From assembly GCA_000002435.2 (NCBI GenBank), contig CM018793.1: a stretch of 64,000 nucleotides of DNA; one strand, given 5' to 3'. Origin of the DNA: Giardia intestinalis (Eukaryota). Positions 1 to 64,000 of the stretch are shown here, piece after piece. Within the stretch, counting starts at the first letter, position 1; each line of letters begins with the position of its first letter. A model generated the notes under the pieces. That model was given only the letters and a program-made list of their open reading frames with translations. It did no database searches and had not been told where the DNA came from. The translations under genes and the position numbers were made by a program.

Positions 1-809
1 ACTTTACAAGGATGCAGAGCATTTATCTTATAGCGCTCGTTGATGCTCATACCCTCCACAGTCTCGCGGTCTAAAATACGGACTAAATCGTCACTGATAA
101 CTCCATCGGTGATGTCCTGAACCACGCCACAATATGACTGGATCATTTTAAATTGGCAAAGCTCGCGCGGGGCTAATATTCGCACAATATCCCCAGGAAC
201 CGGCACATCTGGCGCAATCCCCATAAGGGCGTGCAACTGTGTATCCAGTTGTTCGTCGATGTATAGAATAAACGGATTGTACTGAATGTAGCGTGGACCT
301 GGAAACATCGTCTGATAGTCATAAATAATGGAGCGTTCATTGCAGATAGGACACGTTCTTTCCCAGAGGGCAAATAGATAGTGAACACAATCAGCGCAAA
401 AGACGTGCATACAATGAGAAAAGCGTACTGGCTTACGCATTGGCTCCAAGCATATTCGACAAATATACTCTGATGGAAAGCTGACGTACTTAAAATGGGA
501 GCCATCGGTATATACCTTGAGGGCATAGGGATCGCAGGAGTCACAGACAGACGTCGAGAATTCGGAGTCGCAGGGAGCAGATTGACTGGTAATAGGGATG
601 GAAACATCGGGGTGAGTGGTCTCTGTAATAAAGGTCTGTGGGCTCAGTTTCTTAGCTGACCGCTTCCATAGGTTGGAAGCAGTAGTCAAGCTCGAGTTAG
701 ATTGAAAAAGTTGAGACAATCGTTGAGCTGCTGAGAGATCGTCTATGGTATAGCTACACATGACCTCTAAGTTCTGCACTTCTCCCTCTGCATACTCATC
801 AGAAAGCAT
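1..809 (-). CDS. RING-finger (C3HC4) protein, 5' part only; the gene continues past the window start
   Basis: Hand translation of the minus strand gives an open frame from ATG at 807-809 (in-frame TGA at 819-821 just upstream) to the window edge, with no stop. It reads MLSDEYAEGEVQNLEV...CRICLEPMRKPVRFSHCMHVFCADCVHYLFALWERTCPICNERS...RILAPRELCQFKMIQSYCGVVQDITDGV... The Cys/His spacing fits a C3HC4 RING. The ORF track missed it because it is unterminated in the window. The listed 173..607 ORF is a different, probably spurious frame. Confidence 0.5.
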   Translation of the reverse strand, partial: MLSDEYAEGEVQNLEVMCSYTIDDLSAAQRLSQLFQSNSSLTTASNLWKRSAKKLSPQTFITETTHPDVSIPITSQSAPCDSEFSTSVCDSCDPYALKVYTDGSHFKYVSFPSEYICRICLEPMRKPVRFSHCMHVFCADCVHYLFALWERTCPICNERSIIYDYQTMFPGPRYIQYNPFILYIDEQLDTQLHALMGIAPDVPVPGDIVRILAPRELCQFKMIQSYCGVVQDITDGVISDDLVRILDRETVEGMSINERYKINALHPCK

Positions 810-1030
810 ATGACCTTCTCAGCGATTCACAGGAAACACTTAGAGCTGTTTGTACAATTATTCAAAAAATACGTTTTCTACAGCTGTTGCTTGGTTGTCC
901 TTCAGCCTTGATTCTACTCTCGTTCAGCTGTATGTCACCCTACGTGCTGATTACCACGTCTGTATCGCAGTAAAGTATTTAAGAGTAAATTCGAGCACTT
1001 TACTTTTCAATATTTCACCATTTACCTGCT

Positions 1031-1745
1031 CTGCTGTCCGAGTAAATCTCCCTGCAACGCCACCGCCCTGGGCAGGGCTCCCGCTCGCCGTCCGGGGTCC
1101 AGCCCCAGCGTCCGAAGATCAGGCGCCCTCGATCCGGGCGGGAGAACTCCTATGCCCCAGCTCCCCCGGAAGCCGCTGCTCCTCACGTTACCTCTAGGGT
1201 TCCTCCCTTCCTCTGGCCCATCGGAGTCAACTATCGTCTGGCACTGGTGGGCACCTGCTATTCAGGGTCTTGCGTCTGTTGCGGCGATCTGGCCTCCACG
1301 TGGCCCGGGGCCCTGGTGCTCTGTGACGAGGATCACACGCCACGACCTCGAGTGTCTACCCCGTTCCTCGGGGTGCCTCTTCGTCTCCTCGTGGATTGCA
1401 CCATCAGTCCCGAGCATGATCGGAGGATGCGATCCCCGTACTCCTCTATCTTGGGGTTGTGGTACGCATTCGTGGATGCCGGCGGAGTACTCATATGCGT
1501 TGTGTTGGGGAGGAGGCCCGGCAGGTGTTCCAGACCACTACTCCTCGGTGTGGGCAGGATCAATCCACTTCTGTCAGCCAGACACTCCAAGGATCCCGAC
1601 TTGCCTGTCGAGGGATTCACATGGGTCACGTGTGGGTCCGTCTCGACAAGCGTGGCGAGTGATTGGTGCCATCACTGGCTTCAGGCCCTCCGTTGCCTTG
1701 AGGGGTCCTTCGAGACCGGCCAGGAAGGAGGCCTCCTGCTCCTCT
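1031..1745 (+). repeat. Dispersed ~0.7 kb GC-rich repeat, copy A (inverted relative to copies B and C)
   Basis: 1031-1390 is near-identical to the reverse complement of 9541-9922 and 40390-40773. 1390-1745 is a diverged (~70-80% by eye) match to the reverse complement of 9238-9540 and 40025-40390. No convincing coding frame, only overlapping GC-rich ORFs on both strands. Confidence 0.7.
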
Positions 1746-3375
1746 GTGCTCCTACACCCAATGGTGACCGTCGAACCATAGCACTTCCTAGGCCTGTCGC
1801 CTCTGTGACTATCCTCGCCGCGTCACTGTTGTCGGCATGGGCACTGAGTGGGGTATCTCCTCAGCTCCCGATGAGCAGGTTCTGTCCCCCGCAGCACAGA
1901 AGCATGCTCAGGGTCCCGAGGGACCGAGTCCAGGAGTGCAGCGTGGCGCAGCCGGAGGAAGGCCTCGACGCAGCTCCTTGGAACTGTCTTGTGGAGCAAA
2001 TCATGATCGTCCGCTGATCGTGGTTGTCCTGTCCCATTCTTGGAGAAGGGCCAGGCGGAACCGTACAGAGCACGCATCCCATCCTATGGATCGCGCCGAG
2101 GATCTCGCTGAAGGCCTGCACCTGGATGGACTCGCCAGCGCAGGTCCAGGCCGTCCTGATCCGGCCCTCTGGATAGCAAGGTGCTGGTCGTCGATGGCGC
2201 TGTTAGGGGGCAGCTCCCCTTCGAGGCGAGGCTGAGGATGCAGGCCGGGCAGCGGACCGGTGAATGCCACTCCTCCGGTTCCCCGCTGCTCCACTCAGTA
2301 GCACCCTGCATCCGGTGTCTGTTCTGCATGCGTCTGGACGGCCTCGCTGTGGAGAGTCTTCATGCAGGACAGGCACGTGCTCTTCCGCTCCTACTAGTTC
2401 AACGTTCACCCGGTGCCGCTCAGCGTAGGATGCTCCGTTTCAGTGGGCTCCTGAGGCCCGGGTCGGACCTGGAGCACCGGAAGCGCGCTCATGAGTGCTT
2501 CACACGCTCGCACGAGAGGCGCGGCCTTTCCGCCGTCTCATCAGGCGCCCACTGCACCCGCGGCCCTCGTTCTCCTGGCGTCGGAGCGCATCCCCGGCGA
2601 GGGGCGGCGCTTCGCAGTGCCCTGGACGAGCTGGGCGCTCTGGTGCTGTCGTCCGCTCAACCCCGCGGCCTCGGTCGTGCTACTGGGCGGCAGGAGTCGC
2701 ACCTTAGCCCCTTGGCTGGTCTGGAGGGCGTTCCGGTTGATGCCAGAGCTGGCGTGCACGGCCTGGCTCTTCTCCCCCGGACTCGGCCGACGTTCTGACC
2801 CGAATCCCGGACTCTGGGCTTGGGGCGGCGAACGGGCGGGGTCCGCCTGCCGCGGGGAGGACTTGCACGGGGTACGGATTGCTCGGCCGGCAGGTGGCAG
2901 ACCAGCTTCGATGAGGCGGAAGGTGAGCTGCGTGGCCCTGGAGTAGCGGGTGCCCACCGGGTGTGGGGAGCAGCTGGCCCAGGTTGACTAGAGGAACGCA
3001 CCGCGGGGCAACAACGGCCCCCTAGGGAGGAAGCACAAGGCTCTTCTCCAGAGGTGGGCGACCCCCGAGCTCGAGTTCTTGTCTCAGATGCCGGGTGGTG
3101 AACGAACAAGAGACCTGCCTTCATTTGTTGTCAACTACTATTACACCCTCATCTTGTTCAACGCATCAAAGCAAAAATAAGGTTGTCTGAGTAGCTCCCA
3201 CGAGCCACCAAGCGTCCTCAGAAGCAGGCAAGCCGTGGAGACACGTTCGCTCTATATGGTTAGTTCTGGTGGTGCGCTACTTAGACTGCTCTATAGGGGA
3301 GCGGCGGCACTTTTCCGTCTCTCGGTGGTCGGTGCTGTTGAGCACTGGTGCTTCACTCTACCGGCCTTAGAGCGT

Positions 3376-4836
3376 TTACTCTGAGAGGAGGGCGACTATC
3401 TCATGGCGTCTCCATAACTTAGCCATGTCAAGGGCAGTCCCCCCATTATAACCCTTCAAGTCCTTCTCTCTCATGAGGAGCCTGACACAGTCTGTGTGAT
3501 CGTTCTTCACAGCCCACATGAGGGCCGTCCACCCGTTGCTATCTTTCAGTCCCTTCTCTTTCTCCGCGAGCAGCTCCACGATCCCTGCGTGTCCGTATAC
3601 CGCCGCTCTCATCAGGGCAGTTCCCTCGTATATCTTCCAGTCACCTACAAGTGCGCATCCCTTCATCTTCATGCCCCCCTGGAGTGGTATGAGGGCCTTC
3701 ACAGCCTCCACGTCGTTTCTGTCGACAGCCCTCATGAGGTCGGTGGAGTCGTCCTCCTCTATTAGGTGCTTCTCTGGTTCTTCTGACTCCTCCATTTCGT
3801 CTGTCTTATCCGTCTCTGTTTTAATCTCCTGCATCTCTTCAAATAGCTTGGCAGCAACAGCATAGTGTCTCCTAATGGAGTCCACTTTTGCGGCGCTATT
3901 AGTGGGATCCTTTTCGAGAGTTACTGTTTTGTTGTTGGCCCTATTCAAGGCTTCTACAAAGGCTGCACGCACCTCCTTTAGCCTTGTGTCTTGGGCCTCT
4001 TGTTCATCAGCAGAGATGCCAGGCCTCCGAAGTAGACGGACGAGCCCCCTGGCAGTCGGCCTCTCGGCGGGATCGAGGACGAGCATCCTCTCAAGGACGT
4101 TCCTTGCGAGGTCGTCTGCGACACCGCTCAGGTTCGACCTCCATCCATCGACGAAGACATCCTCTGGTTCTCTGCCCCCCAGGAAGTCCGGCTTCCTCAG
4201 GGTGGCGAGCTCGTATGCGACGGCCCCAAGGCTCCAGACGTCGGATGCGGCGGTCGTGTCACCGCTGAGGAGTGTCTCGGGGGCCATGTACGCGGGGTCG
4301 CCAGCCTTCGCAGCTCCGCTCGATATGCCCTCGCAGAACCCGAAGTCTGCAAGAACAACACGCCGCCCGTCCCCAGCGAACATGACGTTGTCGGGCTCGA
4401 GGACAACGCTAGAGGGCAGGCCGTTGTGGGCACCTCTGCTGAGCCCGTGGAGGTGGGCAAGGGCGCCAGCCAGCTGCCCCAGAAGGGAGAGCATCAGCTC
4501 GCTGGGAATAGGTTCGTGAATGTCTTTGTAGTCGGTGATGAACTGCCGGAGGTCTCCACAGCAGCGGTCTGTGACAACAAGGATCGTGTTGCCATCTGTA
4601 AGCACCTGGTGGTATTTGAGAACGTCTGGGTGAAGGGTGCCTAGAAGAGCGGTCAGCCTACGCCGAATGGCATCTACACTGTGCTGATCCAGACCATCAA
4701 GCCGGATCTCTCTCACGGCGAGGTAGGGGCATCCCCTGAGAGAGTAGACGGCACCGTGGGCATCCTTGCTGAGCATGTTACCTAGGCGTCTATGCAACTT
4801 TTTGGGGCTGAACACGGGAACGCCACCAGCGCCCAT
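3376..4836 (-). CDS. NEK-family protein kinase-like protein with C-terminal ankyrin repeats; predicted pseudokinase
   Basis: Kinase-fold landmarks are present (LADFGF = DFG, YMAPE = APE, SDVWSLG). The C-terminus carries 3-4 ankyrin repeats (GTALMRAAVYGHAGIVELL, GWTALMWAVKNDHTDCVRLL, GGTALDMAKLWRRHEIVALL). The HRDLKPxN catalytic loop reads HNGLPSS, the VAIK lysine reads LAVREI, and the Gly-loop is degenerate, so it is probably inactive. The ORF-track start at 4998 is a TTG. The first in-frame ATG is at 4834-4836, with another at 4774-4776. AGTAAAC overlaps the TAA stop (3374-3380). Confidence 0.75.
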   Translation of the reverse strand: MGAGGVPVFSPKKLHRRLGNMLSKDAHGAVYSLRGCPYLAVREIRLDGLDQHSVDAIRRRLTALLGTLHPDVLKYHQVLTDGNTILVVTDRCCGDLRQFITDYKDIHEPIPSELMLSLLGQLAGALAHLHGLSRGAHNGLPSSVVLEPDNVMFAGDGRRVVLADFGFCEGISSGAAKAGDPAYMAPETLLSGDTTAASDVWSLGAVAYELATLRKPDFLGGREPEDVFVDGWRSNLSGVADDLARNVLERMLVLDPAERPTARGLVRLLRRPGISADEQEAQDTRLKEVRAAFVEALNRANNKTVTLEKDPTNSAAKVDSIRRHYAVAAKLFEEMQEIKTETDKTDEMEESEEPEKHLIEEDDSTDLMRAVDRNDVEAVKALIPLQGGMKMKGCALVGDWKIYEGTALMRAAVYGHAGIVELLAEKEKGLKDSNGWTALMWAVKNDHTDCVRLLMREKDLKGYNGGTALDMAKLWRRHEIVALLSE

Positions 4837-5216
4837 CGGCCCTGCAAAGCCGCTAGCTGCACTGTTACTAGCGTCTCTCAGGACACCCTCTGCGGTGGCT
4901 GGGAAGTGGGCGCGGCTTGCCCGTGGGGCCTCTGAGCGCACCTGCAGGCGGGGCCAGCGATACAGTGACAGCAATGTACAGGAGTGCACCCCGAACAATC
5001 ACTCCACAAGAGAGGTGCGATCTGAGTCCGGCCCTCACTGGTCCTGTTCCTACTGAAGTCAGGGAAAACTACACTATCAGCTGGCCTCCGGTGGGTGTGC
5101 TCCTATCTTGTCCTTCTCCAGTCCAACTGATCGAGAAGAGCAAGAGCGGCTGTCTCTCACTGCTCGCGGCAACACACCAGCCTGACGGAAGAGCAGTGGC
5201 ACGTGTGCTCCGGCTA

Positions 5217-8200
5217 ATGTTGATAGGATTTCTCCTAGTTTGTGTGGTAACACGGGCAGAATGCGCCCAAAACCTGAAGGACGCGGGCTGCGAGACCTGC
5301 ACAGAGGCGGGCCCCAGCCAGACGTGCCTCACCTGTAGCGGTGGCCAGAAGGTGCTCCTCGACGGGAAGAGCTGCGGGGCCAATTGCCCGCCGAACTCTG
5401 TGGCCAGCCCGAACGTCTGCGAGTGCGACCAGGGATTCAGCCTGAACAGCGGGAAGGACGGCTGCGTGGCGGCCTCTAACACGGAATGCGCCCAAAACCT
5501 GAAGGACGCGGGCTGCGAGACCTGCACAGAGGCGGGCCCCAGCCAGACGTGCCTCACCTGTAGCGGTGGCCAGAAGGTGCTCCTCGACGGGAAGAGCTGC
5601 GGGGCCAATTGCCCGCCGAACTCTGCGGCCAGCCCGAACGTCTGCGAGTGCGACCAGGGATTCAGCCTGAACAGCGGGAAGGACGGCTGCGTGGCGGCCT
5701 CTAACACGGAATGCGCCCAAAACCTGAAGGACGCGGGCTGCGAGACCTGCACAGAGGCGGGCCCCAGCCAGACGTGCCTCACCTGTAGCGGTGGCCAGAA
5801 GGTGCTCCTCGACGGGAAGAGCTGCGGGGCCAATTGCCCGCCGAACTCTGCGGCCAGCCCGAACGTCTGCGAGTGCGACCAGGGATTCAGCCTGAACAGC
5901 GGGAAGGACGGCTGCGTGGCGGCCTCTAACACGGAATGCGCCCAAAACCTGAAGGACGCGGGCTGCGAGACCTGCACAGAGGCGGGCCCCAGCCAGACGT
6001 GCCTCACCTGTAGCGGTGGCCAGAAGGTGCTCCTCGACGGGAAGAGCTGCGGGGCCAATTGCCCGCCGAACTCTGCGGCCAGCCCGAACGTCTGCGAGTG
6101 CGACCAGGGATTCAGCCTGAACAGCGGGAAGGACGGCTGCGTGGCGGCCTCTAACACGGAATGCGCCCAAAACCTGAAGGACGCGGGCTGCGAGACCTGC
6201 ACAGAGGCGGGCCCCAGCCAGACGTGCCTCACCTGTAGCGGTGGCCAGAAGGTGCTCCTCGACGGGAAGAGCTGCGGGGCCAATTGCCCGCCGAACTCTG
6301 CGGCCAGCCCGAACGTCTGCGAGTGCGACCAGGGATTCAGCCTGAACAGCGGGAAGGACGGCTGCGTGGCGGCCTCTAACACGGAATGCGCCCAAAACCT
6401 GAAGGACGCGGGCTGCGAGACCTGCACAGAGGCGGGCCCCAGCCAGACGTGCCTCACCTGTAGCGGTGGCCAGAAGGTGCTCCTCGACGGGAAGAGCTGC
6501 GGGGCCAATTGCCCGCCGAACTCTGCGGCCAGCCCGAACGTCTGCGAGTGCGACCAGGGATTCAGCCTGAACAGCGGGAAGGACGGCTGCGTGGCGGCCT
6601 CTAACACGGAATGCGCCCAAAACCTGAAGGACGCGGGCTGCGAGACCTGCACAGAGGCGGGCCCCAGCCAGACGTGCCTCACCTGTAGCGGTGGCCAGAA
6701 GGTGCTCCTCGACGGGAAGAGCTGCGGGGCCAATTGCCCGCCGAACTCTGCGGCCAGCCCGAACGTCTGCGAGTGCGACCAGGGATTCAGCCTGAACAGC
6801 GGGAAGGACGGCTGCGTGGCGGCCTCTAACACGGAATGCGCCCAAAACCTGAAGGACGCGGGCTGCGAGACCTGCACAGAGGCGGGCCCCAGCCAGACGT
6901 GCCTCACCTGTAGCGGTGGCCAGAAGGTGCTCCTCGACGGGAAGAGCTGCGGGGCCAATTGCCCGCCGAACTCTGCGGCCAGCCCGAACGTCTGCGAGTG
7001 CGACCAGGGATTCAGCCTGAACAGCGGGAAGGACGGCTGCGTGGCGGCCTCTAACACGGAATGCGCCCAAAACCTGAAGGACGCGGGCTGCGAGACCTGC
7101 ACAGAGGCGGGCCCCAGCCAGACGTGCCTCACCTGTAGCGGTGGCCAGAAGGTGCTCCTCGACGGGAAGAGCTGCGGGGCCAATTGCCCGCCGAACTCTG
7201 CGGCCAGCCCGAACGTCTGCGAGTGCGACCAGGGATTCAGCCTGAACAGCGGGAAGGACGGCTGCGTGGCGGCCTCTAACACGGAATGCGCCCAAAACCT
7301 GAAGGACGCGGGCTGCGAGACCTGCACAGAGGCGGGCCCCAGCCAGACGTGCCTCACCTGTAGCGGTGGCCAGAAGGTGCTCCTCGACGGGAAGAGCTGC
7401 GGGGCCAATTGCCCGCCGAACTCTGCGGCCAGCCCGAACGTCTGCGAGTGCGACCAGGGATTCAGCCTGAACAGCGGGAAGGACGGCTGCGTGGCGGCCT
7501 CTAACACGGAATGCGCCCAAAACCTGAAGGACGCGGGCTGCGAGACCTGCACAGAGGCGGGCCCCAGCCAGACGTGCCTCACCTGTAGCGGTGGCCAGAA
7601 GGTGCTCCTCGACGGGAAGAGCTGCGGGGCCAATTGCCCGCCGAACTCTGCGGCCAGCCCGAACGTCTGCGAGTGCGACCAGGGATTCAGCCTGAACAGC
7701 GGGAAGGACGGCTGCGTGGCGGCCTCTAACACGGAATGCGCCCAAAACCTGAAGGACGCGGGCTGCGAGACCTGCACAGAGGCGGGCCCCAGCCAGACGT
7801 GCCTCACCTGTAGCGGTGGCCAGAAGGTGCTCCTCGACGGGAAGAGCTGCGGGGCCAATTGCCCGCCGAACTCTGCGGCCAGCCCGAACGTCTGCGAGTG
7901 CGACCAGGGATACACGCTCAACGCCGGAAAGACCGCGTGCGAGAAGGCCTCTAACACACAGTGTAATACTCCCAACTGCAAGATCTGTGATAACCCCAAA
8001 ACAGACAACGAAATCTGCACTGAATGTAATGATAACAATTACCTCACCCCGACAAAGCAGTGCACGCAGAGCTGCGGAGCAATAGGAAGCTACTACAACG
8101 GAGACAAAGTGTGCGAGCCTTGTGATTCTAGCTGTGCTGCGTGCACCACAACGGGACCAGCGAAGTGCACGCTGTGTCCTCCCGGGAAGAGGCTCCAGTA

Positions 8201-8906
8201 CACCAATGATGATCCTAGTCAAGGTGGATCCTGCGTAGATGAGTGCAAGCCCCAGAGTGGAGCTAGCGGATGCGAGACCTGCGGAGCCACCATCGGAGGG
8301 ACAAAGTATTGCTCGAAGTGCAGCACATCCACGGAGGTCCCCGTCAACGGAGTCTGTACAGCAGACAATGCCCGCGCGCCCGTATGCTCGAAAAAGGACA
8401 ATCAGGGAGGGTGCACTACGTGTGCCAGTGGGTACTTCCTCCAAGACGGCGGTTGCTATAAGACTGACAGACAGCCCGGTGAGCAGATATGCACACTAGC
8501 TGATAGCAATGGTGGATGTCAGACGTGCGCCAATAGTCTTCAGCCTAATAATGGAGCATGCCCTTCGTGTCACTCGACATGCAAGACATGTCGTGATGCT
8601 AATTCTGCAAATACTTGTACAACGTGTGCAACTGGGTACTACATGGTTGGATTAAATGCTGGGCCATGCACTTCGTGTGACAGCAACAGTGGAAGTGTCA
8701 AGGGAGTTGCTGGCTGCATGAGCTGCGCTCCTCCATCTAGCAATACTGGCTCCGTCCTCTGCTATCTCATAAAGGATACCGGTAGCACGAACAAGAGCGG
8801 CCTTTCTACCGGCGCCATCGCGGGGATCTCCGTGGCTGTCATCGTCGTTGTGGGGGGCCTTGTGGGCTTCCTCTGCTGGTGGTTCCTGTGTAGGGGGAAG
8901 GCGTGA
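5217..8906 (+). CDS. Variant-specific surface protein (VSP) with 12 tandem 75-aa cysteine-rich modules
   Basis: ATG at 5217 gives signal peptide MLIGFLLVCVVTRA. The ORF-track start 4917 is TTG with a non-secretory leader. The protein has many CxxC motifs and a GGCY motif (FLQDGGCYKTD). The C-terminal TM helix is AIAGISVAVIVVVGGLVGFLCWWFL, followed by the invariant Giardia VSP tail CRGKA and the stop. AGTAAAC poly(A) signal lies at 8914-8920. Confidence 0.9.
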   Translation: MLIGFLLVCVVTRAECAQNLKDAGCETCTEAGPSQTCLTCSGGQKVLLDGKSCGANCPPNSVASPNVCECDQGFSLNSGKDGCVAASNTECAQNLKDAGCETCTEAGPSQTCLTCSGGQKVLLDGKSCGANCPPNSAASPNVCECDQGFSLNSGKDGCVAASNTECAQNLKDAGCETCTEAGPSQTCLTCSGGQKVLLDGKSCGANCPPNSAASPNVCECDQGFSLNSGKDGCVAASNTECAQNLKDAGCETCTEAGPSQTCLTCSGGQKVLLDGKSCGANCPPNSAASPNVCECDQGFSLNSGKDGCVAASNTECAQNLKDAGCETCTEAGPSQTCLTCSGGQKVLLDGKSCGANCPPNSAASPNVCECDQGFSLNSGKDGCVAASNTECAQNLKDAGCETCTEAGPSQTCLTCSGGQKVLLDGKSCGANCPPNSAASPNVCECDQGFSLNSGKDGCVAASNTECAQNLKDAGCETCTEAGPSQTCLTCSGGQKVLLDGKSCGANCPPNSAASPNVCECDQGFSLNSGKDGCVAASNTECAQNLKDAGCETCTEAGPSQTCLTCSGGQKVLLDGKSCGANCPPNSAASPNVCECDQGFSLNSGKDGCVAASNTECAQNLKDAGCETCTEAGPSQTCLTCSGGQKVLLDGKSCGANCPPNSAASPNVCECDQGFSLNSGKDGCVAASNTECAQNLKDAGCETCTEAGPSQTCLTCSGGQKVLLDGKSCGANCPPNSAASPNVCECDQGFSLNSGKDGCVAASNTECAQNLKDAGCETCTEAGPSQTCLTCSGGQKVLLDGKSCGANCPPNSAASPNVCECDQGFSLNSGKDGCVAASNTECAQNLKDAGCETCTEAGPSQTCLTCSGGQKVLLDGKSCGANCPPNSAASPNVCECDQGYTLNAGKTACEKASNTQCNTPNCKICDNPKTDNEICTECNDNNYLTPTKQCTQSCGAIGSYYNGDKVCEPCDSSCAACTTTGPAKCTLCPPGKRLQYTNDDPSQGGSCVDECKPQSGASGCETCGATIGGTKYCSKCSTSTEVPVNGVCTADNARAPVCSKKDNQGGCTTCASGYFLQDGGCYKTDRQPGEQICTLADSNGGCQTCANSLQPNNGACPSCHSTCKTCRDANSANTCTTCATGYYMVGLNAGPCTSCDSNSGSVKGVAGCMSCAPPSSNTGSVLCYLIKDTGSTNKSGLSTGAIAGISVAVIVVVGGLVGFLCWWFLCRGKA
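5259..7910 (+). repeat. Tandem array: ~11.8 copies of a 225-bp unit (75 aa, ECAQNLKDAGCETCTEAGPSQTCLTCSGGQKVLLDGKSCGANCPPNS(A/V)ASPNVCECDQGFSLNSGKDGCVAASNT) inside the VSP
   Basis: Unit starts (gaatgcgcccaaaacc) at 5259, 5484, 5709 ... 7734, with exact 225-bp period. By eye the copies are identical except one T/C (Val/Ala) difference in copy 1. The array decays into unique sequence at 7911. Confidence 0.9.
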
Positions 8907-8913
8907 CTTAGGT

Positions 8914-8920
8914 AGTAAAC
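8914..8920 (+). promoter_or_regulatory. Putative Giardia poly(A) signal AGTAAAC 8 nt after the VSP stop
   Basis: Matches the AGTPuAAPy consensus described for Giardia 3' ends. Position is 8-14 nt downstream of TGA (8904-8906). Confidence 0.5.
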
Positions 8921-9237
8921 GCGTCATTGTGTGTGGCTTATTACGCTGTGCTACTGGGGCTATCTGAGGATCGCCCAGAGGTCGTGCGGGTAATCATCGC
9001 TCCTTCCTGGCCAGTTCAGAGACGAGGGTTGGCTGTGGATGATATAATAGGGATCTCCCTTCACTTGTATACCAGGAGTCTTTTGCGTCCCTCAGTTGTT
9101 CCGCAGAGGTGTGCTCAGTTCGAGTGTGCACGTCGGTCTGTCTAGGATTCAACTTACTTGCCCATCTGCGTCGTCCACCATTGGTGCCACTTCTTGGTCT
9201 ACCGCTCTGATGGCGGAGGGTCCCAGCAGTTAATGAT

Positions 9238-9922
9238 CCTGGACCGACGCCTCGACAGACCGAAGCATCACCCCCAAGTGTGTTGTGCAGATGGACCAGC
9301 CCACACGTCACTGAGCCAGACACACTGCACAGAATGAGCGTCGACATGATCTCGTACTGGCTGACGGACCATCCACAAGAGCGCACTGCGATCATGAGCA
9401 GAGGGATGGGCCTCTCCCCTGATACCACCGCATGGGAGTACTCCATCGGCATCCACGAACGCGTACTATGACTCCAGGATAGAGGCGCACGGGGAGCGCA
9501 CCCCCGACAGCAGGGTCGATGGTCCACGTCATGGGGAGACGAAGAGGCACCCCGAGGAACGGGGTAGACACTCGAGGTCGTGGCGTGTGATCCTCGTCAC
9601 AGAGCACCAGGGCCCGGGCCACGTGGAGACCAGATCGCCGCAACAGACGCAAGACCCTGAATAGCAGGTGCCCACCAGTGCCAGACGATAGTTGACTCCG
9701 ATGGGCCAGAGGAAGGGAGGAACCCTAGAGGTAACGTGAGGAGCAGCGGCTTCCGGGGGAGCTGGGGCATAGGAGTTCTCCCGCCCGGATCGAGGGCGCC
9801 TGATCTTCGGACGCTGGGGCTGGACCCCGGACGGCGAGCGGGAGCCCTGCCCAGGGCGGTGGCGTTGCAGGGAGATTTACTCGGACAGCAGCTGCAAACT
9901 AACCTTGGTAAACAGAGTAAAT
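9238..9922 (-). repeat. Dispersed ~0.7 kb GC-rich repeat, copy B
   Basis: 9238-9922 is ~95-99% identical to 40087-40773, apart from one ~40-bp divergent patch near 9571-9610 where B instead matches copy A. It is the reverse complement of 1031-1745. It starts 331 bp after the VSP stop and ends 7 bp before the stop codon of the minus-strand gene 9930..12521. Confidence 0.75.
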
Positions 9923-9929
9923 TATTTGC

Positions 9930-12521
9930 TTATATAAATATTCCCTCATACATTCCTGCATCCCGGCCTGTGTGTCCTGCCCCCTTAACAGATGCCCTGT
10001 ATGGATCTCTGAGAGCGTCATTTCGATCCCTCATAAGCTCCCATTCTTTTTGTGTTCTGTGCAGATCCGCTTTCCGCTTTGCAGTCTTCGCAGCTTCATC
10101 TGCGGTGATTCTCTTTTGCTGCTCCAGGTCAGCTTGTTGCTTCCTCTTACATTCAGATCGTTCCTCCGCTTGTCTATGTTTAGTTAACTGTATGTTTTCC
10201 AATCGTTTTTGCTTGACCTCGCTTGCTATTTGCGCTTTCTCTGGCCCTGGATATGCTGCCTTTGTGTAGAACATATCCGTTGTTTTTGTGTAGGTATTGG
10301 TTAAGATATTCTCAGTAAATATCTTGACAGTACTTTTCTCTTTGGCCCGCGCGTTTAGTTTTTGCCGTAAAGCATTTGCGGCAGCTCGTGCAACCTCCCC
10401 TTGCTCTATCTGCTCGCGACTTTGCTCCTCACGTGTCTTAATACGCTTACCTAACTCTTTCTCATAGCTATCAATTATTTCCTTGGTAGACTCCTGAACG
10501 GCATCTATATACTTTTGATAGATGGAGAAATCAACACGTACATCTGCGGTTAGCTTCATTTGCTCTCTATCGGCGCGAATAGCTTCTCTTACCCGTGCTA
10601 CCTGCTCACATTTTCGTTGCAGCTCAGCCTGTTCATTCTCTTTCGCTTCCAAAATAGCTTTACGACGATCCTCTAGAATCTGAAGATTAACCTCTTTCAT
10701 GAGAAGGAGCCGCTGCCGTAGCTCTGTAAGAGACATTTCATCTAATAAGCCGTGACCTGCCGTAGTAGAGGAGTCATACTTTTCAAGTAATTTCTTTTCG
10801 CGCTCTGCTCCAACTATTTCCAGCATAGCCTTAATTTGCTTCACTAGCTCTATCCTTTCGATGCTCTCAGCAAGCTTTAAGTCTGCCATATACTCCACGT
10901 TTTGAAGATGCTCTTGTCTTCGCTCGTCCGCGAGCCTCTGCTTCTCTCTCGCTAAATCTTTTTTAGCTTCATCCACCTTTAATTGTAACATGTCGTGCTG
11001 TTCCTTAGCATGCCGCTGAGCCTCTTGGAGTCGTTTATCATCTCTTTCAAAGTACTCAAGGAGCTGCTGAAAATGCTCTTTATTTTCCTCACTTACCTTA
11101 GCTGTTTTCAACTTTAGCGCCACTTCCCGCGCATGTTTTGCATCTTCGAAAGCTAGCTTCGCATCACGCTTATGAAGCTCTATTTCGGCAAGGCGCTTCT
11201 GTTTGTCGAGCTCAAGCATGGCTGCTCGCCACATATCAAACTCCGAACTATCCCGCAAGCCAGCCATATACATATTAAGCTCTTGGGCCTCCACATCCAA
11301 CGCCTTTTCTATAATTGCGTTAGCTCGCAAAATAGTCGCTTTTGTCTCTCTTGGCGGTGGAACCTGGACATATCTCTTGCGTGCCATGGCTTGCTTTCGT
11401 TCAATAGATGCAGCAGCCTCCCGGGCGGCCTCCTCCTGCTTCTTATCGTCCAGTTTCTTTTTGGCCTCGGCGTGCCGACGCTTATCCTCGCTGTACCATT
11501 CAGCTGTGCGCTTATCTGGTTTAGTCAGTTGAGGGAGGAATTGTTTGCGCTCCTCCTCTGCTTTCTTTAGCACCTCGTTCATTGGCTTATTAAGCATAGC
11601 AAGTGGGGCTTTCTTTGCCGTATAGCAGTATTCAGCCTGCACCTCTTCTGGAGTAATATCTGTAATTTTCTTTGATAAAGAAACACTGGTCACAGGAGCA
11701 CTAAACTTTGTGCCAAGTGCTGGTGCTATCGGAGGTGGTGTTCGCCCTTTTTGCCAGGCGCTTTTAGCTTCTGACTTTTGGGATAGCATGGCTATTAGAT
11801 CTGTCGCTTCCTGGTAACAATTATGAACAATCGCATGTGTCAAAGGTCCACGAACATATGTCTCATCAAAGTGTGACTCTAAGATACGTCTTAGATGAAT
11901 AGATAGCCGCGCGTCTTGAACTACGGGCTGTATTGCCTGTTGCATTAATGAATCCTCGGTAGCTTTGTACCTATCGTTTTCCGAGCTACTTTCGTCACCA
12001 GAGCCCTTTTCCGCGATATCTACCGATCCCTTAGTTATTTTGGAAGGTGAGGCGTCGCCCCAAACCAGTCGCAAAAATGGCAGAATAACAGAGGCTTGCT
12101 GAGACACCAGGATGGCTCGTAGCTTGGAAAACGGTTGGCGCAAAAGCTCAAAAATGGTATAGTAAAACAATACATAATAGAGGTTCTTAGCAGATGGAAG
12201 GAGCTGGGGATTTTGCGCGTAAAGTAGGTCAGTACAGCTTTTAAGAACAGGCCTGTTGCTAGCAACCCCGCAACACACATCACTAATGAATTGTCGCTGC
12301 TGTATAGTCATTTGGTCAGTCATATTCTTCAGTGGAGCAGAGGTAGAGACGCCCACAGCAGAGCAGTCGATCCTCACACTGCCTGTTTCATCATCAGTTT
12401 GAGGAATGTACACGGTGTAGTTTTGGAGTACTCCTTCAACGTACTGATAGATATCCTCTCTTGCAGGGCTGTAGTTCGTTAGGCAGCCGCATATTATATC
12501 GACAATAGAGCGAATTTTCAT
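9930..12521 (-). CDS. Large coiled-coil protein (hypothetical; charged K/E/R/Q-rich heptad-like central region)
   Basis: 863-aa ORF with ATG at 12519-12521, preceded on its strand by AT-rich caaaaaactaaaaATG. Residues ~300-800 are dominated by KEELRQ-rich stretches typical of coiled coils (e.g. LQEAQRHAKEQHDMLQLKVDEAKKDLAREKQRLADERRQEHLQN). No recognisable catalytic motifs. Confidence 0.6.
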   Translation of the reverse strand: MKIRSIVDIICGCLTNYSPAREDIYQYVEGVLQNYTVYIPQTDDETGSVRIDCSAVGVSTSAPLKNMTDQMTIQQRQFISDVCCGVASNRPVLKSCTDLLYAQNPQLLPSAKNLYYVLFYYTIFELLRQPFSKLRAILVSQQASVILPFLRLVWGDASPSKITKGSVDIAEKGSGDESSSENDRYKATEDSLMQQAIQPVVQDARLSIHLRRILESHFDETYVRGPLTHAIVHNCYQEATDLIAMLSQKSEAKSAWQKGRTPPPIAPALGTKFSAPVTSVSLSKKITDITPEEVQAEYCYTAKKAPLAMLNKPMNEVLKKAEEERKQFLPQLTKPDKRTAEWYSEDKRRHAEAKKKLDDKKQEEAAREAAASIERKQAMARKRYVQVPPPRETKATILRANAIIEKALDVEAQELNMYMAGLRDSSEFDMWRAAMLELDKQKRLAEIELHKRDAKLAFEDAKHAREVALKLKTAKVSEENKEHFQQLLEYFERDDKRLQEAQRHAKEQHDMLQLKVDEAKKDLAREKQRLADERRQEHLQNVEYMADLKLAESIERIELVKQIKAMLEIVGAEREKKLLEKYDSSTTAGHGLLDEMSLTELRQRLLLMKEVNLQILEDRRKAILEAKENEQAELQRKCEQVARVREAIRADREQMKLTADVRVDFSIYQKYIDAVQESTKEIIDSYEKELGKRIKTREEQSREQIEQGEVARAAANALRQKLNARAKEKSTVKIFTENILTNTYTKTTDMFYTKAAYPGPEKAQIASEVKQKRLENIQLTKHRQAEERSECKRKQQADLEQQKRITADEAAKTAKRKADLHRTQKEWELMRDRNDALRDPYRASVKGAGHTGRDAGMYEGIFI

Positions 12522-12550
12522 TTTTAGTTTTTTGTGTAGTGGCTGATGCC

Positions 12551-13585
12551 TTATTTTTGCCCGCGGACCCCCGTTAGTACGACCTTTATAGGCTCCTTAC
12601 TAACCTCTCTTGTTCTTTTACTATGCAAAAAGTACTGTCCGGAAGGCCTACTGTCACCTTGTCGAGGTTCCTGGCGATGGCTATGCCCCTGGATATGGGC
12701 ACCAGTAACAGGTCCTGAAGTAGCGTGAGCTCCTGGAGAATTGGCATGGGCACCAGAGAAAGTTGAGTTATGTGCATTGCAATTTCCATGGCCGCTGTGA
12801 CTAGTGTTTCCAGACGCAGCAGAGCTCGATACTGGCGTCTGCGCACTTTCGCGAAGCTTTGTGGGGCAGAGGAAAGACTTGGGGTAGCCCATCACTTTAT
12901 CCCAAAGCTCTGCTATATTGCTTGTTGTCTTCTCCTTATCGTCTTCGTCTTCATCTTGCTCTTCTTCAGCAGCTTGGTTCTTTGAAAACGTCTGATGTAT
13001 GCGGTTGGCTTGCCCGATGAGGAACTGCTGGCCCTCGCGAGTCGTGGGTGGGGCGTTATCCACATTGAATTGCCCTATTATGTCTGTTCTTGTATTTTTT
13101 CCTATTGTCATGGTTAGATTGTTGTCAATCTCACTTAAAAGGGTGGTAAGTAGATCTTTAGTAAGCTCTGTGATACCTTGTCTGTTGGCGTCTATTAGAC
13201 TATCACTATCGCGAGCTGAGAGCCTATCTGCAACCATATCAGAATGAATAATATCATGAAGGGTGGGAGCCAACGAGTCAAATGAGAGGTAATCGTCTTG
13301 CTTGATATCTTCGATTGTTATTGGGCGTCGTTTAACAAGTAGGCGCGTCTCAGTAAGAATATCCTCGTTACTATCAATAAGCTTATATTTGGGGTTGCCT
13401 GCGTCTGTGCTCACATTGCGGTAGAGCTCAAAAAAGCACTTGGAATCGGGACGGACCGTATGCTGAATGATAATATGTTGGCGTGCAAATTTGCAGGAGA
13501 CACGACCTTCACATGGAAGGTTGAGAGTGTATTCTCGGCTTGGGTCCGAAGCGAAGTGATAGTAAATCTTCTTCTTTTCGTTCAT
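12551..13585 (-). CDS. DWNN-domain (RBBP6/Mpe1-like ubiquitin-like N-terminal domain) protein with low-complexity His/Gly/Ser-rich C-terminus
   Basis: The N-terminus MNEKKKIYYHFASDPSREYTLNLPCEGRVSCKFARQHIIIQHT...KYKLIDSNEDILTETRLLVKRRPI aligns with the DWNN consensus (MSxVHYKFxS...VTFDG..ISLxDLKxxI...IPKNSSVIVRRIP). No zinc knuckle or RING follows. The start was moved to the ATG at 13583-13585, preceded by ctaatattaaaaATG. The track start 13615 is TTG and the ATG at 13612 lacks an AT-rich initiator. Only 29 bp separate the stop from the next gene's start. Confidence 0.55.
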   Translation of the reverse strand: MNEKKKIYYHFASDPSREYTLNLPCEGRVSCKFARQHIIIQHTVRPDSKCFFELYRNVSTDAGNPKYKLIDSNEDILTETRLLVKRRPITIEDIKQDDYLSFDSLAPTLHDIIHSDMVADRLSARDSDSLIDANRQGITELTKDLLTTLLSEIDNNLTMTIGKNTRTDIIGQFNVDNAPPTTREGQQFLIGQANRIHQTFSKNQAAEEEQDEDEDDKEKTTSNIAELWDKVMGYPKSFLCPTKLRESAQTPVSSSAASGNTSHSGHGNCNAHNSTFSGAHANSPGAHATSGPVTGAHIQGHSHRQEPRQGDSRPSGQYFLHSKRTREVSKEPIKVVLTGVRGQK

Positions 13586-13926
13586 TTTTAATATTAGCTT
13601 CAGTACCGACATCAATGGGGGCCTCTACTGGGGCTATCTACTAGGACTATAACCAATTCTTCTCTCTGGCTCTCAGATTTACTATCTCTAATTGATCAAG
13701 GTCTGAATGGTTAACGCAAAAGCTGTCAGCTTGTGAGTCCCCCAGTGCTACATTGCTGAATGGATTTATTATCAACAGCATGAGACAGTTGTACTTAGGT
13801 CTATCAATGACAAATGGAAAGCGTACCTACAAAATAATATATAAAGCATGCGGAAATGGAGCCAACCAATAAGTTTAGATCCCGGCTACTTGTGCTACTA
13901 CTAATATGAAAAATTGTCACTTATTG

Positions 13927-16011
13927 TCACTTCTCAAAATTGGAAAGAAACAGGGCAATTTTCTTATAATCACCTTTGCGTGCCAAGTCTATTGCACGTT
14001 CACCCTTGTTATTAGTTAGCCCTGCCTCCACATCAGCCAGCACCATCACATTGTTGATGTAGCCGGCCTGTGCTGCATACATCATTGCTGTCATTCCGAA
14101 AGAATCCTGACACCGACCCTCGTAAGGGAGTAGTATCTTGATCATGTTTGCTTTGATTTGGTTTGCTCCTATCATCATGGCCGTTTTACCGTGAATGGTC
14201 TGGAGTCGAGCCTCATAAGGAGCAAGCAAAGAAATACAATCTGTGCGTGATTTGTGTGTTGCGTTTATGAGAGCGGACCAGCCCTGAGAGTCCTGAATTT
14301 TCTGTTCTTTGTCAATCAGCAGGCTCGCTATGTCTGTATATCCATACTGAGCCGCTATGTGGAGAGCTGTGGCTCCTTTATCTGACTGAAGACAGGCCTC
14401 TACATCTCTCAGTAGGCGGACTATTTCCAAGTGCCCAAACTTAGCAGCATTCATCAGTGCTGTCCAGCCTTGATTGTTGCGCCGGCCAGCCTCACGTTCT
14501 AGCAAGATCTGAACTCCTTCAATATTGCCAACACGGGACGCATGCATCAAAGCAGTCCACAAGTTATTATCCACTAGTCCGCTTTCATGTGCGACAAGGA
14601 AACGTATACACTCATTGTGGCCCCGCAGTGCTGCGTACATCATTGCTGTCATTCCGAAAGCATCCCTGGCCCCGACCTCCTTTACGCTCTCTGTAAGAAG
14701 AGCAATGTCATTGGTATCTGCAGCTTCCATGAGAGAGGTTGCATAAACGGGCTGACCGGCAGATGCAAGAGCCTCTTTGGTTCTTTCAGCAGCCACGAGA
14801 AACCCTGCTTTTAAACAGGCAACATATGGTGGCTCCCCGGTGAAGCATGGGATGTCATATTCATATGGAGCCAGGAGAACAGCGACAGGCTCGCTTTTAA
14901 AGGCAAGCGCCATGTTAAATGCGGTTTGCTGGTCATATGATAGCATTCTAGTCTCACTCAGCAAAAGTTCTGCAATATCTGACCGACCAAGCTTCGCAGC
15001 TAACATCAAAGCCGTCCATCCAGCCTCGTTCTGATGTTTGTGTTCTAAGGAGCACTCTGCTAGTAGTCTAGCGACATCCCACTGGTGAGATTTCAGAGCA
15101 AGCACAAGCGCTGTATTTCCATGCGAATCTTGCTTTCCCGCTTCCCCAAGCAATAAGCTCACACACTTGACTGACCCTAATTTAGCAGCATACATGAGCG
15201 CTGTTTGGCCTTTGTTGTCCTGAGCAAGAAGTTCATATTCTAACAAGATCTCCACTGCACTGAGCAGGTTCAAACTAGCTGCTACCATGAGAGCGGTTTG
15301 TCCTTTCGCATTTTTCTGTTTAGCGCATGCTCGCAGCAAACCTCGTGGAAATGCTGTTTGCCCTGACTGCAAGAGGTTTATCAGTTTAGTATTTTCTTCT
15401 GCGCACTTACACCTAGAATCTAAACGTTCCTGAATAAGCTCATAGATAACCGGCGCTGCGCTTTCAGACTCTGCTGATAATTGATGCCATAACGCAGATA
15501 GGCTTTCAATGCCCCTAGGTTTCTTGAGAGCTGCAGACATTATCAGAACAAATACATCGACGTTACCGCTTACTGCAGCATAGTATAATTCAGTTCTGCC
15601 TTGTGAATCGACATGTCCCAGTTCTCGTTGTAATAGAATAGGAACAAGAGCGAAGTTATGGTGGATAAGCGCATGCATTAGTGCAGTGTGTCCTGCTTTA
15701 TCCTGAATCCCTGCCTCGTATTTAACAAGCAGTTCTGCTACAGAAGCATAGTTTAGTTTGGAAGCCACCATAAGCGCAGTCTCTCCCGAAAGCGTCTGGA
15801 GTGTCATTTCGTGAGGTAATAGGATGCTAACAAGGAGCGTATCATTGAGACGTGTGGCTTCGATCAATCCTGTCTCACCATCTCCATTCGCACAAAATCG
15901 CCTAAAGCGAGCAAAGCGATTCACATTTTGCCTAACGGTATTTCTATCTGAGCGCTCTATAGCCAAAAACCACAGTGACGGAGATAGAAGCAAAGGCTGA
16001 GAAGACGCCAT
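13927..16011 (-). CDS. Ankyrin-repeat protein (Giardia 'protein 21.1'-like), ~20 ankyrin repeats
   Basis: 694-aa ORF, ATG at 16009-16011. It contains a long series of 33-aa ankyrin units (TALMxAAxxGHxxxVxxLL; e.g. GQTALMVAASLNLLSAVEILLEYE, GWTALMLAAKLGRSDIAELLL, GWTALMNAAKFGHLEIVRLL). AGTGACA follows the TGA stop. Confidence 0.8.
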   Translation of the reverse strand: MASSQPLLLSPSLWFLAIERSDRNTVRQNVNRFARFRRFCANGDGETGLIEATRLNDTLLVSILLPHEMTLQTLSGETALMVASKLNYASVAELLVKYEAGIQDKAGHTALMHALIHHNFALVPILLQRELGHVDSQGRTELYYAAVSGNVDVFVLIMSAALKKPRGIESLSALWHQLSAESESAAPVIYELIQERLDSRCKCAEENTKLINLLQSGQTAFPRGLLRACAKQKNAKGQTALMVAASLNLLSAVEILLEYELLAQDNKGQTALMYAAKLGSVKCVSLLLGEAGKQDSHGNTALVLALKSHQWDVARLLAECSLEHKHQNEAGWTALMLAAKLGRSDIAELLLSETRMLSYDQQTAFNMALAFKSEPVAVLLAPYEYDIPCFTGEPPYVACLKAGFLVAAERTKEALASAGQPVYATSLMEAADTNDIALLTESVKEVGARDAFGMTAMMYAALRGHNECIRFLVAHESGLVDNNLWTALMHASRVGNIEGVQILLEREAGRRNNQGWTALMNAAKFGHLEIVRLLRDVEACLQSDKGATALHIAAQYGYTDIASLLIDKEQKIQDSQGWSALINATHKSRTDCISLLAPYEARLQTIHGKTAMMIGANQIKANMIKILLPYEGRCQDSFGMTAMMYAAQAGYINNVMVLADVEAGLTNNKGERAIDLARKGDYKKIALFLSNFEK

Positions 16012-16134
16012 AAATCTTGAAATAAGTGGATAGGATGAGTTACAAAGGACTGCAAAGGACTAAAAACACTGGTAAACACAACAGAAGCCAGGGTTTTGGA
16101 GCGCGGCCCACAAGTCCCTGATTTGGATTTAAAA
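16012..16134. promoter_or_regulatory. Divergent promoter region between the ankyrin gene (-) and TOR (+)
   Basis: 123-bp spacer between two divergently oriented ATGs. The AT-rich gatttggatttaaaaATG lies immediately upstream of TOR. Confidence 0.4.
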
Positions 16135-19100
16135 ATGAGCACAGACGCAATTACTTCTAGCCGCTTCTATCCCTATCTAGCTGACCTGAAATCTATCGAT
16201 CCAAACATCTACACACGCGCAGCAATGGCGATTCGCATGCAAGTCGAAAAGGACAGTAGACAAATGCTTGCCGATCCTCGTACTCTTTTTATATCTGATC
16301 TTATGAGTTTTATAAGGAATCTTGCCACTTCCTCAAGCTACGAAGACAGACTCGCAAGTCTCTGGGTCATGAGGGAGCTCATCCAATCCCGTCCTACCAT
16401 TAGCATGATTCCTTTGACGTACTTTGAAGAAATCGCCCTTGAACTTGTCAACGACCCTTCTGAAGTTATTATTCTTACTAATTGCGTTTTCATTGGTCGA
16501 TTGATCAACGCTGAAGGCCACGGAATAGACTTTGTTCCAAAGTTGTTTGTAATAAGCATTGATAAAATTAAGAGCGGAGACTCAACAAAGGTCTACACTG
16601 GCATGCTGCTATTCAATGACCTAACTGAGGTGGAGACCAGTTTTGCCATAGATATCTCCAGCGAAGAGTTTCTTGAACCAATCTGGCATGTGATTACGGA
16701 AACGCGAAACAGCAATATCAAGGAAGTGGGCTTCAAGGCTATTAATAAATTCATATCCTATCAAAAGAAAGCTACAAAGCATGACGTTCTGGTACGTCTC
16801 ATAACAATGATTAGAGCTGCGCTAGATGGCAAGAACATTTCTGAGCAGCTCATTGCCCTGCATCTGCTCCTGAACATGCTTAATTTGTCAGTCAAAGACA
16901 AGTCGATAGCAGACTATTTCCAGGAAAACTACAGCAGTTTTTTTTCTCTCGTCGCCAATATCTTCCGTTCTAAGACATCCGAGGGGCGTATGCTTGTTGC
17001 ATCCATTATCTCGCTTTTTGCTAAATTAGACCCAGAGAGATTTTGCACAACTGAACGGCTACAGATGATACTGACATTTTACAAGAAAATGATACCCACA
17101 CAACAGGAGCTGTTTATTCCTCTAGGAGAGTTCGTCATAGTCATAGGGGAAAAGCACGTTAAACCAATTTTCAATGACTTAATCAATCTCATCACCTCAT
17201 CTTTTAAGTCACAGAATTTCACAAAGGCAGGGAGTATACTACCACCGGAGCCTCTCAAGTGTATCCAATACATTACAAAAGGGGCGCCGAACCTCGTCCA
17301 GAAACATGTCACTTCGATTTTGGAATGCATCTTCTCTGTGGGACTCTGTGAATCTCTCACCTCTGCTCTTCAAGACCTTTCTGCAAATTTACATAACCGG
17401 CTACTGGATATCCAAGGCCTACTTCTTTACTTGGTCGCCAATGAGCTGGGTGGAATCAACTTGTTTCTTTCCAATGCTTATGGAGTAATTGATGGGTCAG
17501 AAGATTACTATCTTGTGCTTACGGAGAATCAATCTCAAGCAGTTGCTGATGGACATGACTCAGGCGTCCTTGACTCCCAGACTTCCATTATCCCCGGGAC
17601 ACGACCCTCAACTACCCAAGCCACCACTCACGTGGAAGATACGCGCACCAATGAAGATGCGATTGAGCTGGCTCACGACTTATCTATTACTGGTCTCAAA
17701 GAGGAATCGGAGCAATGTGACTTTAAAAACTCTCTTTCTGTCTATCAAACTGTTACTACATCAGCCGGTATAACGGCGTTATATAAGCTTTCAGATCGCA
17801 TTGCAACAGCATTAGGAACCAGCAAGCTTCGTCCCCGTCGCCACTCCACAAGTGAAGCCATCCTTTTAGCATTCCAAGCGCTATACGATTTTGACTTTAG
17901 TTTATTTGATCTGACAATCTTTGCAGCTGATTACCTGACGCGCTATCTCCGGAATGACAGTAGCACACTTCGCATCAAAGCAGCTCAAACTATTCTAAAG
18001 CTAATGTCTGAGGACCACTTTGAAAAGATACGGCGTGGAAAGCACTCGCAGTACAAAAGTATGACTATAAAAGCGGAGGATTGTCACTCTTGGGCTGGGT
18101 CCACTCTTGGAGAGGCTCCGACGCCATCCGGTGGAGCCACAATTATCCCACCTGCTGTTGTTTCCAACCAATCATTCGCTACCACTATTAGCCCCAAGAC
18201 TAGACATATCAGAACACACTCTAGTTCTCACCTTGATGACATGAGCTCCACAAGCTTCTGTATTAACCAGGACTGCATTTTGTCCCAAGACATCCTTAAG
18301 TCGAGCGATCTAGGCACTGATGGCTTTTTTAATTCGGGTCCATACCGACACATGCTTATATCTGACACGCTGCGGCAAATCATTATAATAGGAACCACAG
18401 ACATCGATCCGGAGGTCCGCATGTCTATAATTCAGGCGTTAACCACTACAAATAGGTATGATATATATCTTGTGCACGAGAGCAGTCTCAGGACCCTTTT
18501 TATTGCTTTGTATGATGATAATATTGAGATACGCATCCTTGCCGTGAAGTTGATAGGCCGTCTCTGTTCGTTGAATCCTGCGCTTGTGACTCCCGAAATC
18601 AGGCATCTTATTCTCGTTCTATTGACAGAACTCCGTCTGACCACAGAAAATAATAAGAGGGCTACATCCAATGAGCTGATCGTCAAGATATTTAAGTTTT
18701 GCGGGTCCATTGTTCTCCCTTACGTGCCCATGGTATATTCAGCTGTCATGGGGCTCATTTCAAAAGACTGTGACGACGAGTACTTGCTGATTACATCTCT
18801 TACAACTCTTGCTGAGCTTTTCACTATCGGCTCCACTAGTATGGTACATTGTCTAGCAGAGGTCATTCCTCTTCTGATTACTTGCATTAAAGAAGAGACG
18901 TCAAAGACTCTGAGACTGACCACCACCCGATGCTTTGTTCGGATTGTTGAAGCAACATCATTCGTCGTCTTCCCATGGTTTATTTACCATGATCTCTTTA
19001 CCATAGTGTTTGGTATCCTTAAAAATGATACATCTCAGGAAATACGTCTTGAAGCAGCCAAGCTTATAACGACCATCGGCGCTATCGATCCCATATTCTA

Positions 19101-22100
19101 TCAGAATGGGAAGCCGGATCTATCTGCGCTTGTTCCTCCCACCAATCTGACCTGTAAGTGCCAGTCCACCGACGTCTTTTCCTTAGACTATATCATGGAC
19201 GAGTCTAACATCTGGGTATGCCACAAGGGTGAAGGAGGCGCAGCACAAGAAGCGTCTATCAAATCGCATGGAAAGGCGGTTGTCAGTCCAATAACGGGCC
19301 ACGTCGTGGAGAACGTCTATATTATGAAACTGGATAGCGGATCCGAGGTTTCTGCTAATGTCTCTGATTTTGAGTTGACTCTAAATGTGATTATGTCTAC
19401 ACTTTACTCTATCCTGTCTGAGAGCACCTTAGACATGTACCACTATGACGCCGTTGTGGTCTTTCGAACAATTATCCAGACAGAATGCACAGCGATAAGC
19501 CTCCCAATGGTGCCTAAGATAATATCTTTAATTCTTGAAAACATACAAAATTGTAAGGTATTCATGCAGGAAACAATGCTTCGCGAGCTCATTCTTATAA
19601 TATCAAGCATCGGGCACCACGCACACTCTTATGTTTCTGATATTTTTGACATAATAGAAGTGCTGTGGGCGAACCAGCAGCTCATAGAGCTTATTCTTGC
19701 GCTCCTCGAAGAGGTGAGTATTGTATTGGATTTGTCTTTAGGAAACTATGGCTCGCAATTTTTCCTAAAGTTTGTAGGTCTTTTCACTGTGCTAAAGTCA
19801 TCCCAGGAGATAAGTGACTCTGCAAAGAAGCTTCTTATAAGGGCTTGCCGGTCTGTTGTGGCCCTCTCAAGCCTATTCTCAAACCACATACATTTAATTG
19901 TGGACCTTCTTTGCTCTGGGATTCGTAAGCAGAAGCTGGGTAAAGAGCTCCGATTCGCTCTTCTGGATACTCTCTCTCGGCTTACTATTTGCACTAACCT
20001 TTCCCGCTTTGGAGCAAGCATAATCCATCCTATCCTCGAAGTCATCATGGAAGCAGATCCTTGTACGTCTGTAGAGCATAATAAGAATGCAAACCCCGAG
20101 AAGGGTCTGAATCCTATGAACATAGTTTCTTATAAAGCATTTGAGGTCCTGCACTTTATTTGCGCTCAGTTTGGCGTTTCTGTGACTCTTTATATTCCTG
20201 TCATTACCGAGTGTCTTCTGAAGGTTGGCTTTACTTCTGGTCTTTTGGACTCCATCTTTTCCTTACTACTACGACGCGAAGAAGTTGATCCAGTTACTTT
20301 TTATCGCCTGATTTGTGAGTGGAAGAAAAAGCAAGCTAAAAAATTCTCTGAGTATACTTCCTTGGCTTCCTTGTTGGCCATGTATGAGACTCCAGTTACA
20401 CAAGATACACTTCTTTATATGGAGAGCATCTCAAACAAGGTACCTGGCGACGATAAAGATGCTATGATTCTGGTCGTTAAAGATATCAACTTCGATGATA
20501 TAGGCAGTGTGATTAATTATCTTCACACATCATCTACATGGTTTGGGGACGATATGCGCCCGCTCCCGGCAGGCGCGATAGGCGTGCATAGCCTTTCTAT
20601 TCAGGAAAACGACATGCTTAATAAGCACGTCACCATTCCTCAGCAGATATGGCGCGCAGACACATGCAAGAAGAACGAAGAGTGGCGTCATTGGCTTTCA
20701 AATCTTAGCCTGACCCTTCTCCAATGTTCTCCTCTTAAATGTCTGCGGGCATGCCATAAGCTGGCCACTTCCTATCCTCGTGTAGCACGTGATTTATTTA
20801 ATTACTCCTTCCTTGCATGCCTTTCTGAGACATACCCCAGCAATAATGAGCACAGGAATTATATCGTTGAGTCTATCCGGTCTGTATTTCTATCACAGAA
20901 CTGTCCGCTAGATGTTCTACAAATTTTGCTGGATTTGGCAGAGTTCTGGGAGAACAGGTCCCGTGAGTTCAGCACCACGTTCAGCCACAATTTCTTGGGA
21001 GAGGTAGCCGAGCGATGCCATGCGTATACGCGCTCTCTGCGCTACAAGGAAACAGAGTATGCACAACACCCGATAGAGGCAGTTGGTCGTCTTATTGCAA
21101 TTAATTATAGTTTAGGGTATGAGGAGACGGCCATAGGGACTCTGAGGGTTGAGTGCAAGCGGCTTAACTTCATCTCTACAAACCTAATCTATGACATATT
21201 GCTACGTTGCCTATATACGGGGTTGGATGACGTTTTCACAATGATGCAAAGGGAAGGAGGCCTTGAGCCTGGGGCAGCTGTTAATTGTTCAGCAGAGTCA
21301 ACCTTGGAGCGTATTATCAACAAGGTTGTTTCGAAAATTGTCACAAAGGCTTTAACAGAAGCGAAGAAAATTTCCAATCTTAACCAGTCCATTCCCCAGC
21401 AACTTGTGTCTTATGGCTCGATAGGTGGCATATTTGTTGAGGGACGGCCCGTGATGTCTGGGCCAGAGGGCAGCGTTCTTCAGGTAGACTATAATGAAAT
21501 AGGTATTTATTTAAGCGCGCTGGCGCGAAGGATGCTAAAAAGCAAGCTTACCTATCAATACCCCACCTTTCTGATGTATGAGGAAAACCTCTTTCAATCA
21601 GTGCTCAAGACTCTTCGCTACAAGGCACAGGGACACATGCAAGATCTCTACGGCCCCAGTCCTAAGTGGTTTGAAAATGTGTGTCTTTGGGACAAGGCTC
21701 TTTCTGGGTACAATCGTCAGATAGATCAGCTAAAGCTAAGCCTCAAGTCTAATACATCTGAGGCACGAACTCTACTTCCGATGCTCGTTAACCTCACGAA
21801 GGATAAAATTCGTTGCTTGTTTGCGCTTGCTGATTACTCGGCCGTCCAGGAAGAAGCCGATCAGTTGCTAAATTACCTGTCCTCTGAATCTAAAGAAGAA
21901 GCAGGGCTCACAACAGTAAAACATACACTCATCAAAGGATTTCAAGCAGATATTGCAACATATGCTGCATGGAGTCTTTTGGAGCAAGACCAAGAGGACG
22001 TGGAAATCTGGCTGCGAGTCCTTCCAGAAGACAATATCGATGGAACAATTATACGTGCCACATCGTATATAAAGGCGAACAAGATGTTGGAGGCCCATAA

Positions 22101-25100
22101 GTTGCTGTGCAAGCTCCGTCTACGTATTGATCCCGATCTGATTGGATTGAGTGCGGAATCGTACACCCGTGCGTATAACCTGTGTATCCTCTTACAGACC
22201 ATTACTGAACTCCAGAACATAATCTCGTATAAACTAGCTCTCAACGGACTGAAGTTGGATGCGCCGTCGACGTTAATAAAGGAAGGAGGCAATCCTTATG
22301 AAAACATTTTTGAAACGACTTTGATTTCATTCAATCCGCCCCCGGGATTTGCTGACACAGAAAAGGAACGCTTACGGTTAATGTGGTCTCGAAAGATCTC
22401 TATGATTCGCTGGGACTGCGAGTCTTGGGAAGCTCTCCTTCGGGTCAGGCGGCTCATTATCTTTCCAATCGAAGATCAAGAAGTGTGGATTCGCTTTTCA
22501 GTTTTGTGCCTTCAGAGTGGGCGTGTGCAGCTAGCCAGAAAAACTCTCGAAACGTTCATTAACTCGTCATCCGTGCATCACATTAAAGTCTCTAAAAGCC
22601 GAGGACTCTACACTCTTCTTGGTCTTACTTCGTTCGGCACTCCTCGGCGCTACCTCAAGCACGGGTCTGGTGATGTTTCTACGGGAGGAAGCGTAACGCC
22701 TATTGGCTCTGCACTTGGGGCCGAGATGGGAGTAGTACAAGATCTCAGCGCGGTTGGCTCATCTCTTGCCAAGTACCTACTTAAGGATGGCGTTGTGAAA
22801 GACGCTTTCACTGCTCAGCAGCATGTGGCTCTACCAACTTCGGACGTTCTCAGTATTGCTTCTCACTCTGTTGCTAAGCCGACGCTTCAGATGATTGCTA
22901 ACGCTTCTACTCACCAAGGTCAAAGCATCGAGAAGGAAACTCCTCTGTCAATAGTTGGCCAGCAATGCGATGATGCTAAGCGCAATGCACAGCGTGATCT
23001 CTTCAACGCCCTCATACCGCCTCTCAATCATGTCTACCCTCATGTGCTATACGCCTATTGTAAGCACCTTTGGGTAAGCTCAAATGAGAATGTGTTAGAG
23101 AAGCTCGTTGCCTTCACGCATCTAATCCGTCTATGTAATGATGTCTCTATCCAAAAAACAGAGCCAAAACTTGTTTGTCGTATGCTTATTCGTCTTGGGG
23201 CCTGGTATTCCGACCTGCTAACGCCTCTTGATCACAAGTCATGTAGTATGATAGGGACAATATCTCCCTCAGAAGGCTATGTCAATATTCCTGTGCAGGA
23301 CACAGTAACCAGCTGCTCTGCTATATGGAACTCTATCGTGAACAACTGTGATGCCGATGCTAGCGTTTGTAGCACTACGTATGAGGCGACCGAGCATTCA
23401 GCTGAACGTCTAGAGCTATCATCTGCAAGTACACTAGATAAGGCAGTCGCCAAGTTGGTTGACAACATATTGCTGGCGTACGATGAACTATCAAATGTAT
23501 CTCTGGAGGAATGCAATCAGTACAATACTGTAGGCATGTCCCGTATAGGCCTTATCGCGCTGGAGTGGTTTCAAGTTGCTGCAGATCGCGATGAAACAAG
23601 CAATCACATTTGGAAATGCATCAGCCACACAACGTATGCTATTGTTAACAGCTTTGCGGCTTATATTGACAAGTTGAATGATCGTCCCGGTGTAGATGGC
23701 GGGCTACAGATAGTAACGCGTCGCAGCTCTGTTGACGCCACTAGTGATGCAGTTGGGAGTACATCAGAAGCACTCAGTCAGTCTGTTCAAGATAGCGACA
23801 GGCCACTAGTTTGCCCAGAGCACCTTGGCTTCGTGCAGAATCGGCAAGTTCTTTTAGAAAAGGCCAAACTGGAGTACCTTGTAGAATCTATTATCGCTCA
23901 CTTTAAGTGCATAGAGACTGGGCGCTCCATCGAAGCGCTTCCAACGACGCTTCGTCTCATGACGCTCTGGTTCCGGTATGGCAGCTATGACGAGGTAGAG
24001 ACAGAAATAATTAATGGACTTGCTGCGGTGCCAATTAATATCTGGCTAGACGTAATACCACAGCTCATTGCACGCCTTCACTCACCACAGCATAAAATAC
24101 GACTTCTTGTTCATCAATTACTTGTTCTCATAGGAACAGAGCATCCTCAAGCCCTTATCTATCCGTTAGTTGTGGCTAGTAAGAGTACGATCTTAAACCG
24201 TCGCGTGGAGTCCCTAAGCATTGTTGACCAGATCCGCCGTACTAATGAGGCAATGATCTTAGAGAGCCTTAACATAAATAAGGAGCTTCAGCGGGTGGCT
24301 ATACTGTGGCCTGAAATAGCATACGATCTCATCACTCAAGCATCTACGGCATTCTGTGAGGAGCCAAGAGATCTGGTCAAGTTCTTCAACTATGCATGTC
24401 AGCTACAGCTTCTAGCCAGCAGGACCCCAGAGACACAGTCTGAGTCTGTCTTCATACAGATGTTTAGCAGCCAGCTTCAAGCTGCGTGGGATAGCTGTCG
24501 TCAATTTCCTGTGACAAACGACCTTGTCTGTCTCAACATCGTAATGAAGCATTACAAAGAAATATACGACAGAATTCACTCTGAACTTCCGTTTCTAAAT
24601 ACGATTGATCTGCTGCAAACCTCTCCTCTTCTGTACAATATCTCCAATACCAATCTCTGTGTTCCTGGAAGCTACCATCCTGCAAGGGCTATTACCACAA
24701 TAGTCAAGTTTTATCAGAAGGTTTTTGTTATTCGATCAAAGCAGAGACCTAGAAAGGTTGGTCTGGTTGCATCTGACGGAGAGTATTATGCGTTTCTGCT
24801 GAAAGGACACGAAGATCTGCGGCAGGATGAGCGGGTTATGCAGCTCTTTACCTTAATTAACAATTTGTTAATGAATGACTCATACTGTTCTCGCCGCGGT
24901 CTGATGGTCATGAAGTATCCAATAACACCCCTGTCGCAGAATTCAGGGCTTCTGTATTGGGTACCTGGATGCGACACAATAATTTCTTTAATAAAGGAGT
25001 TTCGCCAGCTCAAGAGGATCCACTTGGAGACGGAAATGCAGCAGATCAAGTACCGAGCTCCTGCGTTCATGAACATGGCACTGCACTACAAAGTCGACGC

Positions 25101-25818
25101 ATTCAAGTACATGCTAACAACATCTGACGCAATTGATCTCTGCAGGTCGTTGTGGAATAAGGCTTCTTCGGCAGAGGATTGGCTCCTGAAGAGAATGAAT
25201 TATACACGATCCATTGCTGTGTCCTCCATTGTTGGATATATCCTTGGCCTTGGTGACCGTCACCCCGCTAACCTAATGATAGAGCGGACGACCGGAATGG
25301 TGCTGCACATCGACTATGGCGATTGCTTCGAAGTTGCCATGCACAGGGAGCAGCTACCAGAGAAGGTTCCATTCCGTTTAACTTCAATTATGATGAAGGC
25401 GTTTGAAAGCTGTGGAACGGAGGGAAGCTTCCGGATGACAGGAGAGGCGACGATGAGCATATTGAGGTCGAACAAGGACAGCTTGGTAAGTGTGCTGGAA
25501 ACGTTCATCTATGATCCGCTGATGTCCATGAAGGTTCTTAGTGGAGAAAATACAATGGGTGGAAAGGAAAATATAGATGGAAACACAGAGTTTTATGGAA
25601 CAAGGAGGCCGGTGCAAGAAAGCTATCTCGAAGGGAACGAGAGGAACCCGAAAGCAGTGAAGATTGTTCAGCGTATCTACGACAAACTAACAGGGTACGA
25701 TATAAAGTACATAGATCGTTCTTTGAGCGTCTCTGAGCAGATACAAAGCCTCATACACAGTGCAACAAATGCGGAGAACCTGTGCCAACTATATATTGGA
25801 TGGTGTCCATACTGGTGA
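16135..25818 (+). CDS. TOR: Target of rapamycin (TOR) phosphatidylinositol-kinase-related protein kinase
   Basis: 3227 aa from ATG 16135 (the track start 16096 is TTG). The N-terminal ~2000 aa is helical/HEAT-like. The PIKK catalytic region has GDRHPANLM (catalytic loop) and HIDYGDCFE (DFG-equivalent). The C-terminal FATC domain ...NLCQLYIGWCPYW ends at the stop, compared with mammalian ...LAQMYIGWCPFW. Confidence 0.9.
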   Translation: MSTDAITSSRFYPYLADLKSIDPNIYTRAAMAIRMQVEKDSRQMLADPRTLFISDLMSFIRNLATSSSYEDRLASLWVMRELIQSRPTISMIPLTYFEEIALELVNDPSEVIILTNCVFIGRLINAEGHGIDFVPKLFVISIDKIKSGDSTKVYTGMLLFNDLTEVETSFAIDISSEEFLEPIWHVITETRNSNIKEVGFKAINKFISYQKKATKHDVLVRLITMIRAALDGKNISEQLIALHLLLNMLNLSVKDKSIADYFQENYSSFFSLVANIFRSKTSEGRMLVASIISLFAKLDPERFCTTERLQMILTFYKKMIPTQQELFIPLGEFVIVIGEKHVKPIFNDLINLITSSFKSQNFTKAGSILPPEPLKCIQYITKGAPNLVQKHVTSILECIFSVGLCESLTSALQDLSANLHNRLLDIQGLLLYLVANELGGINLFLSNAYGVIDGSEDYYLVLTENQSQAVADGHDSGVLDSQTSIIPGTRPSTTQATTHVEDTRTNEDAIELAHDLSITGLKEESEQCDFKNSLSVYQTVTTSAGITALYKLSDRIATALGTSKLRPRRHSTSEAILLAFQALYDFDFSLFDLTIFAADYLTRYLRNDSSTLRIKAAQTILKLMSEDHFEKIRRGKHSQYKSMTIKAEDCHSWAGSTLGEAPTPSGGATIIPPAVVSNQSFATTISPKTRHIRTHSSSHLDDMSSTSFCINQDCILSQDILKSSDLGTDGFFNSGPYRHMLISDTLRQIIIIGTTDIDPEVRMSIIQALTTTNRYDIYLVHESSLRTLFIALYDDNIEIRILAVKLIGRLCSLNPALVTPEIRHLILVLLTELRLTTENNKRATSNELIVKIFKFCGSIVLPYVPMVYSAVMGLISKDCDDEYLLITSLTTLAELFTIGSTSMVHCLAEVIPLLITCIKEETSKTLRLTTTRCFVRIVEATSFVVFPWFIYHDLFTIVFGILKNDTSQEIRLEAAKLITTIGAIDPIFYQNGKPDLSALVPPTNLTCKCQSTDVFSLDYIMDESNIWVCHKGEGGAAQEASIKSHGKAVVSPITGHVVENVYIMKLDSGSEVSANVSDFELTLNVIMSTLYSILSESTLDMYHYDAVVVFRTIIQTECTAISLPMVPKIISLILENIQNCKVFMQETMLRELILIISSIGHHAHSYVSDIFDIIEVLWANQQLIELILALLEEVSIVLDLSLGNYGSQFFLKFVGLFTVLKSSQEISDSAKKLLIRACRSVVALSSLFSNHIHLIVDLLCSGIRKQKLGKELRFALLDTLSRLTICTNLSRFGASIIHPILEVIMEADPCTSVEHNKNANPEKGLNPMNIVSYKAFEVLHFICAQFGVSVTLYIPVITECLLKVGFTSGLLDSIFSLLLRREEVDPVTFYRLICEWKKKQAKKFSEYTSLASLLAMYETPVTQDTLLYMESISNKVPGDDKDAMILVVKDINFDDIGSVINYLHTSSTWFGDDMRPLPAGAIGVHSLSIQENDMLNKHVTIPQQIWRADTCKKNEEWRHWLSNLSLTLLQCSPLKCLRACHKLATSYPRVARDLFNYSFLACLSETYPSNNEHRNYIVESIRSVFLSQNCPLDVLQILLDLAEFWENRSREFSTTFSHNFLGEVAERCHAYTRSLRYKETEYAQHPIEAVGRLIAINYSLGYEETAIGTLRVECKRLNFISTNLIYDILLRCLYTGLDDVFTMMQREGGLEPGAAVNCSAESTLERIINKVVSKIVTKALTEAKKISNLNQSIPQQLVSYGSIGGIFVEGRPVMSGPEGSVLQVDYNEIGIYLSALARRMLKSKLTYQYPTFLMYEENLFQSVLKTLRYKAQGHMQDLYGPSPKWFENVCLWDKALSGYNRQIDQLKLSLKSNTSEARTLLPMLVNLTKDKIRCLFALADYSAVQEEADQLLNYLSSESKEEAGLTTVKHTLIKGFQADIATYAAWSLLEQDQEDVEIWLRVLPEDNIDGTIIRATSYIKANKMLEAHKLLCKLRLRIDPDLIGLSAESYTRAYNLCILLQTITELQNIISYKLALNGLKLDAPSTLIKEGGNPYENIFETTLISFNPPPGFADTEKERLRLMWSRKISMIRWDCESWEALLRVRRLIIFPIEDQEVWIRFSVLCLQSGRVQLARKTLETFINSSSVHHIKVSKSRGLYTLLGLTSFGTPRRYLKHGSGDVSTGGSVTPIGSALGAEMGVVQDLSAVGSSLAKYLLKDGVVKDAFTAQQHVALPTSDVLSIASHSVAKPTLQMIANASTHQGQSIEKETPLSIVGQQCDDAKRNAQRDLFNALIPPLNHVYPHVLYAYCKHLWVSSNENVLEKLVAFTHLIRLCNDVSIQKTEPKLVCRMLIRLGAWYSDLLTPLDHKSCSMIGTISPSEGYVNIPVQDTVTSCSAIWNSIVNNCDADASVCSTTYEATEHSAERLELSSASTLDKAVAKLVDNILLAYDELSNVSLEECNQYNTVGMSRIGLIALEWFQVAADRDETSNHIWKCISHTTYAIVNSFAAYIDKLNDRPGVDGGLQIVTRRSSVDATSDAVGSTSEALSQSVQDSDRPLVCPEHLGFVQNRQVLLEKAKLEYLVESIIAHFKCIETGRSIEALPTTLRLMTLWFRYGSYDEVETEIINGLAAVPINIWLDVIPQLIARLHSPQHKIRLLVHQLLVLIGTEHPQALIYPLVVASKSTILNRRVESLSIVDQIRRTNEAMILESLNINKELQRVAILWPEIAYDLITQASTAFCEEPRDLVKFFNYACQLQLLASRTPETQSESVFIQMFSSQLQAAWDSCRQFPVTNDLVCLNIVMKHYKEIYDRIHSELPFLNTIDLLQTSPLLYNISNTNLCVPGSYHPARAITTIVKFYQKVFVIRSKQRPRKVGLVASDGEYYAFLLKGHEDLRQDERVMQLFTLINNLLMNDSYCSRRGLMVMKYPITPLSQNSGLLYWVPGCDTIISLIKEFRQLKRIHLETEMQQIKYRAPAFMNMALHYKVDAFKYMLTTSDAIDLCRSLWNKASSAEDWLLKRMNYTRSIAVSSIVGYILGLGDRHPANLMIERTTGMVLHIDYGDCFEVAMHREQLPEKVPFRLTSIMMKAFESCGTEGSFRMTGEATMSILRSNKDSLVSVLETFIYDPLMSMKVLSGENTMGGKENIDGNTEFYGTRRPVQESYLEGNERNPKAVKIVQRIYDKLTGYDIKYIDRSLSVSEQIQSLIHSATNAENLCQLYIGWCPYW

Positions 25819-25819
25819 G

Positions 25820-27682
25820 TCACTTGAAGCAGAGGCCGTTATCTTGCTTAGTTATATGGGTATAAGCATCGTGCTCACCTACCCATTGAATTAGGACTTC
25901 TCCAGCATCTTTTAGCTCCTTTAGATACATGCTTTCACCAATCTTGTAAACCTTATCGTTAGCGTGTCCCACTATCGGTATCAAAGCTAGCCCATGTGAC
26001 CGTAGACTTCGGATTGCATCCCGGATTGATCCCTTAACCCGCAACCTATACAAACCGGCAGTCGCATCTAGTTCCTCCAGTTTTATGTTGTTGGTAATAA
26101 GGCGTGCCACAGAGTTCTTATTCTGCATCCCCTGATGAAGATATGCACGACTGGTGTTGTGATACCCGCGGAGCGGGATTGCAAAAATTGGTGACCCGTC
26201 ATTTCCAGTGCAGATTATCTTGGACTTTCGATAATACTCTTGCAAAAGCTCGGAGAATCTAACAACGTTATCAACAGCAGTATTGTGAATGAGAAAAACA
26301 GCACGAGGATTTAAAAAGTCGATGGTTTTGATGATTCCATTAAAATCAACGTGGGCATTAAATGCAAGATGGGTTGCTCTGCAGTTAATAGGAACTGCCA
26401 CCTTCATGTTGTCAAAAAGAATATGCTTTGCTGCATGTCTGATGATTCGCCAGTTGTATCCCATTAAGGGCATGTGACCAGGGTATGCCACCAGAGCCTT
26501 AGGATCCTGGACAATCTGCATGAAGCAATCTAGTGTCACACCAGTCTTAGTTTGGTTGGGTGCAGAAATAACACACCACGAGTCACTTGTGGAGGCCAAA
26601 CCGTCGGCAGATGGGCCACCCATGACCTTACTGACTGCCTCCTCGCTGGCACTTCCCGCAGGGATTATATATCGTCTGTCAAATTCACGCATGCGATGAT
26701 AGATTGGAAGTGACGTGAATGGCGTTGTATCCAACGAATAATTTCCTAAAATCCGCTGAGCATCCGTCATTTGTTTGATCATCCCTGTCGCTAGAAAAAG
26801 CTTATTCTTATTTAGACGGAACCTCTCCCAGAATGACCATACTTTGACAATAATATCTTGACAGAGGCCCATGGCCGACGTTGGAAGAAGCACGCGACCG
26901 TTCTGGCGCAGTGTTTCAGCTACGTCCGCGAGCTGAAGAGAATCTCTGTAGAGACTAGGCCGTCGAGAAATGTTGCAATAAGTCGTTTCTGTAATCAAAA
27001 TGTCTGCGCCAATGGCGCAGTTAGGGAGCGTCGCACCCGGAAGGGTGGTGCGGGCTGTTGTGTTGTAATCTCCGGTATAAACAATTTTGGCGCATCCAGC
27101 AACAGTGATCGTTGTAATGACCGCGCCGATAATATGGCCAGCATTAGAGAAGTTGATAATCGTCTCCGGAACAGGCTCTCCGGTACGAGACGGTTGACAA
27201 TCAGCTACAAAATTGGTGTTGTTTTTGTATGTTTTAAGTAAAGAAATAATCCTAGAACGAACTTCTATTGTGCGAGCCTGCTTCTCTAACTTACTCATGC
27301 TCTGATTAGTATTATCAAATACGCGGTCATAGTCAGCATACATTTGCGGCAATAAAAACTTTGTGGCCTCAGTGGTGTAAACAGGTCGATTGAAATTGGG
27401 GAAAAGGGAAAAGAGGAACGGAAGAGCCCCACTGTGATCAAAGTGCGCATGAGAGATAATGATGAAATCTAGATCACGCTCTAGTGAATACCCCATGTCC
27501 TGTAAACATTTCAACTTAAAAGAGGGGACCCTCTCTCCATCTGGAGCAGAGGTTCTTAATCCGCAGTCCAGGAGAAATGAAACTTTAGAACCAACAATAA
27601 CTAAATAGCAAGAGTTTCCAATGCGAGGGGACATTCCTAACGGAATAACCACTATGTCACAGCAGTTCTGTACTCCCGGCAT
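25820..27682 (-). CDS. CPSF73-like metallo-beta-lactamase/beta-CASP RNA endonuclease (CPSF-73 / Integrator-11 family)
   Basis: 620 aa, ATG at 27680-27682. The N-terminus VVIPLGMSPRIGNSCYLVIVGSKVSFLLDCG...DFIIISHAHFDHSGALPFL matches the CPSF73 beta-lactamase motifs (LGAGxEVGRSC...LDCG; HxHxDH intact). Its stop is 1 nt from the TOR stop, in convergent orientation. Confidence 0.75.
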   Translation of the reverse strand: MPGVQNCCDIVVIPLGMSPRIGNSCYLVIVGSKVSFLLDCGLRTSAPDGERVPSFKLKCLQDMGYSLERDLDFIIISHAHFDHSGALPFLFSLFPNFNRPVYTTEATKFLLPQMYADYDRVFDNTNQSMSKLEKQARTIEVRSRIISLLKTYKNNTNFVADCQPSRTGEPVPETIINFSNAGHIIGAVITTITVAGCAKIVYTGDYNTTARTTLPGATLPNCAIGADILITETTYCNISRRPSLYRDSLQLADVAETLRQNGRVLLPTSAMGLCQDIIVKVWSFWERFRLNKNKLFLATGMIKQMTDAQRILGNYSLDTTPFTSLPIYHRMREFDRRYIIPAGSASEEAVSKVMGGPSADGLASTSDSWCVISAPNQTKTGVTLDCFMQIVQDPKALVAYPGHMPLMGYNWRIIRHAAKHILFDNMKVAVPINCRATHLAFNAHVDFNGIIKTIDFLNPRAVFLIHNTAVDNVVRFSELLQEYYRKSKIICTGNDGSPIFAIPLRGYHNTSRAYLHQGMQNKNSVARLITNNIKLEELDATAGLYRLRVKGSIRDAIRSLRSHGLALIPIVGHANDKVYKIGESMYLKELKDAGEVLIQWVGEHDAYTHITKQDNGLCFK

Positions 27683-27726
27683 AAAGATGATTTTTTATTG
27701 CGTGACTTTCGATAGTCCAAACTACA
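27683..27726. promoter_or_regulatory. 44-bp AT-rich bidirectional promoter spacer between the CPSF73-like gene (-) and the carboxypeptidase gene (+)
   Basis: ataaagatgattttttattgcgtgactttcgatagtccaaactacaATG. Both flanking genes start within 45 bp of each other in divergent orientation. Confidence 0.4.
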
Positions 27727-29691
27727 ATGCAGAATATATCAGCATACAATGAGATCTTGTCGCTATTTGACTCTGGTAATATCGGAAACTACGACATTTC
27801 GGAGGCATGTATGAGTCCCATGAACTCGCGAACACTAACCATTACCTTTTGCTCCAGACCAGATCCCATGCCTCCTGGTGCTGATAACTCACCAGCTGAG
27901 CATAGAAGCTGGTTTAACTTTCTTGTGCATAATCCCTCCGGCCTTGATGTGGATGTTTTGATATTCCAGTGGATAAATGCTCCCTCCCCTAGAAGACAGG
28001 TTAAGACCGGCTATAGACCAGTTTATAGAACTATATCGAGAGCGTACAATTCAGCCATACAGGCCTTAAAGAAGGCTGAGGCGTCTGGGGTCCCCGACTA
28101 CTCTATCGTACTTCCAACACACAATCAACTCCCATTTAGATATACAGAAGCAGAAAGCTTCACAAATAGCATGGGTGCATTCTTAGGATTTAGTATTAGG
28201 GTCCCTCGCGGTACAACGTGTGTACAGATTGCATTCACCTTTCCCTATCCTTTAAACGAGATCTTTCTTCGCATGCGAGAGCTTAGAGCTTTATACCCTG
28301 TTACAGAAGAGCAGTTGAACGATGAGACTATACTGTACCGCATTGCACGTCACCCCGGATTGCCAATATTGTACTTTAGTGCGCGCTGCCATCCAGGCGA
28401 AACTCCAGGAAGCTACGTCTTAGAAGGGATTCTCAAAGACATAAGCAAGCTTCTTAATTGGTTTGAAATTTGGATTGTTCCAGCCATAAATGCAGAGGGA
28501 ATAAGGTGTGGACATTACAGGACTGATGCAGCAGGAAATGATCTTAATAGATGTTATATTGAAAACTCTTCATTGGTTACAGGAAAGATTCTTTCTAAAA
28601 TTAAGACCCAGGGCACGAATACCGGGATATTTCAACCTTCATCTGAACGACTCATTAAGGTCTTCCGCCGCATCTGCCATACGCCTACCTTCAGAAGCTT
28701 TGCGGAGCCCAGACCTCCTTCTGACATAAATGCTGCAATAGAGTCTTCTGACTTAAATACTCGGCAGACGTGCCTTTACCCAATGAGCTGCAATAGCCTC
28801 ACTGGATTGACAGGCTCTGCATCCCAATCAACACCTTCAGATGCTCGTGAGATGGTTAATTTACCTAAGGATTTGTCTAATAGTTATCACACAGAATCAG
28901 TGATCACTCCTGTAGGGTCCCTTCGCCTGTCCGCCACTATCAGATCCCCGCTCTCTATGAGTACTATCTCCCCTGTTTTAATGGAGGCTCCTATTCATAG
29001 TCCCAGAGAAAAGCGGGGTAACACCATACACACCATAGTTATACAGCCTAACCCCCCTGTTGAATATACGACTAAACAGTGCGTAATCTTTTGCCTAGAT
29101 TTGCATGCGCATGCGTCCATTCCAAACTGCTTTCTGTTTGGCAATTCACAGATTGGTGACGCATCACCAGAATTCGATAATATCTTAGATTGCAGCATGG
29201 CAGAGCTGAGATCTCTCCTTTTCCCTGTCATTGTGCAATCATCAATTAAGGGCTTTGACATCATGCGCTCAGACTTTAGTCCATGCTCTATGTACAAGCA
29301 GGACAAGTGTGGCAACAGTTACAAGCACACCATGCGAGTAGGGCTTCATAGCATCACAAAGCTTCCTAACATATATTGCTTCGAAACACATTACTATAGG
29401 CAAGTTAAGGCAAAGAAGACCAGCCGCATTGGTGTCCCGGGTTTCATTGCAATGGGTCAGGGACTTGTGTCTGCCATAGAAGCGTACTTTAGACTCGACC
29501 CTCCAGTCGTTCTCAGTGCTCTACGCAGACTTGAGCTATATGCAAACCGTATCAACGTTGATACCAGGTTTTATGTACTTCTAAAGGAGCTTAAAACAAG
29601 GCTCGGAAAAGATTATTTCTCACGAATATACGAGCTCATCTTCGATCAGTTTGACAACCAGTGCTGTGGCAGTATTCGCCGTAGATTGTGA
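27727..29691 (+). CDS. Cytosolic carboxypeptidase (Nna1/CCP, M14 family; tubulin deglutamylase-like)
   Basis: 654 aa. FTFPYPLNE...SARCHPGETPGSYVLEGIL...WIVPAINAEG...DLNRCY matches the CCP/Nna1 signature (FTYPYTY...SARVHPGE(T/S)...NPDG...DLNRQY), including the HxxE zinc ligands. Confidence 0.8.
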   Translation: MQNISAYNEILSLFDSGNIGNYDISEACMSPMNSRTLTITFCSRPDPMPPGADNSPAEHRSWFNFLVHNPSGLDVDVLIFQWINAPSPRRQVKTGYRPVYRTISRAYNSAIQALKKAEASGVPDYSIVLPTHNQLPFRYTEAESFTNSMGAFLGFSIRVPRGTTCVQIAFTFPYPLNEIFLRMRELRALYPVTEEQLNDETILYRIARHPGLPILYFSARCHPGETPGSYVLEGILKDISKLLNWFEIWIVPAINAEGIRCGHYRTDAAGNDLNRCYIENSSLVTGKILSKIKTQGTNTGIFQPSSERLIKVFRRICHTPTFRSFAEPRPPSDINAAIESSDLNTRQTCLYPMSCNSLTGLTGSASQSTPSDAREMVNLPKDLSNSYHTESVITPVGSLRLSATIRSPLSMSTISPVLMEAPIHSPREKRGNTIHTIVIQPNPPVEYTTKQCVIFCLDLHAHASIPNCFLFGNSQIGDASPEFDNILDCSMAELRSLLFPVIVQSSIKGFDIMRSDFSPCSMYKQDKCGNSYKHTMRVGLHSITKLPNIYCFETHYYRQVKAKKTSRIGVPGFIAMGQGLVSAIEAYFRLDPPVVLSALRRLELYANRINVDTRFYVLLKELKTRLGKDYFSRIYELIFDQFDNQCCGSIRRRL

Positions 29692-29692
29692 T

Positions 29693-32600
29693 CTAGTACC
29701 TCGTTAGAAGGATACATAAGTAGATGTGAGAAATAAGATAAATTAAAAGGCACGCTCCGACCACTGCCATTGTACAAATAATGACTACATCCTCGGCGGC
29801 CTTTTTCGAGAAGAACAAGAGTTTTGTTTTCAAAAATTGAGGGCTGTATCCATACACATCGAGCCCGTATATCAGGTCTATACAATAGCTCTTGATTGGG
29901 TCATTGTATCCCGTCTCCGGTAGCCAAAAAGGGCTTTCAAAGTAATTGTACTCTTCCCACATAGATTTCCGTGGCTTAAAAAACCAATCAAAGTAACTTT
30001 TTATCCGGTATGTTTCCAGAGAGATGTGGTACCAATCCGTTGTTGGCATCTTCTCAACATCTAGATATTTTTCTTTATTGAGGGCTATTCGCTCCCACAA
30101 CAGCTGAGTAGATATGGTTGTTTTGAGATCCAGGCATACTAGTGTAAACAGAGATTCCATCTTCCCCATGGAACAGCTTCCAAGGAGGGTTCCGGGCATG
30201 TCGAGCTGCTTGACCTGAACGTCGTCTATAAATATGGATGGTAGTGAAAGATATAGGAAGATTTCTTCATTGTACCCTTTGCTTTCAACGAAGAATGAAT
30301 TAGTTGCTATGTTCCTTAGATCCTTCTCCCTTATTTCACTGTATACTTTAGATATGTCATCGGTCCATCGTGTATCGATGGAGCATTGTTGTACTCTATT
30401 GAGTTGCCGCTTATACTTCAATTCAGCTAGAGAAAGTACGAGATATTCAAAGTTCTTATTGTCGTAAATGGACAGGACATCGTTATGATAAAGAAGTGAG
30501 CCAATAATACGTAGCTTAGTGTTTTCATCAAGTCGCTTGAGCGTCGGGTAGCCTAAGCTCGATGATGCTATGGAAACTCCATAGTGGTTGATAACCAATG
30601 CTTCCACATCTGCAGTGATACCATCAATGTTGTTGTGGGCATTCGTGATTATCCCATTCACCCGTTCTTCAACCATGTCGACCCTTTCCAATAGAACAAC
30701 CTTAAATATCGACCTGACGCGGTAGAATGGAACGTCAATGTGTATGTTGGAGACACGTGCCAGATAAGAGAAATACTTATTGATTTGTTCCGTTGAATAG
30801 CTGGAAGTTAAAGGTATTGCAGATACGTTACGGCAAAGCTTGCTAGTTAAAATCCCGTACTTGGTCTGTAAGCTAGTCATAAGGTCTGTATACAAGAGAT
30901 CCACGTAGTGAGTAGACAAGTATATTCCCAGTGAGGGATTTAAAAGGACAATGATTTGCGGAGGTGGAAGATAGTACGCGTTGGAGAGAAGAATTTCTAA
31001 CTTATTATCTTTTATAGCTGGCAGATCCATGGTCCACGTTGCCAAAATCTTTTCTAGAATAGAGGCCATTATACGATATGAGTTCCTAGCAAACTCCCAA
31101 TACACCATTGAGAATTCCATAGCACATACCTGCATGAGCGGGAGACTGTCAAGGGTTATTTTGGAACCACAACACGGCACACCTTGAGAACTAGACTCTG
31201 TGTTACCCTCTAGAAATTGAATTAGGTATCGCTGTACTGTTATATCCATGTACCAGCTCTTGCAGATCTGTTTGTGCCGCGTGGAGGGATAGATCATAGC
31301 ATACATGAAGATCTTCTCTGGTCGAGAAACCTTGTCTGGTACAGCAGCTGGGTAAATCTTATCTGCATATGAATAAAAGTCTAAAAGGGGGCAGGCACAT
31401 CGAATGCTTGTAGCCTTGTCTGCCGTTATTGTTGGGAGTGTGATGGCGTCCAAGTATTCATTGGTGACATATGCTCTCAGCCCGAGGACAGGACAAAGTG
31501 TGCTCTTAAAGCTTTCACATGGATCGATTATGTAGGGCGTTGAGGATGGTGTACCACTAATAAGCGTGCCGATCCAAGAAAAGAGAGGTTCTCCATCCAG
31601 AGGAAGAGGGTATGCGTCAGGATCTTTATAGAAAGGGTGCTTCATTGTCTTAGAATCAAATGGGGCCAACAAACCGTGCGTTGACATGGCATACTCTTCA
31701 AGAATTATTACTTTAACTCTAAACAGTGCCCTAGGGTACTCTTCCGCCCTAAATTTTCCGTTATATATTAGAATATCGTACAACCCCACGCGTGTATCTG
31801 GCTCAGCGCAGAGGCGGCCGCGGAGACAGACATACTTAAGATCGTAGTTTTCAAATACTATCATGCTACTTGATTCGCTGTCGCTAAAAATATTTGGTAG
31901 CTTCATGGAAGAGGTACTTAAACCTTTAATCAGTTGAAATGTCCCGTTGTAATTGAACCGATACGTTTCTGTTTGTAAATCTATTAGCTCTTTTAGCCTA
32001 ATCATATCGCTGCGGTAGAAGCCGTACTCTGTGATGTATTCAGAGATTTTCTGGTTCATGTTGCTAAAGTATGAAAGCCTGTCATCGTGCTCTATGGAGA
32101 AGCCTGGCCACACTATTTTATAGTTGTCTATGTTCAAAAGAGTGACCATGTTAGTATTTGAAGAGGTCTCAAGACTCCTAAGGCCAATAACCAAGAACCC
32201 CATAAGGCGCTTGCCGTAGAATGGAAATTCCGCGTAGACTGGTGTGGACATTGCTAGCACAGTTTCATTAGTCATCCAACCTGACTTGACGAGGGCAAGC
32301 TTTATGCTATAGTGTTCTGGCCGTAGAAACTCTGATCCAATAAGGAGTTTGTGCCGATACCGATTAAGCAGAATGTTCCCTTGTGTGTTTGATCCAAATG
32401 GTAAGTCGTAGTCTGGTGCGATAAGAGATGGTGTCACGCAGTTTATAAACTTAGACTTCTCCTCTGGCGGTAACTGGGACTTACAGTTTTCTACAATCTT
32501 ACGGCAACGCTTGGAAACATCTCTGTCTGCTCTCCACGATAGTGTATAGTTAGACTCCTTGATGCATTGATAGAATGTAGAGCTACATCGTTCGGATAAA

Positions 32601-33895
32601 ATCCGGTGTATCGTTATCATATCATCTAAATCAGTAACTTCTTGAAACAACTCTGCAGAGAAGAGCAGGGTTGTAAGATCCATGCACTGGATGTGCCCTC
32701 GCATAAAGTTGGTAAAGTCTGTAAGATGCTTCTTAAGGTTTCTTGCAACTTGCTTACCATATGCATTTTCTGCTAGTACATCAGAAATCATTACAGAGTA
32801 GTATGACAGATTATTGATCGAGCTAATGGCCGGGGTAGCATCTTCAACGATTCCGTAGCCAATATAGACAACTGATGTTGTTTTGTTCTTTATGTCTGTC
32901 CCCACAAAGTCAGTAATAAGTGTAATGAGAGAATGGAGGGATACATAGTATCCTAGGTGTGAGGTTATTGGGTCAAAGTCTTGGATCTTCTTTAGTAGAG
33001 AGTTTAGAGTGGTAACAAGAGGCTCGGAACCTCCATCATTGATGACTTGTATCTCATAAGCTACAAAGGCTATACGTAGATTGACATTTAAGCTTATGGA
33101 GCTGGCATAAATGGAGGCCAAAAGCTTAATTTCGTTAAGCATCTCCACAGAAAGAAGCTCGGACCCGTCTAAGATCATGAGTATAGTATCTGTTTCAAAG
33201 TGTTGCCGTACAGATGAGAGTTGAAGGACATGTTGCTGATAAAGATCTTTTCTATACTGATAATTATCCGAAACGAATGAATTATCAGGACATGGATAGA
33301 TGATAGACATGTCATCTACAAGAGAATGGAAAGCAACAAAATCAGCCGTATTGACCGATTGATAAAGCTCCCTCAATTCGGCATAAAGGTTGTAGTAAGC
33401 GCTGATGTGCTTAGACGTCTCCACATTGGTATTAGTATCAGAAGAGACCAGAGCCACGTTCTGACAAACATCGGTATACTTCTTTTGTAGCTCAGATGGA
33501 ACACTGGTGCTCTCCATATGACAGAGGTTCTTCGGAGTCATTTCAACAAAGTCTTCTGACCGTTGAAGATAGATTCTCTTTTGCCTAGCAGATATTTGTG
33601 CATAGTTGCAGCTCTCTATAAGGTGTGAAACTTTTAGTTGAGCTCTGAGAAGATTGGCTTCAGAGCAATTTAAATTTAGAATATATTGAGTTAGAACGTG
33701 CGCATGAGACGTCTCAACAAGCACAGGAAGAACATCCGAAAGGACCTTGGCTTGGGAGGTCCCAACAATACTCTCCACCAATGTCTTATTGAATATCTTA
33801 TCGCTCATATCTCTTAGAACTTGTGTTTGAAAAAAGACAGCATCTTGATTGGCTGTGGCGTGCATGAGAAGAAACACCGCTGTAAAGAAGAGCAT
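29693..33895 (-). CDS. Large type I membrane protein, hypothetical (signal peptide, ~1340-aa ectodomain, C-terminal TM, 4-residue tail)
   Basis: 1400-aa ORF, ATG at 33893-33895 preceded by an AT-rich initiator. The N-terminus MLFFTAVFLLMHATA is signal-peptide-like. The C-terminus VVIICTMAVVGACLLIYLISHIYLCILLTRY is a TM helix plus a very short tail. No CxxC periodicity and no recognised catalytic motif. Its stop is 1 nt from the carboxypeptidase stop. Confidence 0.6.
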   Translation of the reverse strand: MLFFTAVFLLMHATANQDAVFFQTQVLRDMSDKIFNKTLVESIVGTSQAKVLSDVLPVLVETSHAHVLTQYILNLNCSEANLLRAQLKVSHLIESCNYAQISARQKRIYLQRSEDFVEMTPKNLCHMESTSVPSELQKKYTDVCQNVALVSSDTNTNVETSKHISAYYNLYAELRELYQSVNTADFVAFHSLVDDMSIIYPCPDNSFVSDNYQYRKDLYQQHVLQLSSVRQHFETDTILMILDGSELLSVEMLNEIKLLASIYASSISLNVNLRIAFVAYEIQVINDGGSEPLVTTLNSLLKKIQDFDPITSHLGYYVSLHSLITLITDFVGTDIKNKTTSVVYIGYGIVEDATPAISSINNLSYYSVMISDVLAENAYGKQVARNLKKHLTDFTNFMRGHIQCMDLTTLLFSAELFQEVTDLDDMITIHRILSERCSSTFYQCIKESNYTLSWRADRDVSKRCRKIVENCKSQLPPEEKSKFINCVTPSLIAPDYDLPFGSNTQGNILLNRYRHKLLIGSEFLRPEHYSIKLALVKSGWMTNETVLAMSTPVYAEFPFYGKRLMGFLVIGLRSLETSSNTNMVTLLNIDNYKIVWPGFSIEHDDRLSYFSNMNQKISEYITEYGFYRSDMIRLKELIDLQTETYRFNYNGTFQLIKGLSTSSMKLPNIFSDSESSSMIVFENYDLKYVCLRGRLCAEPDTRVGLYDILIYNGKFRAEEYPRALFRVKVIILEEYAMSTHGLLAPFDSKTMKHPFYKDPDAYPLPLDGEPLFSWIGTLISGTPSSTPYIIDPCESFKSTLCPVLGLRAYVTNEYLDAITLPTITADKATSIRCACPLLDFYSYADKIYPAAVPDKVSRPEKIFMYAMIYPSTRHKQICKSWYMDITVQRYLIQFLEGNTESSSQGVPCCGSKITLDSLPLMQVCAMEFSMVYWEFARNSYRIMASILEKILATWTMDLPAIKDNKLEILLSNAYYLPPPQIIVLLNPSLGIYLSTHYVDLLYTDLMTSLQTKYGILTSKLCRNVSAIPLTSSYSTEQINKYFSYLARVSNIHIDVPFYRVRSIFKVVLLERVDMVEERVNGIITNAHNNIDGITADVEALVINHYGVSIASSSLGYPTLKRLDENTKLRIIGSLLYHNDVLSIYDNKNFEYLVLSLAELKYKRQLNRVQQCSIDTRWTDDISKVYSEIREKDLRNIATNSFFVESKGYNEEIFLYLSLPSIFIDDVQVKQLDMPGTLLGSCSMGKMESLFTLVCLDLKTTISTQLLWERIALNKEKYLDVEKMPTTDWYHISLETYRIKSYFDWFFKPRKSMWEEYNYFESPFWLPETGYNDPIKSYCIDLIYGLDVYGYSPQFLKTKLLFFSKKAAEDVVIICTMAVVGACLLIYLISHIYLCILLTRY

Positions 33896-34646
33896 GCTCC
33901 GAAAGCTATATGATAACTAATGTAAGAAGCAGAAATGCGTTGGGGCTTTTTGAAAATGGCCCTACCCCGTGCCGGCCACGCGGCCTCTAGACCAGCGAGG
34001 CGAGGAGCTTCTTGATTCCTGGGCGCGCGCGGTAGCCATCAGACAGCTCGCGCAGCGGCGGAAACTGGTCCACGAGCTCCGGACACTCTGCGTCCGCATA
34101 ATACAGGACCTCCAGGACCGCGTAGTTCGAGTCGAGCGGTTCGAACGCCAGGCTCCGAAGGCTCAACACGTCTAGTTAGAATCCTGGTTTGTCGGTAGGC
34201 TGCAATGCACTCCGAGCGCGTCATCTCCACCCCCGTAGCCTGACTGCCTTTGGCAATGCTGCTAAATAGCTGGAAGTTCCTTACTTGATGCAAACATGCA
34301 GAGCGAGCGGTTTACATATCGGGAACTCTAGCTACTGGTTGGCTTTACAATGTGAATCACCTGCCCTGTGCATTTACAACTTCGCTTCTAGATTTTATTG
34401 CCAGAGGTTCAACTCCACAGGGCCCTACCTCCGTGTAAACTAGTGCAATGCTTCGTCGGAGAAGGGTACTTCAAGATATGTGCAAATAGATCCAAAGTTG
34501 TGACGTATTGATGTGAATTTGCTGTACACAATCTTGGGAATAACCTAGGTACGCTCTACTTCCAGTTGTAACTGGTTAACTAGCAGAATTCTCTTTACAT
34601 TTATAACATACTGGTAGCACAATCAACCACTCTTTAAAATCACTGT

Positions 34647-37600
34647 ATGCTGATTCTCCTGTATGCTACTGTATTCTTCGCCAGTGCATGCGGGACAGGA
34701 CCTGCATGTGTTAACGGAGACTGCGCCTACGGGGACGGAGCATACTTCTGCCAGTGCAGGCGGGGCTGGGCGGGGGCTGCGTGCGATGCTCCCCGTGCAG
34801 GGTTCTGCAGGGTAACTACTAATACTGGCAAGGCATCCACAGACAGGGCCGTCAACTACGCCTGCCTCGTTAACGAAACCGAATGCACAGGGTCGAGCAA
34901 GTGCACCTACTACGCGGGGGCGTACTCGTGCGACCCCTGTCCCGATGGCTTCGTGTCCTACGAGGGCGAGTGCCTGCCGAGGGGCTGCTTCAACACCGAC
35001 GACTTCTCAAACCAGGAGGCAACGAAGGCCCCCTGCAACGGCCGCGGCCGCTGCCTCCTGAAGGACCCCGGGCTGGCAGGGATGGATGCTGACGACTACG
35101 CGTGCGACTGCTACCCGATCTACCGCGGGAGCCTCTGCCAGTCGTGCGACGACGCCAACGCGATCGCTGCGGGAAGCTCTTCGTCTGATGCCCTCCCTAC
35201 GTGCAATGCGCGGGCCTGCCAGGACTCGGATGGCATCGTGTGCTCAGGCCAGGGAACGTGCATCCTCGACGTGGGCCTCGACCGCGAATCATATCACTAC
35301 CGCTGCAAGTGCAATGCTGGCTACACACGCGTTGGGCACAAGTGCGTCAGGACAGAGTGCGTGGCCACAATCGACGGGTCCCCGGTCGTCTGCGGGGGCT
35401 TCGGGAACTGCACAGATGAGGGCAATACCGGTACCTTCAAGTGCGTTTGCGATTCTAATGCAGTCCCGGTCGGTCAGTTTTGCACATATCCCGCGTGCAC
35501 AGACAGCGCTGCTACTGAGATCTGTGGTGGAGTGGGCGCCTGTGTGCGCAACGGGGCTGGCTATAAGTGCGATTGCCGAGGGCTTGCCACGGGCGACCTC
35601 TGTGATACTTGCACTCCTGGGAAATCCGCTCAGGTAGGCGACAAGTGCGTTCCAGTGGGGTGCCTCACCTCAAACAACCAGGAATCATGCAAGAACGGAG
35701 GAACATGCGTCAAGTCCGATGGCGAGTACCACTGCCGCTGCCCGGACATGCTCATTGCCGTCAGCGGAGAGTGCACGTCCCCCGCATGCATGGACGAGGA
35801 GCTGGGGAAGGTCTGCTCGGGACACGGTACGTGCAAGACGGACGATCTACGAAATATACAATGCACTTGTGGTCAGGACTATACTTATATCGCCCCGGGG
35901 CGCTGCATCCTAACAGCCTTGATGGACGGCGACCGAATCTGCAGCGGCCACGGCCACGTTAGCATCGACACCTCGGATCCTCCCACGATGACCTGCAGGT
36001 GCTCGTCGATCTACGAGGGGTCCAAGTGCGAGACCTGCAAGGCCTCTGTCGCCCAGGAGATCGAGGGCGAGTGCGTCCCAACCAAGTGCATTGTGGCACC
36101 CCAGCCCGGATCGCGAGCCACCACTCCCAGGGTCTGCGACGACCACGGCCAATACACGAAGTTCGGCGACCCGAGCGACCCGTTTGCCACGTGCACCCCC
36201 AAGGACCCCGACTCCGGGACCGTCTCCGCCTACAATGGCACCTTCCTTGCGAGGCCCGGGTGCGTGCATGTCAGCAAGGTAGACAGGACCAGGAGGTTTT
36301 ACTGCGGATTCCTGCAGGGACTGACAGACAACTTGCAGGAAGGCGTGGTAACGTGCAATACACAGAACGAGGGATCTGTGTCTGTTGAGACGTGCAATGG
36401 TTGCCCAGAGGGCTTTAAGCTTGTCCACTTCGGGGCAGAAGAGGGCTATAGAAAGACATGTATGCACGACAACTGCTACCACGGAACTGGCGCCAGCAGG
36501 ATGTGGTACGACTACTGCGGCGGGACCGGCGACTGCATCAAAGAGGGTGACACGTACAGGTGCGACTGCGGCCCCAGTGCCACTTGGAACGAGGGCCTGA
36601 AGGCGTGCGTCACCGAGGCGTGCAAGCTTGATAAAAAGCTCGCCGGCCCAGGGGCGCCCGAGTACTGCGCAGCGCCATCTAGCCTTACGCTCCACTGCAC
36701 CGTCGGCCGGGACGCGGCCTGGCAGTGCGATTGCCCCCAGGGCGACTACCTCACGTACAACAGGACGTGCATCCTGAGGAGCAAGAGCGCCAGCCCCACG
36801 ACTCATCGAGCAAGGGGGCTTTGCGGCGGCCCCGGGGCGGGCTTCCTGAGCGGCAGCGGGTCCTGCGTCTGCAACCCGGGCTTCCTCAAGATCGACGACA
36901 TGTGCTACAGCTATAACTGCTTGCCAGTTGGCGTGACATCTTCGGCTAGTCTGAAAGTTGATTCTCATGTCTGCTCCGGGAAAGGAATCTGCACGTACAA
37001 CCAGCTGACTGGTCGGTACGGCTGCGAGTGCGAAAGTGGCCTGGAGGCCTTCGGGGGTTACTGCACGCGTCCTGAATGTGTTGGGATAGTGATACATAAT
37101 GGAGAAATCAGGCACGTCGAGTGCAAGGTCTACGACGGGTCCGTGGGCAGCTGTACGCTAGACGCAAATACGAACACATATGCCTGTAGGTGTGGCGTCG
37201 GATACAAGGTTGCGTATGGCATTTGTGTCCACAGAGGGTGCATGCCGGACACCGTCTATTGCGGAGGAGACGCATTGGCTTCGTGTGTGAGAGGAGATGA
37301 TAGTCGCTACAGCTGCATCTGCTCTGAAGGCTACGAGCTGAGCGAGGAGCGAAACGAGCACGGGAACAAGGCCAAGTGTGTCCCAAGCAAATGCATGTAT
37401 AAAGCGTCCACAAGCAGCGCCGCTACCGAATGCAATGGCTTAGGGGCATGTAGCGGTGACGAGGTGCCTTTGTTAAAAAATAAGGAGTGCAGATGCATCG
37501 ATGGTGCAACCGAATATATGCTTAGAGACGCAAGCGGCGAGATGAAGAAAACATGCATGCTAGAAAAGTGCATCTCTCGTATGGATGGAGAGGTGCCAGT

Positions 37601-38012
37601 GATCTGTGGAGGCTCGGGTAGATGTGGACCTGGGGGGTGTATATGCGATCTGGGAACTGAGTTGGTTGGAAATACCTGTGTTGGTCTCAATTGCTTCATT
37701 AATACTAAGGATGCTGATGGACGAGTGACCAAATCGATATGTGGCGGTGACACGATTGGTGTGTGCACAAAGATAGCGTCGCACGGCGATCGTCGAGACT
37801 ACGCTTGTAAGTGCAAGGACCCGAGGCCTGACGGGTATGAAGAACTTGATGGGTTCTGTCTGCCAAAAGCTTGCATATTTGAAATCACAACCTTGACTAA
37901 TCAGCAGGTGAGGACGATGTGCGGTGGAAAGCAGTTTGGAACATGCGTTCTTAATGCTACTCAATCATCCAAGTCATACTGTAAGTGCATAAATCGATAT
38001 GACATTATTTAA
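34647..38012 (+). CDS. High-cysteine protein (HCMP family), N-terminal segment with signal peptide; terminates at an in-frame TAA
   Basis: 1121 aa. Signal peptide MLILLYATVFFASA, then dense CxxC/CxC/EGF-like modules (GYKCDC, GEYHCRC, CGGxGxC). No TM segment before the stop at 38010-38012. Same reading frame as 38031..39701. Confidence 0.75.
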   Translation: MLILLYATVFFASACGTGPACVNGDCAYGDGAYFCQCRRGWAGAACDAPRAGFCRVTTNTGKASTDRAVNYACLVNETECTGSSKCTYYAGAYSCDPCPDGFVSYEGECLPRGCFNTDDFSNQEATKAPCNGRGRCLLKDPGLAGMDADDYACDCYPIYRGSLCQSCDDANAIAAGSSSSDALPTCNARACQDSDGIVCSGQGTCILDVGLDRESYHYRCKCNAGYTRVGHKCVRTECVATIDGSPVVCGGFGNCTDEGNTGTFKCVCDSNAVPVGQFCTYPACTDSAATEICGGVGACVRNGAGYKCDCRGLATGDLCDTCTPGKSAQVGDKCVPVGCLTSNNQESCKNGGTCVKSDGEYHCRCPDMLIAVSGECTSPACMDEELGKVCSGHGTCKTDDLRNIQCTCGQDYTYIAPGRCILTALMDGDRICSGHGHVSIDTSDPPTMTCRCSSIYEGSKCETCKASVAQEIEGECVPTKCIVAPQPGSRATTPRVCDDHGQYTKFGDPSDPFATCTPKDPDSGTVSAYNGTFLARPGCVHVSKVDRTRRFYCGFLQGLTDNLQEGVVTCNTQNEGSVSVETCNGCPEGFKLVHFGAEEGYRKTCMHDNCYHGTGASRMWYDYCGGTGDCIKEGDTYRCDCGPSATWNEGLKACVTEACKLDKKLAGPGAPEYCAAPSSLTLHCTVGRDAAWQCDCPQGDYLTYNRTCILRSKSASPTTHRARGLCGGPGAGFLSGSGSCVCNPGFLKIDDMCYSYNCLPVGVTSSASLKVDSHVCSGKGICTYNQLTGRYGCECESGLEAFGGYCTRPECVGIVIHNGEIRHVECKVYDGSVGSCTLDANTNTYACRCGVGYKVAYGICVHRGCMPDTVYCGGDALASCVRGDDSRYSCICSEGYELSEERNEHGNKAKCVPSKCMYKASTSSAATECNGLGACSGDEVPLLKNKECRCIDGATEYMLRDASGEMKKTCMLEKCISRMDGEVPVICGGSGRCGPGGCICDLGTELVGNTCVGLNCFINTKDADGRVTKSICGGDTIGVCTKIASHGDRRDYACKCKDPRPDGYEELDGFCLPKACIFEITTLTNQQVRTMCGGKQFGTCVLNATQSSKSYCKCINRYDII

Positions 38013-38030
38013 ATAACAAATGGAAAGTGT

Positions 38031-39701
38031 ATGAAGAAAACCTGTCTTAGCGACTCTCTTTCTGGAGGTCCGGAGGGATACGTTGAATGTTCTGGGCATG
38101 GGAAGTGTATAGGGGATCATATTGTGGGGTACTCGTGCAATTGTGACGAAAATTATCAAACGGTTGCAGACGATCGCCGTTATTTGTGCGTACCGGCTGT
38201 CTGTGTTGTATCAGAGACAAATTCCAGTACTATATGCAACGGAAGAGGGACCTGTCAGTTCAAGACAGACCCAGGAAAGTGCGAGTGTAGGCCTGGGTAT
38301 GATGGTACCAAATGTGAGACGTGTGCAAATGGCTACAAGGAACACACAAATGCGCAATGCTACCTCAATGGCTGTCCGGCAGACAATTGTGGCACGGAGG
38401 AAAATACTAGCGTAGGAGCTTGCCAACTTAGCGGAAACAGTTTTGCTTGCGTCTGCGTCAACTCGAGCTTCGTCGTTGACAGTGCTAGCAAGAAGTGCCG
38501 AAAATCCAGATGCGTTTGGACGGATCCATACGATCAGACAGAAAAAACGTGCTACGGCATGGGTACGTGCAATGATAACGGCGAGGACACTGGGGCGTGT
38601 GTTTGCAACCCCGGGACAACCCTAGTCGGGACAAACATCTGTGTTTATAGCCAGTGCATCTCGGATGAGAACGGCTCTAAAACAGTGTGTAAGGGGCGCG
38701 GAGTATGCATCGCGAGCCTTGTGGCTGGCCAGGGAATGTGCCAGTGCAGTGATCAGTATCGCACAGACAAGAAGACCGGCCAGTGCTTTGTCAAGGAGTG
38801 CTTCGGGGCGCATGCAAGCATCTCTGCAGAGGTATGCGACGGTGGTGGAACGTGTAATGAAAATACTAAGAAGTGCGATTGTAATTCTGGTTTCCAAAAT
38901 CTTCCTGGCCAGAATGGCTGCGTGCACAGCAATTGTATTTCGTCGGACCAGAAGCTCTGCAGCGGCTTCGGCGCCTGCGAGAATAACAATGGCAATTACA
39001 TGTGTCTGTGTGCTAACTATTACACCCTGGTTGGAAGGGACTGCATCCCCACAAGGTGTCTCAAGGACGGGAAAGTCTGCAACGGCGGCGGCACGTGCTC
39101 CGGCGAGGGATTCTCTGCTACCTGCAGCTGCAGCCAGGGCTGGACCCTCCACGGGACCCTCTGCTACCCATCGGCCTGCGTTTCCGGCGGGACACTCTGC
39201 GGGGGGAATGGCAACTGTCCACTTTCCACAGATAGTACATGCGAGTGCAAGTATGGGTATGAAAGTGTTCTTGACCAGCTCTGCATCAGCAGCCAGTGCG
39301 TCCAGCGCGGCACCGACGGCACCGTGACGATCTGCGGGGGCAACGGCAGGTGCGTGTCTGAGAACGGCGTAAAGCCCACTTGCATATGCGATGAAGGCTT
39401 CTCTCTCACAAGCGACTTCGTCTGCGGAGTCCCTGCTCCATCTAACAAATCCTCGGGTGGCACGACGGCTGCGATCGTGGTCGTCGTCCTCCTCGTCCTT
39501 GCTGCGGTGGCCGGCTTCCTTGTCTGGTGGTTCGTGATACGGCCCAGGAGAGGCGGCCCACTGAGGGAGCGCGCCCCGCAGAAAGGCTCCAAGTCTTCCA
39601 GGTCCAAGCTCAAGCGGCAAGCAACTTCTAACGCATCACTCCACGCTGACGTGCCCCTGCTGAGTCAGCTGTCTGGTGCCAACTCCAGCATCCAGCTCTA
39701 G
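38031..39701 (+). CDS. High-cysteine membrane protein (HCMP), C-terminal segment: Cys-rich ectodomain, TM helix, basic cytoplasmic tail
   Basis: 556 aa in the same frame as 34647..38012, 6 codons after its TAA. It starts MKKTCLSDS, with no signal peptide of its own, and has CxxC/CxC modules throughout. The C-terminus reads TAAIVVVVLLVLAAVAGFLVWWFVIRPRRGGPLRERAPQKGSKSSRSKLKRQ..., a TM helix plus charged tail as in HCMPs. It lacks CRGKA, so it is not a VSP. Confidence 0.75.
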   Translation: MKKTCLSDSLSGGPEGYVECSGHGKCIGDHIVGYSCNCDENYQTVADDRRYLCVPAVCVVSETNSSTICNGRGTCQFKTDPGKCECRPGYDGTKCETCANGYKEHTNAQCYLNGCPADNCGTEENTSVGACQLSGNSFACVCVNSSFVVDSASKKCRKSRCVWTDPYDQTEKTCYGMGTCNDNGEDTGACVCNPGTTLVGTNICVYSQCISDENGSKTVCKGRGVCIASLVAGQGMCQCSDQYRTDKKTGQCFVKECFGAHASISAEVCDGGGTCNENTKKCDCNSGFQNLPGQNGCVHSNCISSDQKLCSGFGACENNNGNYMCLCANYYTLVGRDCIPTRCLKDGKVCNGGGTCSGEGFSATCSCSQGWTLHGTLCYPSACVSGGTLCGGNGNCPLSTDSTCECKYGYESVLDQLCISSQCVQRGTDGTVTICGGNGRCVSENGVKPTCICDEGFSLTSDFVCGVPAPSNKSSGGTTAAIVVVVLLVLAAVAGFLVWWFVIRPRRGGPLRERAPQKGSKSSRSKLKRQATSNASLHADVPLLSQLSGANSSIQL

Positions 39702-40024
39702 CCCGCTGCCCGCAAGGTGTCGGTATTGGTAAGTCGACGGCGCGGATCTGCATACGAATGTAAATTGAAACGTAAGAGACGGGCCGGTTAGTGCTTAGAA
39801 CTGTCGGCGTGTTTTGCACGCTTGTCTGGGAACGGGATCGAGAGCGACTACTATAGTCCAGATGCAAGGTATAGGCGGAGGCCTTACTGCAGTACCTGCT
39901 CCCTGTCCTCAGGCAGAGGGACTCCTCGGACCAAGCCCTCCGCCACGTGGTCGTCGCATCCTATGTGTGCGCCTCTGTGCTCCTGTACGAGGGGCTCGTC
40001 CTGGGGAGGCTGCACTATATCGCA

Positions 40025-40773
40025 AACGAGTGTGCGGGCGGACGGGCGTTCCTGGTGCCTCAGACGACACCCTTCAGAGAGGTGGCCCTGGACCGACGCC
40101 TCGACAGACCGAAGCATCACCCCCAAGTGTGTTGTGCAGATGGACCAGCCCACACGTCACTGAGCCAGACACACTGCACAGAATGAGCGTCGACATGATC
40201 TCGTACTGGCTGACGGACCATCCACAAGAGCGCACTGCGATCATGAGCAGAGGGATGGGCCTCTCCCCTGATACCACCGCATGGGAGTACTCCATCGGCA
40301 TCCACGAACGCGTACTATGACTCCAGGATAGAGGCGCACGGGGAGCGCACCCCCGACAGCAGGGTCGATGGTCCACGTCATGGGGAGACGAAGAGGCACC
40401 CCGAGGAACGGGGTAGACACCCGGGGTCATAGCGTATCCCATCTTCGTCATGGAGCACCAGGGCCCGGGCCACGTGGAGACCAGATCGCCGCAACAGACG
40501 CAAGACCCTGAATAGCAGGTGCCCACCAGTGCCAGACGATAGTTGACTCCGATGGGCCAGAGGAAGGGAGGAACCCTAGAGGTAACGTGAGGAGCAGCGG
40601 CTTCCGGGGGAGCTGGGGCATAGGAGTTCTCCCGCCCGGATCGAGGGCGCCTGATCTTCGGACGCTGGGGCTGGACCCCGGACGGCGAGCGGGAGCCCTG
40701 CCCAGGGCGGTGGCGTTGCAGGGAGATTTACTCGGACAGCAGCTGCAAACTAACCTTGGTAAACAGAGTAAAT
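40025..40773 (-). repeat. Dispersed ~0.7 kb GC-rich repeat, copy C
   Basis: 40087-40773 is near-identical to 9238-9922. 40025-40086 additionally shows ~70% similarity to the reverse complement of 1690-1745, a region copy B lacks. It ends 28 bp upstream of the dynein ATG at 40801 and begins ~320 bp after the HCMP stop. Confidence 0.75.
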
Positions 40774-40800
40774 GAAGCAACTTTAAGAAAAACTCCATTC

Positions 40801-43800
40801 ATGCAAATGCATCAAGCCCGTCACCCCCCGGCAATTCTCCCTGACATAGCGTGCGTTTCTGACCAAGCGCCCATAGGTGTGTCTTCACAGGCCGCCTACA
40901 ATACTGATTCTATGAACGTCGATATTCCTACTTCATTACAGCCAGGGAAACAGCTCCACATTGCTAAGCACAACAGTGTTCTCCACGCTAATATTGCTTT
41001 AATTACAATGATGCTCCAGGAAGCTGGCGCCAGTCCGGAGTTTATTCAGGAGCTGACAAGGTTGAAGCTTCCCCACGCTCGCAGAGAGCCATTTATCGAA
41101 ACCCACATAGATGGAGCTATGACTTCTATTTCCTCTATACTTCCACGACCCAGTGTTTTCGGATATAGCCTTGAGTTCTATGATAAATACGATGACCTTC
41201 TGCAGTTGTCTAATAGGGTTCTCAGTGGAGAAATCTTACATGCTACTATGTATAAGCGCGACATCAGCTCTGATAGTTCACACATCGATTTATCCAATTA
41301 CGCCGTCTATGAGGACTACTCTTTATTTCTAAAGCACTTAGAAACCACTTATGCTATTGAAAATGTCTGTGTTATTGGTTTTAATGAGTCTGAACGGAAG
41401 TTTCTTGTGGCACCAGAAAGTATTTTTGGTGATGGTTCAAATCCGCCTTCAGGAGAGACATTAAGAGGGTCAAGCTATTTGTGCGCTCGCCTTATGCTAA
41501 AGTTTTCTACTACTGACCATCCTTTAGACAGAGATTCTATCTTTTTTAAGCGACTTTTTGAGGCTCATAGGCTCAAGGCGACCGTCGAGCGCTCTTATAT
41601 TTTGCACACGTTTATTACTGCTCTTATTAAGTCTATCCAATACATCGACTCGTTCAGCAGGGGCGAGCTTGGCAGATCGATTACGAACATTCCTCTCTTA
41701 CCAATTATTAAGGCACTAAGATTGAGCCCTGCTCTTATTGCACGTACGGGTTGCGAGGTACAAATAATTCGTGGGATATCCCCTGGCCCAGAGTTTTTTG
41801 AAGATCTTCTCATTAAGTATTTTGCCAAGAACGTAACCATTCAGCAAATCCTAAAGAATAATGTCTTTTACCCGCTTTTAGACTCTCTTCTCACAGATGC
41901 AGAGGTGGACTACAAGCGTGTGCATATCCTTAATTCACTTGGACGCTGCCGTCTTCAAAATGCAGACCTCGACAGGTTTCTTCTAAAGTATGGTATTGAT
42001 AGGCAACTAACAGACTGCGAGTACTTTTTGAAATGTTACAATCATAAGCATGTGTATCCAGTTCTTCAACATAGTACTTCTCGCGGAGGCGTCATTAATA
42101 TGCGAACTGTGCTTGTTGGAACTTTCCCAATCACTGAGCGACAGGTTCATTATAGTGAGAACCAGTCAGCCCATCAGGAGCTCGCATTTAATAGCACCTC
42201 GGATACCCAAGCAACATTAGAGTCTATTGCTTGCCATAAGGAAGCATTTATGAAGGCACGTCTTCATCTAGAAAAACATCACTACTTTTACTCTACCTCT
42301 CTACAAGGTGCCATGTTTCGTTTCAGACTAGATTGTACAGATTTTTTTGGGAGCAATCTCGTGCTGTTTCATCCAATTGTCTTAGGAAGCTCAGCTTGCG
42401 ACTTTGTACGGCATGTCCTCGCATCTGGTGCCCTTGATTCGACGCAGAAGAGCTCTTTTTACTCAAAGATTCTAGACATTTCCGTATCCGACAAGCACTG
42501 CTTACGTAAACAAGACCATGAGATTGCGGATCTCTACCAAAACTTTCTTGAGGAACAGAAGACATTTCACGAAGATCTTCAAGCTACACATTCTCAAGAA
42601 CATGTCAATTTTCGCCGCTTTGGAGATGGAATCCTGTATTCCGATGGGCGTTACGAGTACTATGTGGGAAGACAGCGTATTTTACTGCCTGAAAGTATAA
42701 CTAGTGGCGATTATGTCAGTTGTATTAGAAACATTGCTGAGCATCAGCAGGCTATTTTTCGTCAGCGGGGAGAGAATGTCCTGTCAATTTCTCTCATACA
42801 TAGCGCCACTGATATAGATACCCATATTTACCGAGGCGAGAGCTTCAGTTTCTTTAGGGGCTGGAAGAGCCAATGTCTCTTTGACTCCTTGAATTCTTTT
42901 GTCACTACTATCTATGAAACCATCGACGCAATTTTTCTGCCCCGACTAGCACAGTATCTTTTTCCATTAATGGCTCTCCAGGAAGTAGAGCGTCGTCATG
43001 CCTCCAGAATCTGTGATGAAATTTTTACACAGGCCTTAACAGAAACAATCGATCACACATATGATTTGTTTCTTGAAGCATTAAAAGATAAGCGAAGAAC
43101 ACCTGACTTGAGCTTCATGAATCCAGATGGGTTTATAAACATAAGCTTAACGCAGCAGAAGCAGCAAGGGGGGTGTGGTAACACTTTGCAGCATGCCAAC
43201 GTTCCCCCAGCAGATACCTTACCTAATACTTATATGGATTCCTCTATTGCGACTAGCAAGCTACAAGCATCAATGCCACCCATACAGCTCAGTGACCTTG
43301 AAGTTGTGGGCAAGGATATTATTATTAGGAAGGGAAATAGAGCCTTTCTAGACCCACGAAATAACACGCTGACGCGGCTAGTTAAGGCTATTTTGTTTGA
43401 AATAGAAAAGCTGGCTAACAGAGGAATGAGTTTGTTGGAATATGGCGTTTTTAACTATGAGAATTGGCCCAAAGATGCACTACTCAAGTCATCTACCCCA
43501 ACGTTCCTTTACAACTCTAAGGAGAAGATCAAAGAGCTTATTCTCAATATGATTCACCTGGGTTTGCACAGCGCCGGTACGCTCCCGAAGTATTTGCTCG
43601 AAGTTCCTGTCACTTATCCCATGGATTCGGTCCCCTTGGTTGAAGTTGTTGTTCAGTTAGCTGTCAACCCTGTATCTTCTGACTACTCCGAGTCTATAGG
43701 GCTTTATGCATGTGCTTATGAGGAGACATCTAAAGCTGTTTCCAAATGGTATCAGCAAAACCTCTATCAGTTGGACCTCCTCTTTGAGCAAGTGGCTATC

Positions 43801-46800
43801 AGCTCATTTTTAAAAGAAAGCGAGATAGAAGATCAGCAGCAAGCATCTCCTACCGAGCTCCCAGAGAAGTACACTGTCTTAGAATGCTATAAGGATAAGT
43901 ACACAACAACAGGATATGGCACTAATAGATACCTCCGCAACGATACTGCCTTCCAAGTTTTCGAAAAGAATCCAGAGCCAGACCACAGTCGTACTGATCT
44001 TTCTGTAACATCAGTGACCCAAACAACCTGTCCCAGCGACAATCTTCAGAGCACAATGGCTGAACTGTTAGAAGAGACCATTATCACTGCTAATGATTGC
44101 TTTGTATCGGTTACTGATAGCACGCTACCACACTTTACTTTGGAGCCATCAAAATCAGAATTTATGACCAAGCTTTCTGGACTATTCGACTGTTACGATA
44201 CTTTTGCTTCGCAGTTTGTGTCATTCTATGATAGCATTTCTGTAGATCCAGAAAGGAAGCGCCTAAAACCGCCAGAGTATGCATATGGGTTTAGATATGT
44301 CAAAGAGAAGCGCCACACATGTCTCGACTATACAGAATATTGCTACCAACTGGCCGAAGTTGTTCTAGAGATTTGCAACATAATTTGCTCCGCTATCTTC
44401 AATCGAACGTTGGATGCTAAATTGAAAATGTGGGCAGACATCATCTCCAATGCCATGGACCTTCCCTACTATAACCTGTATCACTCCACAAGCGAAACCA
44501 GCATTGAAGACTTTGACTATGTTCCGTTGCGACCTGTGGGCGTCACATCTTCTTCATCTAATGTTGTGGATAAGAAGGATCATCAATTTGAGGAAGTTGA
44601 CCTTGATATTATCCGAGAAATAACAAGTCCTCTTCAGATCCAAGAGCTTTCGCGAAAGGTGCGTAAAGGTCAGATAGATGTCACAGATAATTTCTTGCAT
44701 AAAATCAAAGCATACTATTATACATCAGAGTATTGGGCAACAGTGAAAAGCACCTTTGATGATAGAATGAGCATCAATGCGTTTCTGAGTCTTGTTGGAA
44801 AAAAATCTGAGGCAACCATGAAAAGAACGGAAGTGCAGGAGCTTATTTCTACCGAGGTTGTTAAAGCTATTATTTATTACCGCAGCATGCAGATACTGGT
44901 CCAAGAGCATCTTTTCCCAGATACTATACGTTACGGATTTATTTGTATCACAACGACGCCAGCTAAGCAGGCAATGGAGCACCGTATTAGTGCAATCCTA
45001 TGTGCATTAGGATCGATTGTAACTGCTCGTGCATGGACACTAATAGAGTATAGCAATAAGATTCTTCAAGCAATACAGATTCAATGTTCGTATACCCCAT
45101 CTGTACCAGTAGAGTGGTATATGCTTAGAAGGTTTGTTAAGTTCTACATAAAGCCGCTTCAGCACTTGATACATGATTTGAACAACGAGGCAGTATCGTA
45201 CTTGAATAACATTCTTACTGTGCTACCTCTAAAGGAGCTTGCCCATATTAAGCCACAGTTTGATCTCAGAATTCATTTAGAAGACCCAGAAAACTGGGCA
45301 GCGGTCATTAAGCGACTGTCTGATCCCGCAGCTGGGGTGCCAGATGAATCAAGGTATGAGTCAGACGTTATCTCCATGGCTAGGACAACACAGTTTTCAT
45401 GGATATTTAATAGGTTTATTGGGCTACGCATGCACACAGATGCGATCTATCATCCATACAAACTGGCGTCTCATCTTTATTCTAGTAGGTCGCCCTTTGG
45501 TCTGAATAAGCTAATTACACAGTCTCTTATTCCATCTACTGAGGGAATCATATCCCAGAGCAAGTACGATCTTCTTATGAACTTGGAGGCGCATCGTGAG
45601 GATCTTACCAAAAGACAGAGTGATCTCCTTGAGCGAGTCGAGGCATTCAGCAAACGAATCCCCGCTCACTTCAATTTTAATGAGGCGAGCCAAGACGTTA
45701 GCTACAAATTCTTTAAGGACGGAGAGGCCCTGCAAGCTGAGCTAGCAAATCTACAACAAGAATCATTGAACTTTATTAATGACGAAATTAGCCTAGAACT
45801 GGCTCCAGGCACATTTCCAGTTATTGATTTGCTCCAGCCCCGCATAGATATGATCCACAGATTCTGGACAATAACGTATGAGCATTGCACAATTCTTCCA
45901 GTTTGGTTTGACTGCCTTCTCTCTGACCTCGCAGCCAAGTATTCTGGAAGACTAAACGAGTTCAAAGAAACAGTTTTTAACAAATATGTCCAGGTTGCAG
46001 ATGTTTTAAGTCTCATTCAAACTGCAGCCCGCAAGGAAAAGTCTAAGACCATGCTTGCAAGCTTAGCAAATGGTGAGAAAATACTTCTAAAGGTGCAGTC
46101 CCACTTAGCGTGGTTTAAACACTACTCCCCTGTCATCGTCGCCCTTTTATCACCGGCACTAAAACGTCGCCACCTAGACCAACTGCGAACGAAAGGAATC
46201 TTTCTAAATCTAGCAGAGCATACTGTTTCCAAATTAGTAGAGCGCAAAGTCTTTCTGGATCTCTCAGAACCTAGCATTCAAGATAAGGGCTTTTCACACA
46301 GAGCAAAACTTATTCTAGAAGTCATAGAACACGCGCAAAAAGAGCACGATATTGAGCTTTCGTTTGGAAAGATTGAAGCAATCTGGAAGACAGTTTCTTT
46401 TGAATTTAAAGTTTTGTCAGGAGATCGCTACAAAAGCTACTCAGCACTTTATTCCACACACAGAGCAGATGTACACAATGTGCCGGCCGTGCATCCACTT
46501 TCGATTGCAAAGGCCAAGGTTCTGGATGAACATGGCCGCGAGCTTTGCCTGAACTTATCCACCAGTGGCTCTAATGACCGTGTACATTCCCAGTTAGACC
46601 TCGAAAAGCGCCCTTATGTGATATCAAATCTGGGATTTATCTTACAATTATATCAAGATCATTTTCTCTTGACCAACAAGCTTTTGCAATCACAACACGT
46701 CACCCCAATGCAACGCGTGATCCAACAGTTTACTGAGAAGCAGCTTATCGTCAAGGAAATCCTTCTATTGATACAGGACATTCAGGATAGCTGGCTTCGA

Positions 46801-49800
46801 CTGTATCCCATCTACGTTGGCAAGTACACGGAGTTCTTTGGCCACAGAGCCACTGAGTTTATCAATCTTACAATCTGCATGCAAACAGTGTTTTTAGGGT
46901 TTATCAATAATTGCAACGTGCAAGGCAATATAACGATCGCCGGGAATCTCAACCAAGTAGATAAGCAAATCGAATTGGGGTTAAGGGATGGCACAATAAA
47001 GTTTTCAGAGGTGCCGCCCAATCAGCTCCTGACGCCTCTTCTTTTTTACTACAAGGCGTTTCTGGATCACTTGAATGCGCGTATGTACTCTCTTGTGGAC
47101 ACTAAGCGCCAAGGATTTTTTAGGTTCACTTTTATGAATACTAATGAAATTGTCAAAATACTCTCTGCTTTACCTGGAAGCGCAGACGCTGTCCTTACTC
47201 CGCTTCTTCATCTATACAGCCTTTCTGACTATTCAATAGAGAAACACAACGAACAGCTTTTACTAACTACTGTTTTCTCAAAAAGTGGTGAGACCATCCG
47301 ACTAGCGGACCCTGTAGATGTCACAAAAGAAGTAGATGTGTGGCTGACCACCTTTGATGATGTGTTCCGCAAAACTATGCGCAAGCTCTTTTATGACCTG
47401 TATGTCGATGTTTTTGTTGATAAGATGGAGCCCAGTGTGGCCTTTCTCAAGTACCCTTCCTGTACCGTTGGGCTGTTTCTTAGGGTCGAGTTCACGCATC
47501 AAATGGACGCGATCTTTGCACAAACAGTTTCGGAGCTAGACACACATCATATGATACTAAGCCTCCTCGATGACATCAACCATAGAATCGTCTTTTTCAA
47601 GCAGCAATTTCTCGCCTGTTCTAACAAGCTCCTCTATAACAACATTCTTGTTGAATTGATGTACTTCAGTAATATCGTCTCAACTATATGCAAGCATCCT
47701 TTGGCTAGGGATAAGAGATTTATCTATTACAGAATCTATAAGTATCGTATTGTTCCCCTCGCTGATGATGCAATTAGTCTTTTGACCAAGACGCTGAGCG
47801 CACTAGGTGATAGCTCTATCAACTCACTCGGCAGTACGTCTCCAGATCAGGATCTGCTTCTCTCTACCAAGGTCATTCACAGAGATATGAATCCATCAGA
47901 CTTTGATGTCCAGATTTCGTGCCTTGGAAACTCCATGCTTTACCGATTCGACTATATTCCGCCCACCACTAGATCGATAGTGACAGAACCAGTTGACCAA
48001 GCAGCTACGTTTATCTTTTCGGCATTTGCTTCGCGATCTGTTGGGGGTTATATCAAGGGAGAGACTGGGAAGACTGAGGCTGTCAAGCACATCGCCTATT
48101 GCCTCGGCTACAAGCCATATATTATCAATCCGACGTATACTGTCCATTTTTCTGAGACTACACTTCACCATATGATGCTCACAGCATGCGCTTTCGGCCT
48201 TTTGATATGCTTTGAGGATGTAGAGAAATTCACAAGTTCGTTGCTAATTACGCTCTCGCGAAATTTGGGTCAGGTATATGGCATTCTTAATTCGTATACA
48301 TCAATTCAAACACTGGCAAACTGTGCTTCCTTACTCCATGACAGCAGTAACCACATGAAGATAGCATTGCCGGCGGAGAATCCAGTCGGTGAAGTGTTCT
48401 TGCATCCTTCTGCGATCTTCTTCCTGACAACCAACACACCGCTTCCACATAGTTTCAATAGGGTTGTTAAACCCTTTAAGTGTCATCTCACAGAGTCTGC
48501 AATCTATCACATAATCCGAACATACATGGATATCGCAGGCCTTACAGAAATTGAATCCGTAACATCACAACTCATGCACATCATGGGAGCTATTAAGCGT
48601 CTTTTTGCCCCATTTTTCGGCCTTAGACATATCAAAGACATTATCAGCGAGATGCTTCTTCTCTCTCAATATACAGGAAGACCCATCAAGAAGGCATTCG
48701 CTGAGCAACCTGCTGCATCTCATTCTGATAATAGTAATGTCACCAATGAAAGGGCCAACACAGGACGTGCAGAACCTACTCTGGAACAGCGAGAACCTAT
48801 CATCAGTGCATCCAAGTTAGTCAACTTAGCAATCAGAACAGTAGTCAGTCCTCTTTTAGCACCAGCTCATCGTGTGCCTTTTTATAACATGCTTGATGCA
48901 GAGTTTGGGGCGATAGCCCTCCCACCCATTACTGAGACGCTGCTGGATGCCGTGAGAGAGATATACATGGACCCGGCATTTTGTCAATCCGTTTATAGAG
49001 AGACAGGCTTAGTTTGTCCTTGCAGTGATCTGGATATTTATGCACAGTCTATCCTTTATACCAACAGTTCTGTCTATCAGGCAGCTCAGACAGAGTTTAT
49101 AACAGACATTAAGTCCTTCATAGAAGTTATAGACCACAATTACGGAACAGTTGTGGTTGGAAACCATCTTTCCGGCAAGACGAGCTTTATCACAATCTGT
49201 TCACAAGTATACGCAAAGCTTTGCGACTATGTTGTTAACTTGCGATTTATTAACTTTTCAAGCATATCTTATCATGAGTTTTTTGGATACTATTCTTTTA
49301 GTGACTGGATTGATGGGATTATTGCTCGCCTTGTTTCTCGTGCGGAGCTGCACGGTTCAAACGAAGTGTCATGGATTATTTGTGACGGTGTGGGAAAGAT
49401 GGATCACCTGGGAAGTATATTGAATGGCACGATGTTCCTACCAAACGGCGAAATTTTACGTTTACCGTCGAACATGAAGTTCATTTTTGAAGTGACCAAT
49501 CTTATGCTGGTTCCAGAAATATTTAGTGCTAAATGCGGATTGTACCAACTGGGAAGACATGACTACACCGAAGGTTACTTACGAAAGCTCGCTTACTCGC
49601 CCATAGTGACAGGCGAGTCAACCTTGAACCCTCTTGAGATGCGTTTGCATGCTGCCTTGCAAGAATCACTTGGGGAGATACCGCGTCCCCGTGGAATTAC
49701 CCTTTATACAGAGGAATCGCTGGATGGCAGCGAAGAGTTCGATTCCTCTCTTAAGCCCTGTGCATCCGAAATTATACTTACTCGGCTTCGTCAGCTGGTG

Positions 49801-52800
49801 CCTCTAGTTAATCTTATTGGCCAGGCAATCATGTACAATGCAGTGCCAGGAAAGGTTTATCGATTCTATAACATTAATCTTACGCACCAGCATAGTGGAA
49901 ACTGCTTGTTCACATTCACGAGCCTTCCGTGTATCCTTGATATGTATTATAAGGTTTTGATATCATCTCTCGTTACCTGGGCGCGACTCACAACGCAACC
50001 TGAGAGACTGACAGAACTTGTCGATATATGTACGGTCTATTCTATTTATAACTCTTTTGGGCTCGTCCTTGTGACGGTAGAGGCCAGGCAATGGTTTGAC
50101 TGGTTTGTGCGGCTGGTATTTAAGCTTGTCTCCGACCACTCGCGGTCATTAACGGAGAGCGAGGTTATTTTTATCCAGCGACATATAAAGGAGATCTTCT
50201 CGGATGACATTATTTCGACTCTTCGCTCTCTCTCCAAGTCTGACAGCTTCAAGCCGAAACTAACCAGCATAGTATGCAACTCGCTACAACTACCGAGCAC
50301 TATCAATATGCCCACAAGTACTGATGTACTTGAAGAGTACATCTTTCGAATACCTTTGCATCAACTCTTCTTTGAAATGCTTTTTGACCCCAAACAATTC
50401 TGCTTTGTGAGCTCATATGATGTCCTTTCTCTTGGCGCACCAGAGTACCTATCCAAGGTTTACTCTCTGAAGTATAATACATATGAAGTTAAGCCATCGT
50501 CTGGTGCGCTTAGATACTATATTTTGGCAACTATGCTTCTCACGTGCGGATATACACTAACAATTCTCGGTAACACGTGTTCCGGAAAATCGTCCTTTGT
50601 ACGTAATCTGTTTATGATGAATCCTTTTCACTTTAGAAATGACTTCCATATTCTCCACATTTCTTCTCTCTCGGAGCAAAATGACCCTGACGTTGCAACC
50701 GTAAACATAAAGAAGCTTGTTAAGTCTAAGCTAAACATGTACACCTCATCCTTCTATGCCCCGTATCCTGGCGCCTGCACCTACCTGATATTTGAAGACG
50801 CAGAGGTGATGCCCGCTGCCTGGTTGGAGGTTGCTCGTGAATATCAACAAAATCAATCCATCTACGATAATAGGACCTATACCATTCTAAAAGATGTGGT
50901 CTTCCTGTTCGTCACTAAGTTTTCTAATGATTTTAGAATTGATGAGCGTTACCTCAAGACCTCCTTCTTCTTACCGTTCTACGATGTCACGGCAGATGAG
51001 ATGCGGCAGATCATTTCCTTCAAGATGAAACTACCGGATCCGCGGCTCACAGAAAAGCTTGTGCTCTGCTCGTATGATCTTCTCCACGAAGTCAATGCTT
51101 ATTTAATAGGCGGCTATTCTACTACAACCGGTACCACTTGCCTCACTACTACTGCGACATTCGCTCCGTTAGTATCGTCCAGGGGAAGCTGTGATCCGGC
51201 GCCTCTTGTTACACTGGAAGTTCTTCTTAATATATCTGACCAGATTGCCAAGTTCATCAAGCAACTCCCCAAGGATATTGACCAAATGACAATAGTCAAG
51301 CTATGGATTCACGAAACGTTCCGCGAATTCACAGATAGTCGTAGCAGAGTATTCTATCGGACATTTACCAGCATTATTTACACCCTTGTACAAAAGCACT
51401 TTGATAGTGAGGTAGCCTCTCGCCTTATTGTTCCTCTTGATGATCAGCATGCAGAAATCTTCGACATCCTAATGAACAAACTTAAAGCCAAGTCGCGAAC
51501 TTTGAGCACTACAGGTTCTTTTATGCTGAACGATCCTGTGAGCTTAAAGGGCCATAATCCTATAGGCCTTCCTGCTATTCAGGAGATTTCTACATCTGAT
51601 GAAGCTGGTTCCGAAAATGAGCATGATGACTTAGAGCAAACTGACGAGAATAACTCTCACTTTGTGCCATTGAATCCAGATGCTTCAGACTTTAATACCA
51701 ATAATAGACTTCAGCTAGAAAAGCGCCATGTTTCTGCGCTGCCCATGTTTACTTATACATTCAATGCTAGTGCCATAAGGCAAGGCTATCAGGATGAAAG
51801 TATTGAGGACTTTGCGTCACGTGCCAGTCTACTGGACGAGCAACATGCACATGAGGACAGTGGTGACTTACCTGCTCTTGTCTCCCTATTAAGGTACACA
51901 GAAGTGACTATGAATGATATGAGCAAAGCCATAGAAGATGCTGATAACGACGACCATGAAGTTGAGGCTCCTGCAAATGGTAAAGGCGAAATCTTAATTC
52001 ACCACGCCAAGCGCAATAGTTGTTTCGTTACGTCTACACAGACTCTGCTTAGTGTGCAACGCATTTCTAGGATTATTGGAACACGGAGTTGTGCAATTAT
52101 TGGAATGGATGGAACTGGCCGGTCCACGTGCCTCCGTCAAGCGGCAGACAACCTCAGGATGGTTATCATCGAATTCGATCCCTTGGTATCCACGTGGACG
52201 AACTTTATTATCAATGCACTCACAAGATCAGTCTTCATGGAACGACTTGTAATCCAACTAAACCAGGAAGATCTGGATTCGCCCGAGATTCTAGAAGACC
52301 TAGAAATGTATTTTTCGACAGGGCTCGTCCATAGAATAGTTGACACAGATGAAAAGATTACCTCTCTTGCTGACTACATCAAGGAGATGCACATGGACCT
52401 TTACGGAACACTAATTGAAGCAGCTCATACGGGAGCCAATGACCTTTTAATTATGTATCGTCGGATACTTGCAGAACGCGTTCGGTTTTCTCTGATACTG
52501 AAGGAGGACTATTACCATATGCTTGCAACTGCATACCCAGTGTTCTTTAAGAATCTTGGGGTGCTAATGTTTGACTATCTTGATAACTCAACTATGGCAG
52601 TTATTGTAACGAAACTCATTCCAGATCTGAAGCCAGAGAAGTTCCTCTTGGATCACGTGATTTCAAAGCTCCACCATATAGGATACGTGGCAATGCTCGC
52701 CTCTAAGGGCAAAAATCGCGGCTGCAACTTCACTAAGCTCTTTGTTAACTTGACGCTGGCCTATTTCTCCCACCACAACAGCTACAAGGAGAAGCTAGCT

Positions 52801-55800
52801 GAGAAGCGTAACTTGTGCTCTATGTCCCTTGAACTATATAATATCATGGGCGTGATGCTGGATGTAACAAGCAAGAAAGAAGTCGGTACGAAAGAGCAAT
52901 CTAAAGCGCTGGAGCAAAAGATAGAAGAAATTGGAGCCCAGTTGAAGGAGGCTATCCTGCGCCAAGCAGAGGCCTCCCAAATGGTAGCGCAAGCTGCTGA
53001 GAAGGTGGCCTATGCTAACAAGCAGATCCACGACTGTTCTTTAAAAGTTGATAGTATTCTGAAACCCTATATGGGGTCAGTGGAGCTTTCTCATCAATAC
53101 TTGCTGAAGCTATCGGCAAAAGAGCTAGGAGCATTTAAGACCTTGACGAGGCCGAATGAAGTCACACAACTTATCTTCAAGGTCATCTATCTGCTGATGG
53201 AAAATACTATTCCAGAAGGCGCTACACTCTATTCCTATTGGATTCCGTGCAGAAAGATAGTGGCAGCGAACGATTTTATTGATCGTGCGATTAATTTAGA
53301 CACAGCTGCGCTCAAGTCGGACATAGTTGATGAGATTCTTTCTTCTATCACATCATCGTCATTCACAGCAGATGCCGCATCGAAAACAAGTGCAACAATG
53401 GGAAATCTTATGGCGTGGTGCAGCTCTGTATGCAAACTTGTCGCAGCCCAGAAGGAGGCTGCTCCTCTGCAGTCACAACTAGATCAACTTCGACAGAACG
53501 GAGCGGATGCTGTATCGTCACAGCAGGTACTAAAGTCACAGCAGGAGCTTGCTGATAAGACAGTTGTACAATTACGTGACTCTATCACACGATGCAAACT
53601 AGAAATAGAAACATTAGGCAAGACGGGCGAGATAATTAGTGAGCGCACTCGCAGAATCAATCTTTTCCTTGGTGCTTTTGCAGACTTGAAGAAGCACTGG
53701 GAGACGGTGACAGAGGATAAAGACTATATGCGCACCACTATCGGAGACAGCTTACTAATCTGTTCGCTAATTAATTACACTGGTTCAATGTCACTACTCG
53801 CAAAGCTAGACTTTTTACTTAAGTGCAAGCAAATTTTAAGTGCTAATGGAATAGCCTATACAGGAAGTGAAATCGACATCGAAAAGGGACACACATACGA
53901 TATGTCAGATCCAGAGGTAGTTGCGTCCCAAGTCCTCGGACTCAAGAGACTGCTTATTACAGAGGAAGAGGAAATGCAGCTAGTATGCCGGGGGCTCAGA
54001 GCAGATGATAATATGATAATTAGTGCTCAGACGATCGACTTTGTTGTCAATGATTTTCAATGCTATCCACTAATTCACGATCCCCACGAATTTCTGCTTC
54101 CATGGCTGAGTGCATTTTCAACCAATTCTCTTAGGGCAAAGCATCTCCTAGCCGGCTTGGCTTCTGCAGCCATTGATGGAAAAATTGGCGATCAAGAGTC
54201 CATACCGGAAACAGTGTTTCTTAACTCGAGTTCCCGAGACTTCTTCGTTAACCTAAGGGCTCATCTTGTCAAAGGCTCTGTCGTTATAGTCCAACTGGCT
54301 CCTTCGTTCGATCAGGCACGAATATCAGGGATTGCAGAGTTACTTTCTCACATGACAGATACTCATACAAAAATTGTTTTCTACAATACTCAGAAAGCCA
54401 ACGATAGTTTCCAGACTTTGTTCAGTAAAAACAAAGCCATCAGAGATTATATATACACGGTCGACATTACATCCTACGATCAACGAAACTATATATTGCT
54501 ACGCCTATCTTCTATCTGCAACCCAGAGATAGATTCGTCTATGGTGAAGCTCTGTGGGGAGTACCTATCTCTTTACACTTCTCGTGATCAAGTCGTCGCC
54601 CCTCGCTTGTACCAAATGATCAAGCATGTTCATACGTCAATGAAAGATCCAGCGATTGGCGAGCTAATACTCGACGATGTGCAGTACTTCGATAAAATGC
54701 TGAGTAGTCTAGAGCAATATCAGATTCAAAGTAGCAATCTTGCGAAACTGATGCGCAGGGTTCAAGAAAAAGAGGTCCAACGCCAGGAATACAGCATTCT
54801 GGCCAGTTGCGCTAGCCATCTTCGCAATATAACAGATCGTTTGACTGACCGCGCTCTGTTTTATCAATATAACTTTGAGAAGGTATTTGGTTTGATTGAG
54901 TCAACTGCAAATCAGTATATGGAGCAACACAGCACCCAGTTAGTACCGCCAGAGGCTGCAGAAGTGTTGATTTACGAGGCAATTTACCTGCTCATTGCAC
55001 CCAGTCTTCACACGAATGAGAAACTTCTTTTCGAGCTCAATATGGCGCTTGTAAAAGAACTTGAGGGAAAACTTTCTGGTTTGCGGCACGATATTTCATC
55101 CAATGATGTTTTGAAGATAATTATCAAAAGCGGAAGTCTCTTGGATCTGGCATTGGATGCGGGTGAAAATCTTCCGCCGAACAAATCGCTTAAAATTACC
55201 GATAGTGCCCTTCAAGCCATATCACGATTAGAGGATGGCTCTGCTTTTGGCCCATATCTGAGTGGTATCTGCAAACATATTCATGATCACCCAGATGCGT
55301 GGGACAAGGCGCTGGATACGATACGCGCTATCGGCAACACTGATCTAGAAGCATACAATCCAGACGTCATCCGGTGTTTTCCATCCTACAGCGTAACTGC
55401 AAAGACGATGCCACTTGCAATCTGGCTGGTTATAACTTATCACCTAGACAAGAGCAAATTCATTGCCGTCGCGAAGTCGTATATTATCAACGTTTTGCCA
55501 TTTGCAAAGACAAACAGGATAAAAGACCACATTATAGATCTTAGACTCAACGGTGAACGAGACTGGAAGCCGTATTTACTCCTTCAGACAGACCCTCAGA
55601 TGATTTTGGACATAGAGCATTTGGCGCGAGCTAGGAATATACATATAACAATGCTTCTTGAAAAGCAGAAGTTGATCGAGTTATGCACTACTAGGACTTG
55701 GGTCCTGCTTCCAGATATTCAGTTTCATGATGATCATGAGTTGCGCTGCCTTATCCTAATGGAGCTACCAGCCATCCATGCCAGCGGCGGCATGCATAGA

Positions 55801-57519
55801 GATTTTAAGTTATTCTTCACCCTATCAGATAGCAAGGCCAAGTTATCCAATGATCTGTTGTTGAATAGCGTTAAGATATATTGGAGTATGCCTCACAATA
55901 TCAAGCAGAACCTTCTAGCAGTTTATGAGGACCACTTCAAAGACATTTACACCAAGTTTGAAGCTGATGAGATGGTCTACGGATCTATTCTGAACAAGCT
56001 CAGCTACTGGCTCCTCTTTGCATTCTTTGTTCTTAACGAACGCCTGACTGCCTCGTCTAGAATCAATGTACTAAGGTTCTATGATTCATTTCACGAGGTA
56101 AGGAATGTGTTCCTACTTGCAATCCAGTCGCTCAGTCGTCCAAAGGTGGTCACAAAGGGTCCAGGAATCGTTCTCGGCATCCCACTTTTGCGCGCTCTAA
56201 ATGCAAACAAACACTTTCAAGAGCAAGGAGTCAAGCACTATGTTCCCACAGAGATCGAGTGCTGCTCTGTTCTTTCTTTCGAGGGTATATATTACATCTT
56301 TGGAGACCTCTACATGAAATCGGAAATACAAGACCAGTATGATGAGGCGTGCTTCGACGCATTACTACGCAGCATCATTACACCGGAACTCTTTGATTCG
56401 GATAAATACCGAACTCATCCTGTCCATGGGCGATACATGATCAATCTTCAGAGCCTCTTTAATATTTCTCAAAGCTCTAATGCAAACATACTTCGCGATA
56501 TAGAGCACTCGGTCACGTCAATCAACCTTCCAGAATTATGGTCTCTCGATGCGTCCCTCTATGATATACTTGCATACCGAGAACTCTGCCTGTTTCTCCA
56601 ATCCAGTACTTCTTCGCGGCATGCTCCGTTTACAAATACAGGCGGCTATCTGGAAAGCACTCCCCACGGACATCGACTAGTCAGCGCTGTGGTAGAGGAC
56701 CAGTGTACCCAGGTCATTAGCACTGAGGTATACCGCAGGCGACTAGAAAAGGAAGTTCAGGCTAATAGTCCGTTAATGTATATCTATTTGGCAATTGAGC
56801 GAGATGTTGCTATTTTTAATCTTCGCATTCGTGCATTCCTACCAAGCATTCTTCAGCAGTCTAAGAAGTTCAGAACAATTATCAATTACTATACCAGCAT
56901 AGCCACCAAGGGATTTACAACAGCTCTGAATCTTGCGACTTTGCAGTCCCCCGCAACGTTCTTCGATGCACTGCGACTATACTACGGTCACAACCTTAAT
57001 GTGGGCTTTAGTAAGATCATCTTGGATATTGTTCCGAAGGCCTACTATTCTCAGAGTAAGGCAGATGAAGTGCTCATGGCGGAATCTATTGCAGACATGT
57101 CCAGAATAAGACCAGCTCCGTCTCCGCGACGCTATGTGGCAATTGATGAGGAAAATGCAACGCTCAGGATGATCGGCTTAAGTGCCTCTGAAAGTGCTGT
57201 AGATGAGGCCATTAATGCATCGTTGGTTGGGGTAGACAGCACTTTTGTTATCAATGGTGTCTACTTAGGCTGCTTTGGTGAAAGCCCGAGTCCGTATCTG
57301 TCGAGCAGACTCCCAGGTGATCCTTTCTCTGCGTCCCCCCTCTGTCTTTCTGTGCGAGGACGCGCCGTCCAACCGGGTGAGACAGCCCCTCTACTTATGT
57401 TTGCACACTCGTGGCCACGCGGGGACCCTGTTTGCAGTACGGCTGATTTTACAGGAACGTTGGATGAATGTAACAAGCACCTCGGTCTATATATGCGAAA
57501 CTACCAACATGACAAGTGA
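40801..57519 (+). CDS. Dynein heavy chain, highly divergent and unusually long (5572 aa)
   Basis: First in-frame ATG at 40801 (the track start 40756 is TTG inside repeat C). AAA1 matches dynein: GGYIKGETGKTEAVKHIAYCLGYKPYIINPTYTV / GLLICFEDVEKF versus GPAGTGKTETTKDLGRALG...VFNC / GAWGCFDEFNRI. Further P-loops sit at dynein-like spacing: AAA2 GNHLSGKTSF, AAA3 GNTCSGKSSFVRNL, AAA4 GMDGTGRSTCLRQAADNL (compare GVGGSGKQSLTRLAA). A coiled-coil stalk follows (...KALEQKIEEIGAQLKEAILRQAEASQMVAQAAEKVAYANKQIHD...), then ~1500 aa more (AAA5/6 and C-terminal region). Confidence 0.8.
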   Translation: MQMHQARHPPAILPDIACVSDQAPIGVSSQAAYNTDSMNVDIPTSLQPGKQLHIAKHNSVLHANIALITMMLQEAGASPEFIQELTRLKLPHARREPFIETHIDGAMTSISSILPRPSVFGYSLEFYDKYDDLLQLSNRVLSGEILHATMYKRDISSDSSHIDLSNYAVYEDYSLFLKHLETTYAIENVCVIGFNESERKFLVAPESIFGDGSNPPSGETLRGSSYLCARLMLKFSTTDHPLDRDSIFFKRLFEAHRLKATVERSYILHTFITALIKSIQYIDSFSRGELGRSITNIPLLPIIKALRLSPALIARTGCEVQIIRGISPGPEFFEDLLIKYFAKNVTIQQILKNNVFYPLLDSLLTDAEVDYKRVHILNSLGRCRLQNADLDRFLLKYGIDRQLTDCEYFLKCYNHKHVYPVLQHSTSRGGVINMRTVLVGTFPITERQVHYSENQSAHQELAFNSTSDTQATLESIACHKEAFMKARLHLEKHHYFYSTSLQGAMFRFRLDCTDFFGSNLVLFHPIVLGSSACDFVRHVLASGALDSTQKSSFYSKILDISVSDKHCLRKQDHEIADLYQNFLEEQKTFHEDLQATHSQEHVNFRRFGDGILYSDGRYEYYVGRQRILLPESITSGDYVSCIRNIAEHQQAIFRQRGENVLSISLIHSATDIDTHIYRGESFSFFRGWKSQCLFDSLNSFVTTIYETIDAIFLPRLAQYLFPLMALQEVERRHASRICDEIFTQALTETIDHTYDLFLEALKDKRRTPDLSFMNPDGFINISLTQQKQQGGCGNTLQHANVPPADTLPNTYMDSSIATSKLQASMPPIQLSDLEVVGKDIIIRKGNRAFLDPRNNTLTRLVKAILFEIEKLANRGMSLLEYGVFNYENWPKDALLKSSTPTFLYNSKEKIKELILNMIHLGLHSAGTLPKYLLEVPVTYPMDSVPLVEVVVQLAVNPVSSDYSESIGLYACAYEETSKAVSKWYQQNLYQLDLLFEQVAISSFLKESEIEDQQQASPTELPEKYTVLECYKDKYTTTGYGTNRYLRNDTAFQVFEKNPEPDHSRTDLSVTSVTQTTCPSDNLQSTMAELLEETIITANDCFVSVTDSTLPHFTLEPSKSEFMTKLSGLFDCYDTFASQFVSFYDSISVDPERKRLKPPEYAYGFRYVKEKRHTCLDYTEYCYQLAEVVLEICNIICSAIFNRTLDAKLKMWADIISNAMDLPYYNLYHSTSETSIEDFDYVPLRPVGVTSSSSNVVDKKDHQFEEVDLDIIREITSPLQIQELSRKVRKGQIDVTDNFLHKIKAYYYTSEYWATVKSTFDDRMSINAFLSLVGKKSEATMKRTEVQELISTEVVKAIIYYRSMQILVQEHLFPDTIRYGFICITTTPAKQAMEHRISAILCALGSIVTARAWTLIEYSNKILQAIQIQCSYTPSVPVEWYMLRRFVKFYIKPLQHLIHDLNNEAVSYLNNILTVLPLKELAHIKPQFDLRIHLEDPENWAAVIKRLSDPAAGVPDESRYESDVISMARTTQFSWIFNRFIGLRMHTDAIYHPYKLASHLYSSRSPFGLNKLITQSLIPSTEGIISQSKYDLLMNLEAHREDLTKRQSDLLERVEAFSKRIPAHFNFNEASQDVSYKFFKDGEALQAELANLQQESLNFINDEISLELAPGTFPVIDLLQPRIDMIHRFWTITYEHCTILPVWFDCLLSDLAAKYSGRLNEFKETVFNKYVQVADVLSLIQTAARKEKSKTMLASLANGEKILLKVQSHLAWFKHYSPVIVALLSPALKRRHLDQLRTKGIFLNLAEHTVSKLVERKVFLDLSEPSIQDKGFSHRAKLILEVIEHAQKEHDIELSFGKIEAIWKTVSFEFKVLSGDRYKSYSALYSTHRADVHNVPAVHPLSIAKAKVLDEHGRELCLNLSTSGSNDRVHSQLDLEKRPYVISNLGFILQLYQDHFLLTNKLLQSQHVTPMQRVIQQFTEKQLIVKEILLLIQDIQDSWLRLYPIYVGKYTEFFGHRATEFINLTICMQTVFLGFINNCNVQGNITIAGNLNQVDKQIELGLRDGTIKFSEVPPNQLLTPLLFYYKAFLDHLNARMYSLVDTKRQGFFRFTFMNTNEIVKILSALPGSADAVLTPLLHLYSLSDYSIEKHNEQLLLTTVFSKSGETIRLADPVDVTKEVDVWLTTFDDVFRKTMRKLFYDLYVDVFVDKMEPSVAFLKYPSCTVGLFLRVEFTHQMDAIFAQTVSELDTHHMILSLLDDINHRIVFFKQQFLACSNKLLYNNILVELMYFSNIVSTICKHPLARDKRFIYYRIYKYRIVPLADDAISLLTKTLSALGDSSINSLGSTSPDQDLLLSTKVIHRDMNPSDFDVQISCLGNSMLYRFDYIPPTTRSIVTEPVDQAATFIFSAFASRSVGGYIKGETGKTEAVKHIAYCLGYKPYIINPTYTVHFSETTLHHMMLTACAFGLLICFEDVEKFTSSLLITLSRNLGQVYGILNSYTSIQTLANCASLLHDSSNHMKIALPAENPVGEVFLHPSAIFFLTTNTPLPHSFNRVVKPFKCHLTESAIYHIIRTYMDIAGLTEIESVTSQLMHIMGAIKRLFAPFFGLRHIKDIISEMLLLSQYTGRPIKKAFAEQPAASHSDNSNVTNERANTGRAEPTLEQREPIISASKLVNLAIRTVVSPLLAPAHRVPFYNMLDAEFGAIALPPITETLLDAVREIYMDPAFCQSVYRETGLVCPCSDLDIYAQSILYTNSSVYQAAQTEFITDIKSFIEVIDHNYGTVVVGNHLSGKTSFITICSQVYAKLCDYVVNLRFINFSSISYHEFFGYYSFSDWIDGIIARLVSRAELHGSNEVSWIICDGVGKMDHLGSILNGTMFLPNGEILRLPSNMKFIFEVTNLMLVPEIFSAKCGLYQLGRHDYTEGYLRKLAYSPIVTGESTLNPLEMRLHAALQESLGEIPRPRGITLYTEESLDGSEEFDSSLKPCASEIILTRLRQLVPLVNLIGQAIMYNAVPGKVYRFYNINLTHQHSGNCLFTFTSLPCILDMYYKVLISSLVTWARLTTQPERLTELVDICTVYSIYNSFGLVLVTVEARQWFDWFVRLVFKLVSDHSRSLTESEVIFIQRHIKEIFSDDIISTLRSLSKSDSFKPKLTSIVCNSLQLPSTINMPTSTDVLEEYIFRIPLHQLFFEMLFDPKQFCFVSSYDVLSLGAPEYLSKVYSLKYNTYEVKPSSGALRYYILATMLLTCGYTLTILGNTCSGKSSFVRNLFMMNPFHFRNDFHILHISSLSEQNDPDVATVNIKKLVKSKLNMYTSSFYAPYPGACTYLIFEDAEVMPAAWLEVAREYQQNQSIYDNRTYTILKDVVFLFVTKFSNDFRIDERYLKTSFFLPFYDVTADEMRQIISFKMKLPDPRLTEKLVLCSYDLLHEVNAYLIGGYSTTTGTTCLTTTATFAPLVSSRGSCDPAPLVTLEVLLNISDQIAKFIKQLPKDIDQMTIVKLWIHETFREFTDSRSRVFYRTFTSIIYTLVQKHFDSEVASRLIVPLDDQHAEIFDILMNKLKAKSRTLSTTGSFMLNDPVSLKGHNPIGLPAIQEISTSDEAGSENEHDDLEQTDENNSHFVPLNPDASDFNTNNRLQLEKRHVSALPMFTYTFNASAIRQGYQDESIEDFASRASLLDEQHAHEDSGDLPALVSLLRYTEVTMNDMSKAIEDADNDDHEVEAPANGKGEILIHHAKRNSCFVTSTQTLLSVQRISRIIGTRSCAIIGMDGTGRSTCLRQAADNLRMVIIEFDPLVSTWTNFIINALTRSVFMERLVIQLNQEDLDSPEILEDLEMYFSTGLVHRIVDTDEKITSLADYIKEMHMDLYGTLIEAAHTGANDLLIMYRRILAERVRFSLILKEDYYHMLATAYPVFFKNLGVLMFDYLDNSTMAVIVTKLIPDLKPEKFLLDHVISKLHHIGYVAMLASKGKNRGCNFTKLFVNLTLAYFSHHNSYKEKLAEKRNLCSMSLELYNIMGVMLDVTSKKEVGTKEQSKALEQKIEEIGAQLKEAILRQAEASQMVAQAAEKVAYANKQIHDCSLKVDSILKPYMGSVELSHQYLLKLSAKELGAFKTLTRPNEVTQLIFKVIYLLMENTIPEGATLYSYWIPCRKIVAANDFIDRAINLDTAALKSDIVDEILSSITSSSFTADAASKTSATMGNLMAWCSSVCKLVAAQKEAAPLQSQLDQLRQNGADAVSSQQVLKSQQELADKTVVQLRDSITRCKLEIETLGKTGEIISERTRRINLFLGAFADLKKHWETVTEDKDYMRTTIGDSLLICSLINYTGSMSLLAKLDFLLKCKQILSANGIAYTGSEIDIEKGHTYDMSDPEVVASQVLGLKRLLITEEEEMQLVCRGLRADDNMIISAQTIDFVVNDFQCYPLIHDPHEFLLPWLSAFSTNSLRAKHLLAGLASAAIDGKIGDQESIPETVFLNSSSRDFFVNLRAHLVKGSVVIVQLAPSFDQARISGIAELLSHMTDTHTKIVFYNTQKANDSFQTLFSKNKAIRDYIYTVDITSYDQRNYILLRLSSICNPEIDSSMVKLCGEYLSLYTSRDQVVAPRLYQMIKHVHTSMKDPAIGELILDDVQYFDKMLSSLEQYQIQSSNLAKLMRRVQEKEVQRQEYSILASCASHLRNITDRLTDRALFYQYNFEKVFGLIESTANQYMEQHSTQLVPPEAAEVLIYEAIYLLIAPSLHTNEKLLFELNMALVKELEGKLSGLRHDISSNDVLKIIIKSGSLLDLALDAGENLPPNKSLKITDSALQAISRLEDGSAFGPYLSGICKHIHDHPDAWDKALDTIRAIGNTDLEAYNPDVIRCFPSYSVTAKTMPLAIWLVITYHLDKSKFIAVAKSYIINVLPFAKTNRIKDHIIDLRLNGERDWKPYLLLQTDPQMILDIEHLARARNIHITMLLEKQKLIELCTTRTWVLLPDIQFHDDHELRCLILMELPAIHASGGMHRDFKLFFTLSDSKAKLSNDLLLNSVKIYWSMPHNIKQNLLAVYEDHFKDIYTKFEADEMVYGSILNKLSYWLLFAFFVLNERLTASSRINVLRFYDSFHEVRNVFLLAIQSLSRPKVVTKGPGIVLGIPLLRALNANKHFQEQGVKHYVPTEIECCSVLSFEGIYYIFGDLYMKSEIQDQYDEACFDALLRSIITPELFDSDKYRTHPVHGRYMINLQSLFNISQSSNANILRDIEHSVTSINLPELWSLDASLYDILAYRELCLFLQSSTSSRHAPFTNTGGYLESTPHGHRLVSAVVEDQCTQVISTEVYRRRLEKEVQANSPLMYIYLAIERDVAIFNLRIRAFLPSILQQSKKFRTIINYYTSIATKGFTTALNLATLQSPATFFDALRLYYGHNLNVGFSKIILDIVPKAYYSQSKADEVLMAESIADMSRIRPAPSPRRYVAIDEENATLRMIGLSASESAVDEAINASLVGVDSTFVINGVYLGCFGESPSPYLSSRLPGDPFSASPLCLSVRGRAVQPGETAPLLMFAHSWPRGDPVCSTADFTGTLDECNKHLGLYMRNYQHDK

Positions 57520-57575
57520 ACTTGTAGTGTACAGCTGTCCAATCAACCGGGAAGAATTTACCAAAGCATGTTGCA

Positions 57576-58475
57576 CTAGATATCGTCTCCATCCAAACCT
57601 TCTTCGTCACCGTCTTCCTCATCCTCATCATCCACTTTGTAGGCAAGAAGGAACGCAAGGCTTCCGCCTCCTTCATTTCTGATGCGGAAACAGAGACGCA
57701 TGGGCGAGTTATCACTGAGTTCAAGAAGGACCTTATCACTGAGGGGGGCAGCTTTAGCGAAATTAGAAATATACGTGAGCGGATACTTCTTATTGACCTC
57801 ATTTTTCACCCGAATCTCCACCTCTCCATAGCCTTCTCCGTCGCCATCATCAGGATCATCGGCTGCGTCCTCTTCTTTGGTACGAACGTACCCAGACATA
57901 CCCAGCGTAATTACACACTTGGTGTCCTCGCCCATGACCTCAAAGCTGACGGTAGTATCTGCGCTCTTTGTGAATATCCTACACGTCTTTCCGATACCCA
58001 TCAGGTCTCTGACCATTCCTGCAAAGCGTCCACTGTCTATGGATACGGTAGAGTCAAACTCAGGACGGATGACATCTATCTGGTCTGCATCAGAGCGAAA
58101 GAGGCGCAAAGAAAAGTTCATCGTCTGACTATACTTTCGTGACTCCACAAGGATATCGAGCTGATCGGAGCTGTTACTGCGTTGAGAGAGAGTCACTAGG
58201 TCATCGTTGGAGCAAAACTTAATCACCTTCAAGAAGCTTGCTGTACGAACACCCAGCGAGCACGCCCTTTCACAGCGGAAGTTCTTAAAGAACTGGGTAG
58301 GGAGGTGTAGAGATATCAAGGCAATGCGGCCATTGTCAATGGTCTCGATGGAAAGGCCATGGTCTGTAATTGAGACGGGTGTGTCCTTCACAAGGGGAAC
58401 TAGAGTCTCAAAGATCTTCTTGAGGGTTCCGGCGTCACGAAAGGTCAGCTCGAAGTTCAGCGCGTTTGAAGCCAT
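57576..58475 (-). CDS. PCNA: Proliferating cell nuclear antigen (PCNA) with acidic insertion and acidic C-terminal tail
   Basis: 299 aa, ATG at 58473-58475 preceded by caaaattcgaattttaagccATG. It aligns along its whole length to PCNA: [32 protein letters not shown] ~ [47 protein letters not shown] ~ [46 protein letters not shown] ~ [33 protein letters not shown]. Extra acidic stretches are [18 protein letters not shown] and a C-terminal [18 protein letters not shown]. Confidence 0.85.
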   Translation of the reverse strand: [299 protein letters not shown]

Positions 58476-58612
58476 GGCTTAAAATTCGAATTTTGACCAC
58501 GCTCGATAGCCTTGACGCCCAGATCAACCGACACTGTAGAGACGTAAAAAACAGATATCGACCCCCAGAAATCACAAACCGATATCCACTATTTACATAA
58601 ACCAAAGACCGA

Positions 58613-59248
58613 CTATAAGGTACCAAAGATACGGTCACCGGCATCCCCGAGCCCCGGCACAATGTAGCCCTTCTCGTTGAGGTGGCTATCCTTCTGTGCA
58701 CAAAACACCTCTATGTCTGGATACGCCTTGCGAAGATTGTCGATGCCCTCTGGGGCTGCAATGATGACCATGACCTTAATGGACGAAAGAGGACAGTTGT
58801 ACTTCTTAACAAGGGTATCGATAGTTGCGATGACCGATCCTGCTGTGGCAAGCATAGGATCGACTATGTAGATGGACCTCTCGGCCATGTCAACGGGCAT
58901 CTTGCAGAAGTATGTCACCGGCTGCAGGGTATCGTGGTCCCTGTAAAGCCCCATGTGTCCAACCTTCGCGGCGGGCAGGATCTCCAGAAGCCCATCGACC
59001 ATGCCGAGGCCTGCTCTCAGAATGGGAACGACCGCTGCCTTCTTCCCGCGGAGGCGCTTGCCGACGGTTGTGCAGAGGGGCGTGGCGATCTCGTAGTCCT
59101 CCAGCTCGAGGCTGCGGGTGGCCTCGTACATCATGAGGAGGCCGATCTCCCTGAGGAGCTCCCGGAACTCCTTCGGGCCGGTTGTGACGCTGCGGAGGAG
59201 CCCGACCTTGTGTTGGATGAGCGGGTGGTCGAAGATAGTGAGGCCCAT
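58613..59248 (-). CDS. UPRT: Uracil phosphoribosyltransferase
   Basis: 211 aa. MGLTIFDHPLIQHKVGLLR...PILRAGLGM...YIVDPMLATAGS (PRPP-binding)...YIVPGLGDAGDRIFGT carries all the hallmark UPRT (upp family) motifs. ATG at 59246-59248. Confidence 0.9.
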   Translation of the reverse strand: MGLTIFDHPLIQHKVGLLRSVTTGPKEFRELLREIGLLMMYEATRSLELEDYEIATPLCTTVGKRLRGKKAAVVPILRAGLGMVDGLLEILPAAKVGHMGLYRDHDTLQPVTYFCKMPVDMAERSIYIVDPMLATAGSVIATIDTLVKKYNCPLSSIKVMVIIAAPEGIDNLRKAYPDIEVFCAQKDSHLNEKGYIVPGLGDAGDRIFGTL

Positions 59249-59312
59249 TTTTTCCCCTACAAACTATCAACACACTCTCTCTCGTGCATTCTCTTTCGTG
59301 GTGCCTTGGCGG

Positions 59313-59384
59313 TCCGGTGTGGTATAACGGCTAGCATGACTGGTTTTCACCCAGTAGATCCGGGTTCGATTCCCGGCATCGGAG
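59313..59384 (+). tRNA. tRNA-Glu (anticodon UUC)
   Basis: Hand-folded. Acceptor stem TCCGGTG/CATCGGA has 7 bp with one G-U. U8 is present. Anticodon stem ACTGG/CCAGT. Anticodon loop TTTTCAC carries U33, anticodon TTC and A37. Variable loop is 4 nt. T-arm is CCGGG-TTCGATT-CCCGG. Discriminator is G. Overall close to yeast tRNA-Glu (TCCGATATAGTGTAACGGCTA...TTTCAC...GGTTCGACTCC...TATCGGAG). The D-stem is weak (2 W-C/wobble plus 1 mismatch). No encoded CCA. It lies 64 bp upstream of the UPRT ATG on the opposite strand and 4 bp from the stop of the triple-RING gene. Confidence 0.7.
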
Positions 59385-59388
59385 CTCT

Positions 59389-62300
59389 TTACTTTCCCGC
59401 CCTGCACCGGACCCGCGCAAGCTGCTCCCGGCAGACCGCCCCGCTGAAGAAGATGGCCGGAGGATGGTAGTCCCCAAGGTCTGCCGGGCGGCACGATGGA
59501 ATCCTTGCTCCAGGTCCCAGCTGCCGCGCAGACTTCGCCAGTTCGAGGTCGCGCACGTCGTCCCGCTCCAGAGAAACAATGATCTGCATCTCTATGGCGC
59601 GATTTTGCTCATATCTCTCCTTCTCTTCTTTGGCCCTGAGCTCTGCTAAGCACCATCTTCGTTGTATTTCAAACTTCGGCATTGGTCCAACCAATTGTAA
59701 CGAGAGAAGATGGCTCGGAGGCACTCTGGTCTCTACTCCTGTTTCGAAGGTAACCGTAACAGTCTTTGAATCATAATCACAAATAAGCCCAAATAGACCT
59801 CTACGAAGAGGAGAAAAAGGATCTGCTATTAAATCAAGGTCTTCCGGGGGCCAATAAACACAGGCAGAGCCTATAAGCTGGTCTCTGAGCGCTATTTGTG
59901 AGGCGAACAAACAAGAAAGAGAAGAGCCTGGCAGCGAGGCGATTGACATTTGTTGCTTTGGTAGAACAGTTTGCAGCTCTGAAACGCGAACCGTGATTGT
60001 ACCTTCTACAAATCGTACCGCTGCATAATCAGTACCGATATGATGCAGAGTACTCAGCACTATTCCCATTCCATTTTTGCGAACCTCTGGGCGAATCACA
60101 AACATCCCCTTGTCGATTTGTTCACCATGTAAGTAGCGAGGCACATACGCAGCTGTTTGCTGGAAGGACGAGATATCGAGAAATAGATCGTGAACCGACA
60201 GAACGTTAGTGTCACATACAAGGCACCCCATGCGGCCCACATAATAAGTTACTGCGCATGATCTGCAGACTAAGTGCCCGCATCGTAAGCGACAAGGATG
60301 TCGCACAACCTGACTGCATGCACTGCAGAGGAAATCCCGAGCCCCTGTTCTGAAAAGCACCTTAAGCACTGAGGCAAATGTTGAAATAGTGGCTTCCATC
60401 TGCGGATTGCTTCGCATCAGTTTGATAACTCGCTGCTCCTCCTTTCGTAGCTCTGCCAGTTTATTCTTAGCTGCAGTGTTTGCAAGCAGAGTATCCTTAT
60501 GCTCAATCAGATGCACACTAAATGGATGGGTCAAAGGCTTGATTGGGACGGCTAGCTTTGCACCGTTATTTATTTGGGCTTGGTAGCGTTGTCTTTCAAA
60601 AGCCTGCAGCGGCTTTTTCGTGTGTGATCTCGGCACTATTGATGATGCTCTTACTTTCTTGTTATCTTCATGCTCTATAACCTTCTCGATGTGTGGAGCA
60701 TTTGGTTTGGAGTCCTTCCATGCATTAGCGCAGATACCTTCTGCTGCTTGTCGTCGCTGAACATGAAGATCATCCTTCACAAAACCAATGTGGTTCTCCT
60801 CCATGTAACGCTCACGATATTGCCTAGTTACCAACTCTTTTTCTGTTTTCATCTTAATCTCCTTAATATACCTTAAAAGATAGCTAAATAATGTAATGAT
60901 TCGGGAAAAATCCGGTACAAGACGGATGCTCGTGATAAGAAATGGATTTGTCATGTTTTGGAGAGGAGCGAAGAATGGTCCATTCCGCATAAGAACCATG
61001 GCTCGAGACTTGTTAAATATTTTGACCAATGCATGAGTAAAGAAATTGTTGGGGCATTCATCGAAGAAGTCACAAGGTGGCTCCAAATTATCAGTAAGGT
61101 CTTTGCCAGTTGAAATGTTTGGACTAGTGTATACACCTATATGGCTCTGGAACAGCGTACTCGCCAAAAGCACACCTGAATTACCTCGTAGTGCTGGTCT
61201 AAATTCTCGAAGATCAAGCGGAGTAAGATCTCCCACAGATACTGTAACTATAGTGTCTGGATCTGTCAGGACTCTAACAGTATTGTAAGAAGGATCGTCA
61301 TAGATCATTCCTATAGTATTGACAGCCAAGTTTATGCGCACAGGTTGCCACTTATCTAGGAGAGCCTTGTGTAGGGGAAACAGTGAATTTATCGCATCTA
61401 ATAAGGGGCTATTTATAGGTACAAATCTAGATGTCCTTACGAATGGGTATAGCGTGTTATCTGTGGCCTCATCCGTGGGACAATGTGAAGCAGAGGAAAA
61501 AGAAGTGTCGAGATCCAAATCACAGAGGGAAAGACGCACACCACATCCTAAGCAGGGCCAAGACATCTTCAAACTATCCAGGGCACAATTGTAGCAATAG
61601 AAGTGACCACACTTGAGCTTCACCGGGAGTCTGAGGAGTTGTTTGCATCCTACGCAGCAAAAGTCGCGAAGCTTGTTCCAAAAGGCCAAATTGGTGACGA
61701 TTGATAAGTACGGGCAGATGTTTGTGACCCTTTCTTGACCGTTAGGACCCTGAAGCTCCACAGAGCGTGTAGCAGCATTTTCAGCCATTAAAAGACGATA
61801 GTTTGAAGAGCTTTCCGGGCGCTCGAAATAGTCAGGAAATTCGGACGGTGAAAAGAACTTTGCATGTGACAATGAGCATATATAATCATTCTCATCGAAA
61901 TCCAGATTTTTCCTAGCCTCCTCTGCTAAATCAGTGACAACAACCTGAAGTTGCTGCAGTTCTTCGAAATGCTCTGCATATCTCTCCTGAGAACCTCTGG
62001 AGATCTTGGTTAAAAAATTATCTGCATACGCAAGCGGATCCCTTGCCAGGTGGTTGGTAGTCATGCATAGTTCATAGTTGTATATTTCATTTGCAAACAT
62101 GCACAGCTCGTTCTTCGCAAAAGGTGCTTGGTCTTCTGATGATGCTGCAGCGGATGTAGAGGTGACTTCAGATCTTCGTATAAACCTGGCTTTTTCTAAA
62201 GTACGCTCTAAAGAAAAACACTCTATCTTGTTCTTAGTAGCCTGCTTATCAAATAATTTTAGATTGAGTTTGCGAGAGTCTATAACAATAGACCCTCGCG

Positions 62301-63492
62301 TGGGTCGAGTGCCTAATGGATACAAGTCTGCATTGAATGGGAGGAGATCTGTGAGGCGGCCAAACCACAACCTGCCTCCCACATCTACAGTTGCTATTGC
62401 TGATGGAGTAAATTTTGGTCCGGGATTCAGAGTCGTACTCTGAGCGTCTGATGGGAGAATCACCTGCTGTCGAGACTCGTTAATGTATCCGTCCTGGACT
62501 CTAAGGAGAAACCCAACTTCAAATGCATACACATGGGAACTCGTTGTGAGCACCTGGACCAAGTCGCCTTGCTTTAAGGCGAGAGACAGGTCATACTCCA
62601 GGCGAGTGGTAACCACTGCATCTATAACATCATCTATCTTGGGCACCGATGGCAAATGCTCCATGCAAATTGGACACGTGTGCTGTCGCCAATACAGCGT
62701 GCAAGCGTAGATACATGCAGCGCAAAAGGTATGTCCGCACTTTGTGGTCATAGGCTTAACAAACGGGTCATGACAAACACGGCAGAAATAACGGCGTTCT
62801 AGTCCATACACCTTGACTACTTGCTGCAAAGAAATGGGATCTTTTGTTAAAACCTTAACCGGGATGCACTCATTTTTGTCTATGTTTGTAAAGTAGACTC
62901 CCTTACCTGCTCTGTTACTAACTGAATCATTGACATGAGTAGACTTGGTGTCCATTATAAGTGTTGGTATTCCCGAATTCTCTGATAAGACGTCCTCATC
63001 GTCCGGTGGTGTAGTGTTGAGTTGCAAAGAAACACTATTTAGATCTGTACTGGAGGAAAGTGGCTCCTTAGAATGGCTCCCTCTTCTATGCTTGTCTTCT
63101 CTCGGTTGATCTTCAGACAGCTGTGATTCTGAATGAGATGGGGTCTGGATTGCCTGTAAAGAACTAATGCTTGATTCTAGAAGCAAAGGTTGTAATGGCA
63201 ACAAGGGTCCGACGTCCTCTGCAGGAGAAAGTGAATGTGGCGGACCTTGCTGATGTTGATGAGGCGTGTTCAAGATGTTTGTTGCTTCTTTGCAACGTGG
63301 AGTATAGTCTACTAACGTGACATTTATTGAATCATGATCGAGAGAGAGCAAGGTGTTGCAAAGTCCCTTTTCAACAACCACAAGCATACCCTCTACTTCA
63401 GCATTAATGGCTTCCAGCTCAGCTTCTGCAAAAGAGGACAACGGCTGAGCAAGTGCAAAATTGCGTGCTGACAAATCTGGAGAGAATGGCAT
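59389..63492 (-). CDS. Protein with three C3HC4 RING-finger domains (putative multi-RING E3 ubiquitin ligase-like), hypothetical
   Basis: Long minus-strand ORF. The track start 63585 is TTG. The first ATG is at 63490-63492 (MPFSPDLSARNF...). The three RING signatures are CRVCHDPFVKPMTTKCGHTFCAACIYACTLYWRQHTCPIC, CVGCKQLLRLPVKLKCGHFYCYNCALDSLKMSWPCLGC and CSACSQVVRHPCRLRCGHLVCRSCAVTYYVGRMGCLVC, each followed by a ~100-150 aa region. The remaining sequence is unique and Ser/Pro-rich near the N-terminus. Confidence 0.7.
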   Translation of the reverse strand: MPFSPDLSARNFALAQPLSSFAEAELEAINAEVEGMLVVVEKGLCNTLLSLDHDSINVTLVDYTPRCKEATNILNTPHQHQQGPPHSLSPAEDVGPLLPLQPLLLESSISSLQAIQTPSHSESQLSEDQPREDKHRRGSHSKEPLSSSTDLNSVSLQLNTTPPDDEDVLSENSGIPTLIMDTKSTHVNDSVSNRAGKGVYFTNIDKNECIPVKVLTKDPISLQQVVKVYGLERRYFCRVCHDPFVKPMTTKCGHTFCAACIYACTLYWRQHTCPICMEHLPSVPKIDDVIDAVVTTRLEYDLSLALKQGDLVQVLTTSSHVYAFEVGFLLRVQDGYINESRQQVILPSDAQSTTLNPGPKFTPSAIATVDVGGRLWFGRLTDLLPFNADLYPLGTRPTRGSIVIDSRKLNLKLFDKQATKNKIECFSLERTLEKARFIRRSEVTSTSAAASSEDQAPFAKNELCMFANEIYNYELCMTTNHLARDPLAYADNFLTKISRGSQERYAEHFEELQQLQVVVTDLAEEARKNLDFDENDYICSLSHAKFFSPSEFPDYFERPESSSNYRLLMAENAATRSVELQGPNGQERVTNICPYLSIVTNLAFWNKLRDFCCVGCKQLLRLPVKLKCGHFYCYNCALDSLKMSWPCLGCGVRLSLCDLDLDTSFSSASHCPTDEATDNTLYPFVRTSRFVPINSPLLDAINSLFPLHKALLDKWQPVRINLAVNTIGMIYDDPSYNTVRVLTDPDTIVTVSVGDLTPLDLREFRPALRGNSGVLLASTLFQSHIGVYTSPNISTGKDLTDNLEPPCDFFDECPNNFFTHALVKIFNKSRAMVLMRNGPFFAPLQNMTNPFLITSIRLVPDFSRIITLFSYLLRYIKEIKMKTEKELVTRQYRERYMEENHIGFVKDDLHVQRRQAAEGICANAWKDSKPNAPHIEKVIEHEDNKKVRASSIVPRSHTKKPLQAFERQRYQAQINNGAKLAVPIKPLTHPFSVHLIEHKDTLLANTAAKNKLAELRKEEQRVIKLMRSNPQMEATISTFASVLKVLFRTGARDFLCSACSQVVRHPCRLRCGHLVCRSCAVTYYVGRMGCLVCDTNVLSVHDLFLDISSFQQTAAYVPRYLHGEQIDKGMFVIRPEVRKNGMGIVLSTLHHIGTDYAAVRFVEGTITVRVSELQTVLPKQQMSIASLPGSSLSCLFASQIALRDQLIGSACVYWPPEDLDLIADPFSPLRRGLFGLICDYDSKTVTVTFETGVETRVPPSHLLSLQLVGPMPKFEIQRRWCLAELRAKEEKERYEQNRAIEMQIIVSLERDDVRDLELAKSARQLGPGARIPSCRPADLGDYHPPAIFFSGAVCREQLARVRCRAGK

Positions 63493-63734
63493 CCGTGTTT
63501 TTGGGTTTAGATTTAGACTAATCGGAAATTGTTGGCTTGAGTGCTTCGACGGCTTAGCAACGTAGTGGACACATCCGGTTACCAAGTGTGTGTAATCGCG
63601 CGTAATTGTGAGAACACTCAGTAGCAGAGAATCGGTGCAGACGAACAGGTTGGGCTTGAATAGCAGCGATGCAATGGCTCAAGTACTTCATTGTTCATAG
63701 AAGATCTAGAGCACAGAGACTTAAAGACTTTAGT

Positions 63735-64000
63735 TCAAAAAATACAGAGTCGCGGTTCTGTCACCTCTTCCTGAGACGAATGGCAGTGGACAAAAACACT
63801 CTTGTGGCAGTCCATTATATTCTCTCTGATCTGCTTCGGATTCCCATCAACAAGAAGCTCTTCGTGCGTCGCATTGGCCAGGTTGCAGCAGCGGCAACCT
63901 GTCACGAGAATGAGTTGATTCTTGCAATCATCCTCTTGCTGCGCGCTCTGCAAAGCAATGCACACATTACTGAAAAGAATATTTACTACCAATACTTCGT
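63735..64000 (-). CDS. 3' end of a minus-strand gene continuing beyond the window end (product unknown)
   Basis: The frame is open from the window edge down to TGA at 63735-63737: ...VVNILFSNVCIALQSAQQEDDCKNQLILVTGCRCCNLANATHEELLVDGNPKQIRENIMDCHKSVFVHCHSSQEEVTEPRLCIF*. The track start at 63992 is TTG, so this is most likely an internal fragment of a longer gene. No family recognised. Confidence 0.3.
   Translation of the reverse strand, partial: EVLVVNILFSNVCIALQSAQQEDDCKNQLILVTGCRCCNLANATHEELLVDGNPKQIRENIMDCHKSVFVHCHSSQEEVTEPRLCIF

Follow-up and report, generated by a model that had tools for sequence, protein, structure and literature searches.

The window analysed here is a 64,000-nucleotide stretch of contig CM018793.1, the source genome of which is Giardia intestinalis WB. 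It carries three copies of a GC-rich repeat, termed A, B and C, that adjoin VSP, HCMP and NEK genes. Copies A and B bracket a NEK kinase gene and a VSP gene with their 3′ ends pointing outward, and copy C follows an HCMP/HCP gene and bounds that island (Table 1). The presence of TOR kinase, dynein and PCNA among the neighbouring core genes places the locus in the interior of the chromosome. The GC content of the repeats is 0.62–0.64 as against 0.48 for the whole window, in agreement with the 60% or more given in the original prediction, and no reading frame is kept between copies A, B and C, as that prediction had also held.

Table 1. Repeat copies, associated motifs and neighbouring genes in the window
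Feature	Position	Strand	Remarks
Copy A, 3′ part	1031..1519	-	~230 nt 3′ UTR and putative remnant of the C-terminal endonuclease domain; sense strand minus
Copy A, variant 3′ terminus with AAAGTAAAG	may reach ~990	-	
GL50803_31391, annotated "hypothetical protein"	1427..2017	+	antisense on relic A
Copy A, distal part	1517..2048	-	putative endonuclease N-terminal and RT C-terminal remnants; homology to L003, L004, L005 and the P15 relic
Module: diverged inverted copy of the element 3′ region	2935..3120	+	adjoins the NEK gene tail
Cargo between A and B	3376..8906	.	NEK kinase and VSP
NEK kinase	3376-4836	-	
VSP	5217-8906	+	twelve 225-bp tandem repeats
Copy B, 5′-truncated relic	9238..9922	+	endonuclease remnant ~9238-9663; 3′ UTR ~9664-9922
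Short tract of putative gene conversion	9572..9601	.	holds all B/C differences; B as A at each
ATTTACT, near-palindromic partner of AGAGTAAAT	9875-9881		minus strand reads AGTAAAT, 49 nt downstream of the GL50803_16194 stop codon
AGAGTAAAT, element 3′ terminus	9914..9922	+	matches AGTRAAY; read from sequence
GL50803_16194, CFAP99-like coiled-coil protein	9930..12521	-	
GL50803_24471, annotated "hypothetical protein"	39862..40320	+	includes DMISYWLTDHPQER, aligning to the P15 endonuclease region
Copy C, 5′-truncated relic	40047..40773	+	family homology from ~40047, B identity from 40087
Dynein heavy chain GL50803_14242	40801..57519	+	

Copies B (9238-9922) and C (40087-40773) form a direct pair with 98.4% identity over 687 nt and a start-to-start spacing of 30,849, while copy A is inverted relative to both, its arm separated from that of B by 8,297 nt. 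Copy A has a 282-nt core (1031-1312) that matches 9610-9891 and 40461-40742 at 99% identity, and over 1031-1519 its identity with B is 92.7% and with C 90.4%. The repeat is real, and its predicted geometry, an inverted pair around about 8.2 kb and a direct pair about 30.8 kb apart, holds. Some of the predicted boundaries have to be moved. Copy A was thought to run to 1745 with a diverged distal half; its proximal part is indeed nearly identical to the other copies, but homology to B and C ends at 1519, and the sequence from 1517 to 2048 instead matches parts of the family missing from B and C. For copy C, two starts had been offered (40025 and 40087), of which the latter marks the beginning of identity with B and the former is replaced by the start of family homology near 40047. 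The repeat ends do coincide with gene boundaries, copy B ending 7 bp short of the GL50803_16194 stop codon (9930) as predicted and copy C 27 nt, rather than 28 bp, before the dynein ATG (40801). All 11 differences between B and C fall within 9572-9601, with B carrying the base of A at each of the 11 sites and the two copies identical elsewhere, so the patch in which B agrees with A is confirmed but measures about 30 bp and not 40.

The family is larger than the three copies first proposed, with at least 10 further distinct members in Giardia genomes, located at different loci and in different strains. Its occurrence at these loci and in several independent assemblies also disposes of the idea that the copies are unique to this locus or an artefact of assembly. 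Relative to longer family members copy A has an internal deletion of ~283 bp at 1519, past which its homology to members L003, L004 and L005 resumes after a gap of 277-289 bp. Read for the kind of microhomology that flanks deletions in GilD, the deletion junction against L004, a single junction only, has an imperfect overlap of 3-4 nt, (T)GGG. The distal part of copy A is collinear with a relic in P15, an assemblage E genome (13543-14396), and tblastx pairs window positions 1828-1977 with P15 13989-14138. Beyond it lies the 186-bp module, which matches positions 797-993 of the nhmmer family profile (E 2e-6) and L003 942-1118 in blastn. P15 has the same arrangement, with a module of 174 bp (L030 14399-14572, E 3e-12) abutting its relic. 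The repeat evolves as non-coding DNA, with substitutions that lack codon periodicity and with frequent 1-nt indels. The lack of a conserved frame, the many 1-nt indels and the 283-bp deletion in A mark an inactive element. A common clean terminus, a poly(A) tail or a target-site duplication was not found among family members, and a six-frame Pfam scan of window positions 1000-3400 gave no match.

The origin of the repeats is indicated by P15, where the site adjoining GL50803_16194 holds a 1.8-kb copy that the family profile matches with an E value of 2.6e-149. Over 1,235 nt this copy shares 66.6% identity (E 1e-82) with the 3′ portion of a nearby P15 element and runs in the direction of the ORFs of that element, and the family profile also matches the element directly (E 4.6e-20). 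Even this element is broken into three ORFs. They pass the curated Pfam cut-off for the reverse transcriptase (RT) family RVT_1, with E values of 1e-11 and 8e-10, and the RT matches structures of R2 (9nl2, 8gh6) and LINE-1 RTs. At the protein level the C-terminal region of the element is 49% identical over 76 aa to the copies of sub-assemblage AII (E 2.6e-15) and matches the family consensus (E 3e-9). On their own the window copies are weakly similar at the protein level (E 1e-3 to 1e-5). In tblastn the C-terminal region matches copy A at 1423-1265(-), with 36% identity over 67 aa (E 1e-5), and the endonuclease region matches copy C in pieces across 40078-40461 that include the zinc-knuckle area (E 5e-5) and copy B in pieces at 9343-9384 and 9434-9610 (E 1e-3). 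The putative endonuclease domain was recognised by eye from a CxxC...HxxxC pattern, RHD and a decayed PD...D, the corresponding motifs in the P15 element being CVLCGARMHEDHIQNC, RITRHD and KPGLFLPD...IDVGIV. This region has no sequence match in Pfam or the PDB. In its putative order of RT, CCHC-type knuckle and endonuclease, as judged from these motifs, the P15 element is like R2-type elements, and the repeats resemble them in having insertion ends without a poly(A) tail. Unlike R2-type elements, the Giardia element shows no rDNA target or site specificity, and a sequence comparison of its endonuclease region with solved R2 proteins gave no match.

Sub-assemblages AI and AII each carry a relic at the A, B and C sites, and the ortholog of copy C in DHA2 lies at L029 9400-10260. 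The 7-bp junction to the GL50803_16194 stop codon is identical in WB, AII and P15, so the insertion at this site is older than the split between assemblages A and E. A relic at the same site was absent in assemblage B and in a more distant lineage.

Between WB and AII the flanks share 97-100% identity, but the relics themselves share 86-89% over gap-free columns, a difference of 11-14%, and 81-85% in gapped BLAST alignments. Within a lineage they are far more alike. The AII copies, drawn from three different short-read assemblies, are 99.8-100% identical to each other over the common ~500 nt, and the AII orthologs of C and A are 95.2% alike over a longer stretch (681 nt); the WB copies are mutually 90.5-98% alike. 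In a neighbour-joining tree the copies group by genome and not by locus. Relics that are alike within a lineage but diverged between lineages with near-identical flanks point to concerted evolution, for which we infer gene conversion as the mechanism. Ectopic gene conversion homogenises LTR pairs, rDNA and Giardia VSP and pseudo-VSP genes. The clustering of paralogs by genome, the short mosaic tract and the apparent exchange among direct as well as inverted copies, over distances of up to 40 kb, are as in other dispersed repeats, but the substrate here is the tail of a dead retrotransposon and not a set of antigen genes.

The P15 relic also joins the 3′ junction of copy B to the 5′ continuation of copy A, to the inverted module and to the tail of the NEK gene. 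In the one P15 contig compared, and with a NEK family that has many paralogs, the orientation of this relic and NEK block to GL50803_16194 is opposite to that in WB, which suggests recombination between inverted copies. The inverted pair A and B has thus probably mediated an inversion of the NEK and VSP segment after the A/E split. Copy A has the same orientation in WB and AII, so ongoing flipping is not seen.

Taken together, we consider the repeats to be dead copies of a non-LTR (LINE-like) retrotransposon that represent its 3′ end, homogenised by conversion, with a probability of roughly 0.8. In the parent element a reverse transcriptase would have preceded a zinc knuckle and a restriction-like endonuclease at the C terminus. 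The copies, 5′-truncated or internally deleted, are old insertions with the sense strand plus in B and C and minus in A, each retaining a decayed endonuclease-coding remnant and ~260 nt of 3′ UTR ending in AGAGTAAAT. Although no longer mobile or coding, they probably still recombine. Lying within 40 kb of each other, the three relics would swap sequence by ectopic gene conversion, and so would remain almost the same inside one genome as they drift by 11-14% between AI and AII, and recombination between A and B would then have inverted the NEK and VSP segment since the A/E split.

The family is most probably GilD, a comparison made by description only. Copies of Genie 2 have inverted repeats of up to 172 bp, and here an inverted 3′ module of 174-186 bp lies on the 5′ side of the longer copies. 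Genie 2 (Burke et al. 2002) is probably the same family as GilD (Arkhipova & Morrison 2001). GilD has been described as a family disrupted by deletions in gene-poor regions adjoining VSPs (PMC2861651), and it shares with the repeats a non-LTR RT origin and a dispersed, non-telomeric location in gene-poor VSP vicinity. In both, every copy is dead by frameshifts, stop codons and internal deletions. Family members L003 and L005 also lie beside VSPs, and another adjoins the ordinary gene CPSF_A. Dead retrotransposon relics beside antigen genes are an already known kind of thing, and the GilD-like relic named among the original candidates is upheld by DNA and protein homology to the assemblage E element. 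What goes beyond the descriptions of GilD and Genie 2 is the homogenisation of A, B and C per sub-assemblage and a GL50803_16194 site that is common to assemblage E and empty in B.

An origin from the active telomeric families, with the repeats as old interstitial 3′ fragments of GilM or GilT, is very improbable. GilM and GilT (Genie 1) belong to the same host and the same general class, and have an RT, an endonuclease at the C terminus and a long 3′ UTR that closes with a Giardia polyadenylation signal. To our knowledge all Giardia non-LTR families are built alike, with the RT ahead of a C-terminal zinc knuckle and endonuclease. This feature would fit any of them, as would the long 3′ UTRs reported for these families (PMC5537684). 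The telomeric families, however, are intact and form head-to-tail arrays at chromosome ends, with at least 9 near-identical copies of GilM in WB (PMC7000408), and a protein search with the repeat gave no near-identical high-copy ORFs. The copies here are internal among core genes, single, truncated, degenerate, internally deleted and beside VSPs, which is how GilD is described and not the tandem telomeric GilM and GilT (PMC2861651; PMC7000408). Still harder to credit is an unannotated family of structured non-coding RNA genes. Such a family could account for GC-rich copies without a conserved frame, for the polyadenylation-type signal at the 3′ end and for the 3′ ~200 nt being best conserved between lineages (97% in bin 40600-40799). 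No Rfam family matched the repeats at gathering score, the only match in the window being a tRNA elsewhere, and the minimum free energy was no better than that of dinucleotide shuffles on either strand (z = +1.14 plus, -0.29 minus). The copies are moreover distinguished by large deletions and many indels, and protein-level homology to a retrotransposon ORF already accounts for the sequence.

We also think it improbable that the repeats are a selected recombination device at the edges of antigen islands, inverting, deleting or converting VSP and HCMP cassettes and so altering the repertoire. The process itself is supported: A and B are inverted around NEK and VSP with C bounding the HCMP/HCP island, the trio shows concerted evolution in two lineages, a patch of 30 bp has apparently been exchanged, and the relic and NEK block is oppositely oriented in P15. 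The HCMP island is also a mosaic between WB and DHA2, with identities of 73-99% in 200-bp bins. The original suggestion of a recombination substrate is in this respect sustained, but we found no evidence for adaptive shuffling of cassettes. The sequence is a decaying retrotransposon tail without conserved ends, other members adjoin ordinary genes such as CPSF_A, the second island (HCMP/HCP) has no left-hand partner, and, with A in the same orientation in WB and AII, no continued flipping is seen. VSP switching has been reported to work by epigenetic means and not through rearrangement (PMC2996952).

The Giardia polyadenylation signal has the consensus AGTRAAY, and AGAGTAAAT and the minus-strand AGTAAAT are candidate signals by their match to it. 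In a wider reading, which we regard as tentative and rather unlikely, dead GilD-type relics would be the working breakpoints of variable-gene islands, inverted and direct pairs of them repeatedly converting each other and inverting or reshuffling the VSP, NEK and HCMP segments that they enclose, as WB compared with P15 suggests. Their conserved 3′ termini would moreover have come to serve GL50803_16194 as its polyadenylation signal and the dynein gene as promoter-proximal sequence. If this were true, a "dead" transposon family would be a structural organiser of the antigen repertoire.

Two annotated genes overlap the relics. GL50803_31391, for which Pfam gave no match, is a chance ORF antisense to relic A, while GL50803_24471, judged by its alignment to the P15 endonuclease region, is a fragment of the sense-strand ORF of the dead element and no independent gene.

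Exact protein matches assign the window to the 4.02-Mb chromosome of Giardia intestinalis WB (ATCC 50803). It contains three copies of a GC-rich repeat, A (1031-1519, inverted), B (9238-9922) and C (40087-40773), and this repeat is real, with a similarity well past chance. B and C are direct repeats 30,849 bp apart with 98.4% identity over 687 nt, and the arms of the inverted pair A and B are separated by 8,297 nt, which bears out the layout given in the original prediction. The predicted patch in which B resembles A is also present, as all 11 differences between B and C lie within 9572-9601 and B carries the base of A at 11 out of 11, with B and C the same everywhere else; however the patch is 30 bp in length, not ~40 bp. 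The core of A (1031-1312) is 99% identical to both B and C, and in the part of A that corresponds to 9408-9550 the identity goes down to 60-82%. A had been thought to reach 1745, but its homology to B and C stops at 1519, where an internal deletion of ~283 bp joins it to a distal stretch (1517-2048) that belongs to the same element family, in a portion missing from B and C. The GC content of the copies is 0.62-0.64 compared to 0.48 for the window, as expected, and the copies do end at gene boundaries, B 7 bp from the stop codon of GL50803_16194 (16194 below) and C 27 nt before the dynein ATG, where 28 bp had been claimed.

Features of the window and of comparison loci, with protein matches to the C-terminal region of the P15 element (L030, P15 contig ACVC01000177; L001-L005, other Giardia loci)
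Feature	Sequence	Position	Strand	Detail
NEK kinase	window	3376-4836	-	
VSP	window	5217-8906	+	
GL50803_16194 ORF	window	9930-12521	-	exact protein match
'High cysteine protein'	window	38031-39701		
Dynein heavy chain GL50803_14242	window	40801-57519	+	exact protein match
Inverted 3'-region copy (174-186 bp)	window	2935-3120		
Inverted 3'-region copy (174-186 bp)	L030	14399-14572		
RT-bearing element	L030	16935-20948		1.2-kb inverted repeats either side, 99.9% identical
C-terminal region vs AII copies				49% over 76 aa, E 2.6e-15
C-terminal region vs family consensus				E 3e-9
C-terminal region vs A	window	1423-1265	-	E 1e-5
C-terminal region vs C	window	40078-40461		E 5e-5
C-terminal region vs B	window			E 1e-3
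Family members	L001, L002			adjoin CPSF_A gene
Family member	L003 (DHA2)			after VSP tail
Family member	L005			near VSPs

When the minus-strand translation of B was searched against the protein collection it matched roughly twelve spurious ORFs elsewhere in Giardia, at other loci and in other strains, and the contigs of those ORFs contain more members of the family with 77-89% nucleotide identity. Other protein matches are more distinct members, two of them from WB (GL50803_30984 and a deprecated ORF), and the longer members indicate a family length of at least 1.2 kb. The hypothesis of a coding gene is rejected by the lack of codon periodicity in the substitutions between members and by their frequent 1-nt indels, and no reading frame is common to A, B and C, in line with the lack of a believable frame that had been noticed from the sequence. 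A VSP pseudogene is rejected because the A region, compared with the rest of the window by tblastx, proved unrelated to the VSP, HCMP and NEK genes. The suggestion of a structured noncoding RNA also fails, since an Rfam search of the whole window gave nothing but a tRNA at 59313-59384 that is unrelated to the repeats, and the folding energy is no better than that of dinucleotide shuffles (z = +1.14 for the plus strand and -0.29 for the minus strand). The tRNA gene (RF00005, 55.5 bits) sits within a locally GC-richer kilobase (GC 0.55).

A mobile element with clean ends is ruled out as well, as the members compared have heterogeneous ends, with neither a terminus nor a poly(A) tail nor a target-site duplication in common; at the empty site in assemblage B the divergence is too great for a duplication of the target to be defined. 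Pfam searches of ORFs and six-frame translations of 1000-3400 found no domain, so that a retrotransposon origin is undetectable from the window alone. Translations of 1900-3380 in all six frames, joined and compared with proteins, gave no match among the 8,000 candidates covered, an exact-pattern scan of the JGI metagenomes with a conserved 19-mer gave 15 chance matches and 0 from Giardia, and searches on the gene IDs gave no match.

The decisive locus is the ortholog of 16194 in P15 (assemblage E; L030). Here a 1.8-kb family copy begins 7 bp past the stop codon of the ortholog with the same junction as in WB (…ATTTACTCTGTTTACCAAGG…), and the family profile matches this copy at the B site with an nhmmer E of 2.6e-149. 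The same contig carries an element whose ORFs exceed the Pfam RVT_1 threshold (1e-11 and 8e-10), contain a YADD box and match the reverse transcriptase (RT) structures of R2 and LINE-1. On the 3' side of the RT a CxxC…HxxxC knuckle, an RHD and a decayed PD…D were read by eye, motifs that are typical for restriction-like-endonuclease elements; Pfam and PDB sequence searches of this region were both without a match. The 3' part of the element (19655-20869) aligns with the P15 relic at 66.6% over 1,235 nt (E 1e-82) on the strand that carries the ORFs of the element, and the family profile matches the element directly (E 4.6e-20). At the protein level the P15 relic matches the RT C-terminal region at 62% over 133 aa (E 7e-50), and the C-terminal region of the element matches the AII copies, the 1.1-kb family consensus and all three copies in the window.

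This homology to an RT element, together with the protein-level matches, argues that the repeat is the 3'-terminal part of a dead non-LTR retrotransposon. The sense strand is plus in B and C and minus in A. In B the remnant of the endonuclease extends up to about 9663, and is followed by a 3' UTR of about 260 nt with AGAGTAAAT (9914-9922) as its last nucleotides; the final few codons and the 3' UTR make up the 99% core. Of two annotated 'hypothetical protein' genes, GL50803_24471 is a fragment of the dead sense ORF and GL50803_31391 is a chance ORF on the antisense strand, which makes both of them by-products of the relics. In the WB locus some 2-3 kb of GC-rich DNA that carried no label can now be called retrotransposon relics.

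Three families of non-LTR retrotransposon are known in Giardia, of which GilD is the one broken by microhomology-mediated deletions, and it is located in gene-poor regions adjoining VSPs (Gladyshev & Arkhipova, PMC2861651). RT remnants have been found between head-to-head VSP pairs (Xu et al., PMC7000408), and passages in PMC7000408 and PMC2996952 give ~2.6-kb spacers for tail-to-tail VSP pairs. The telomeric elements of Giardia are reported to give rise to siRNAs. Like GilD, the copies described here are dead, internally deleted, chromosome-internal and adjoin VSP, HCMP and NEK genes, and the longer copies carry an inverted copy of their 3' region on the 5' side. The size of this inverted copy (174-186 bp) agrees with the inverted repeats of up to 172 bp in copies of Genie 2, which is probably the same as GilD. 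On account of these properties we consider the family to be GilD-type with a probability of roughly three in four, the name coming from described properties and not from alignment to GilD. The proposal of a GilD-like dead retrotransposon was the right one, and elements of this type were known from WB itself before. At L030 15738-22144 the 4-kb P15 element lies between its inverted repeats with NEK/ankyrin-like coding sequence, an arrangement resembling the WB head-to-head VSP pairs with a pseudo-RT in between, and this hints that inverted gene duplications are centred on such elements.

The B site is filled with an identical junction in WB, AII-type genomes and P15. Past the stop of the 16194 ortholog, assemblage B (L031, L032) and a lineage further away (L033-L035) have AT-rich sequence, which gave no match to the family profile. 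With the site filled in the former and empty in the latter, the insertion is dated by parsimony to the ancestor shared by assemblages A and E. The relic 3' end contains AGTAAAT-type signals on both strands, forming a near-palindrome ATTTACT...AGTAAAT (9875-9881, 9914-9922). Where the relic is absent, a separate GAGTAAAT follows the stop of the 16194 ortholog by 75-90 nt (about 85 nt in L031/L032 and about 75 nt in L033). Where it is present, in assemblages A and E, the first signal of this type is 49 nt past the 16194 stop and falls within the relic, and it may have been co-opted by 16194.

AII-type genomes gave an ortholog for each of the three sites, that of A on L004, that of B on L006 and that of C in DHA2 (L029). 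The flanking DNA is 97-100% identical between these and WB, whereas the relics are only 86-89% identical over gap-free aligned columns and 81-85% in gapped BLAST alignments. Within AII the relics are 99.8-100% alike across the shared ~500 nt, and in longer alignments of the C ortholog the identity is 99.8% to that of B (575 nt) and 95.2% to that of A (681 nt); for the copies of WB among themselves it is 90.5-98%. The relics are 11-14% apart between AI, the sub-assemblage of WB, and AII, and homogenised inside each, with almost identical flanks, and a neighbour-joining tree clusters the copies by genome and not by locus. This tree and the 30-bp patch in which B matches A argue for concerted evolution by ectopic gene conversion, acting on both the inverted (8 kb) and the direct (31 kb) pairs. 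It would be a clean, checkable example of gene conversion among repeats dispersed over distances of up to 40 kb, in an organism for which recombination and sexuality are under debate. In the assemblage A isolates L007-L012 the B-site contigs break 31-62 nt into the repeat; such relics are systematic contig-break points for short-read Giardia assemblies, and spots where read mapping will mislead variant calling.

The P15 relic beside 16194 runs on through regions matching WB A (window 1513-2048), and is followed by an inverted module and the tail of a NEK-like gene (L030 14611-14836, matching window 3374-3594). This block of relic and NEK is collinear with the WB A locus, in the opposite orientation relative to 16194, and the P15 relic looks like the 3' junction of B fused to the 5' continuation of A. 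Recombination between the inverted relics would give this combination, and an inversion around the VSP gene with breakpoints in the relics is thus a candidate, seen on one P15 contig and one side of the interval, in a region where NEK genes have many paralogs. The orientation of A is the same in WB and AII. In the window a RING gene lies at the left edge. The idea that the repeats are a substrate for recombination is supported as a process, given the by-genome tree, the patch shared by B and A and the orientation of the P15 block, and a function is not supported. What is added to earlier knowledge, namely homogenisation within lineages, an insertion shared by A and E and a possible inversion, is useful and not surprising.

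The VSP gene between A and B contains 12 head-to-tail units of 225 bp (75 codons) at 5259-8033, 11 of them without a single difference and the last at 76% identity. Because identity is perfect across 11 copies, this suggests a very recent expansion or continual homogenisation. Two cysteine-rich ORFs of WB, 34647-38012 and 38031-39701, are neighbours with a common orientation. Their DHA2 ortholog (L029 4084-9140) is split otherwise (1557 + 128 aa), and an 81%-identical DHA2 paralog elsewhere (L028 8001-13067) is a single ORF of 1,688 aa; in WB the two ORFs may be parts of one interrupted HCMP gene. DHA2_153045 on L028 was considered as the C ortholog and rejected, being this HCMP paralog at another locus with no relic nearby. 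Across the HCMP/HCP island (window 34000-40000 against L029) divergence is mosaic, with 73-99.5% identity per 200-bp bin compared to 97-100% for the flanking core genes, as patchy gene conversion among cysteine-rich paralogs would be expected to produce. In DHA2 the dynein heavy chain is annotated, and marked 'partial', with an N-terminus 90 aa longer than in WB, which is probably an annotation artefact, as the extension reads across relic C (L029 10001-10270; window 40448-40798).

Follow-up and report, generated by a model that had tools for sequence, protein, structure and literature searches.

An intact, solitary VSP gene of Giardia intestinalis WB-C6 with an in-frame array of twelve 225-bp repeats

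The 64-kb window, i.e., the whole stretch of DNA that was analysed, contains a VSP gene in which a 225-bp unit is repeated twelve times in frame. It is very probably a single intact and solitary gene of Giardia intestinalis WB-C6 (assemblage A1), encoding a predicted stalk of twelve modules, with an array homogenised by recombination or slippage. The feature is real yet ordinary for the VSP family, and the gene is already annotated in WB-C6. Its significance is small and mostly a matter of bookkeeping. It does illustrate array homogenisation neatly and on a small scale: the units are uniform within the gene, isolates differ by 11% at the nucleotide level, and only the edges of the array have decayed.

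That the gene encodes a VSP, as the earlier note had stated, is borne out by its product. The protein (Table 1) is identical to KAE8304911.1 (XP_037902180.1, A0A644F8A3), which is annotated as "VSP" in WB-C6 and is encoded on a contig of 4,018,654 bp, the size of chromosome 5. It matches the Pfam family PF03302 (VSP) with an E-value of 5.2e-95 (319 bits, vs. a cutoff of 31.4), it ends in CRGKA, and 562 VSP homologues were found for its C-terminal part at E<=1e-3. With 161 Cys residues (13.1%) and 38 CXXC motifs in 1229 residues, it is Cys-rich to the degree that is usual in VSPs (about 11-13% Cys). The density of CXXC motifs in VSPs ranges from 3.6 to 18.6 per kb (Adam et al., 2010, PMC2996952).

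Table 1. Features of the VSP locus (positions in the window).
Feature	Position	Strand	Basis or remark
NEK-type kinase + ankyrin gene, head to head with the VSP gene, outside the repeat	3376-4998	-	Pkinase and Ank matches
Conserved non-coding 5' flank of VSP subfamily, 310 bp	4907-5216	+	90% identity to flank of DH homologue
Complete, uninterrupted VSP coding sequence, 1229 aa + TGA stop	5217-8906	+	Translation; PF03302; exact protein match
Putative leader (signal) peptide MLIGFLLVCVVTRA, 14 residues	5217-5258	+	Homology to paralogues; array begins at following codon
Tandem array, 12 x 225-bp unit, in frame	5259-7958	+	Tandem Repeats Finder; mismatches per copy: 1 (copy 1), 0 (ten copies), 15 (copy 12)
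Sole mismatch in copy 1 (5259-5483), T for C, GCG Ala to GTG Val	5401	+	Comparison of copies
Tail of copy 12, diverged by 15 substitutions, reads GYTLNAGKTACEKASNT	7912-7958	+	Comparison with unit
Non-repeated Cys-rich ectodomain, 285 residues	7959-8810	+	GGCY at 8448-8459; CPSCHSTCKTC at 8559-8591
Membrane anchor (aa 1199-1224) and cytoplasmic CRGKA tail (aa 1225-1229), then stop	8811-8903	+	Motif positions; predicted helix
CTTAGGTAGTAAAC, directly 3' of stop codon	8907-8920	+	Sequence; AGTAAA at 8914-8919
Two overlapping antisense ORFs, 5069-8038 (989 aa) and 5235-8444 (1069 aa)	5069-8444	-	ORF listing

Both ends of the gene carry hallmarks of the family. The hydrophobic leader is homologous to the leader MLVGFLLVCATVLAK of paralogues and would be cleaved off. 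The presence of an N-terminal signal peptide is the criterion that divides VSPs from pseudo-VSPs (Xu et al., 2020), and the public record labels the protein as a VSP, not as a pseudo-VSP. In an alignment of 87 VSPs, the invariant columns are mostly Cys, and those of the anchor and the CRGKA tail are nearly invariant. The sequence that follows the stop codon is presumably the extended VSP polyadenylation motif, and the ATG is overlapped by the initiator TAATGTT at 5215-5221. Both TAATGTT and CAATGTT are listed as putative vsp initiators in the table of Adam et al. (2010). Elsewhere in the window, no further VSP copy, inverted VSP pair or linear VSP array was found.

Upstream of the ATG, an in-frame ORF at 4917-5216 was considered as coding sequence and rejected, since indels of 1-2 nt in the alignment of WB and isolate DH break any reading frame there. 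When translated, this 5' flank reappears in the over-extended annotations of the paralogues P0127, P0006, and P0007. No Rfam family was found across 3000-10500.

Tandem Repeats Finder reported a period of 225 bp, 12.0 copies, 99% matches, no indels and a score of 5305 at 5259-7957, and no second tandem array across the 64-kb window. The earlier note had described a VSP in which a 225-bp unit, translated as 75 aa with 10 Cys, occurs twelve times head to tail. This was thereby confirmed; the module also contains two CXXC motifs. Copies 2-11 (5484-7733) are identical to each other at all 225 positions. The copies had been described as identical except for one T/C difference in copy 1, which is correct for copies 1-11 but not for copy 12 (7734-7958), where 15 mismatches are confined to unit positions 179-225, i.e., the last 47 bases. 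This diverged tail resembles the junction in the paralogues P0006, P0007, and P0008, in which the module is present in a single copy. The perfect part of the array measures 2653 bp (5259-7911) and ends practically at position 7910, where the end of the array had been placed, but the array itself continues to 7958. Similarly, the array dominates the protein, as had been proposed, but its share is 900 of the 1229 residues (73%), which is nearer to three quarters than to two thirds of the ectodomain. The GC content is 67% in the array vs. 48% in the window. Ten identical 225-bp copies cannot credibly be attributed to chance.

The closest known unit is found in isolate DH (assemblage A2), in the homologue ESU37980.1 (P0004) and a 5' fragment (P0002) on contigs AHGT01000018 and AHGT01000058. 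The three units sequenced there (AHGT01), one at the 5' end (L001) and two at the 3' end (L002), are mutually identical at 225 of 225 positions, and each is identical to the WB unit at 200 of 225 positions (88.9%), with 25 differing sites that are fixed in every unit. At the protein level, the units are 84% identical, with 12 amino-acid changes and a dN/dS of about 0.37. The DH homologue resembles the WB gene in its 5' flank (90% identical), its type of leader and the uniformity of the units within the gene. It differs by nine additional residues between the leader and the array and by a last unit that is not diverged, and its copy number is hidden by an assembly break inside the array. The non-repeated ectodomain and C-terminal half of the WB protein are 85% identical to another DH protein, P0003, and 77% to P0004; the closer match to P0003 suggests a mosaic.

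Simple orthology or synteny of the WB and DH genes was considered and rejected, as only a NEK gene and a VSP cassette are shared and their relative orientation is different. The NEK neighbour in WB is 90.8% identical to the one beside the DH homologue, and the VSP gene is oriented oppositely relative to it. As the flanks are not syntenic and the NEK genes only 90.8% identical, it may be that the two VSP genes are paralogues rather than orthologues. VSP genes could also be mobile in the manner of cassettes, together with their conserved 310-bp 5' flank, which would account for the inversion relative to the NEK gene; this possibility is weaker than that of a contingency locus considered below.

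Since the DH units are identical to each other, yet 25 of their 225 sites differ from those of the WB unit, turnover of the array by unequal recombination or slippage is indicated. Within the WB array, divergence is restricted to its two ends, in copy 1 and in the tail of copy 12. These observations agree with the suggestion of recent expansion or concerted evolution that had been made from the WB array. We infer that out-of-register exchange, i.e., unequal sister-chromatid exchange, inter-allelic exchange or gene conversion, or else replication slippage, would keep the units uniform and alter the length of the array. The interior copies would be homogenised by this process, whilst the two edge copies, because they have only one neighbour each, would escape and gather differences. 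The directly observed pattern of identity within the array and divergence between isolates could, however, be produced equally by independent recent amplifications of diverged single units.

A single recent burst from one unit, by replication slippage or a rolling-type duplication, after which the array remained static, appears unlikely. If very recent, such a burst would explain the ten identical interior copies without homogenisation, and the single-copy versions of the module in P0008, P0006, and P0007 are compatible with it. However, the array of the DH homologue likewise consists of a uniform unit peculiar to it and at least three other WB genes are built alike, and separate bursts everywhere are less economical than continuous turnover. 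Moreover, allelic differences in copy number are documented for vspA6 and vspC5 (Adam et al., 2010, PMC2996952), and divergence at the edges alone is the expected outcome of recurrent unequal exchange. Continuous homogenisation is, therefore, the reading that we prefer.

The array could be a fast-changing contingency locus, in which the number of units differs between the four copies of the WB-C6 genome as well as between subclones derived from this strain. This is a tentative proposal, more doubtful than the homogenisation itself. Were it true, changes in length on the time scale of a culture or an infection would alter the length of the stalk and the valency of its epitopes, independently of VSP switching. 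A precedent is found in vspA6 and vspC5. Repeat number is a candidate marker to distinguish clones.

The earlier note had also warned that the copy number could have been collapsed or inflated in a short-read assembly. This concern does not apply, because the protein is exactly that of the WB-C6 reference assembly, which is based on PacBio RS II data with 200x coverage and a read N50 of 12.7 kb. With such reads, the 2.7-kb array is spanned. A contig look-up with the exact protein returned no record of an alternative assembly with another copy number. It is thus very improbable that the true locus has fewer, more or diverged units and that their identity and their number of twelve arose during assembly or polishing by consensus building. 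Assemblies typically err in repeat arrays, and Adam et al. (2010, PMC2996952) warned that the Sanger assembly gives only approximate numbers of repeats. The lengths of paralogues have changed, from 451 to 598 aa in the case of XP_001709860, whilst XP_001708995.2 now measures 1937 aa, and the 454 assembly of DH is broken exactly inside this array. Against an artefact, however, stand the identical PacBio reference, in which most reads would span the array together with unique flanks, the persistence through the consensus of the difference in copy 1 and the diverged tail of copy 12, and the presence of identical units in the independent DH data. The long-read reference, then, resolves VSP repeat arrays that were truncated or broken in older assemblies.

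The two antisense ORFs had been dismissed as artefacts, and we concur. Two of the three antisense frames of the unit are free of stop codons, its third codon positions are 88% GC, and the length of the ORFs follows mechanically from its twelvefold repetition. The possibility that they are real genes, or that the locus mainly makes a functional antisense product, is negligible: antisense VSP transcripts have been reported in Giardia and the ORFs are long, but each stops shortly beyond the array, neither reaches the threshold of any Pfam family, no Rfam family was matched and all VSP hallmarks are located in the sense frame. Names such as AS7 in the table of Adam et al. (2010) could be adduced in its favor, without altering this judgement.

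In the sense frame, the twelve modules would form a long modular stalk that displays one set of epitopes in twelvefold repetition on the surface of the trophozoite, and the gene would be one of roughly 130 alternative coats in antigenic variation. Twelve identical units yield highly redundant tryptic peptides and multi-mapping reads, so that proteomic and RNA-seq surveys of antigenic variation can easily misjudge how strongly the gene is expressed. The sequence SCGANCPPNSAASPNVCECDQGFSLNSGK is an example of a peptide that is specific to the 75-aa unit.

An AF2 model of the last two units and the C-terminal part (mean pLDDT 88) contains a helix-plus-hairpin pattern that is repeated in both units, and the anchor is predicted as a helix (model residues 440-462). 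The module is thus predicted to consist of a short helix and disulphide-braced beta-hairpins of the furin-like or EGF-like type. The best PDB matches in Foldseek were the Fu1-Fu2 domains of R-spondin and the cysteine-rich domains of EGFR/ErbB, with a weak resemblance (best E=2.9e-3, probability 0.98, 19-27% identity over about 130 columns) and a target TM-score of 0.36, which is low because the model is elongated. A sequence search of the PDB returned no match and no solved VSP structure. In the furin-like repeats of R-spondin and EGFR/ErbB and in the EGF-like antigen Pfs25, small disulphide-braced beta-hairpin units are stacked as a rod, as is predicted for the module studied here. Judged from the model, this likeness is a weak resemblance in fold, not family membership.

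Within WB, paralogous arrays were found by an exhaustive HMMER search, whereas a word-index search with two units returned only the DH fragment P0002. They are located in P0141 (XP_001708995.2, 1937 aa, 21x76 aa), P0123 (XP_037901961.1, 1029 aa, 13x74 aa) and P0143 (XP_001709860.2, 598 aa, 7x76 aa), which share with the gene studied the type of leader, an array that starts just past it and a VSP C-terminus. Their units are 68, 58, and 38% identical, respectively, to the 75-aa unit. Between the genes, unit identity amounts to 35-68% with all ten Cys aligned, and each gene's own unit is uniform. The gene studied thus belongs to the subfamily with 74-76-aa, 10-Cys modules (CRP65-like; TR219-228 group), in which it is distinguished by its own unit sequence of 75 aa (225 bp) and its 12 copies. 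It retains a 285-aa non-repeated ectodomain, as does P0141, whereas in P0123 and P0143 the repeats extend almost to the anchor. P0141 clusters at >=90% identity with AAB06228.1, a "cysteine-rich protein" of 645 aa, and is probably CRP65, considering the 65-kDa size and the listing of "CRP65, TR228, chr 1" by Adam et al. (2010).

The catalogue of WB comprises 30 repeat-bearing vsp genes with units of 105-516 bp, among which vspC5 (105 bp, about 25 copies) and CRP136 (120 bp, 22 copies); their in-frame repeats begin 66-99 bp past the ATG or nearby, and the units are near-identical per gene (Adam et al., 2010, PMC2996952). The gene studied is of this type, with its repeat beginning 42 bp past the ATG. 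A 225-bp unit (TR225) is listed for vsp21/AS7 (GL50803_137717, 3 copies), vsp95 (2 copies), and vsp165 (6 copies); of the three, one is located on chromosome 5 (Adam et al., 2010). The gene had been proposed to be a distinct member; its unit does differ from that of CRP170/VSPA6, but it is not a new kind, given these three genes and the larger homologous arrays with 21 and 13 copies. No entry of the 2010 catalogue fits a protein of 329+75N residues with 41+10N Cys and 14+2N CXXC at any N. The TR225 gene vsp21/AS7 (chr 5, 646 aa, 83 Cys) was considered as the gene studied and rejected, as it fits no copy number. The nearest entry is vsp236 (TR219), with 555 aa, 71 Cys, and 20 CXXC vs. 554, 71, and 20 expected at N=3. 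By these counts, vsp236 may be a collapsed version of the gene studied that was listed as TR219. A full-text literature search gave no mention of the UniProt accession of the gene, and the supplement of the Be-2/WB comparison contained no matching entry.

The best-known system for comparison is VSPA6, or CRP170 (vsp67; GL50803_221693), which has the same plan: a leader is followed by a long array of identical, in-frame units that accounts for about three quarters of the protein, and then by unique sequence (about 1.3 kb) and a conserved 3' end. Its unit measures 195 bp, as had been pointed out in contrast to the present one; it encodes 65 aa with 8 Cys and the epitope GAAPYLKK, and is present in about 23-26 copies. 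The gene studied falls outside this family (195-201-bp unit, GAAPYLKK), as its 225-bp unit encodes 10 Cys and lacks GAAPYLKK; the two units are not alignable and are 24% identical when forced. In VSPA6, the repeat is immunodominant (PMC2996952), and the epitope of mAb 6E7 is located within it (PMC7332775).

The array lies in frame within an uninterrupted ORF, the ATG of which, at position 5217, is embedded in TAATGTT (5215-5221), one of the two sequences that Adam et al. 2010 (PMC2996952) give as putative vsp initiators; CTTAGGTAGTAAAC is found immediately 3' of the stop codon. The product of 1229 aa contains 161 cysteines (13.1%) and 38 CXXC motifs. It matches the Pfam family PF03302 (Giardia VSP, E=5e-95) and exactly equals KAE8304911.1 / XP_037902180.1 / A0A644F8A3, annotated "VSP" in Giardia intestinalis ATCC 50803 / WB clone C6, in line with the earlier note, which had assigned the gene to the VSPs. 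Its contig of 4,018,654 bp is, by size, chromosome 5 of the PacBio assembly described in Xu et al. 2020 (PMC7000408).

In the whole window, Tandem Repeats Finder detected one tandem array (5259-7957, period 225, 12.0 copies, 99% matches, zero indels). The unit's translation is 75 residues long and includes ten cysteines and two CXXC motifs; the array constitutes 73% of the protein. An in-register comparison showed copies 2-11 to be identical (225/225), which confirms the twelve near-identical copies reported from the sequence. The statement that they differ by one T/C only is correct for copies 1-11, where T for C at 5401 in copy 1, giving Val for Ala, is the sole change, but not for copy 12, which carries 15 substitutions, all within unit positions 179-225 (window 7912-7958). 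The perfect stretch thus covers 5259-7911, which accounts for the end at 7910 given previously, whereas the array proper reaches 7958. Before the array (window 5241-5275), the leader-coding sequence reads ...GGTAACACGGGCA and then GAATGC. It includes AACACGG, the sequence spanning the unit-unit junction, separated by three extra bases, GCA, from the first unit; it looks like the remnant of a partial preceding unit. The homologue in isolate DH differs from the WB gene by nine additional residues (KHNEKGSNT) between leader and array.

Features of the VSP gene, its surroundings and its array-bearing WB paralogues
Feature	Location	Strand	Remarks
VSP cassette	4907-8911	+	
Hydrophobic leader	N-terminal		14 residues, followed by twelve modules
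Non-repeated cysteine-rich region	after modules		285 residues; GGCY and CPSCHSTCKTC motifs
Hydrophobic anchor and CRGKA tail	C-terminal		
NEK block compared with DH	3342-4998	-	
NEK-type kinase/ankyrin gene	3376-4998	-	upstream, head to head with VSP
Unannotatable ORFs, then ankyrin protein, TOR kinase, EGF-like protein, PCNA	downstream of VSP		
TOR kinase	16096-25818	+	3240 aa; FAT, FRB, PI3/4-kinase, FATC domains; with PCNA and the EGF-like protein one of the housekeeping neighbours
EGF-like cysteine-rich protein	38031-39701	+	
ORF	40756-57519	+	5587 aa
PCNA	57576-58475	-	
P0141 (XP_001708995.2)	chromosome 1-size contig		1937 aa; 21 x 76 aa
P0123 (XP_037901961.1)	chromosome 4-size contig		1029 aa; 13 x 74 aa
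P0143 (XP_001709860.2)	chromosome 3-size contig		598 aa; 7 x 76 aa

The closest homologue is that of isolate DH (assemblage A2, 454 assembly AHGT01), in which the gene is split within the array: contig 58 ends with the 5' portion of the gene and 1.2 units (P0002, L001), and contig 18 begins with 2.2 units and the 3' portion (P0004, L002). The three complete DH units are identical to one another (225/225), and each is identical to the WB unit at 200/225 positions, with 12 amino-acid changes (dS 0.24, dN 0.09, ratio 0.37). The divergence between the arrays (11%) is fixed, and decay in WB is limited to the two edge copies, 1 and 12. Uniformity within arrays, divergence between them and decay at the edges together form the pattern classically attributed to unequal exchange, gene conversion or slippage acting on the interior copies, and they bear out the earlier suggestion of recent expansion or concerted evolution. 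Independent recent amplifications, with no continuing turnover, would yield the same picture of uniformity and divergence. However, uniform units are seen in every related gene and isolate, and allelic length variants are documented in other VSP arrays, including copy-number variation of vspA6 and vspC5 (PMC2996952), so that continuing turnover is the more likely explanation. Where copy 12 ends (GYTLNAGKTACEKASNT, then QCNTPNCK), the sequence is similar to the junction in single-copy paralogues, in keeping with growth of the array from a single ancestral module.

The DH comparison is not one of clean orthology, because flanks are not shared, NEK is only 90.8% identical between WB and DH, the VSP orientation is opposite, and, in its C-terminal half, the WB gene matches another DH gene, P0003, better (85%) than P0004 (77%). 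Except for a 310-bp 5' flank and NEK, the DH flanks are absent from the window, and flanking genes common to both loci were not found beyond NEK and VSP. In DH, the VSP homologue is on the same strand as NEK, 411 bp upstream (L002 1-3315), whereas the WB genes are head to head; judging from these sequences, either VSP was inverted relative to NEK between WB and DH, or the loci are paralogous. P0003 bears an unrelated 76-aa repeat. When window 7476-8911 was compared with L002 and L003, L002 left an unmatched gap at 8249-8435. This gap and the closer match to P0003 suggest that the WB gene is a mosaic (recombinant) VSP; Adam et al. 2010 (PMC2996952) describe mosaic recombination among vsp genes.

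According to Xu et al. 2020 (PMC7000408), the WB reference assembly is based on PacBio RS II reads (200x, read N50 12.7 kb), and for the Illumina base correction limited changes only are reported, e.g., 85 indels in 38 genes. Reads of this length should easily span an array that measures 2.7 kb and has unique flanks, so that the earlier worry about short-read collapse should not apply here. The accession of P0143 has 598 aa in the PacBio annotation vs. 451 aa in an older version, and P0141 has 1937 aa vs. 645 aa in AAB06228.1, an older record sharing its 90% cluster; these differences suggest that older records of such VSPs under-counted copies.

The unit lacks stop codons in the coding frame and in two of the three antisense frames, and 88% of its third codon positions are G+C. 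Repeated twelve times, the stop-free antisense frames mechanically generate two long antisense ORFs (989 and 1069 aa). These ORFs had been called artefacts, which agrees with the absence of a Pfam match at threshold for either. Rfam contained no family matching the VSP/array region. A second VSP-like sequence was not found in the 64-kb window, and the gene is therefore not in an inverted pair or linear array. Beside the NEK/VSP block (window 1-3340 and 8921-9929), there are only ORFs without Pfam match (1152-2798) or short ORFs, which fits the gene-poor surroundings of VSPs reported in Xu et al. 2020 (PMC7000408). The ~310 bp 5' of the ATG (4907-5216) show 90% identity to the 5' flank of the DH homologue, with frame-breaking 1-2 nt indels, and their translation ('MYRSAPRTITPQERC...') reappears in over-extended gene calls of the paralogues P0127, P0006 and P0007. 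This segment is a conserved non-coding 5' flank common to the VSP subfamily. Giardia promoters are short, and the flank seems long relative to them.

A confident AlphaFold2 model (mean pLDDT 88), computed from an alignment of 87 VSPs and covering the final two modules and the C-terminal region, shows a short helix and beta-hairpins in the same pattern in both modules. Its best PDB matches are weak (E about 3e-3), i.e., R-spondin furin-like repeats, EGFR cysteine-rich domains and EGF-like Pfs25, and no sequence-level match to solved structures was found. On the basis of this model and these matches, the array may be a rod-like stack of disulphide-braced modules; it would extend the ectodomain and present the same epitopes twelve times. 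The VSPA6 repeat is immunodominant (PMC2996952) and contains the epitope of a cytotoxic antibody (PMC7332775); by analogy, the same could apply to the 12-copy array.

With two units as the query, an exhaustive HMMER search yielded only 18 representative proteins at E<=1e-3. Those strong matches whose sequences were inspected are Giardia VSPs, with one weaker exception, an unrelated repetitive protein (E=5.6e-15). P0141, P0123 and P0143, encoded in the same WB genome, contain arrays of a homologous 74-76-aa, 10-Cys module, which is present in single copy in P0008, P0006 and P0007. When one unit per gene was aligned, all ten cysteines coincided; units are 35-84% identical between genes and identical within each gene. 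In contrast, the 65-aa unit of VSPA6 (sequence from PMC7332775) cannot be aligned with the 75-aa unit (24% identity or less), and the latter is indeed distinct from the CRP170/VSPA6 repeat. Its length is no novelty, though: among the 30 repeat-bearing vsp genes catalogued in WB, whose units span 105-516 bp, a group has units of 219-228 bp, and three (vsp21/AS7, vsp95 and vsp165) have units of 225 bp (Adam et al. 2010, PMC2996952). Copy numbers in this catalogue are approximate by its authors' own warning (PMC2996952), and the 12-copy gene fits no entry at any copy number, the nearest being vsp236. Its RefSeq accession is one of the new series (XP_0379...), whereas some paralogues keep an old number with version.2; from this and the lack of a catalogue fit, we infer that the gene was first assembled complete in 2020. 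It is an annotated gene of a class that has been well described, and the WB genome itself holds larger arrays (21 x 76 aa and 13 x 74 aa).

Follow-up and report, generated by a model that had tools for sequence, protein, structure and literature searches.

Structure, annotation and expression of the locus

The window (the whole 64,000-nt stretch of DNA that was analyzed) derives from Giardia lamblia WB (ATCC 50803). Translation of its plus strand yields a frame of 1685 codons, terminal TAG included (34647..39701), that is interrupted by a sole internal stop, a TAA at codon 1122. The TAA (38010..38012) and the six sense codons that follow it (ITNGKC) separate two ORFs of the same frame, an upstream half of 1121 aa (34647..38012) and a downstream half of 556 aa that starts from the ATG at position 38031 (38031..39701). 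With 1685 codons and one internal stop, the locus conforms to the original prediction of a single high-cysteine membrane protein (HCMP) frame interrupted once by an in-frame TAA. Family members of ~1670-1690 aa can be aligned with each half over its full length, and a chance arrangement of the two can therefore be rejected.

The members of this family are type I membrane proteins of ~1685 aa, in which a signal peptide precedes an EGF-like ectodomain rich in cysteine, followed by a single transmembrane (TM) helix and a cytoplasmic tail. Cysteine content is 11.15% in each half of the window gene, the threshold for the family being at least about 10%, and the fused frame contains 28 CxC and 6 CxxC motifs. 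The upstream half carries a predicted signal peptide followed by EGF-like cysteine-rich ectodomain. Its N-terminus (MLILLYATVFFASACG..., MLILLYATVFFASACGTGPACVNG) is identical to that of the paralogue GL50803_00113213, for which SP = Y is given in Table S1 of a preprint where this call required the agreement of at least two programs among Phobius, SignalP, and TOPCONS (bioRxiv 10.1101/2022.03.07.483299). In the Pfam comparison, the upstream half passed the cutoff for EGF, and EGF_2 (E = 1.2e-17), EGF, EGF_Teneurin, and EGF_laminin were matched by the EGF-like repeats of the downstream half. The downstream half ends with a TM helix (fused-frame residues ~1607-1630) and a non-CRGKA cytoplasmic tail of ~60 aa (RPRRGG...SSIQL). 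The hydrophobicity scan of the fused frame found a sole strongly hydrophobic 19-residue window, beginning at aa 1601 (AAIVVVVLLVLAAVAGFLVWWFVI), in agreement with the earlier view that the membrane anchor is confined to the downstream half. The sequence repetition that had been proposed around the stop was recovered in part: MKKTC is present twice, at aa 966 and, 163 codons further on, at aa 1129, whereas the full EMKKTCMLEKC occurs once only. The uninterrupted frame that marks a functional member of the family is lost at codon 1122, and because of this TAA we assign the locus to the pseudogenes of the family rather than to its functional members.

When the junction region was used as a protein query, two ATCC 50803 proteins matched at 100% identity, XP_001706685.1 and XP_001706686.1. 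The former, named "High cysteine protein" and starting with MKKTC, equals the downstream ORF and corresponds to the 2007 gene GL50803_114161; the latter, ending with ...RYDII, corresponds to the 2007 gene GL50803_103983 and equals the C-terminal 516 aa of the upstream ORF. Thus, the 2007 annotation treated the halves as two separate genes, with the upstream one represented by a shorter, 516-aa model. Both proteins survive in an older proteome set only and are gone from the current NCBI sources, and the full 1121-aa upstream ORF was not found in the protein collection searched. An identifier search for 103983 in supplementary files of two papers on HCMPs gave no hit.

In the current annotation, the whole span is one RefSeq pseudogene, GL50803_00114161, flagged "pseudo", with a length of 5055 nt and an inner stop. 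Supplementary Table S7 of the preprint cited above (bioRxiv 10.1101/2022.03.07.483299), where the entry was located via the N-terminal peptide, lists a 5055-nt pseudogene on NC_051860.1 as "ORF N, inner stop Y", and the 399 nt of sequence given in that table are identical to the window from position 34647 onward. Since the 5055 nt equal the span 34647..39701, the 399 nt match, and the "pseudo" flag is present, the locus is already captured by the reference annotation, being one of the pseudogenes of the current WB reference and not a new finding; the WB reannotation lists 306 pseudogenes (PMC7000408). What the present analysis adds is modest, namely the nature of the lesion (CAA>TAA), the ancestral Gln, and the position of the stop within a gene-conversion tract.

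Sense transcription of the pseudogene is low, with TPM values of 2.0-4.5 for unique mappers in seven WB clone libraries; the antisense values in the same seven libraries, normalised separately from the sense ones, are 41-92 TPM. No polyadenylation signal (AGTRAA) was found in the 400 nt past the internal stop, and none in the 400 nt past the terminal stop either, so that the motif does not distinguish the two stops. In the Logan assemblies, a neighbouring gene of 1400 aa occurs in 126 blocks, the contigs end at the edge of the HCMP gene, and neither ORF product is on record. GL50803_103983 and GL50803_114161 were not found by identifier in the supplements of two proteomics papers, which constitutes a weak negative.

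Homologues at the stop position and the mosaic structure of the gene

The family set, collected by cluster look-ups and a second search, comprises 20 full-length or partial members from isolates WB, DH (assemblage AII), GS_B (B), and P15 (E). The column aligned with the stop contains Q in 13 homologues, K in 5, R in 1, and T in 1, and no other stop; the TAA is private to the WB copy (1/21 sequences). The locus thus combines homology to intact genes with a disabling change that is absent from all homologues (20/20).

The DH contig AHGT01000057 is collinear with positions 24667..49287 of the window (24.7 kb, 96.2% identity), which identifies DHA2_153156 (ESU36092.1) as the positional orthologue. 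This gene shares the flanking genes of the window locus and is 88% identical to it at the protein level, but it has AAG (Lys) at the position of the stop within a different local sequence, so that it lacks the conversion tract seen in WB. Toward its 3' end, DHA2_153156 is itself split by a 1-nt deletion within a G6 run that probably reflects an error of 454 sequencing. The DNA alignment places CAA at the site in the DH paralogue DHA2_153045 and in a GS_B copy. Another GS_B gene, GSB_151940, was considered as an orthologue and rejected, being a frameshifted, truncated copy of the family without shared flanks; the second GS_B contig, which bears the CAA copy, has no shared flanks either, and positional orthology holds for the DH copy only. 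The intact WB paralogues have the architecture and length of the window gene and are 75-80% identical to it overall, with long identical patches; they differ from it in their unbroken frame, with Gln in place of the stop.

The syntenic DH orthologue and 19 other members are continuous across the point, in line with the earlier reading of the region around the stop as internal HCMP sequence rather than a gene boundary. The comparison with other Giardia isolates that had been proposed as a check upholds the single-gene view, since reading continues at this position in DH, GS_B, and P15. Two separate genes, the second with a signal peptide of its own, were found in no isolate compared.

Sliding-window identity demonstrates the mosaic nature of the WB gene, which for the most part shares 95-99% identity with the syntenic DH copy, while five tracts (~35370-35820, 36850-37070, 37815-38184, 39070-39300, and 39519-39659) are closer to the DH paralogue. 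Within the third of these, the 272 nt at 37869..38140 of the plus strand are equal to DHA2_153045 save for a single base, T instead of C at position 38010, and share only ~76-79% identity with the syntenic DH copy. The comparison within the WB paralogues, made at the protein level only, agrees with this picture: the WB protein equals KAE8306013 and KAE8305957 over aa 1064-1234 and KAE8305808 over aa 1078-1234, each time except for the stop in place of Q, and its identity to KAE8304611 is 100% from about aa 451 to 750. As judged from these alignments, several paralogues have contributed gene-conversion tracts to this patchwork gene. Upstream of the stop, at 37,400-37,700, identity to the paralogues is only 53-67%, and the window protein differs from all of them around aa 1235-1600; a peptide across the site with Gln (YDIIQITNGK) is common to the paralogues. 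For short reads, a reliable placement is not possible in this region of near-identical paralogous tracts.

A probable recent nonsense mutation and its age

Taken over all the evidence, the WB copy is very probably a recent nonsense pseudogene of the HCMP family, disabled by a single C-to-T change that turned CAA (Gln) into TAA at codon 1122 and already annotated as such. Four possibilities had been listed for the stop, and a recent nonsense mutation is the best supported among them, given a single C>T in a CAA codon inside an otherwise identical tract. Sequence of a sister paralogue would recently have been copied into the WB gene by gene conversion, and a C-to-T transition would then have converted glutamine codon 1122 into TAA. 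We infer this order, conversion among WB paralogues followed by the private CAA>TAA transition, although the two may possibly have come together. Ribosomes stopping at the TAA would make no more than a secreted, anchorless ectodomain fragment of 1121 aa, and the 556 codons downstream, which have no signal peptide, would probably yield no correctly targeted protein.

Lesions of the same kind are known from other cysteine-rich genes of WB, for which single-nonsense truncations have been reported, and most of the former "high cysteine proteins" have been argued to be pseudogenes (bioRxiv 10.1101/2022.03.07.483299). In GL50803_00114617 and GL50803_00114470, as in the window gene, a single-base change created a stop beyond which coding sequence is still recognisable. 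The stops of these two genes arose from a Trp codon at the end of the TM domain, whereas the stop in the window arose from a Gln codon in the middle of the ectodomain.

Several features suggest that the mutation is young. It is the only disabling change in 1685 codons, and it sits in a recently converted stretch of a frame that is otherwise intact. Compared with the DH orthologue over the non-converted tracts, dN/dS is equally low on the two sides of the stop (0.155 upstream, 587 codons; 0.143 downstream, 217 codons), in a test whose power is low, the downstream sample amounting to 11 substitutions. The sequence past the stop displays no decay or relaxed constraint, which fits a mutation of recent date. 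The equality of dN/dS on either side is compatible with continued translation of the downstream part as well, and gene conversion from intact paralogues could likewise keep the downstream sequence clean.

Among the alternatives, the one that survives best is a sub-case of a real mutation, in which T would be present on some of the four genome copies and intact protein would be made from the others. Giardia has two diploid nuclei, and a mutation that looks very young may not yet be homogenised. Such a heterozygous stop is nevertheless unlikely, since WB heterozygosity is reportedly very low overall (below 0.01%, according to the 2007 genome paper) and the internal stop is found in two assemblies made from different data. 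The WB reannotation paper (PMC7000408) speaks for heterozygosity in that it finds raised allelic variation in reads near VSP genes; against this, reads mis-mapped from the at least three identical paralogous tracts would be expected to shift the consensus to C, not T.

It is very improbable that the locus holds two real genes, with the downstream ORF expressed alone from the ATG at 38031 as in the 2007 annotation, where it was included and from where it has been cited as a gene. Speculatively, a promoter for it could have come with the mutation itself. In Giardia, transcription can begin at short AT-rich elements, and the C>T change creates TTATTTAAATAA 17-28 nt upstream of the ATG at 38031, which resembles the AT-rich TTTAAAAT just upstream of the true start of the gene. 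The product of this ORF would have no signal peptide, however, so that its cysteine-rich ectodomain of 470 aa would be barred from the secretory pathway; no homologue is broken at this point, and both protein models were withdrawn by the 2020 curators.

An error of sequencing or consensus, with C as the true base and an intact gene, is rated lower still. The near-identical tract is present at no fewer than three other WB loci, such repeats are error-prone in assembly, and the DH orthologue itself contains a probable artefact elsewhere in the gene (the missing nucleotide of the G6 run). However, the internal stop is carried both by the Sanger-based protein models of 2007 (XP_001706686 ends and XP_001706685 starts on its two sides) and by the PacBio-based annotation of 2020. 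The site is a substitution lying outside the homopolymer runs that are prone to indels, and contamination by paralogues would favour C.

The least probable reading is that the full-length protein is made, either by programmed readthrough or because TAA encodes Gln as it does in hexamitid diplomonads. Misreading of UAA by Gln-tRNA is possible, and TAA and TAG have come to encode Gln in other diplomonads; here the stop replaces a Gln codon, and the frame downstream is intact with a low dN/dS. We found nothing in favour of programmed readthrough. The stop is private, being seen in 1 of the 21 sequences and not conserved in orthologues, and it lies one base away from paralogous tracts that are otherwise identical, which leaves no room for a readthrough signal to have evolved there. 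Its context, TAA-ATA-ACA (i.e., TAA-A), is unlike the known leaky contexts UGA-C and UAG-CAR-YYA (we know of no readthrough rules specific to Giardia), and no RNA structure is predicted downstream, the 120 nt at 38010-38129 folding no better than shuffled sequence (z = +0.56). Under a hexamitid-type code TAA would not act as a terminator, whereas 4 of the 13 other large ORFs in the window terminate with it, two in the form TAA-A, and it is a genuine terminator of neighbouring genes. RefSeq, too, curates the locus as a pseudogene.

Significance for the HCMP family

A further role for the disabled copy may be considered, at a low probability comparable to that of two separate genes. VSP pseudogene arrays in G. 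muris have been proposed as sequence donors and acceptors. By analogy, the WB copy may act as a donor or acceptor of conversion, because identical patches of ~170-300 codons link it to at least three intact WB paralogues in an active gene-conversion network, and its TAA may perhaps also be read as Gln at a low level, its lineage having sister diplomonads with TAA reassigned to Gln. If this were true, near-cognate reading of TAA as Gln would restore the exact ancestral protein.

Under the preferred reading as a recent nonsense pseudogene, the overall significance of the locus is small, as it is an ordinary pseudogene that was already known. A single disabled gene underlies both 2007 models, GL50803_103983 and GL50803_114161, each of which represents one half of it, a caveat for papers in which the two are treated as distinct cysteine-rich or EGF-repeat proteins (e.g., PMC2867935). 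The mosaic pattern, in turn, illustrates clearly, on a small scale, the concerted evolution of surface-protein paralogues in Giardia.

Sequence and transcription at the disrupted locus

The C>T change that creates the single internal TAA (38010-38012) of the HCMP EGF-like pseudogene (window 34647..39701, plus strand) also converts TTATTCAAATAA into TTATTTAAATAA at window 38003-38014, that is, 17-28 nt upstream of the ATG at 38031. The new TTATTTAAATAA is similar in sequence to the element TTTAAAAT located 8-15 nt upstream of the true ATG of the pseudogene (34647).

The upstream half was annotated in 2007 as GL50803_103983, whose protein (XP_001706686.1) begins with MHDNCYHG and, when aligned with window 34647-38009, covers just the C-terminal 516 residues of the 1121-aa ORF that ends at the TAA. 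This partial coverage hints at an additional break, farther upstream, in the older assembly or annotation.

In published stranded RNA-seq data, antisense expression of the pseudogene (34647-39701; TPM 41-92) lies far above sense expression (TPM 2-4.5), the strands being normalised separately so that the ratio is not absolute. Two long antisense ORFs, encoding 401 and 332 aa, are located inside the pseudogene on the minus strand (35910..37115 and 38622..39620, respectively).

Other apparently interrupted family members

On chromosome 5 of WB, outside the window, another HCMP EGF-like family member is represented by GL50803_00113268 (P0026) and KAE8305957.1 (P0024), which appear to be a single gene split by a frameshift. 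The former (420 aa) ends in out-of-frame sequence (...CRCPDMLLPSTESARPPRAW...), and the latter, an adjoining accession of 1238 aa, starts slightly downstream of this frameshift and constitutes the rest of the family frame, C-terminal.

The syntenic orthologue in the assemblage AII isolate DH is annotated in two pieces, a 1557-aa protein and a separate 128-aa ORF, because a G6 run at ~14,560 of L003 (contig AHGT01000057), corresponding to window 39203, lacks one nucleotide (GGGGGG in WB vs. GGGGG in DH). This deletion is probably a 454 homopolymer error rather than a real frameshift. In the assemblage B isolate GS_B, a family copy (contig AHHH01000211, 6321-9174) carries a frameshift between two called genes; its homology ends ~30 codons short of the WB stop position, and comparison of its flanks with those in the window revealed none in common.

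Mosaic structure of the pseudogene

The pseudogene is a patchwork of tracts. Five of them (window 35370-35820, 36850-37070, 37815-38184, 39070-39300, and 39519-39659) are nearer to the non-syntenic DH paralogue (DHA2_153045) than to the syntenic orthologue (DHA2_153156). At the protein level, the WB paralogues KAE8304611 and KAE8306013 are 100% identical to the window protein over ~aa 451-750 and aa 1064-1234, respectively (numbering of the fused 1685-codon frame). Taken together, the tracts matching the non-syntenic DH paralogue and the identical stretches shared with WB paralogues indicate, as judged from sequence comparison, ongoing gene conversion among the HCMP EGF-like paralogues.

Follow-up and report, generated by a model that had tools for sequence, protein, structure and literature searches.

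An oversized orphan dynein heavy chain of Giardia intestinalis with a complete motor, an unmatched tail and an altered AAA1 ATP site

The 64,000-nt stretch of Giardia intestinalis DNA analysed here (the window) contains an oversized dynein heavy chain gene that is intact and under strong purifying selection, and whose product is a complete dynein motor with what is probably a degenerate C-terminal domain. The gene itself is already known: its annotation is that of a dynein heavy chain, and earlier work has catalogued orphan diplomonad dyneins. The remodelling of its AAA1 site, by contrast, appears to be undescribed so far. The explanation that we consider best, with a probability of about one half, is an intact orphan dynein with a full motor and a novel tail, which would serve as an ATP- and microtubule-binding tether or regulator with slow or no canonical turnover.

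A complete dynein motor in one reading frame

Translation from the ATG at 40801 on the plus strand gives a complete open reading frame (40801..57519) of 5572 residues closed by TGA, with no internal stop along its length, and the single uninterrupted 16.7-kb frame reported in a preliminary description of this DNA was thereby borne out. The mechanical list of reading frames has it as 40756..57519 (+), from a TTG start. Because the first ATG reads ATA in assemblage E (P15) and all five orthologues begin at the second methionine (Met3, an invariant column), the conserved start of the gene is probably the second ATG, at 40807..40809 (+).

The dynein identity proposed in the preliminary description was supported by profile comparison. 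Using hhalign against canonical heavy chains, we obtained a single collinear match over residues 1599-5209 (probability 100%, E 8e-76) that spans the linker, the six AAA modules (AAA1-AAA6) and the stalk with its microtubule-binding domain (MTBD); with another comparator set the alignment extended to residue 5489. Pfam mapping, proposed earlier as a check, placed DHC_N2 (52.6 and 81.8 bits against a cut-off of 31.9; E 4.5e-14 and 6e-23) and AAA_6 (42.2 bits against 25.2; E 7e-11) above their curated cut-offs. AAA_6 was matched in part and AAA_7 fell under its cut-off, such that 2 of about 10 motor models, which also include AAA_8, MT, AAA_9, Dynein_heavy, AAA_lid_11 and Dynein_C, reached theirs. 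In the PDB the protein matched 41 distinct sequences, and these were essentially without exception dynein heavy chains (one deposited under a different name), with the strongest matches in AAA2 and the stalk. Midasin/Rea1 and RNF213 also carry six concatenated AAA+ modules per polypeptide but lack the dynein linker and the coiled-coil stalk with its MTBD; neither was matched in any search, and an identity of that type was ruled out.

The motor could be mapped module by module, always on the plus strand. The linker (DHC_N2; residues 1679-2200, 45835..47400) was placed by the two Pfam matches and is followed by AAA1 (residues 2381-2781, 47941..49143; Pfam AAA_6 and alignment). AAA2 with its lid (residues 2782-3107, 49144..50121), located by PDB sequence search and profile alignment, is the best-conserved module. 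AAA3 with its lid (residues 3247-3519, 50539..51357) was assigned by Pfam and profile alignment, and AAA4 (residues 3725-3991, 51973..52773) by profile alignment. P-loop signatures (GKT, GKS or GRS) lie at residues 2423-2425, 2792-2794, 3262-3264 and 3773-3775, confirming the earlier observation of AAA1-AAA4 P-loops ahead of a coiled-coil stalk. The stalk and MTBD (residues 4005-4330, 52813..53790) are of canonical length (326 residues versus 322 in the reference) and retain both stalk junction prolines and the GDxLL..Y.G motif; with phmmer the Giardia stalk matched the stalks of solved dyneins.

AAA5 (residues 4394-4920, 53980..55560) was delimited by profile alignment, and AAA6 with its lid (residues 4921-5209, 55561..56427) by profile alignment, an AlphaFold2 (AF2) model and PDB fold matches. 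The AF2 model of residues 4900-5572 (17 sequences) had a mean pLDDT of 46.8, with 65-88 in the AAA6 large domain, and all of the top 50 Foldseek matches to the model of the AAA6 region were dyneins, a result that is partly circular since canonical dyneins were in the input alignment. The putative C-terminal domain (residues 5210-5572, 56428..57516) is very divergent. Taken alone in hhalign it gave a probability of 43% (E 2.4e-4) with motif-level matches, its pLDDT was below 50, and Pfam found no match to Dynein_C in this region.

The protein shares with canonical heavy chains the order of linker, AAA1-AAA6 and stalk/MTBD between AAA4 and AAA5, followed by the putative C-terminal domain, as well as the four P-loops, the stalk length and the AAA2 module. 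It differs from them in its low identity (~17%), the absence of a DHC_N1 tail and ~700 residues of motor insertions. That stalk, linker and AAA2 segment are all present is in keeping with retained mechanical coupling.

Conservation, extra length and class affinity

Orthologues with 91%, 82% and 76% identity were found in P15 (annotated "Dynein heavy chain, putative"), in assemblage B and in a further Giardia-like lineage, respectively, and a 100%-identical sequence is present in a public read assembly. The 16.7-kb frame is unbroken in four Giardia lineages. A distant orthologue, P0055 (5306 residues, 30% identity, E 9e-150), comes from an independent assembly and is collinear with the Giardia protein from residue 3 through the C-terminus. 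As a query in a protein search P0055 matched nothing but itself, and no relatives turned up when JGI metagenome contigs were scanned for peptide patterns specific to the family. The dN/dS ratio against P15 is 0.078 for the whole gene and low throughout (0.10 in the tail, 0.065-0.28 in the insertions tested). Among the four Giardia lineages identity per 100 residues ranged from 64 to 95%, with the top block (95%) in AAA1. Gene order 3' of the dynein gene is kept in P15.

These data bear on the reading that we regard as by far the least probable, in which the gene is a decaying "ghost", or else a dynein to which an upstream gene was joined through an error of assembly or annotation. The unusual length, the weak Pfam coverage and the repeat immediately upstream would be in keeping with such an origin. 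However, the frame is intact in the four Giardia lineages and in the 30%-identical orthologue, in independent assemblies and collinear from the N-terminus; dN/dS is uniformly low, tandem repeats are absent, and downstream synteny is kept in P15. A mis-join or pseudogene was ruled out by the collinearity of P0055 from residue 3 and the uniformly low dN/dS, and with it the hidden mis-joined upstream gene that the preliminary description had named as grounds for refutation. The oversized chain is a family trait, not an assembly artefact.

The extra length is made up of a tail of ~1370 residues without a match and the ~700 residues of motor insertions. The orphan tail (residues 1-1370; 40801..44910, +) matched no known family: Pfam gave no match even at E<=5, and hhalign against dynein-2, outer-arm-like and other DHC_N1 tails stayed below 3% probability. 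It is nonetheless conserved in P0055, at about 29% identity. A protein search with the tail alone gave no match, with even the 91%-identical orthologue escaping it, and was counted as a search miss. AF2 modelled the tail (residues 1-1200, 5-sequence alignment) with a mean pLDDT of 29.5, too low for the model to be of use. Between tail and linker lies a neck (residues 1371-1678; 44911..45834, +), defined by hhalign, in which residues 1370-1693 aligned with the necks of single-headed inner-arm-type (DNAH3-type) chains (probability 94%, E 1.5e-7).

The long region before AAA1 and the long AAA1-AAA4 span noted in the preliminary description were both real when set against the dynein-2 reference P0009, with the AAA1 lysine at residue 2424 versus 1692 and a span of 1350 versus 959 residues. 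As an account of the extra length they were incomplete, however: the linker carries insertions too, as does the part that follows the stalk. The largest insertion, between the AAA3 lid and AAA4 (residues 3569-3701; 51505..51903, +), is acidic and rich in Ser and Asn, with a dN/dS of 0.12. Tandem repeats contribute nothing to the length of the protein, ruling out such an origin for it.

We compared the protein with the dynein classes in three independent searches, and no class stood out in any of them, which fits the orphan class with lineage-specific insertions suggested previously. Also in line with it, the tail matches no known dynein tail and most insertions are shared with P0055. Top matches were split among inner-arm dyneins, dynein-2 and dynein-1, whose scores were almost the same, only a few bits apart; an exhaustive search had dynein-2 and yeast dynein-1 among its best matches; and group-wise hhalign class scores tracked the diversity of the alignments rather than class. 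Kollmar (2016) listed unclassified Giardia and Spironucleus dyneins and described one of them as the sole orphan with a tail that could not be aligned to any known class (PMC5100056). Residues 1-1370 of the protein studied here behave likewise, a parallel that is drawn from the description and does not establish that the two are the same gene. The study states that ATP-hydrolysis sites were not analysed (PMC5100056).

Some observations would suit an axonemal dynein. Many of the named top matches are DNAH3, DNAH1 and DNAH12, the best PDB matches are Chlamydomonas inner-arm dyneins, the neck aligns with DNAH3-type chains, and Kollmar argued that most orphan dyneins are axonemal (PMC5100056). A fast-evolving axonemal dynein, for example a single-headed inner-arm derivative docked on axonemes and working like its relatives, with its motif changes as tolerated noise, would explain them. 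We nevertheless hold this to be unlikely: the class scores lie only bits apart, with dynein-2 and yeast dynein-1 among the best exhaustive-search matches, the first 1370 residues match no axonemal tail, and Kollmar singled out one diplomonad orphan as an exception to the axonemal argument (PMC5100056). Moreover, the changes at the ATP site affect columns that do not vary among canonical dyneins, and within this family they are fixed; they are therefore not noise.

Nucleotide sites and proposed function

The deviations from the AAA1 motifs seen earlier, GETGKT at residues 2420-2425 and CFEDVEKF at residues 2470-2477, were borne out and proved to be part of a larger set of changes. The AAA1 P-loop GGYIKGETGKTE (48043..48078, +) falls two residues short of the canonical GGxPxGPAGTGKTE, a shortening seen in this family alone among 219 dynein sequences; in P0055 the P-loop reads GGYISGPSGKTE. 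The glycine three residues before the P-loop lysine, invariant in canonical dyneins (27/27), is Glu or Pro in the family (5/5). In the Walker B motif, LICFED (48202..48219, +) replaces xxCFDE: the two acidic columns, D and E without exception in the 27 canonical dyneins, are E and D in all five family members. The sensor-I strand FLTTNTPLP (48421..48447, +) keeps its Asn, with the PGYAGRxE loop that follows (9 residues) deleted in the Giardia protein and P0055 alike; this loop serves as a phosphate backdoor (PMC11785096). Sensor-II Arg is kept at AAA1. At the arginine-finger position of AAA2, SAKCG (49525..49539, +) stands for canonical SRCG, the column being Arg in 27/27 canonical dyneins and Lys in 5/5 family members; by AAA+ topology this residue, K2911, would be the finger of the AAA1 site.

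In contrast to canonical heavy chains, the Giardia protein lacks the AAA1 catalytic set of GPAGTGKT, DE Walker B, sensor-I loop and AAA2 Arg finger. The combination of changes was absent from all other dyneins among the 219 fetched, a number that includes the family's own copies. The AAA1 changes are shared across lineages with 30% identity and AAA1 is the most conserved 100-residue block, the signature of a site still doing something.

The P-loops of the next modules read GNHLSGKT in AAA2 (K2793), GNTCSGKS in AAA3 (K3263) and GMDGTGRST in AAA4 (R3774), the Arg in AAA4 being ordinary (17/27 canonical dyneins). AAA3 keeps the Walker B Asp and has Ala at the catalytic position; in AAA4 Gln replaces the Walker B acidic residue. 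Judged from these residues, every nucleotide site would retain a P-loop Lys or Arg and none the canonical catalytic set. For comparison, yeast dynein, whose motor domain turns over ATP at about 4-8 s-1, is inactive when mutated from E to Q at AAA1, and so is the AAA3 and AAA4 double E-to-Q mutant (bioRxiv 10.1101/2020.09.22.308700).

Because the P-loop Lys or Arg is kept everywhere and the canonical catalytic set nowhere, the protein most likely binds ATP and microtubules, with a canonical ATP turnover that we infer to be slow or absent. It would then act as a nucleotide-gated microtubule tether or regulator and not as a fast motor, comparable to the non-motile DNAHX and DNHD1, and its lineage-specific tail may attach it to a Giardia-specific partner or structure. 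The further proposition that the principal ATP site was re-engineered and not inactivated (GxxGKT, Glu-Asp, a Lys finger and no phosphate-backdoor loop) and was then fixed by selection is one that we advance only tentatively and think more doubtful than not. Coordination of Mg2+ and activation of water might still be possible with E-D where canonical dyneins have D-E.

A fully active motor with an alternative AAA1 geometry (the shortened P-loop, with Glu taking Mg2+, Asp acting as base and Lys as the finger) is possible, though we would not favour it. Such a protein could be a dynactin-independent cytoplasmic minus-end motor whose unique tail replaces the adaptor system that Giardia lacks. Giardia is agreed to be without the dynein-1 intermediate and light-intermediate chains and dynactin, and the literature is split on whether it has a dynein-1 heavy chain (PMC2239267, PMC5100056, PMC6759080), both of which suit a motor of this kind. 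So do the intact stalk, linker and AAA2, and the co-conservation of three or four AAA1 changes over deep divergence in the most constrained block, which looks compensatory and not like decay. Against this, no search revealed an affinity to cytoplasmic dynein-1, the sole tail-proximal likeness is to the single-headed inner-arm-type necks, AAA3 and AAA4 are without catalytic residues, a state whose counterpart in yeast, the double mutant, is inactive, and the sensor-I loop for phosphate release is missing.

The tether or regulator reading has parallels in two other heavy chains, although the likeness to both is functional and architectural and comes from their descriptions. DNAHX of sea urchin (Chai et al. 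2025, PMC11785096) is likewise oversized (5272 residues) through many insertions and has non-canonical AAA1 motifs including the sensor-I loop; it holds ATP unhydrolysed and is proposed to be non-motile. It derives, however, from the animal outer-arm alpha chain, an unrelated lineage, and its insertions lie in the stalk/MTBD and AAA4S, where the Giardia protein has none of at least 15 residues and a canonical stalk length. DNAHX also keeps its Walker B and its AAA1 motifs "vary substantially" between orthologues (PMC11785096), whereas the Giardia family has ED and fixed motifs. DNHD1 (Kollmar class 11), in the summary given in PMC11785096, is a vertebrate heavy chain long known as a "ghost" dynein; its insertions are disordered and its AAA1 Walker B is degenerate, yet it is functional in flagella. 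It differs in being restricted to other lineages, and no protein named DNHD1 was among our search matches.

What is understood of how dynein works rests on an AAA1 site with essentially no variation among eukaryotes. If a re-engineered ATP site is real, the protein would represent either a previously unseen catalytic solution within AAA+ motors or an ATP-sensing, non-stepping microtubule anchor for Giardia-specific microtubule organelles. Giardia cells bear eight flagella along with a ventral disc and a median body. An anchor of this kind might take over roles of the dynein-1/dynactin system absent from this organism. With the whole machine kept and other AAA1 residues fixed, the family is a natural experiment that bears on which steps of the cycle cannot be dispensed with. 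It would also be a protist addition to the recently recognised "non-motile" heavy chains (DNAHX, DNHD1). To Giardia biology the gene contributes a cytoskeletal protein that is large, strongly constrained and parasite-restricted.

The repeat upstream of the gene

Self-blastn delimited a repeat, copy C, at 40087..40773 (no strand assigned). Two further copies lie elsewhere in the window: copy B (9238-9922), 98.4% identical to copy C, and copy A (1031-1519), which is inverted and about 91% identical to it. Copy C had no match in Pfam or Rfam. A 76%-identical homologue of the repeat is present 5' of the dynein gene of P15 itself. The preliminary description put the ATG 28 bp from the end of copy C and called the promoter-proximal region a repeat copy. 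The position was essentially right, with a separation of 27 nt, and the repeat does adjoin the gene; however, the AT-rich 27 nt before the ATG, GAAGCAACTTTAAGAAAAACTCCATTC (40774..40800, +), are unique, as identity with copy B ends at 40773. Giardia promoters are short and AT-rich, and on this ground 40774..40800 is a candidate initiator region. The near-identical copy B terminates at the 3' end of an opposite-strand gene, not at a gene start.

A divergent dynein heavy chain in one reading frame

Translation from the ATG at 40801 gave 5,572 residues and a terminal TGA with no internal stop (orphan dynein, 40801-57519, plus strand; mechanical ORF 40756..57519), as the preliminary description had proposed, and a search for tandem repeats in the gene found none. 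The AAA1 motifs lie where it placed them (GETGKT, aa 2420-2425; CFEDVEKF, aa 2470-2477), and the P-loops of AAA2-AAA4 were recovered as GNHLSGKT (K2793), GNTCSGKS (K3263) and GMDGTGRS (R3774). The AAA1-AAA4 distance is indeed stretched, at 1,350 aa compared with 959 aa in a fish dynein-2 heavy chain (P0009) used as reference. Domain mapping with Pfam succeeded only in part: DHC_N2 scored above cut-off, as did AAA_6 over its first 135 positions, AAA_7 fell slightly below, and there was no match to AAA_8, MT, AAA_9, AAA_lid_11, Dynein_C or DHC_N1. When the protein was compared with the sequences of all solved structures, the 41 distinct sequences retrieved were essentially all dynein heavy chains (one differently named in its deposition), and the strongest matches lay in AAA2 and the stalk.

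Identity as a dynein heavy chain was established by profile-profile comparison, in which four aligned Giardia orthologues were matched to 27 separately aligned canonical heavy chains. A single collinear alignment paired aa 1599-5209 with dynein-2 reference residues 1042-3956 (probability 100%, E = 8e-76, 17% identity), running from linker to AAA6, and with another comparator set it extended to aa 5489. Projecting the Pfam boundaries of the reference through this alignment placed the linker at aa 1679-2200, AAA1 at 2381-2794, AAA2 at 2782-2912 (lid to 3107), AAA3 at 3247-3394 (lid 3410-3519), AAA4 at 3725-3991, the stalk/MTBD at 4005-4330, AAA5 from 4394 and AAA6 at 4921-5027 (lid 5066-5209). 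The stalk is of reference length (326 versus 322 aa), and both junction prolines, the GDxLL..Y.G motif and an RWPLxIDP-like AAA5 start are kept around it. The last 363 aa aligned weakly on their own (probability 43%), with recognizable YGGRvtD-like and PqsFLtA-like motifs. In an AF2 model of aa 4900-5572 the AAA6 large domain was the sole confident part; each of the 50 PDB folds closest to this model was a dynein, a partly circular result that adds weak extra support.

Relative to the dynein-2 reference, 18 insertions of at least 15 aa total 708 aa. The linker, the surroundings of AAA1, AAA5 and the AAA6 lid all carry such insertions, as do the segment joining the AAA2 lid to AAA3 (2998-3067, 3109-3165 and 3181-3220) and the stretch directly after the stalk; the largest, acidic and Ser/Asn-rich, separates the AAA3 lid from AAA4 (aa 3569-3701). 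The stalk/MTBD and the remainder of AAA4 have none of 15 aa or more. The remaining excess is N-terminal tail, of which aa 1-1370 matched neither dynein tails (probability <3%) nor any Pfam family even at E<=5. Residues 1370-1693 found their counterpart in the neck of inner-arm-type, single-headed heavy chains (alignment probability 94%). This neck similarity and several inner-arm top matches are the sole sequence hint at an axonemal origin; in an exhaustive search, dynein-2 and yeast dynein-1 ranked as high as inner-arm dyneins.

A small family sharing the oversized architecture

A sequence in a public read assembly matches the protein at 100% identity, and orthologues occur in Giardia lamblia P15 (P0002; 91% identity, 5,567 aa, "Dynein heavy chain, putative"), assemblage B (P0003; 82%, 5,568 aa, "Dynein heavy chain") and a Giardia-like lineage (P0004; 76%, 5,553 aa). 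Public records already list the gene as a dynein heavy chain, and it has probably been catalogued as an orphan. Wickstead and Gull 2007 (PMC2239267) flagged divergent Giardia heavy chains of unstable placement, and Kollmar 2016 (PMC5100056) catalogued orphan diplomonad dyneins, one of them the sole orphan whose tail aligned to no class; that sequence is likely the protein described here. The same study reported cytoplasmic DHC1 to be absent from Giardia and stated that hydrolysis sites were not analysed there; Giardia also lacks dynein-1 intermediate and light-intermediate chains and dynactin (Karnkowska et al. 2019, PMC6759080). A literature search for functional studies of the protein found none.

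Across the four Giardia lineages identity is even, at 64-95% per 100 aa, and peaks in AAA1 (95%). Nei-Gojobori comparison with the P15 gene gave dN/dS = 0.078 overall (dN 0.044, dS 0.56), with 0.10 for the tail, 0.063 for AAA1, 0.13 for the stalk, 0.12 for the large acidic insertion (aa 3569-3701) and 0.065 for the AAA2-AAA3 insertions. With aa 1720-2919 as query, an exhaustive HMMER search across 1.8 billion representative proteins yielded only 449 matches at E<=1e-3, among which a single outlier, P0055 (5,306 aa, E = 9e-150), stood far above the canonical dyneins. Its gene occupies 2475-18395 of the 25-kb contig L001 (Logan read assembly SRR31929897; 44.6% GC, standard genetic code and stop codons), with an AT-rich run ahead of the ATG and an ABC transporter downstream, where Giardia has PCNA. 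At about 30% identity, P0055 aligns collinearly with its Giardia counterpart, tail included, from residue 3 to the C terminus, and shares most of the motor insertions. Searches with P0055 as query and of JGI metagenome contigs found no further members. Queried with the tail (aa 1-1650), a word-indexed protein search gave no match at all and so missed even the 91%-identical orthologue present in its database; negatives from that search do not signify absence.

The low dN/dS in every region tested, the even identity and the collinear P0055 exclude a hidden frameshift, a decaying ghost gene and the mis-joined upstream gene that the preliminary description had considered as a source of the extra length. 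The small family inherited its oversized architecture from a common ancestor. The original finding is real and its interpretation essentially right. The existence of P0055, a distant full-length orthologue, is apparently undescribed.

Remodelled nucleotide sites and predicted function

Aligned columns of the five family sequences and the 27 canonical dyneins showed the deviant AAA1 motifs to be family-wide. The canonical P-loop GG-x-P-x-G-P-A-G-T-G-K-T-E has lost two residues in both Giardia (GGYIKG--ETGKTE) and P0055 (GGYISG--PSGKTE), and the position three before the Lys, Gly in 27/27 canonical chains, is Glu or Pro. Walker B, canonically C-F-D-E (Asp and Glu each 27/27), reads C-F/L-E-D in 5/5. 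Lys replaces the AAA2 SRCG Arg in all five (Arg in 27/27 canonical), a position that we take from AAA+ topology to be the finger completing the AAA1 site. The sensor-II Arg is retained in 5/5; the sensor-I Asn is present in Giardia and lost in P0055. Deleted in both is the following PGYAGRxE loop, which holds a tyrosine reported as the phosphate-release backdoor (PMC11785096). AAA2 looks canonical. AAA3 retains the Walker B Asp, with the canonical Asp/Glu position occupied by Ala (Giardia) or Thr (P0055), and AAA4 has the usual GxGR[ST] P-loop and Gln at the Walker B acidic position. Among 219 fetched dynein sequences, the short P-loop combined with ED is exclusive to this family. Both the conserved AAA1 remodelling and the weakened AAA3 and AAA4 sites are apparently undescribed.

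Because the stalk/MTBD and linker are intact and constrained and all four P-loops retain Lys or Arg, the protein likely binds nucleotide and microtubules. Canonical ATP hydrolysis is doubtful by analogy: in yeast dynein, an AAA1 Walker B E-to-Q mutant and an AAA3+AAA4 double E-to-Q mutant are inactive (bioRxiv 10.1101/2020.09.22.308700), and the sea-urchin heavy chain DNAHX (5,272 aa), proposed to be non-motile and non-canonical in both its AAA1 motifs and its sensor-I loop, holds ATP unhydrolysed (PMC11785096). The AAA1 motifs of DNAHX drift between orthologues, whereas the changed residues here are fixed across the deep divergence of the family, a pattern that favours the main rival, in which the co-conserved changes form a compensated, still active site; we consider this rather unlikely. 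The reading we favour, with a probability of about one half, is a heavy chain that would bind microtubules under nucleotide control, cycle slowly or not at all, and use the lineage-specific tail as its anchor.

The flanking repeat and neighbouring genes

The first ATG (40801) reads ATA in P15 and all orthologues begin at Met3, so the conserved start codon is probably 40807. At the other end, AGTGAAC (57514-57520) spans the stop codon and fits AGTRAAY, the consensus of Giardia poly(A) signals; only 56 nt separate the gene from PCNA, which is convergent with it.

Self-comparison of the window identified three copies of a GC-rich repeat that measures 687 nt at its longest. Copies B (9238-9922) and C (40087-40773) share 98.4% identity, and the inverted copy A (1031-1519) is about 91-93% identical to each of them. 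The preliminary description's promoter-proximal repeat holds as to position, copy C stopping 27 nt short of the first ATG; a promoter role is not demonstrable. B/C identity breaks off exactly at 40773, the intervening 27 nt (GAAGCAACTTTAAGAAAAACTCCATTC) are unique and AT-rich, and copy B terminates where a minus-strand ORF has its stop codon, at a gene 3' end and not at a gene start. Copies B and C are each found on the 3' side of a cysteine-rich surface-protein gene, and Pfam and Rfam scans of the repeat gave no match. The P15 (assemblage E) orthologue is preceded by sequence 76% identical to the repeat, on a contig that breaks off 546 nt upstream. Given this counterpart and the end of copy B at a stop codon, the repeat has long been adjacent to the gene and is found 3' of surface-protein genes.

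The other neighbours are typical of Giardia: a NEK-type kinase with ankyrin repeats, a VSP, an ankyrin-repeat protein, TOR, EGF-rich cysteine-rich proteins, PCNA, UPRTase and a RING protein. Together with the orthologue identities, they identify the window as Giardia intestinalis, assemblage A-like. Long ORFs at 29693-33895, 9930-12521 and 12551-13615 (all minus strand; 1,400, 863 and 354 aa) had no Pfam match at E<=1e-3. The TOR kinase homologue (16096-25818, plus strand) is a single ORF of at most 3,240 aa from its mechanical start, with mTOR_dom, FAT, FRB, PI3_PI4_kinase and FATC domains. A tRNA gene (59313-59384, plus strand; Rfam RF00005, 55.5 bits) lies between the UPRTase and RING-finger genes. 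The VSP gene (4917-8906, plus strand; Pfam VSP, E = 8e-95) contains a 225-nt (75-aa) unit in 12 copies arranged head to tail, 11 of them 100% identical, which suggests very recent expansion or homogenization.
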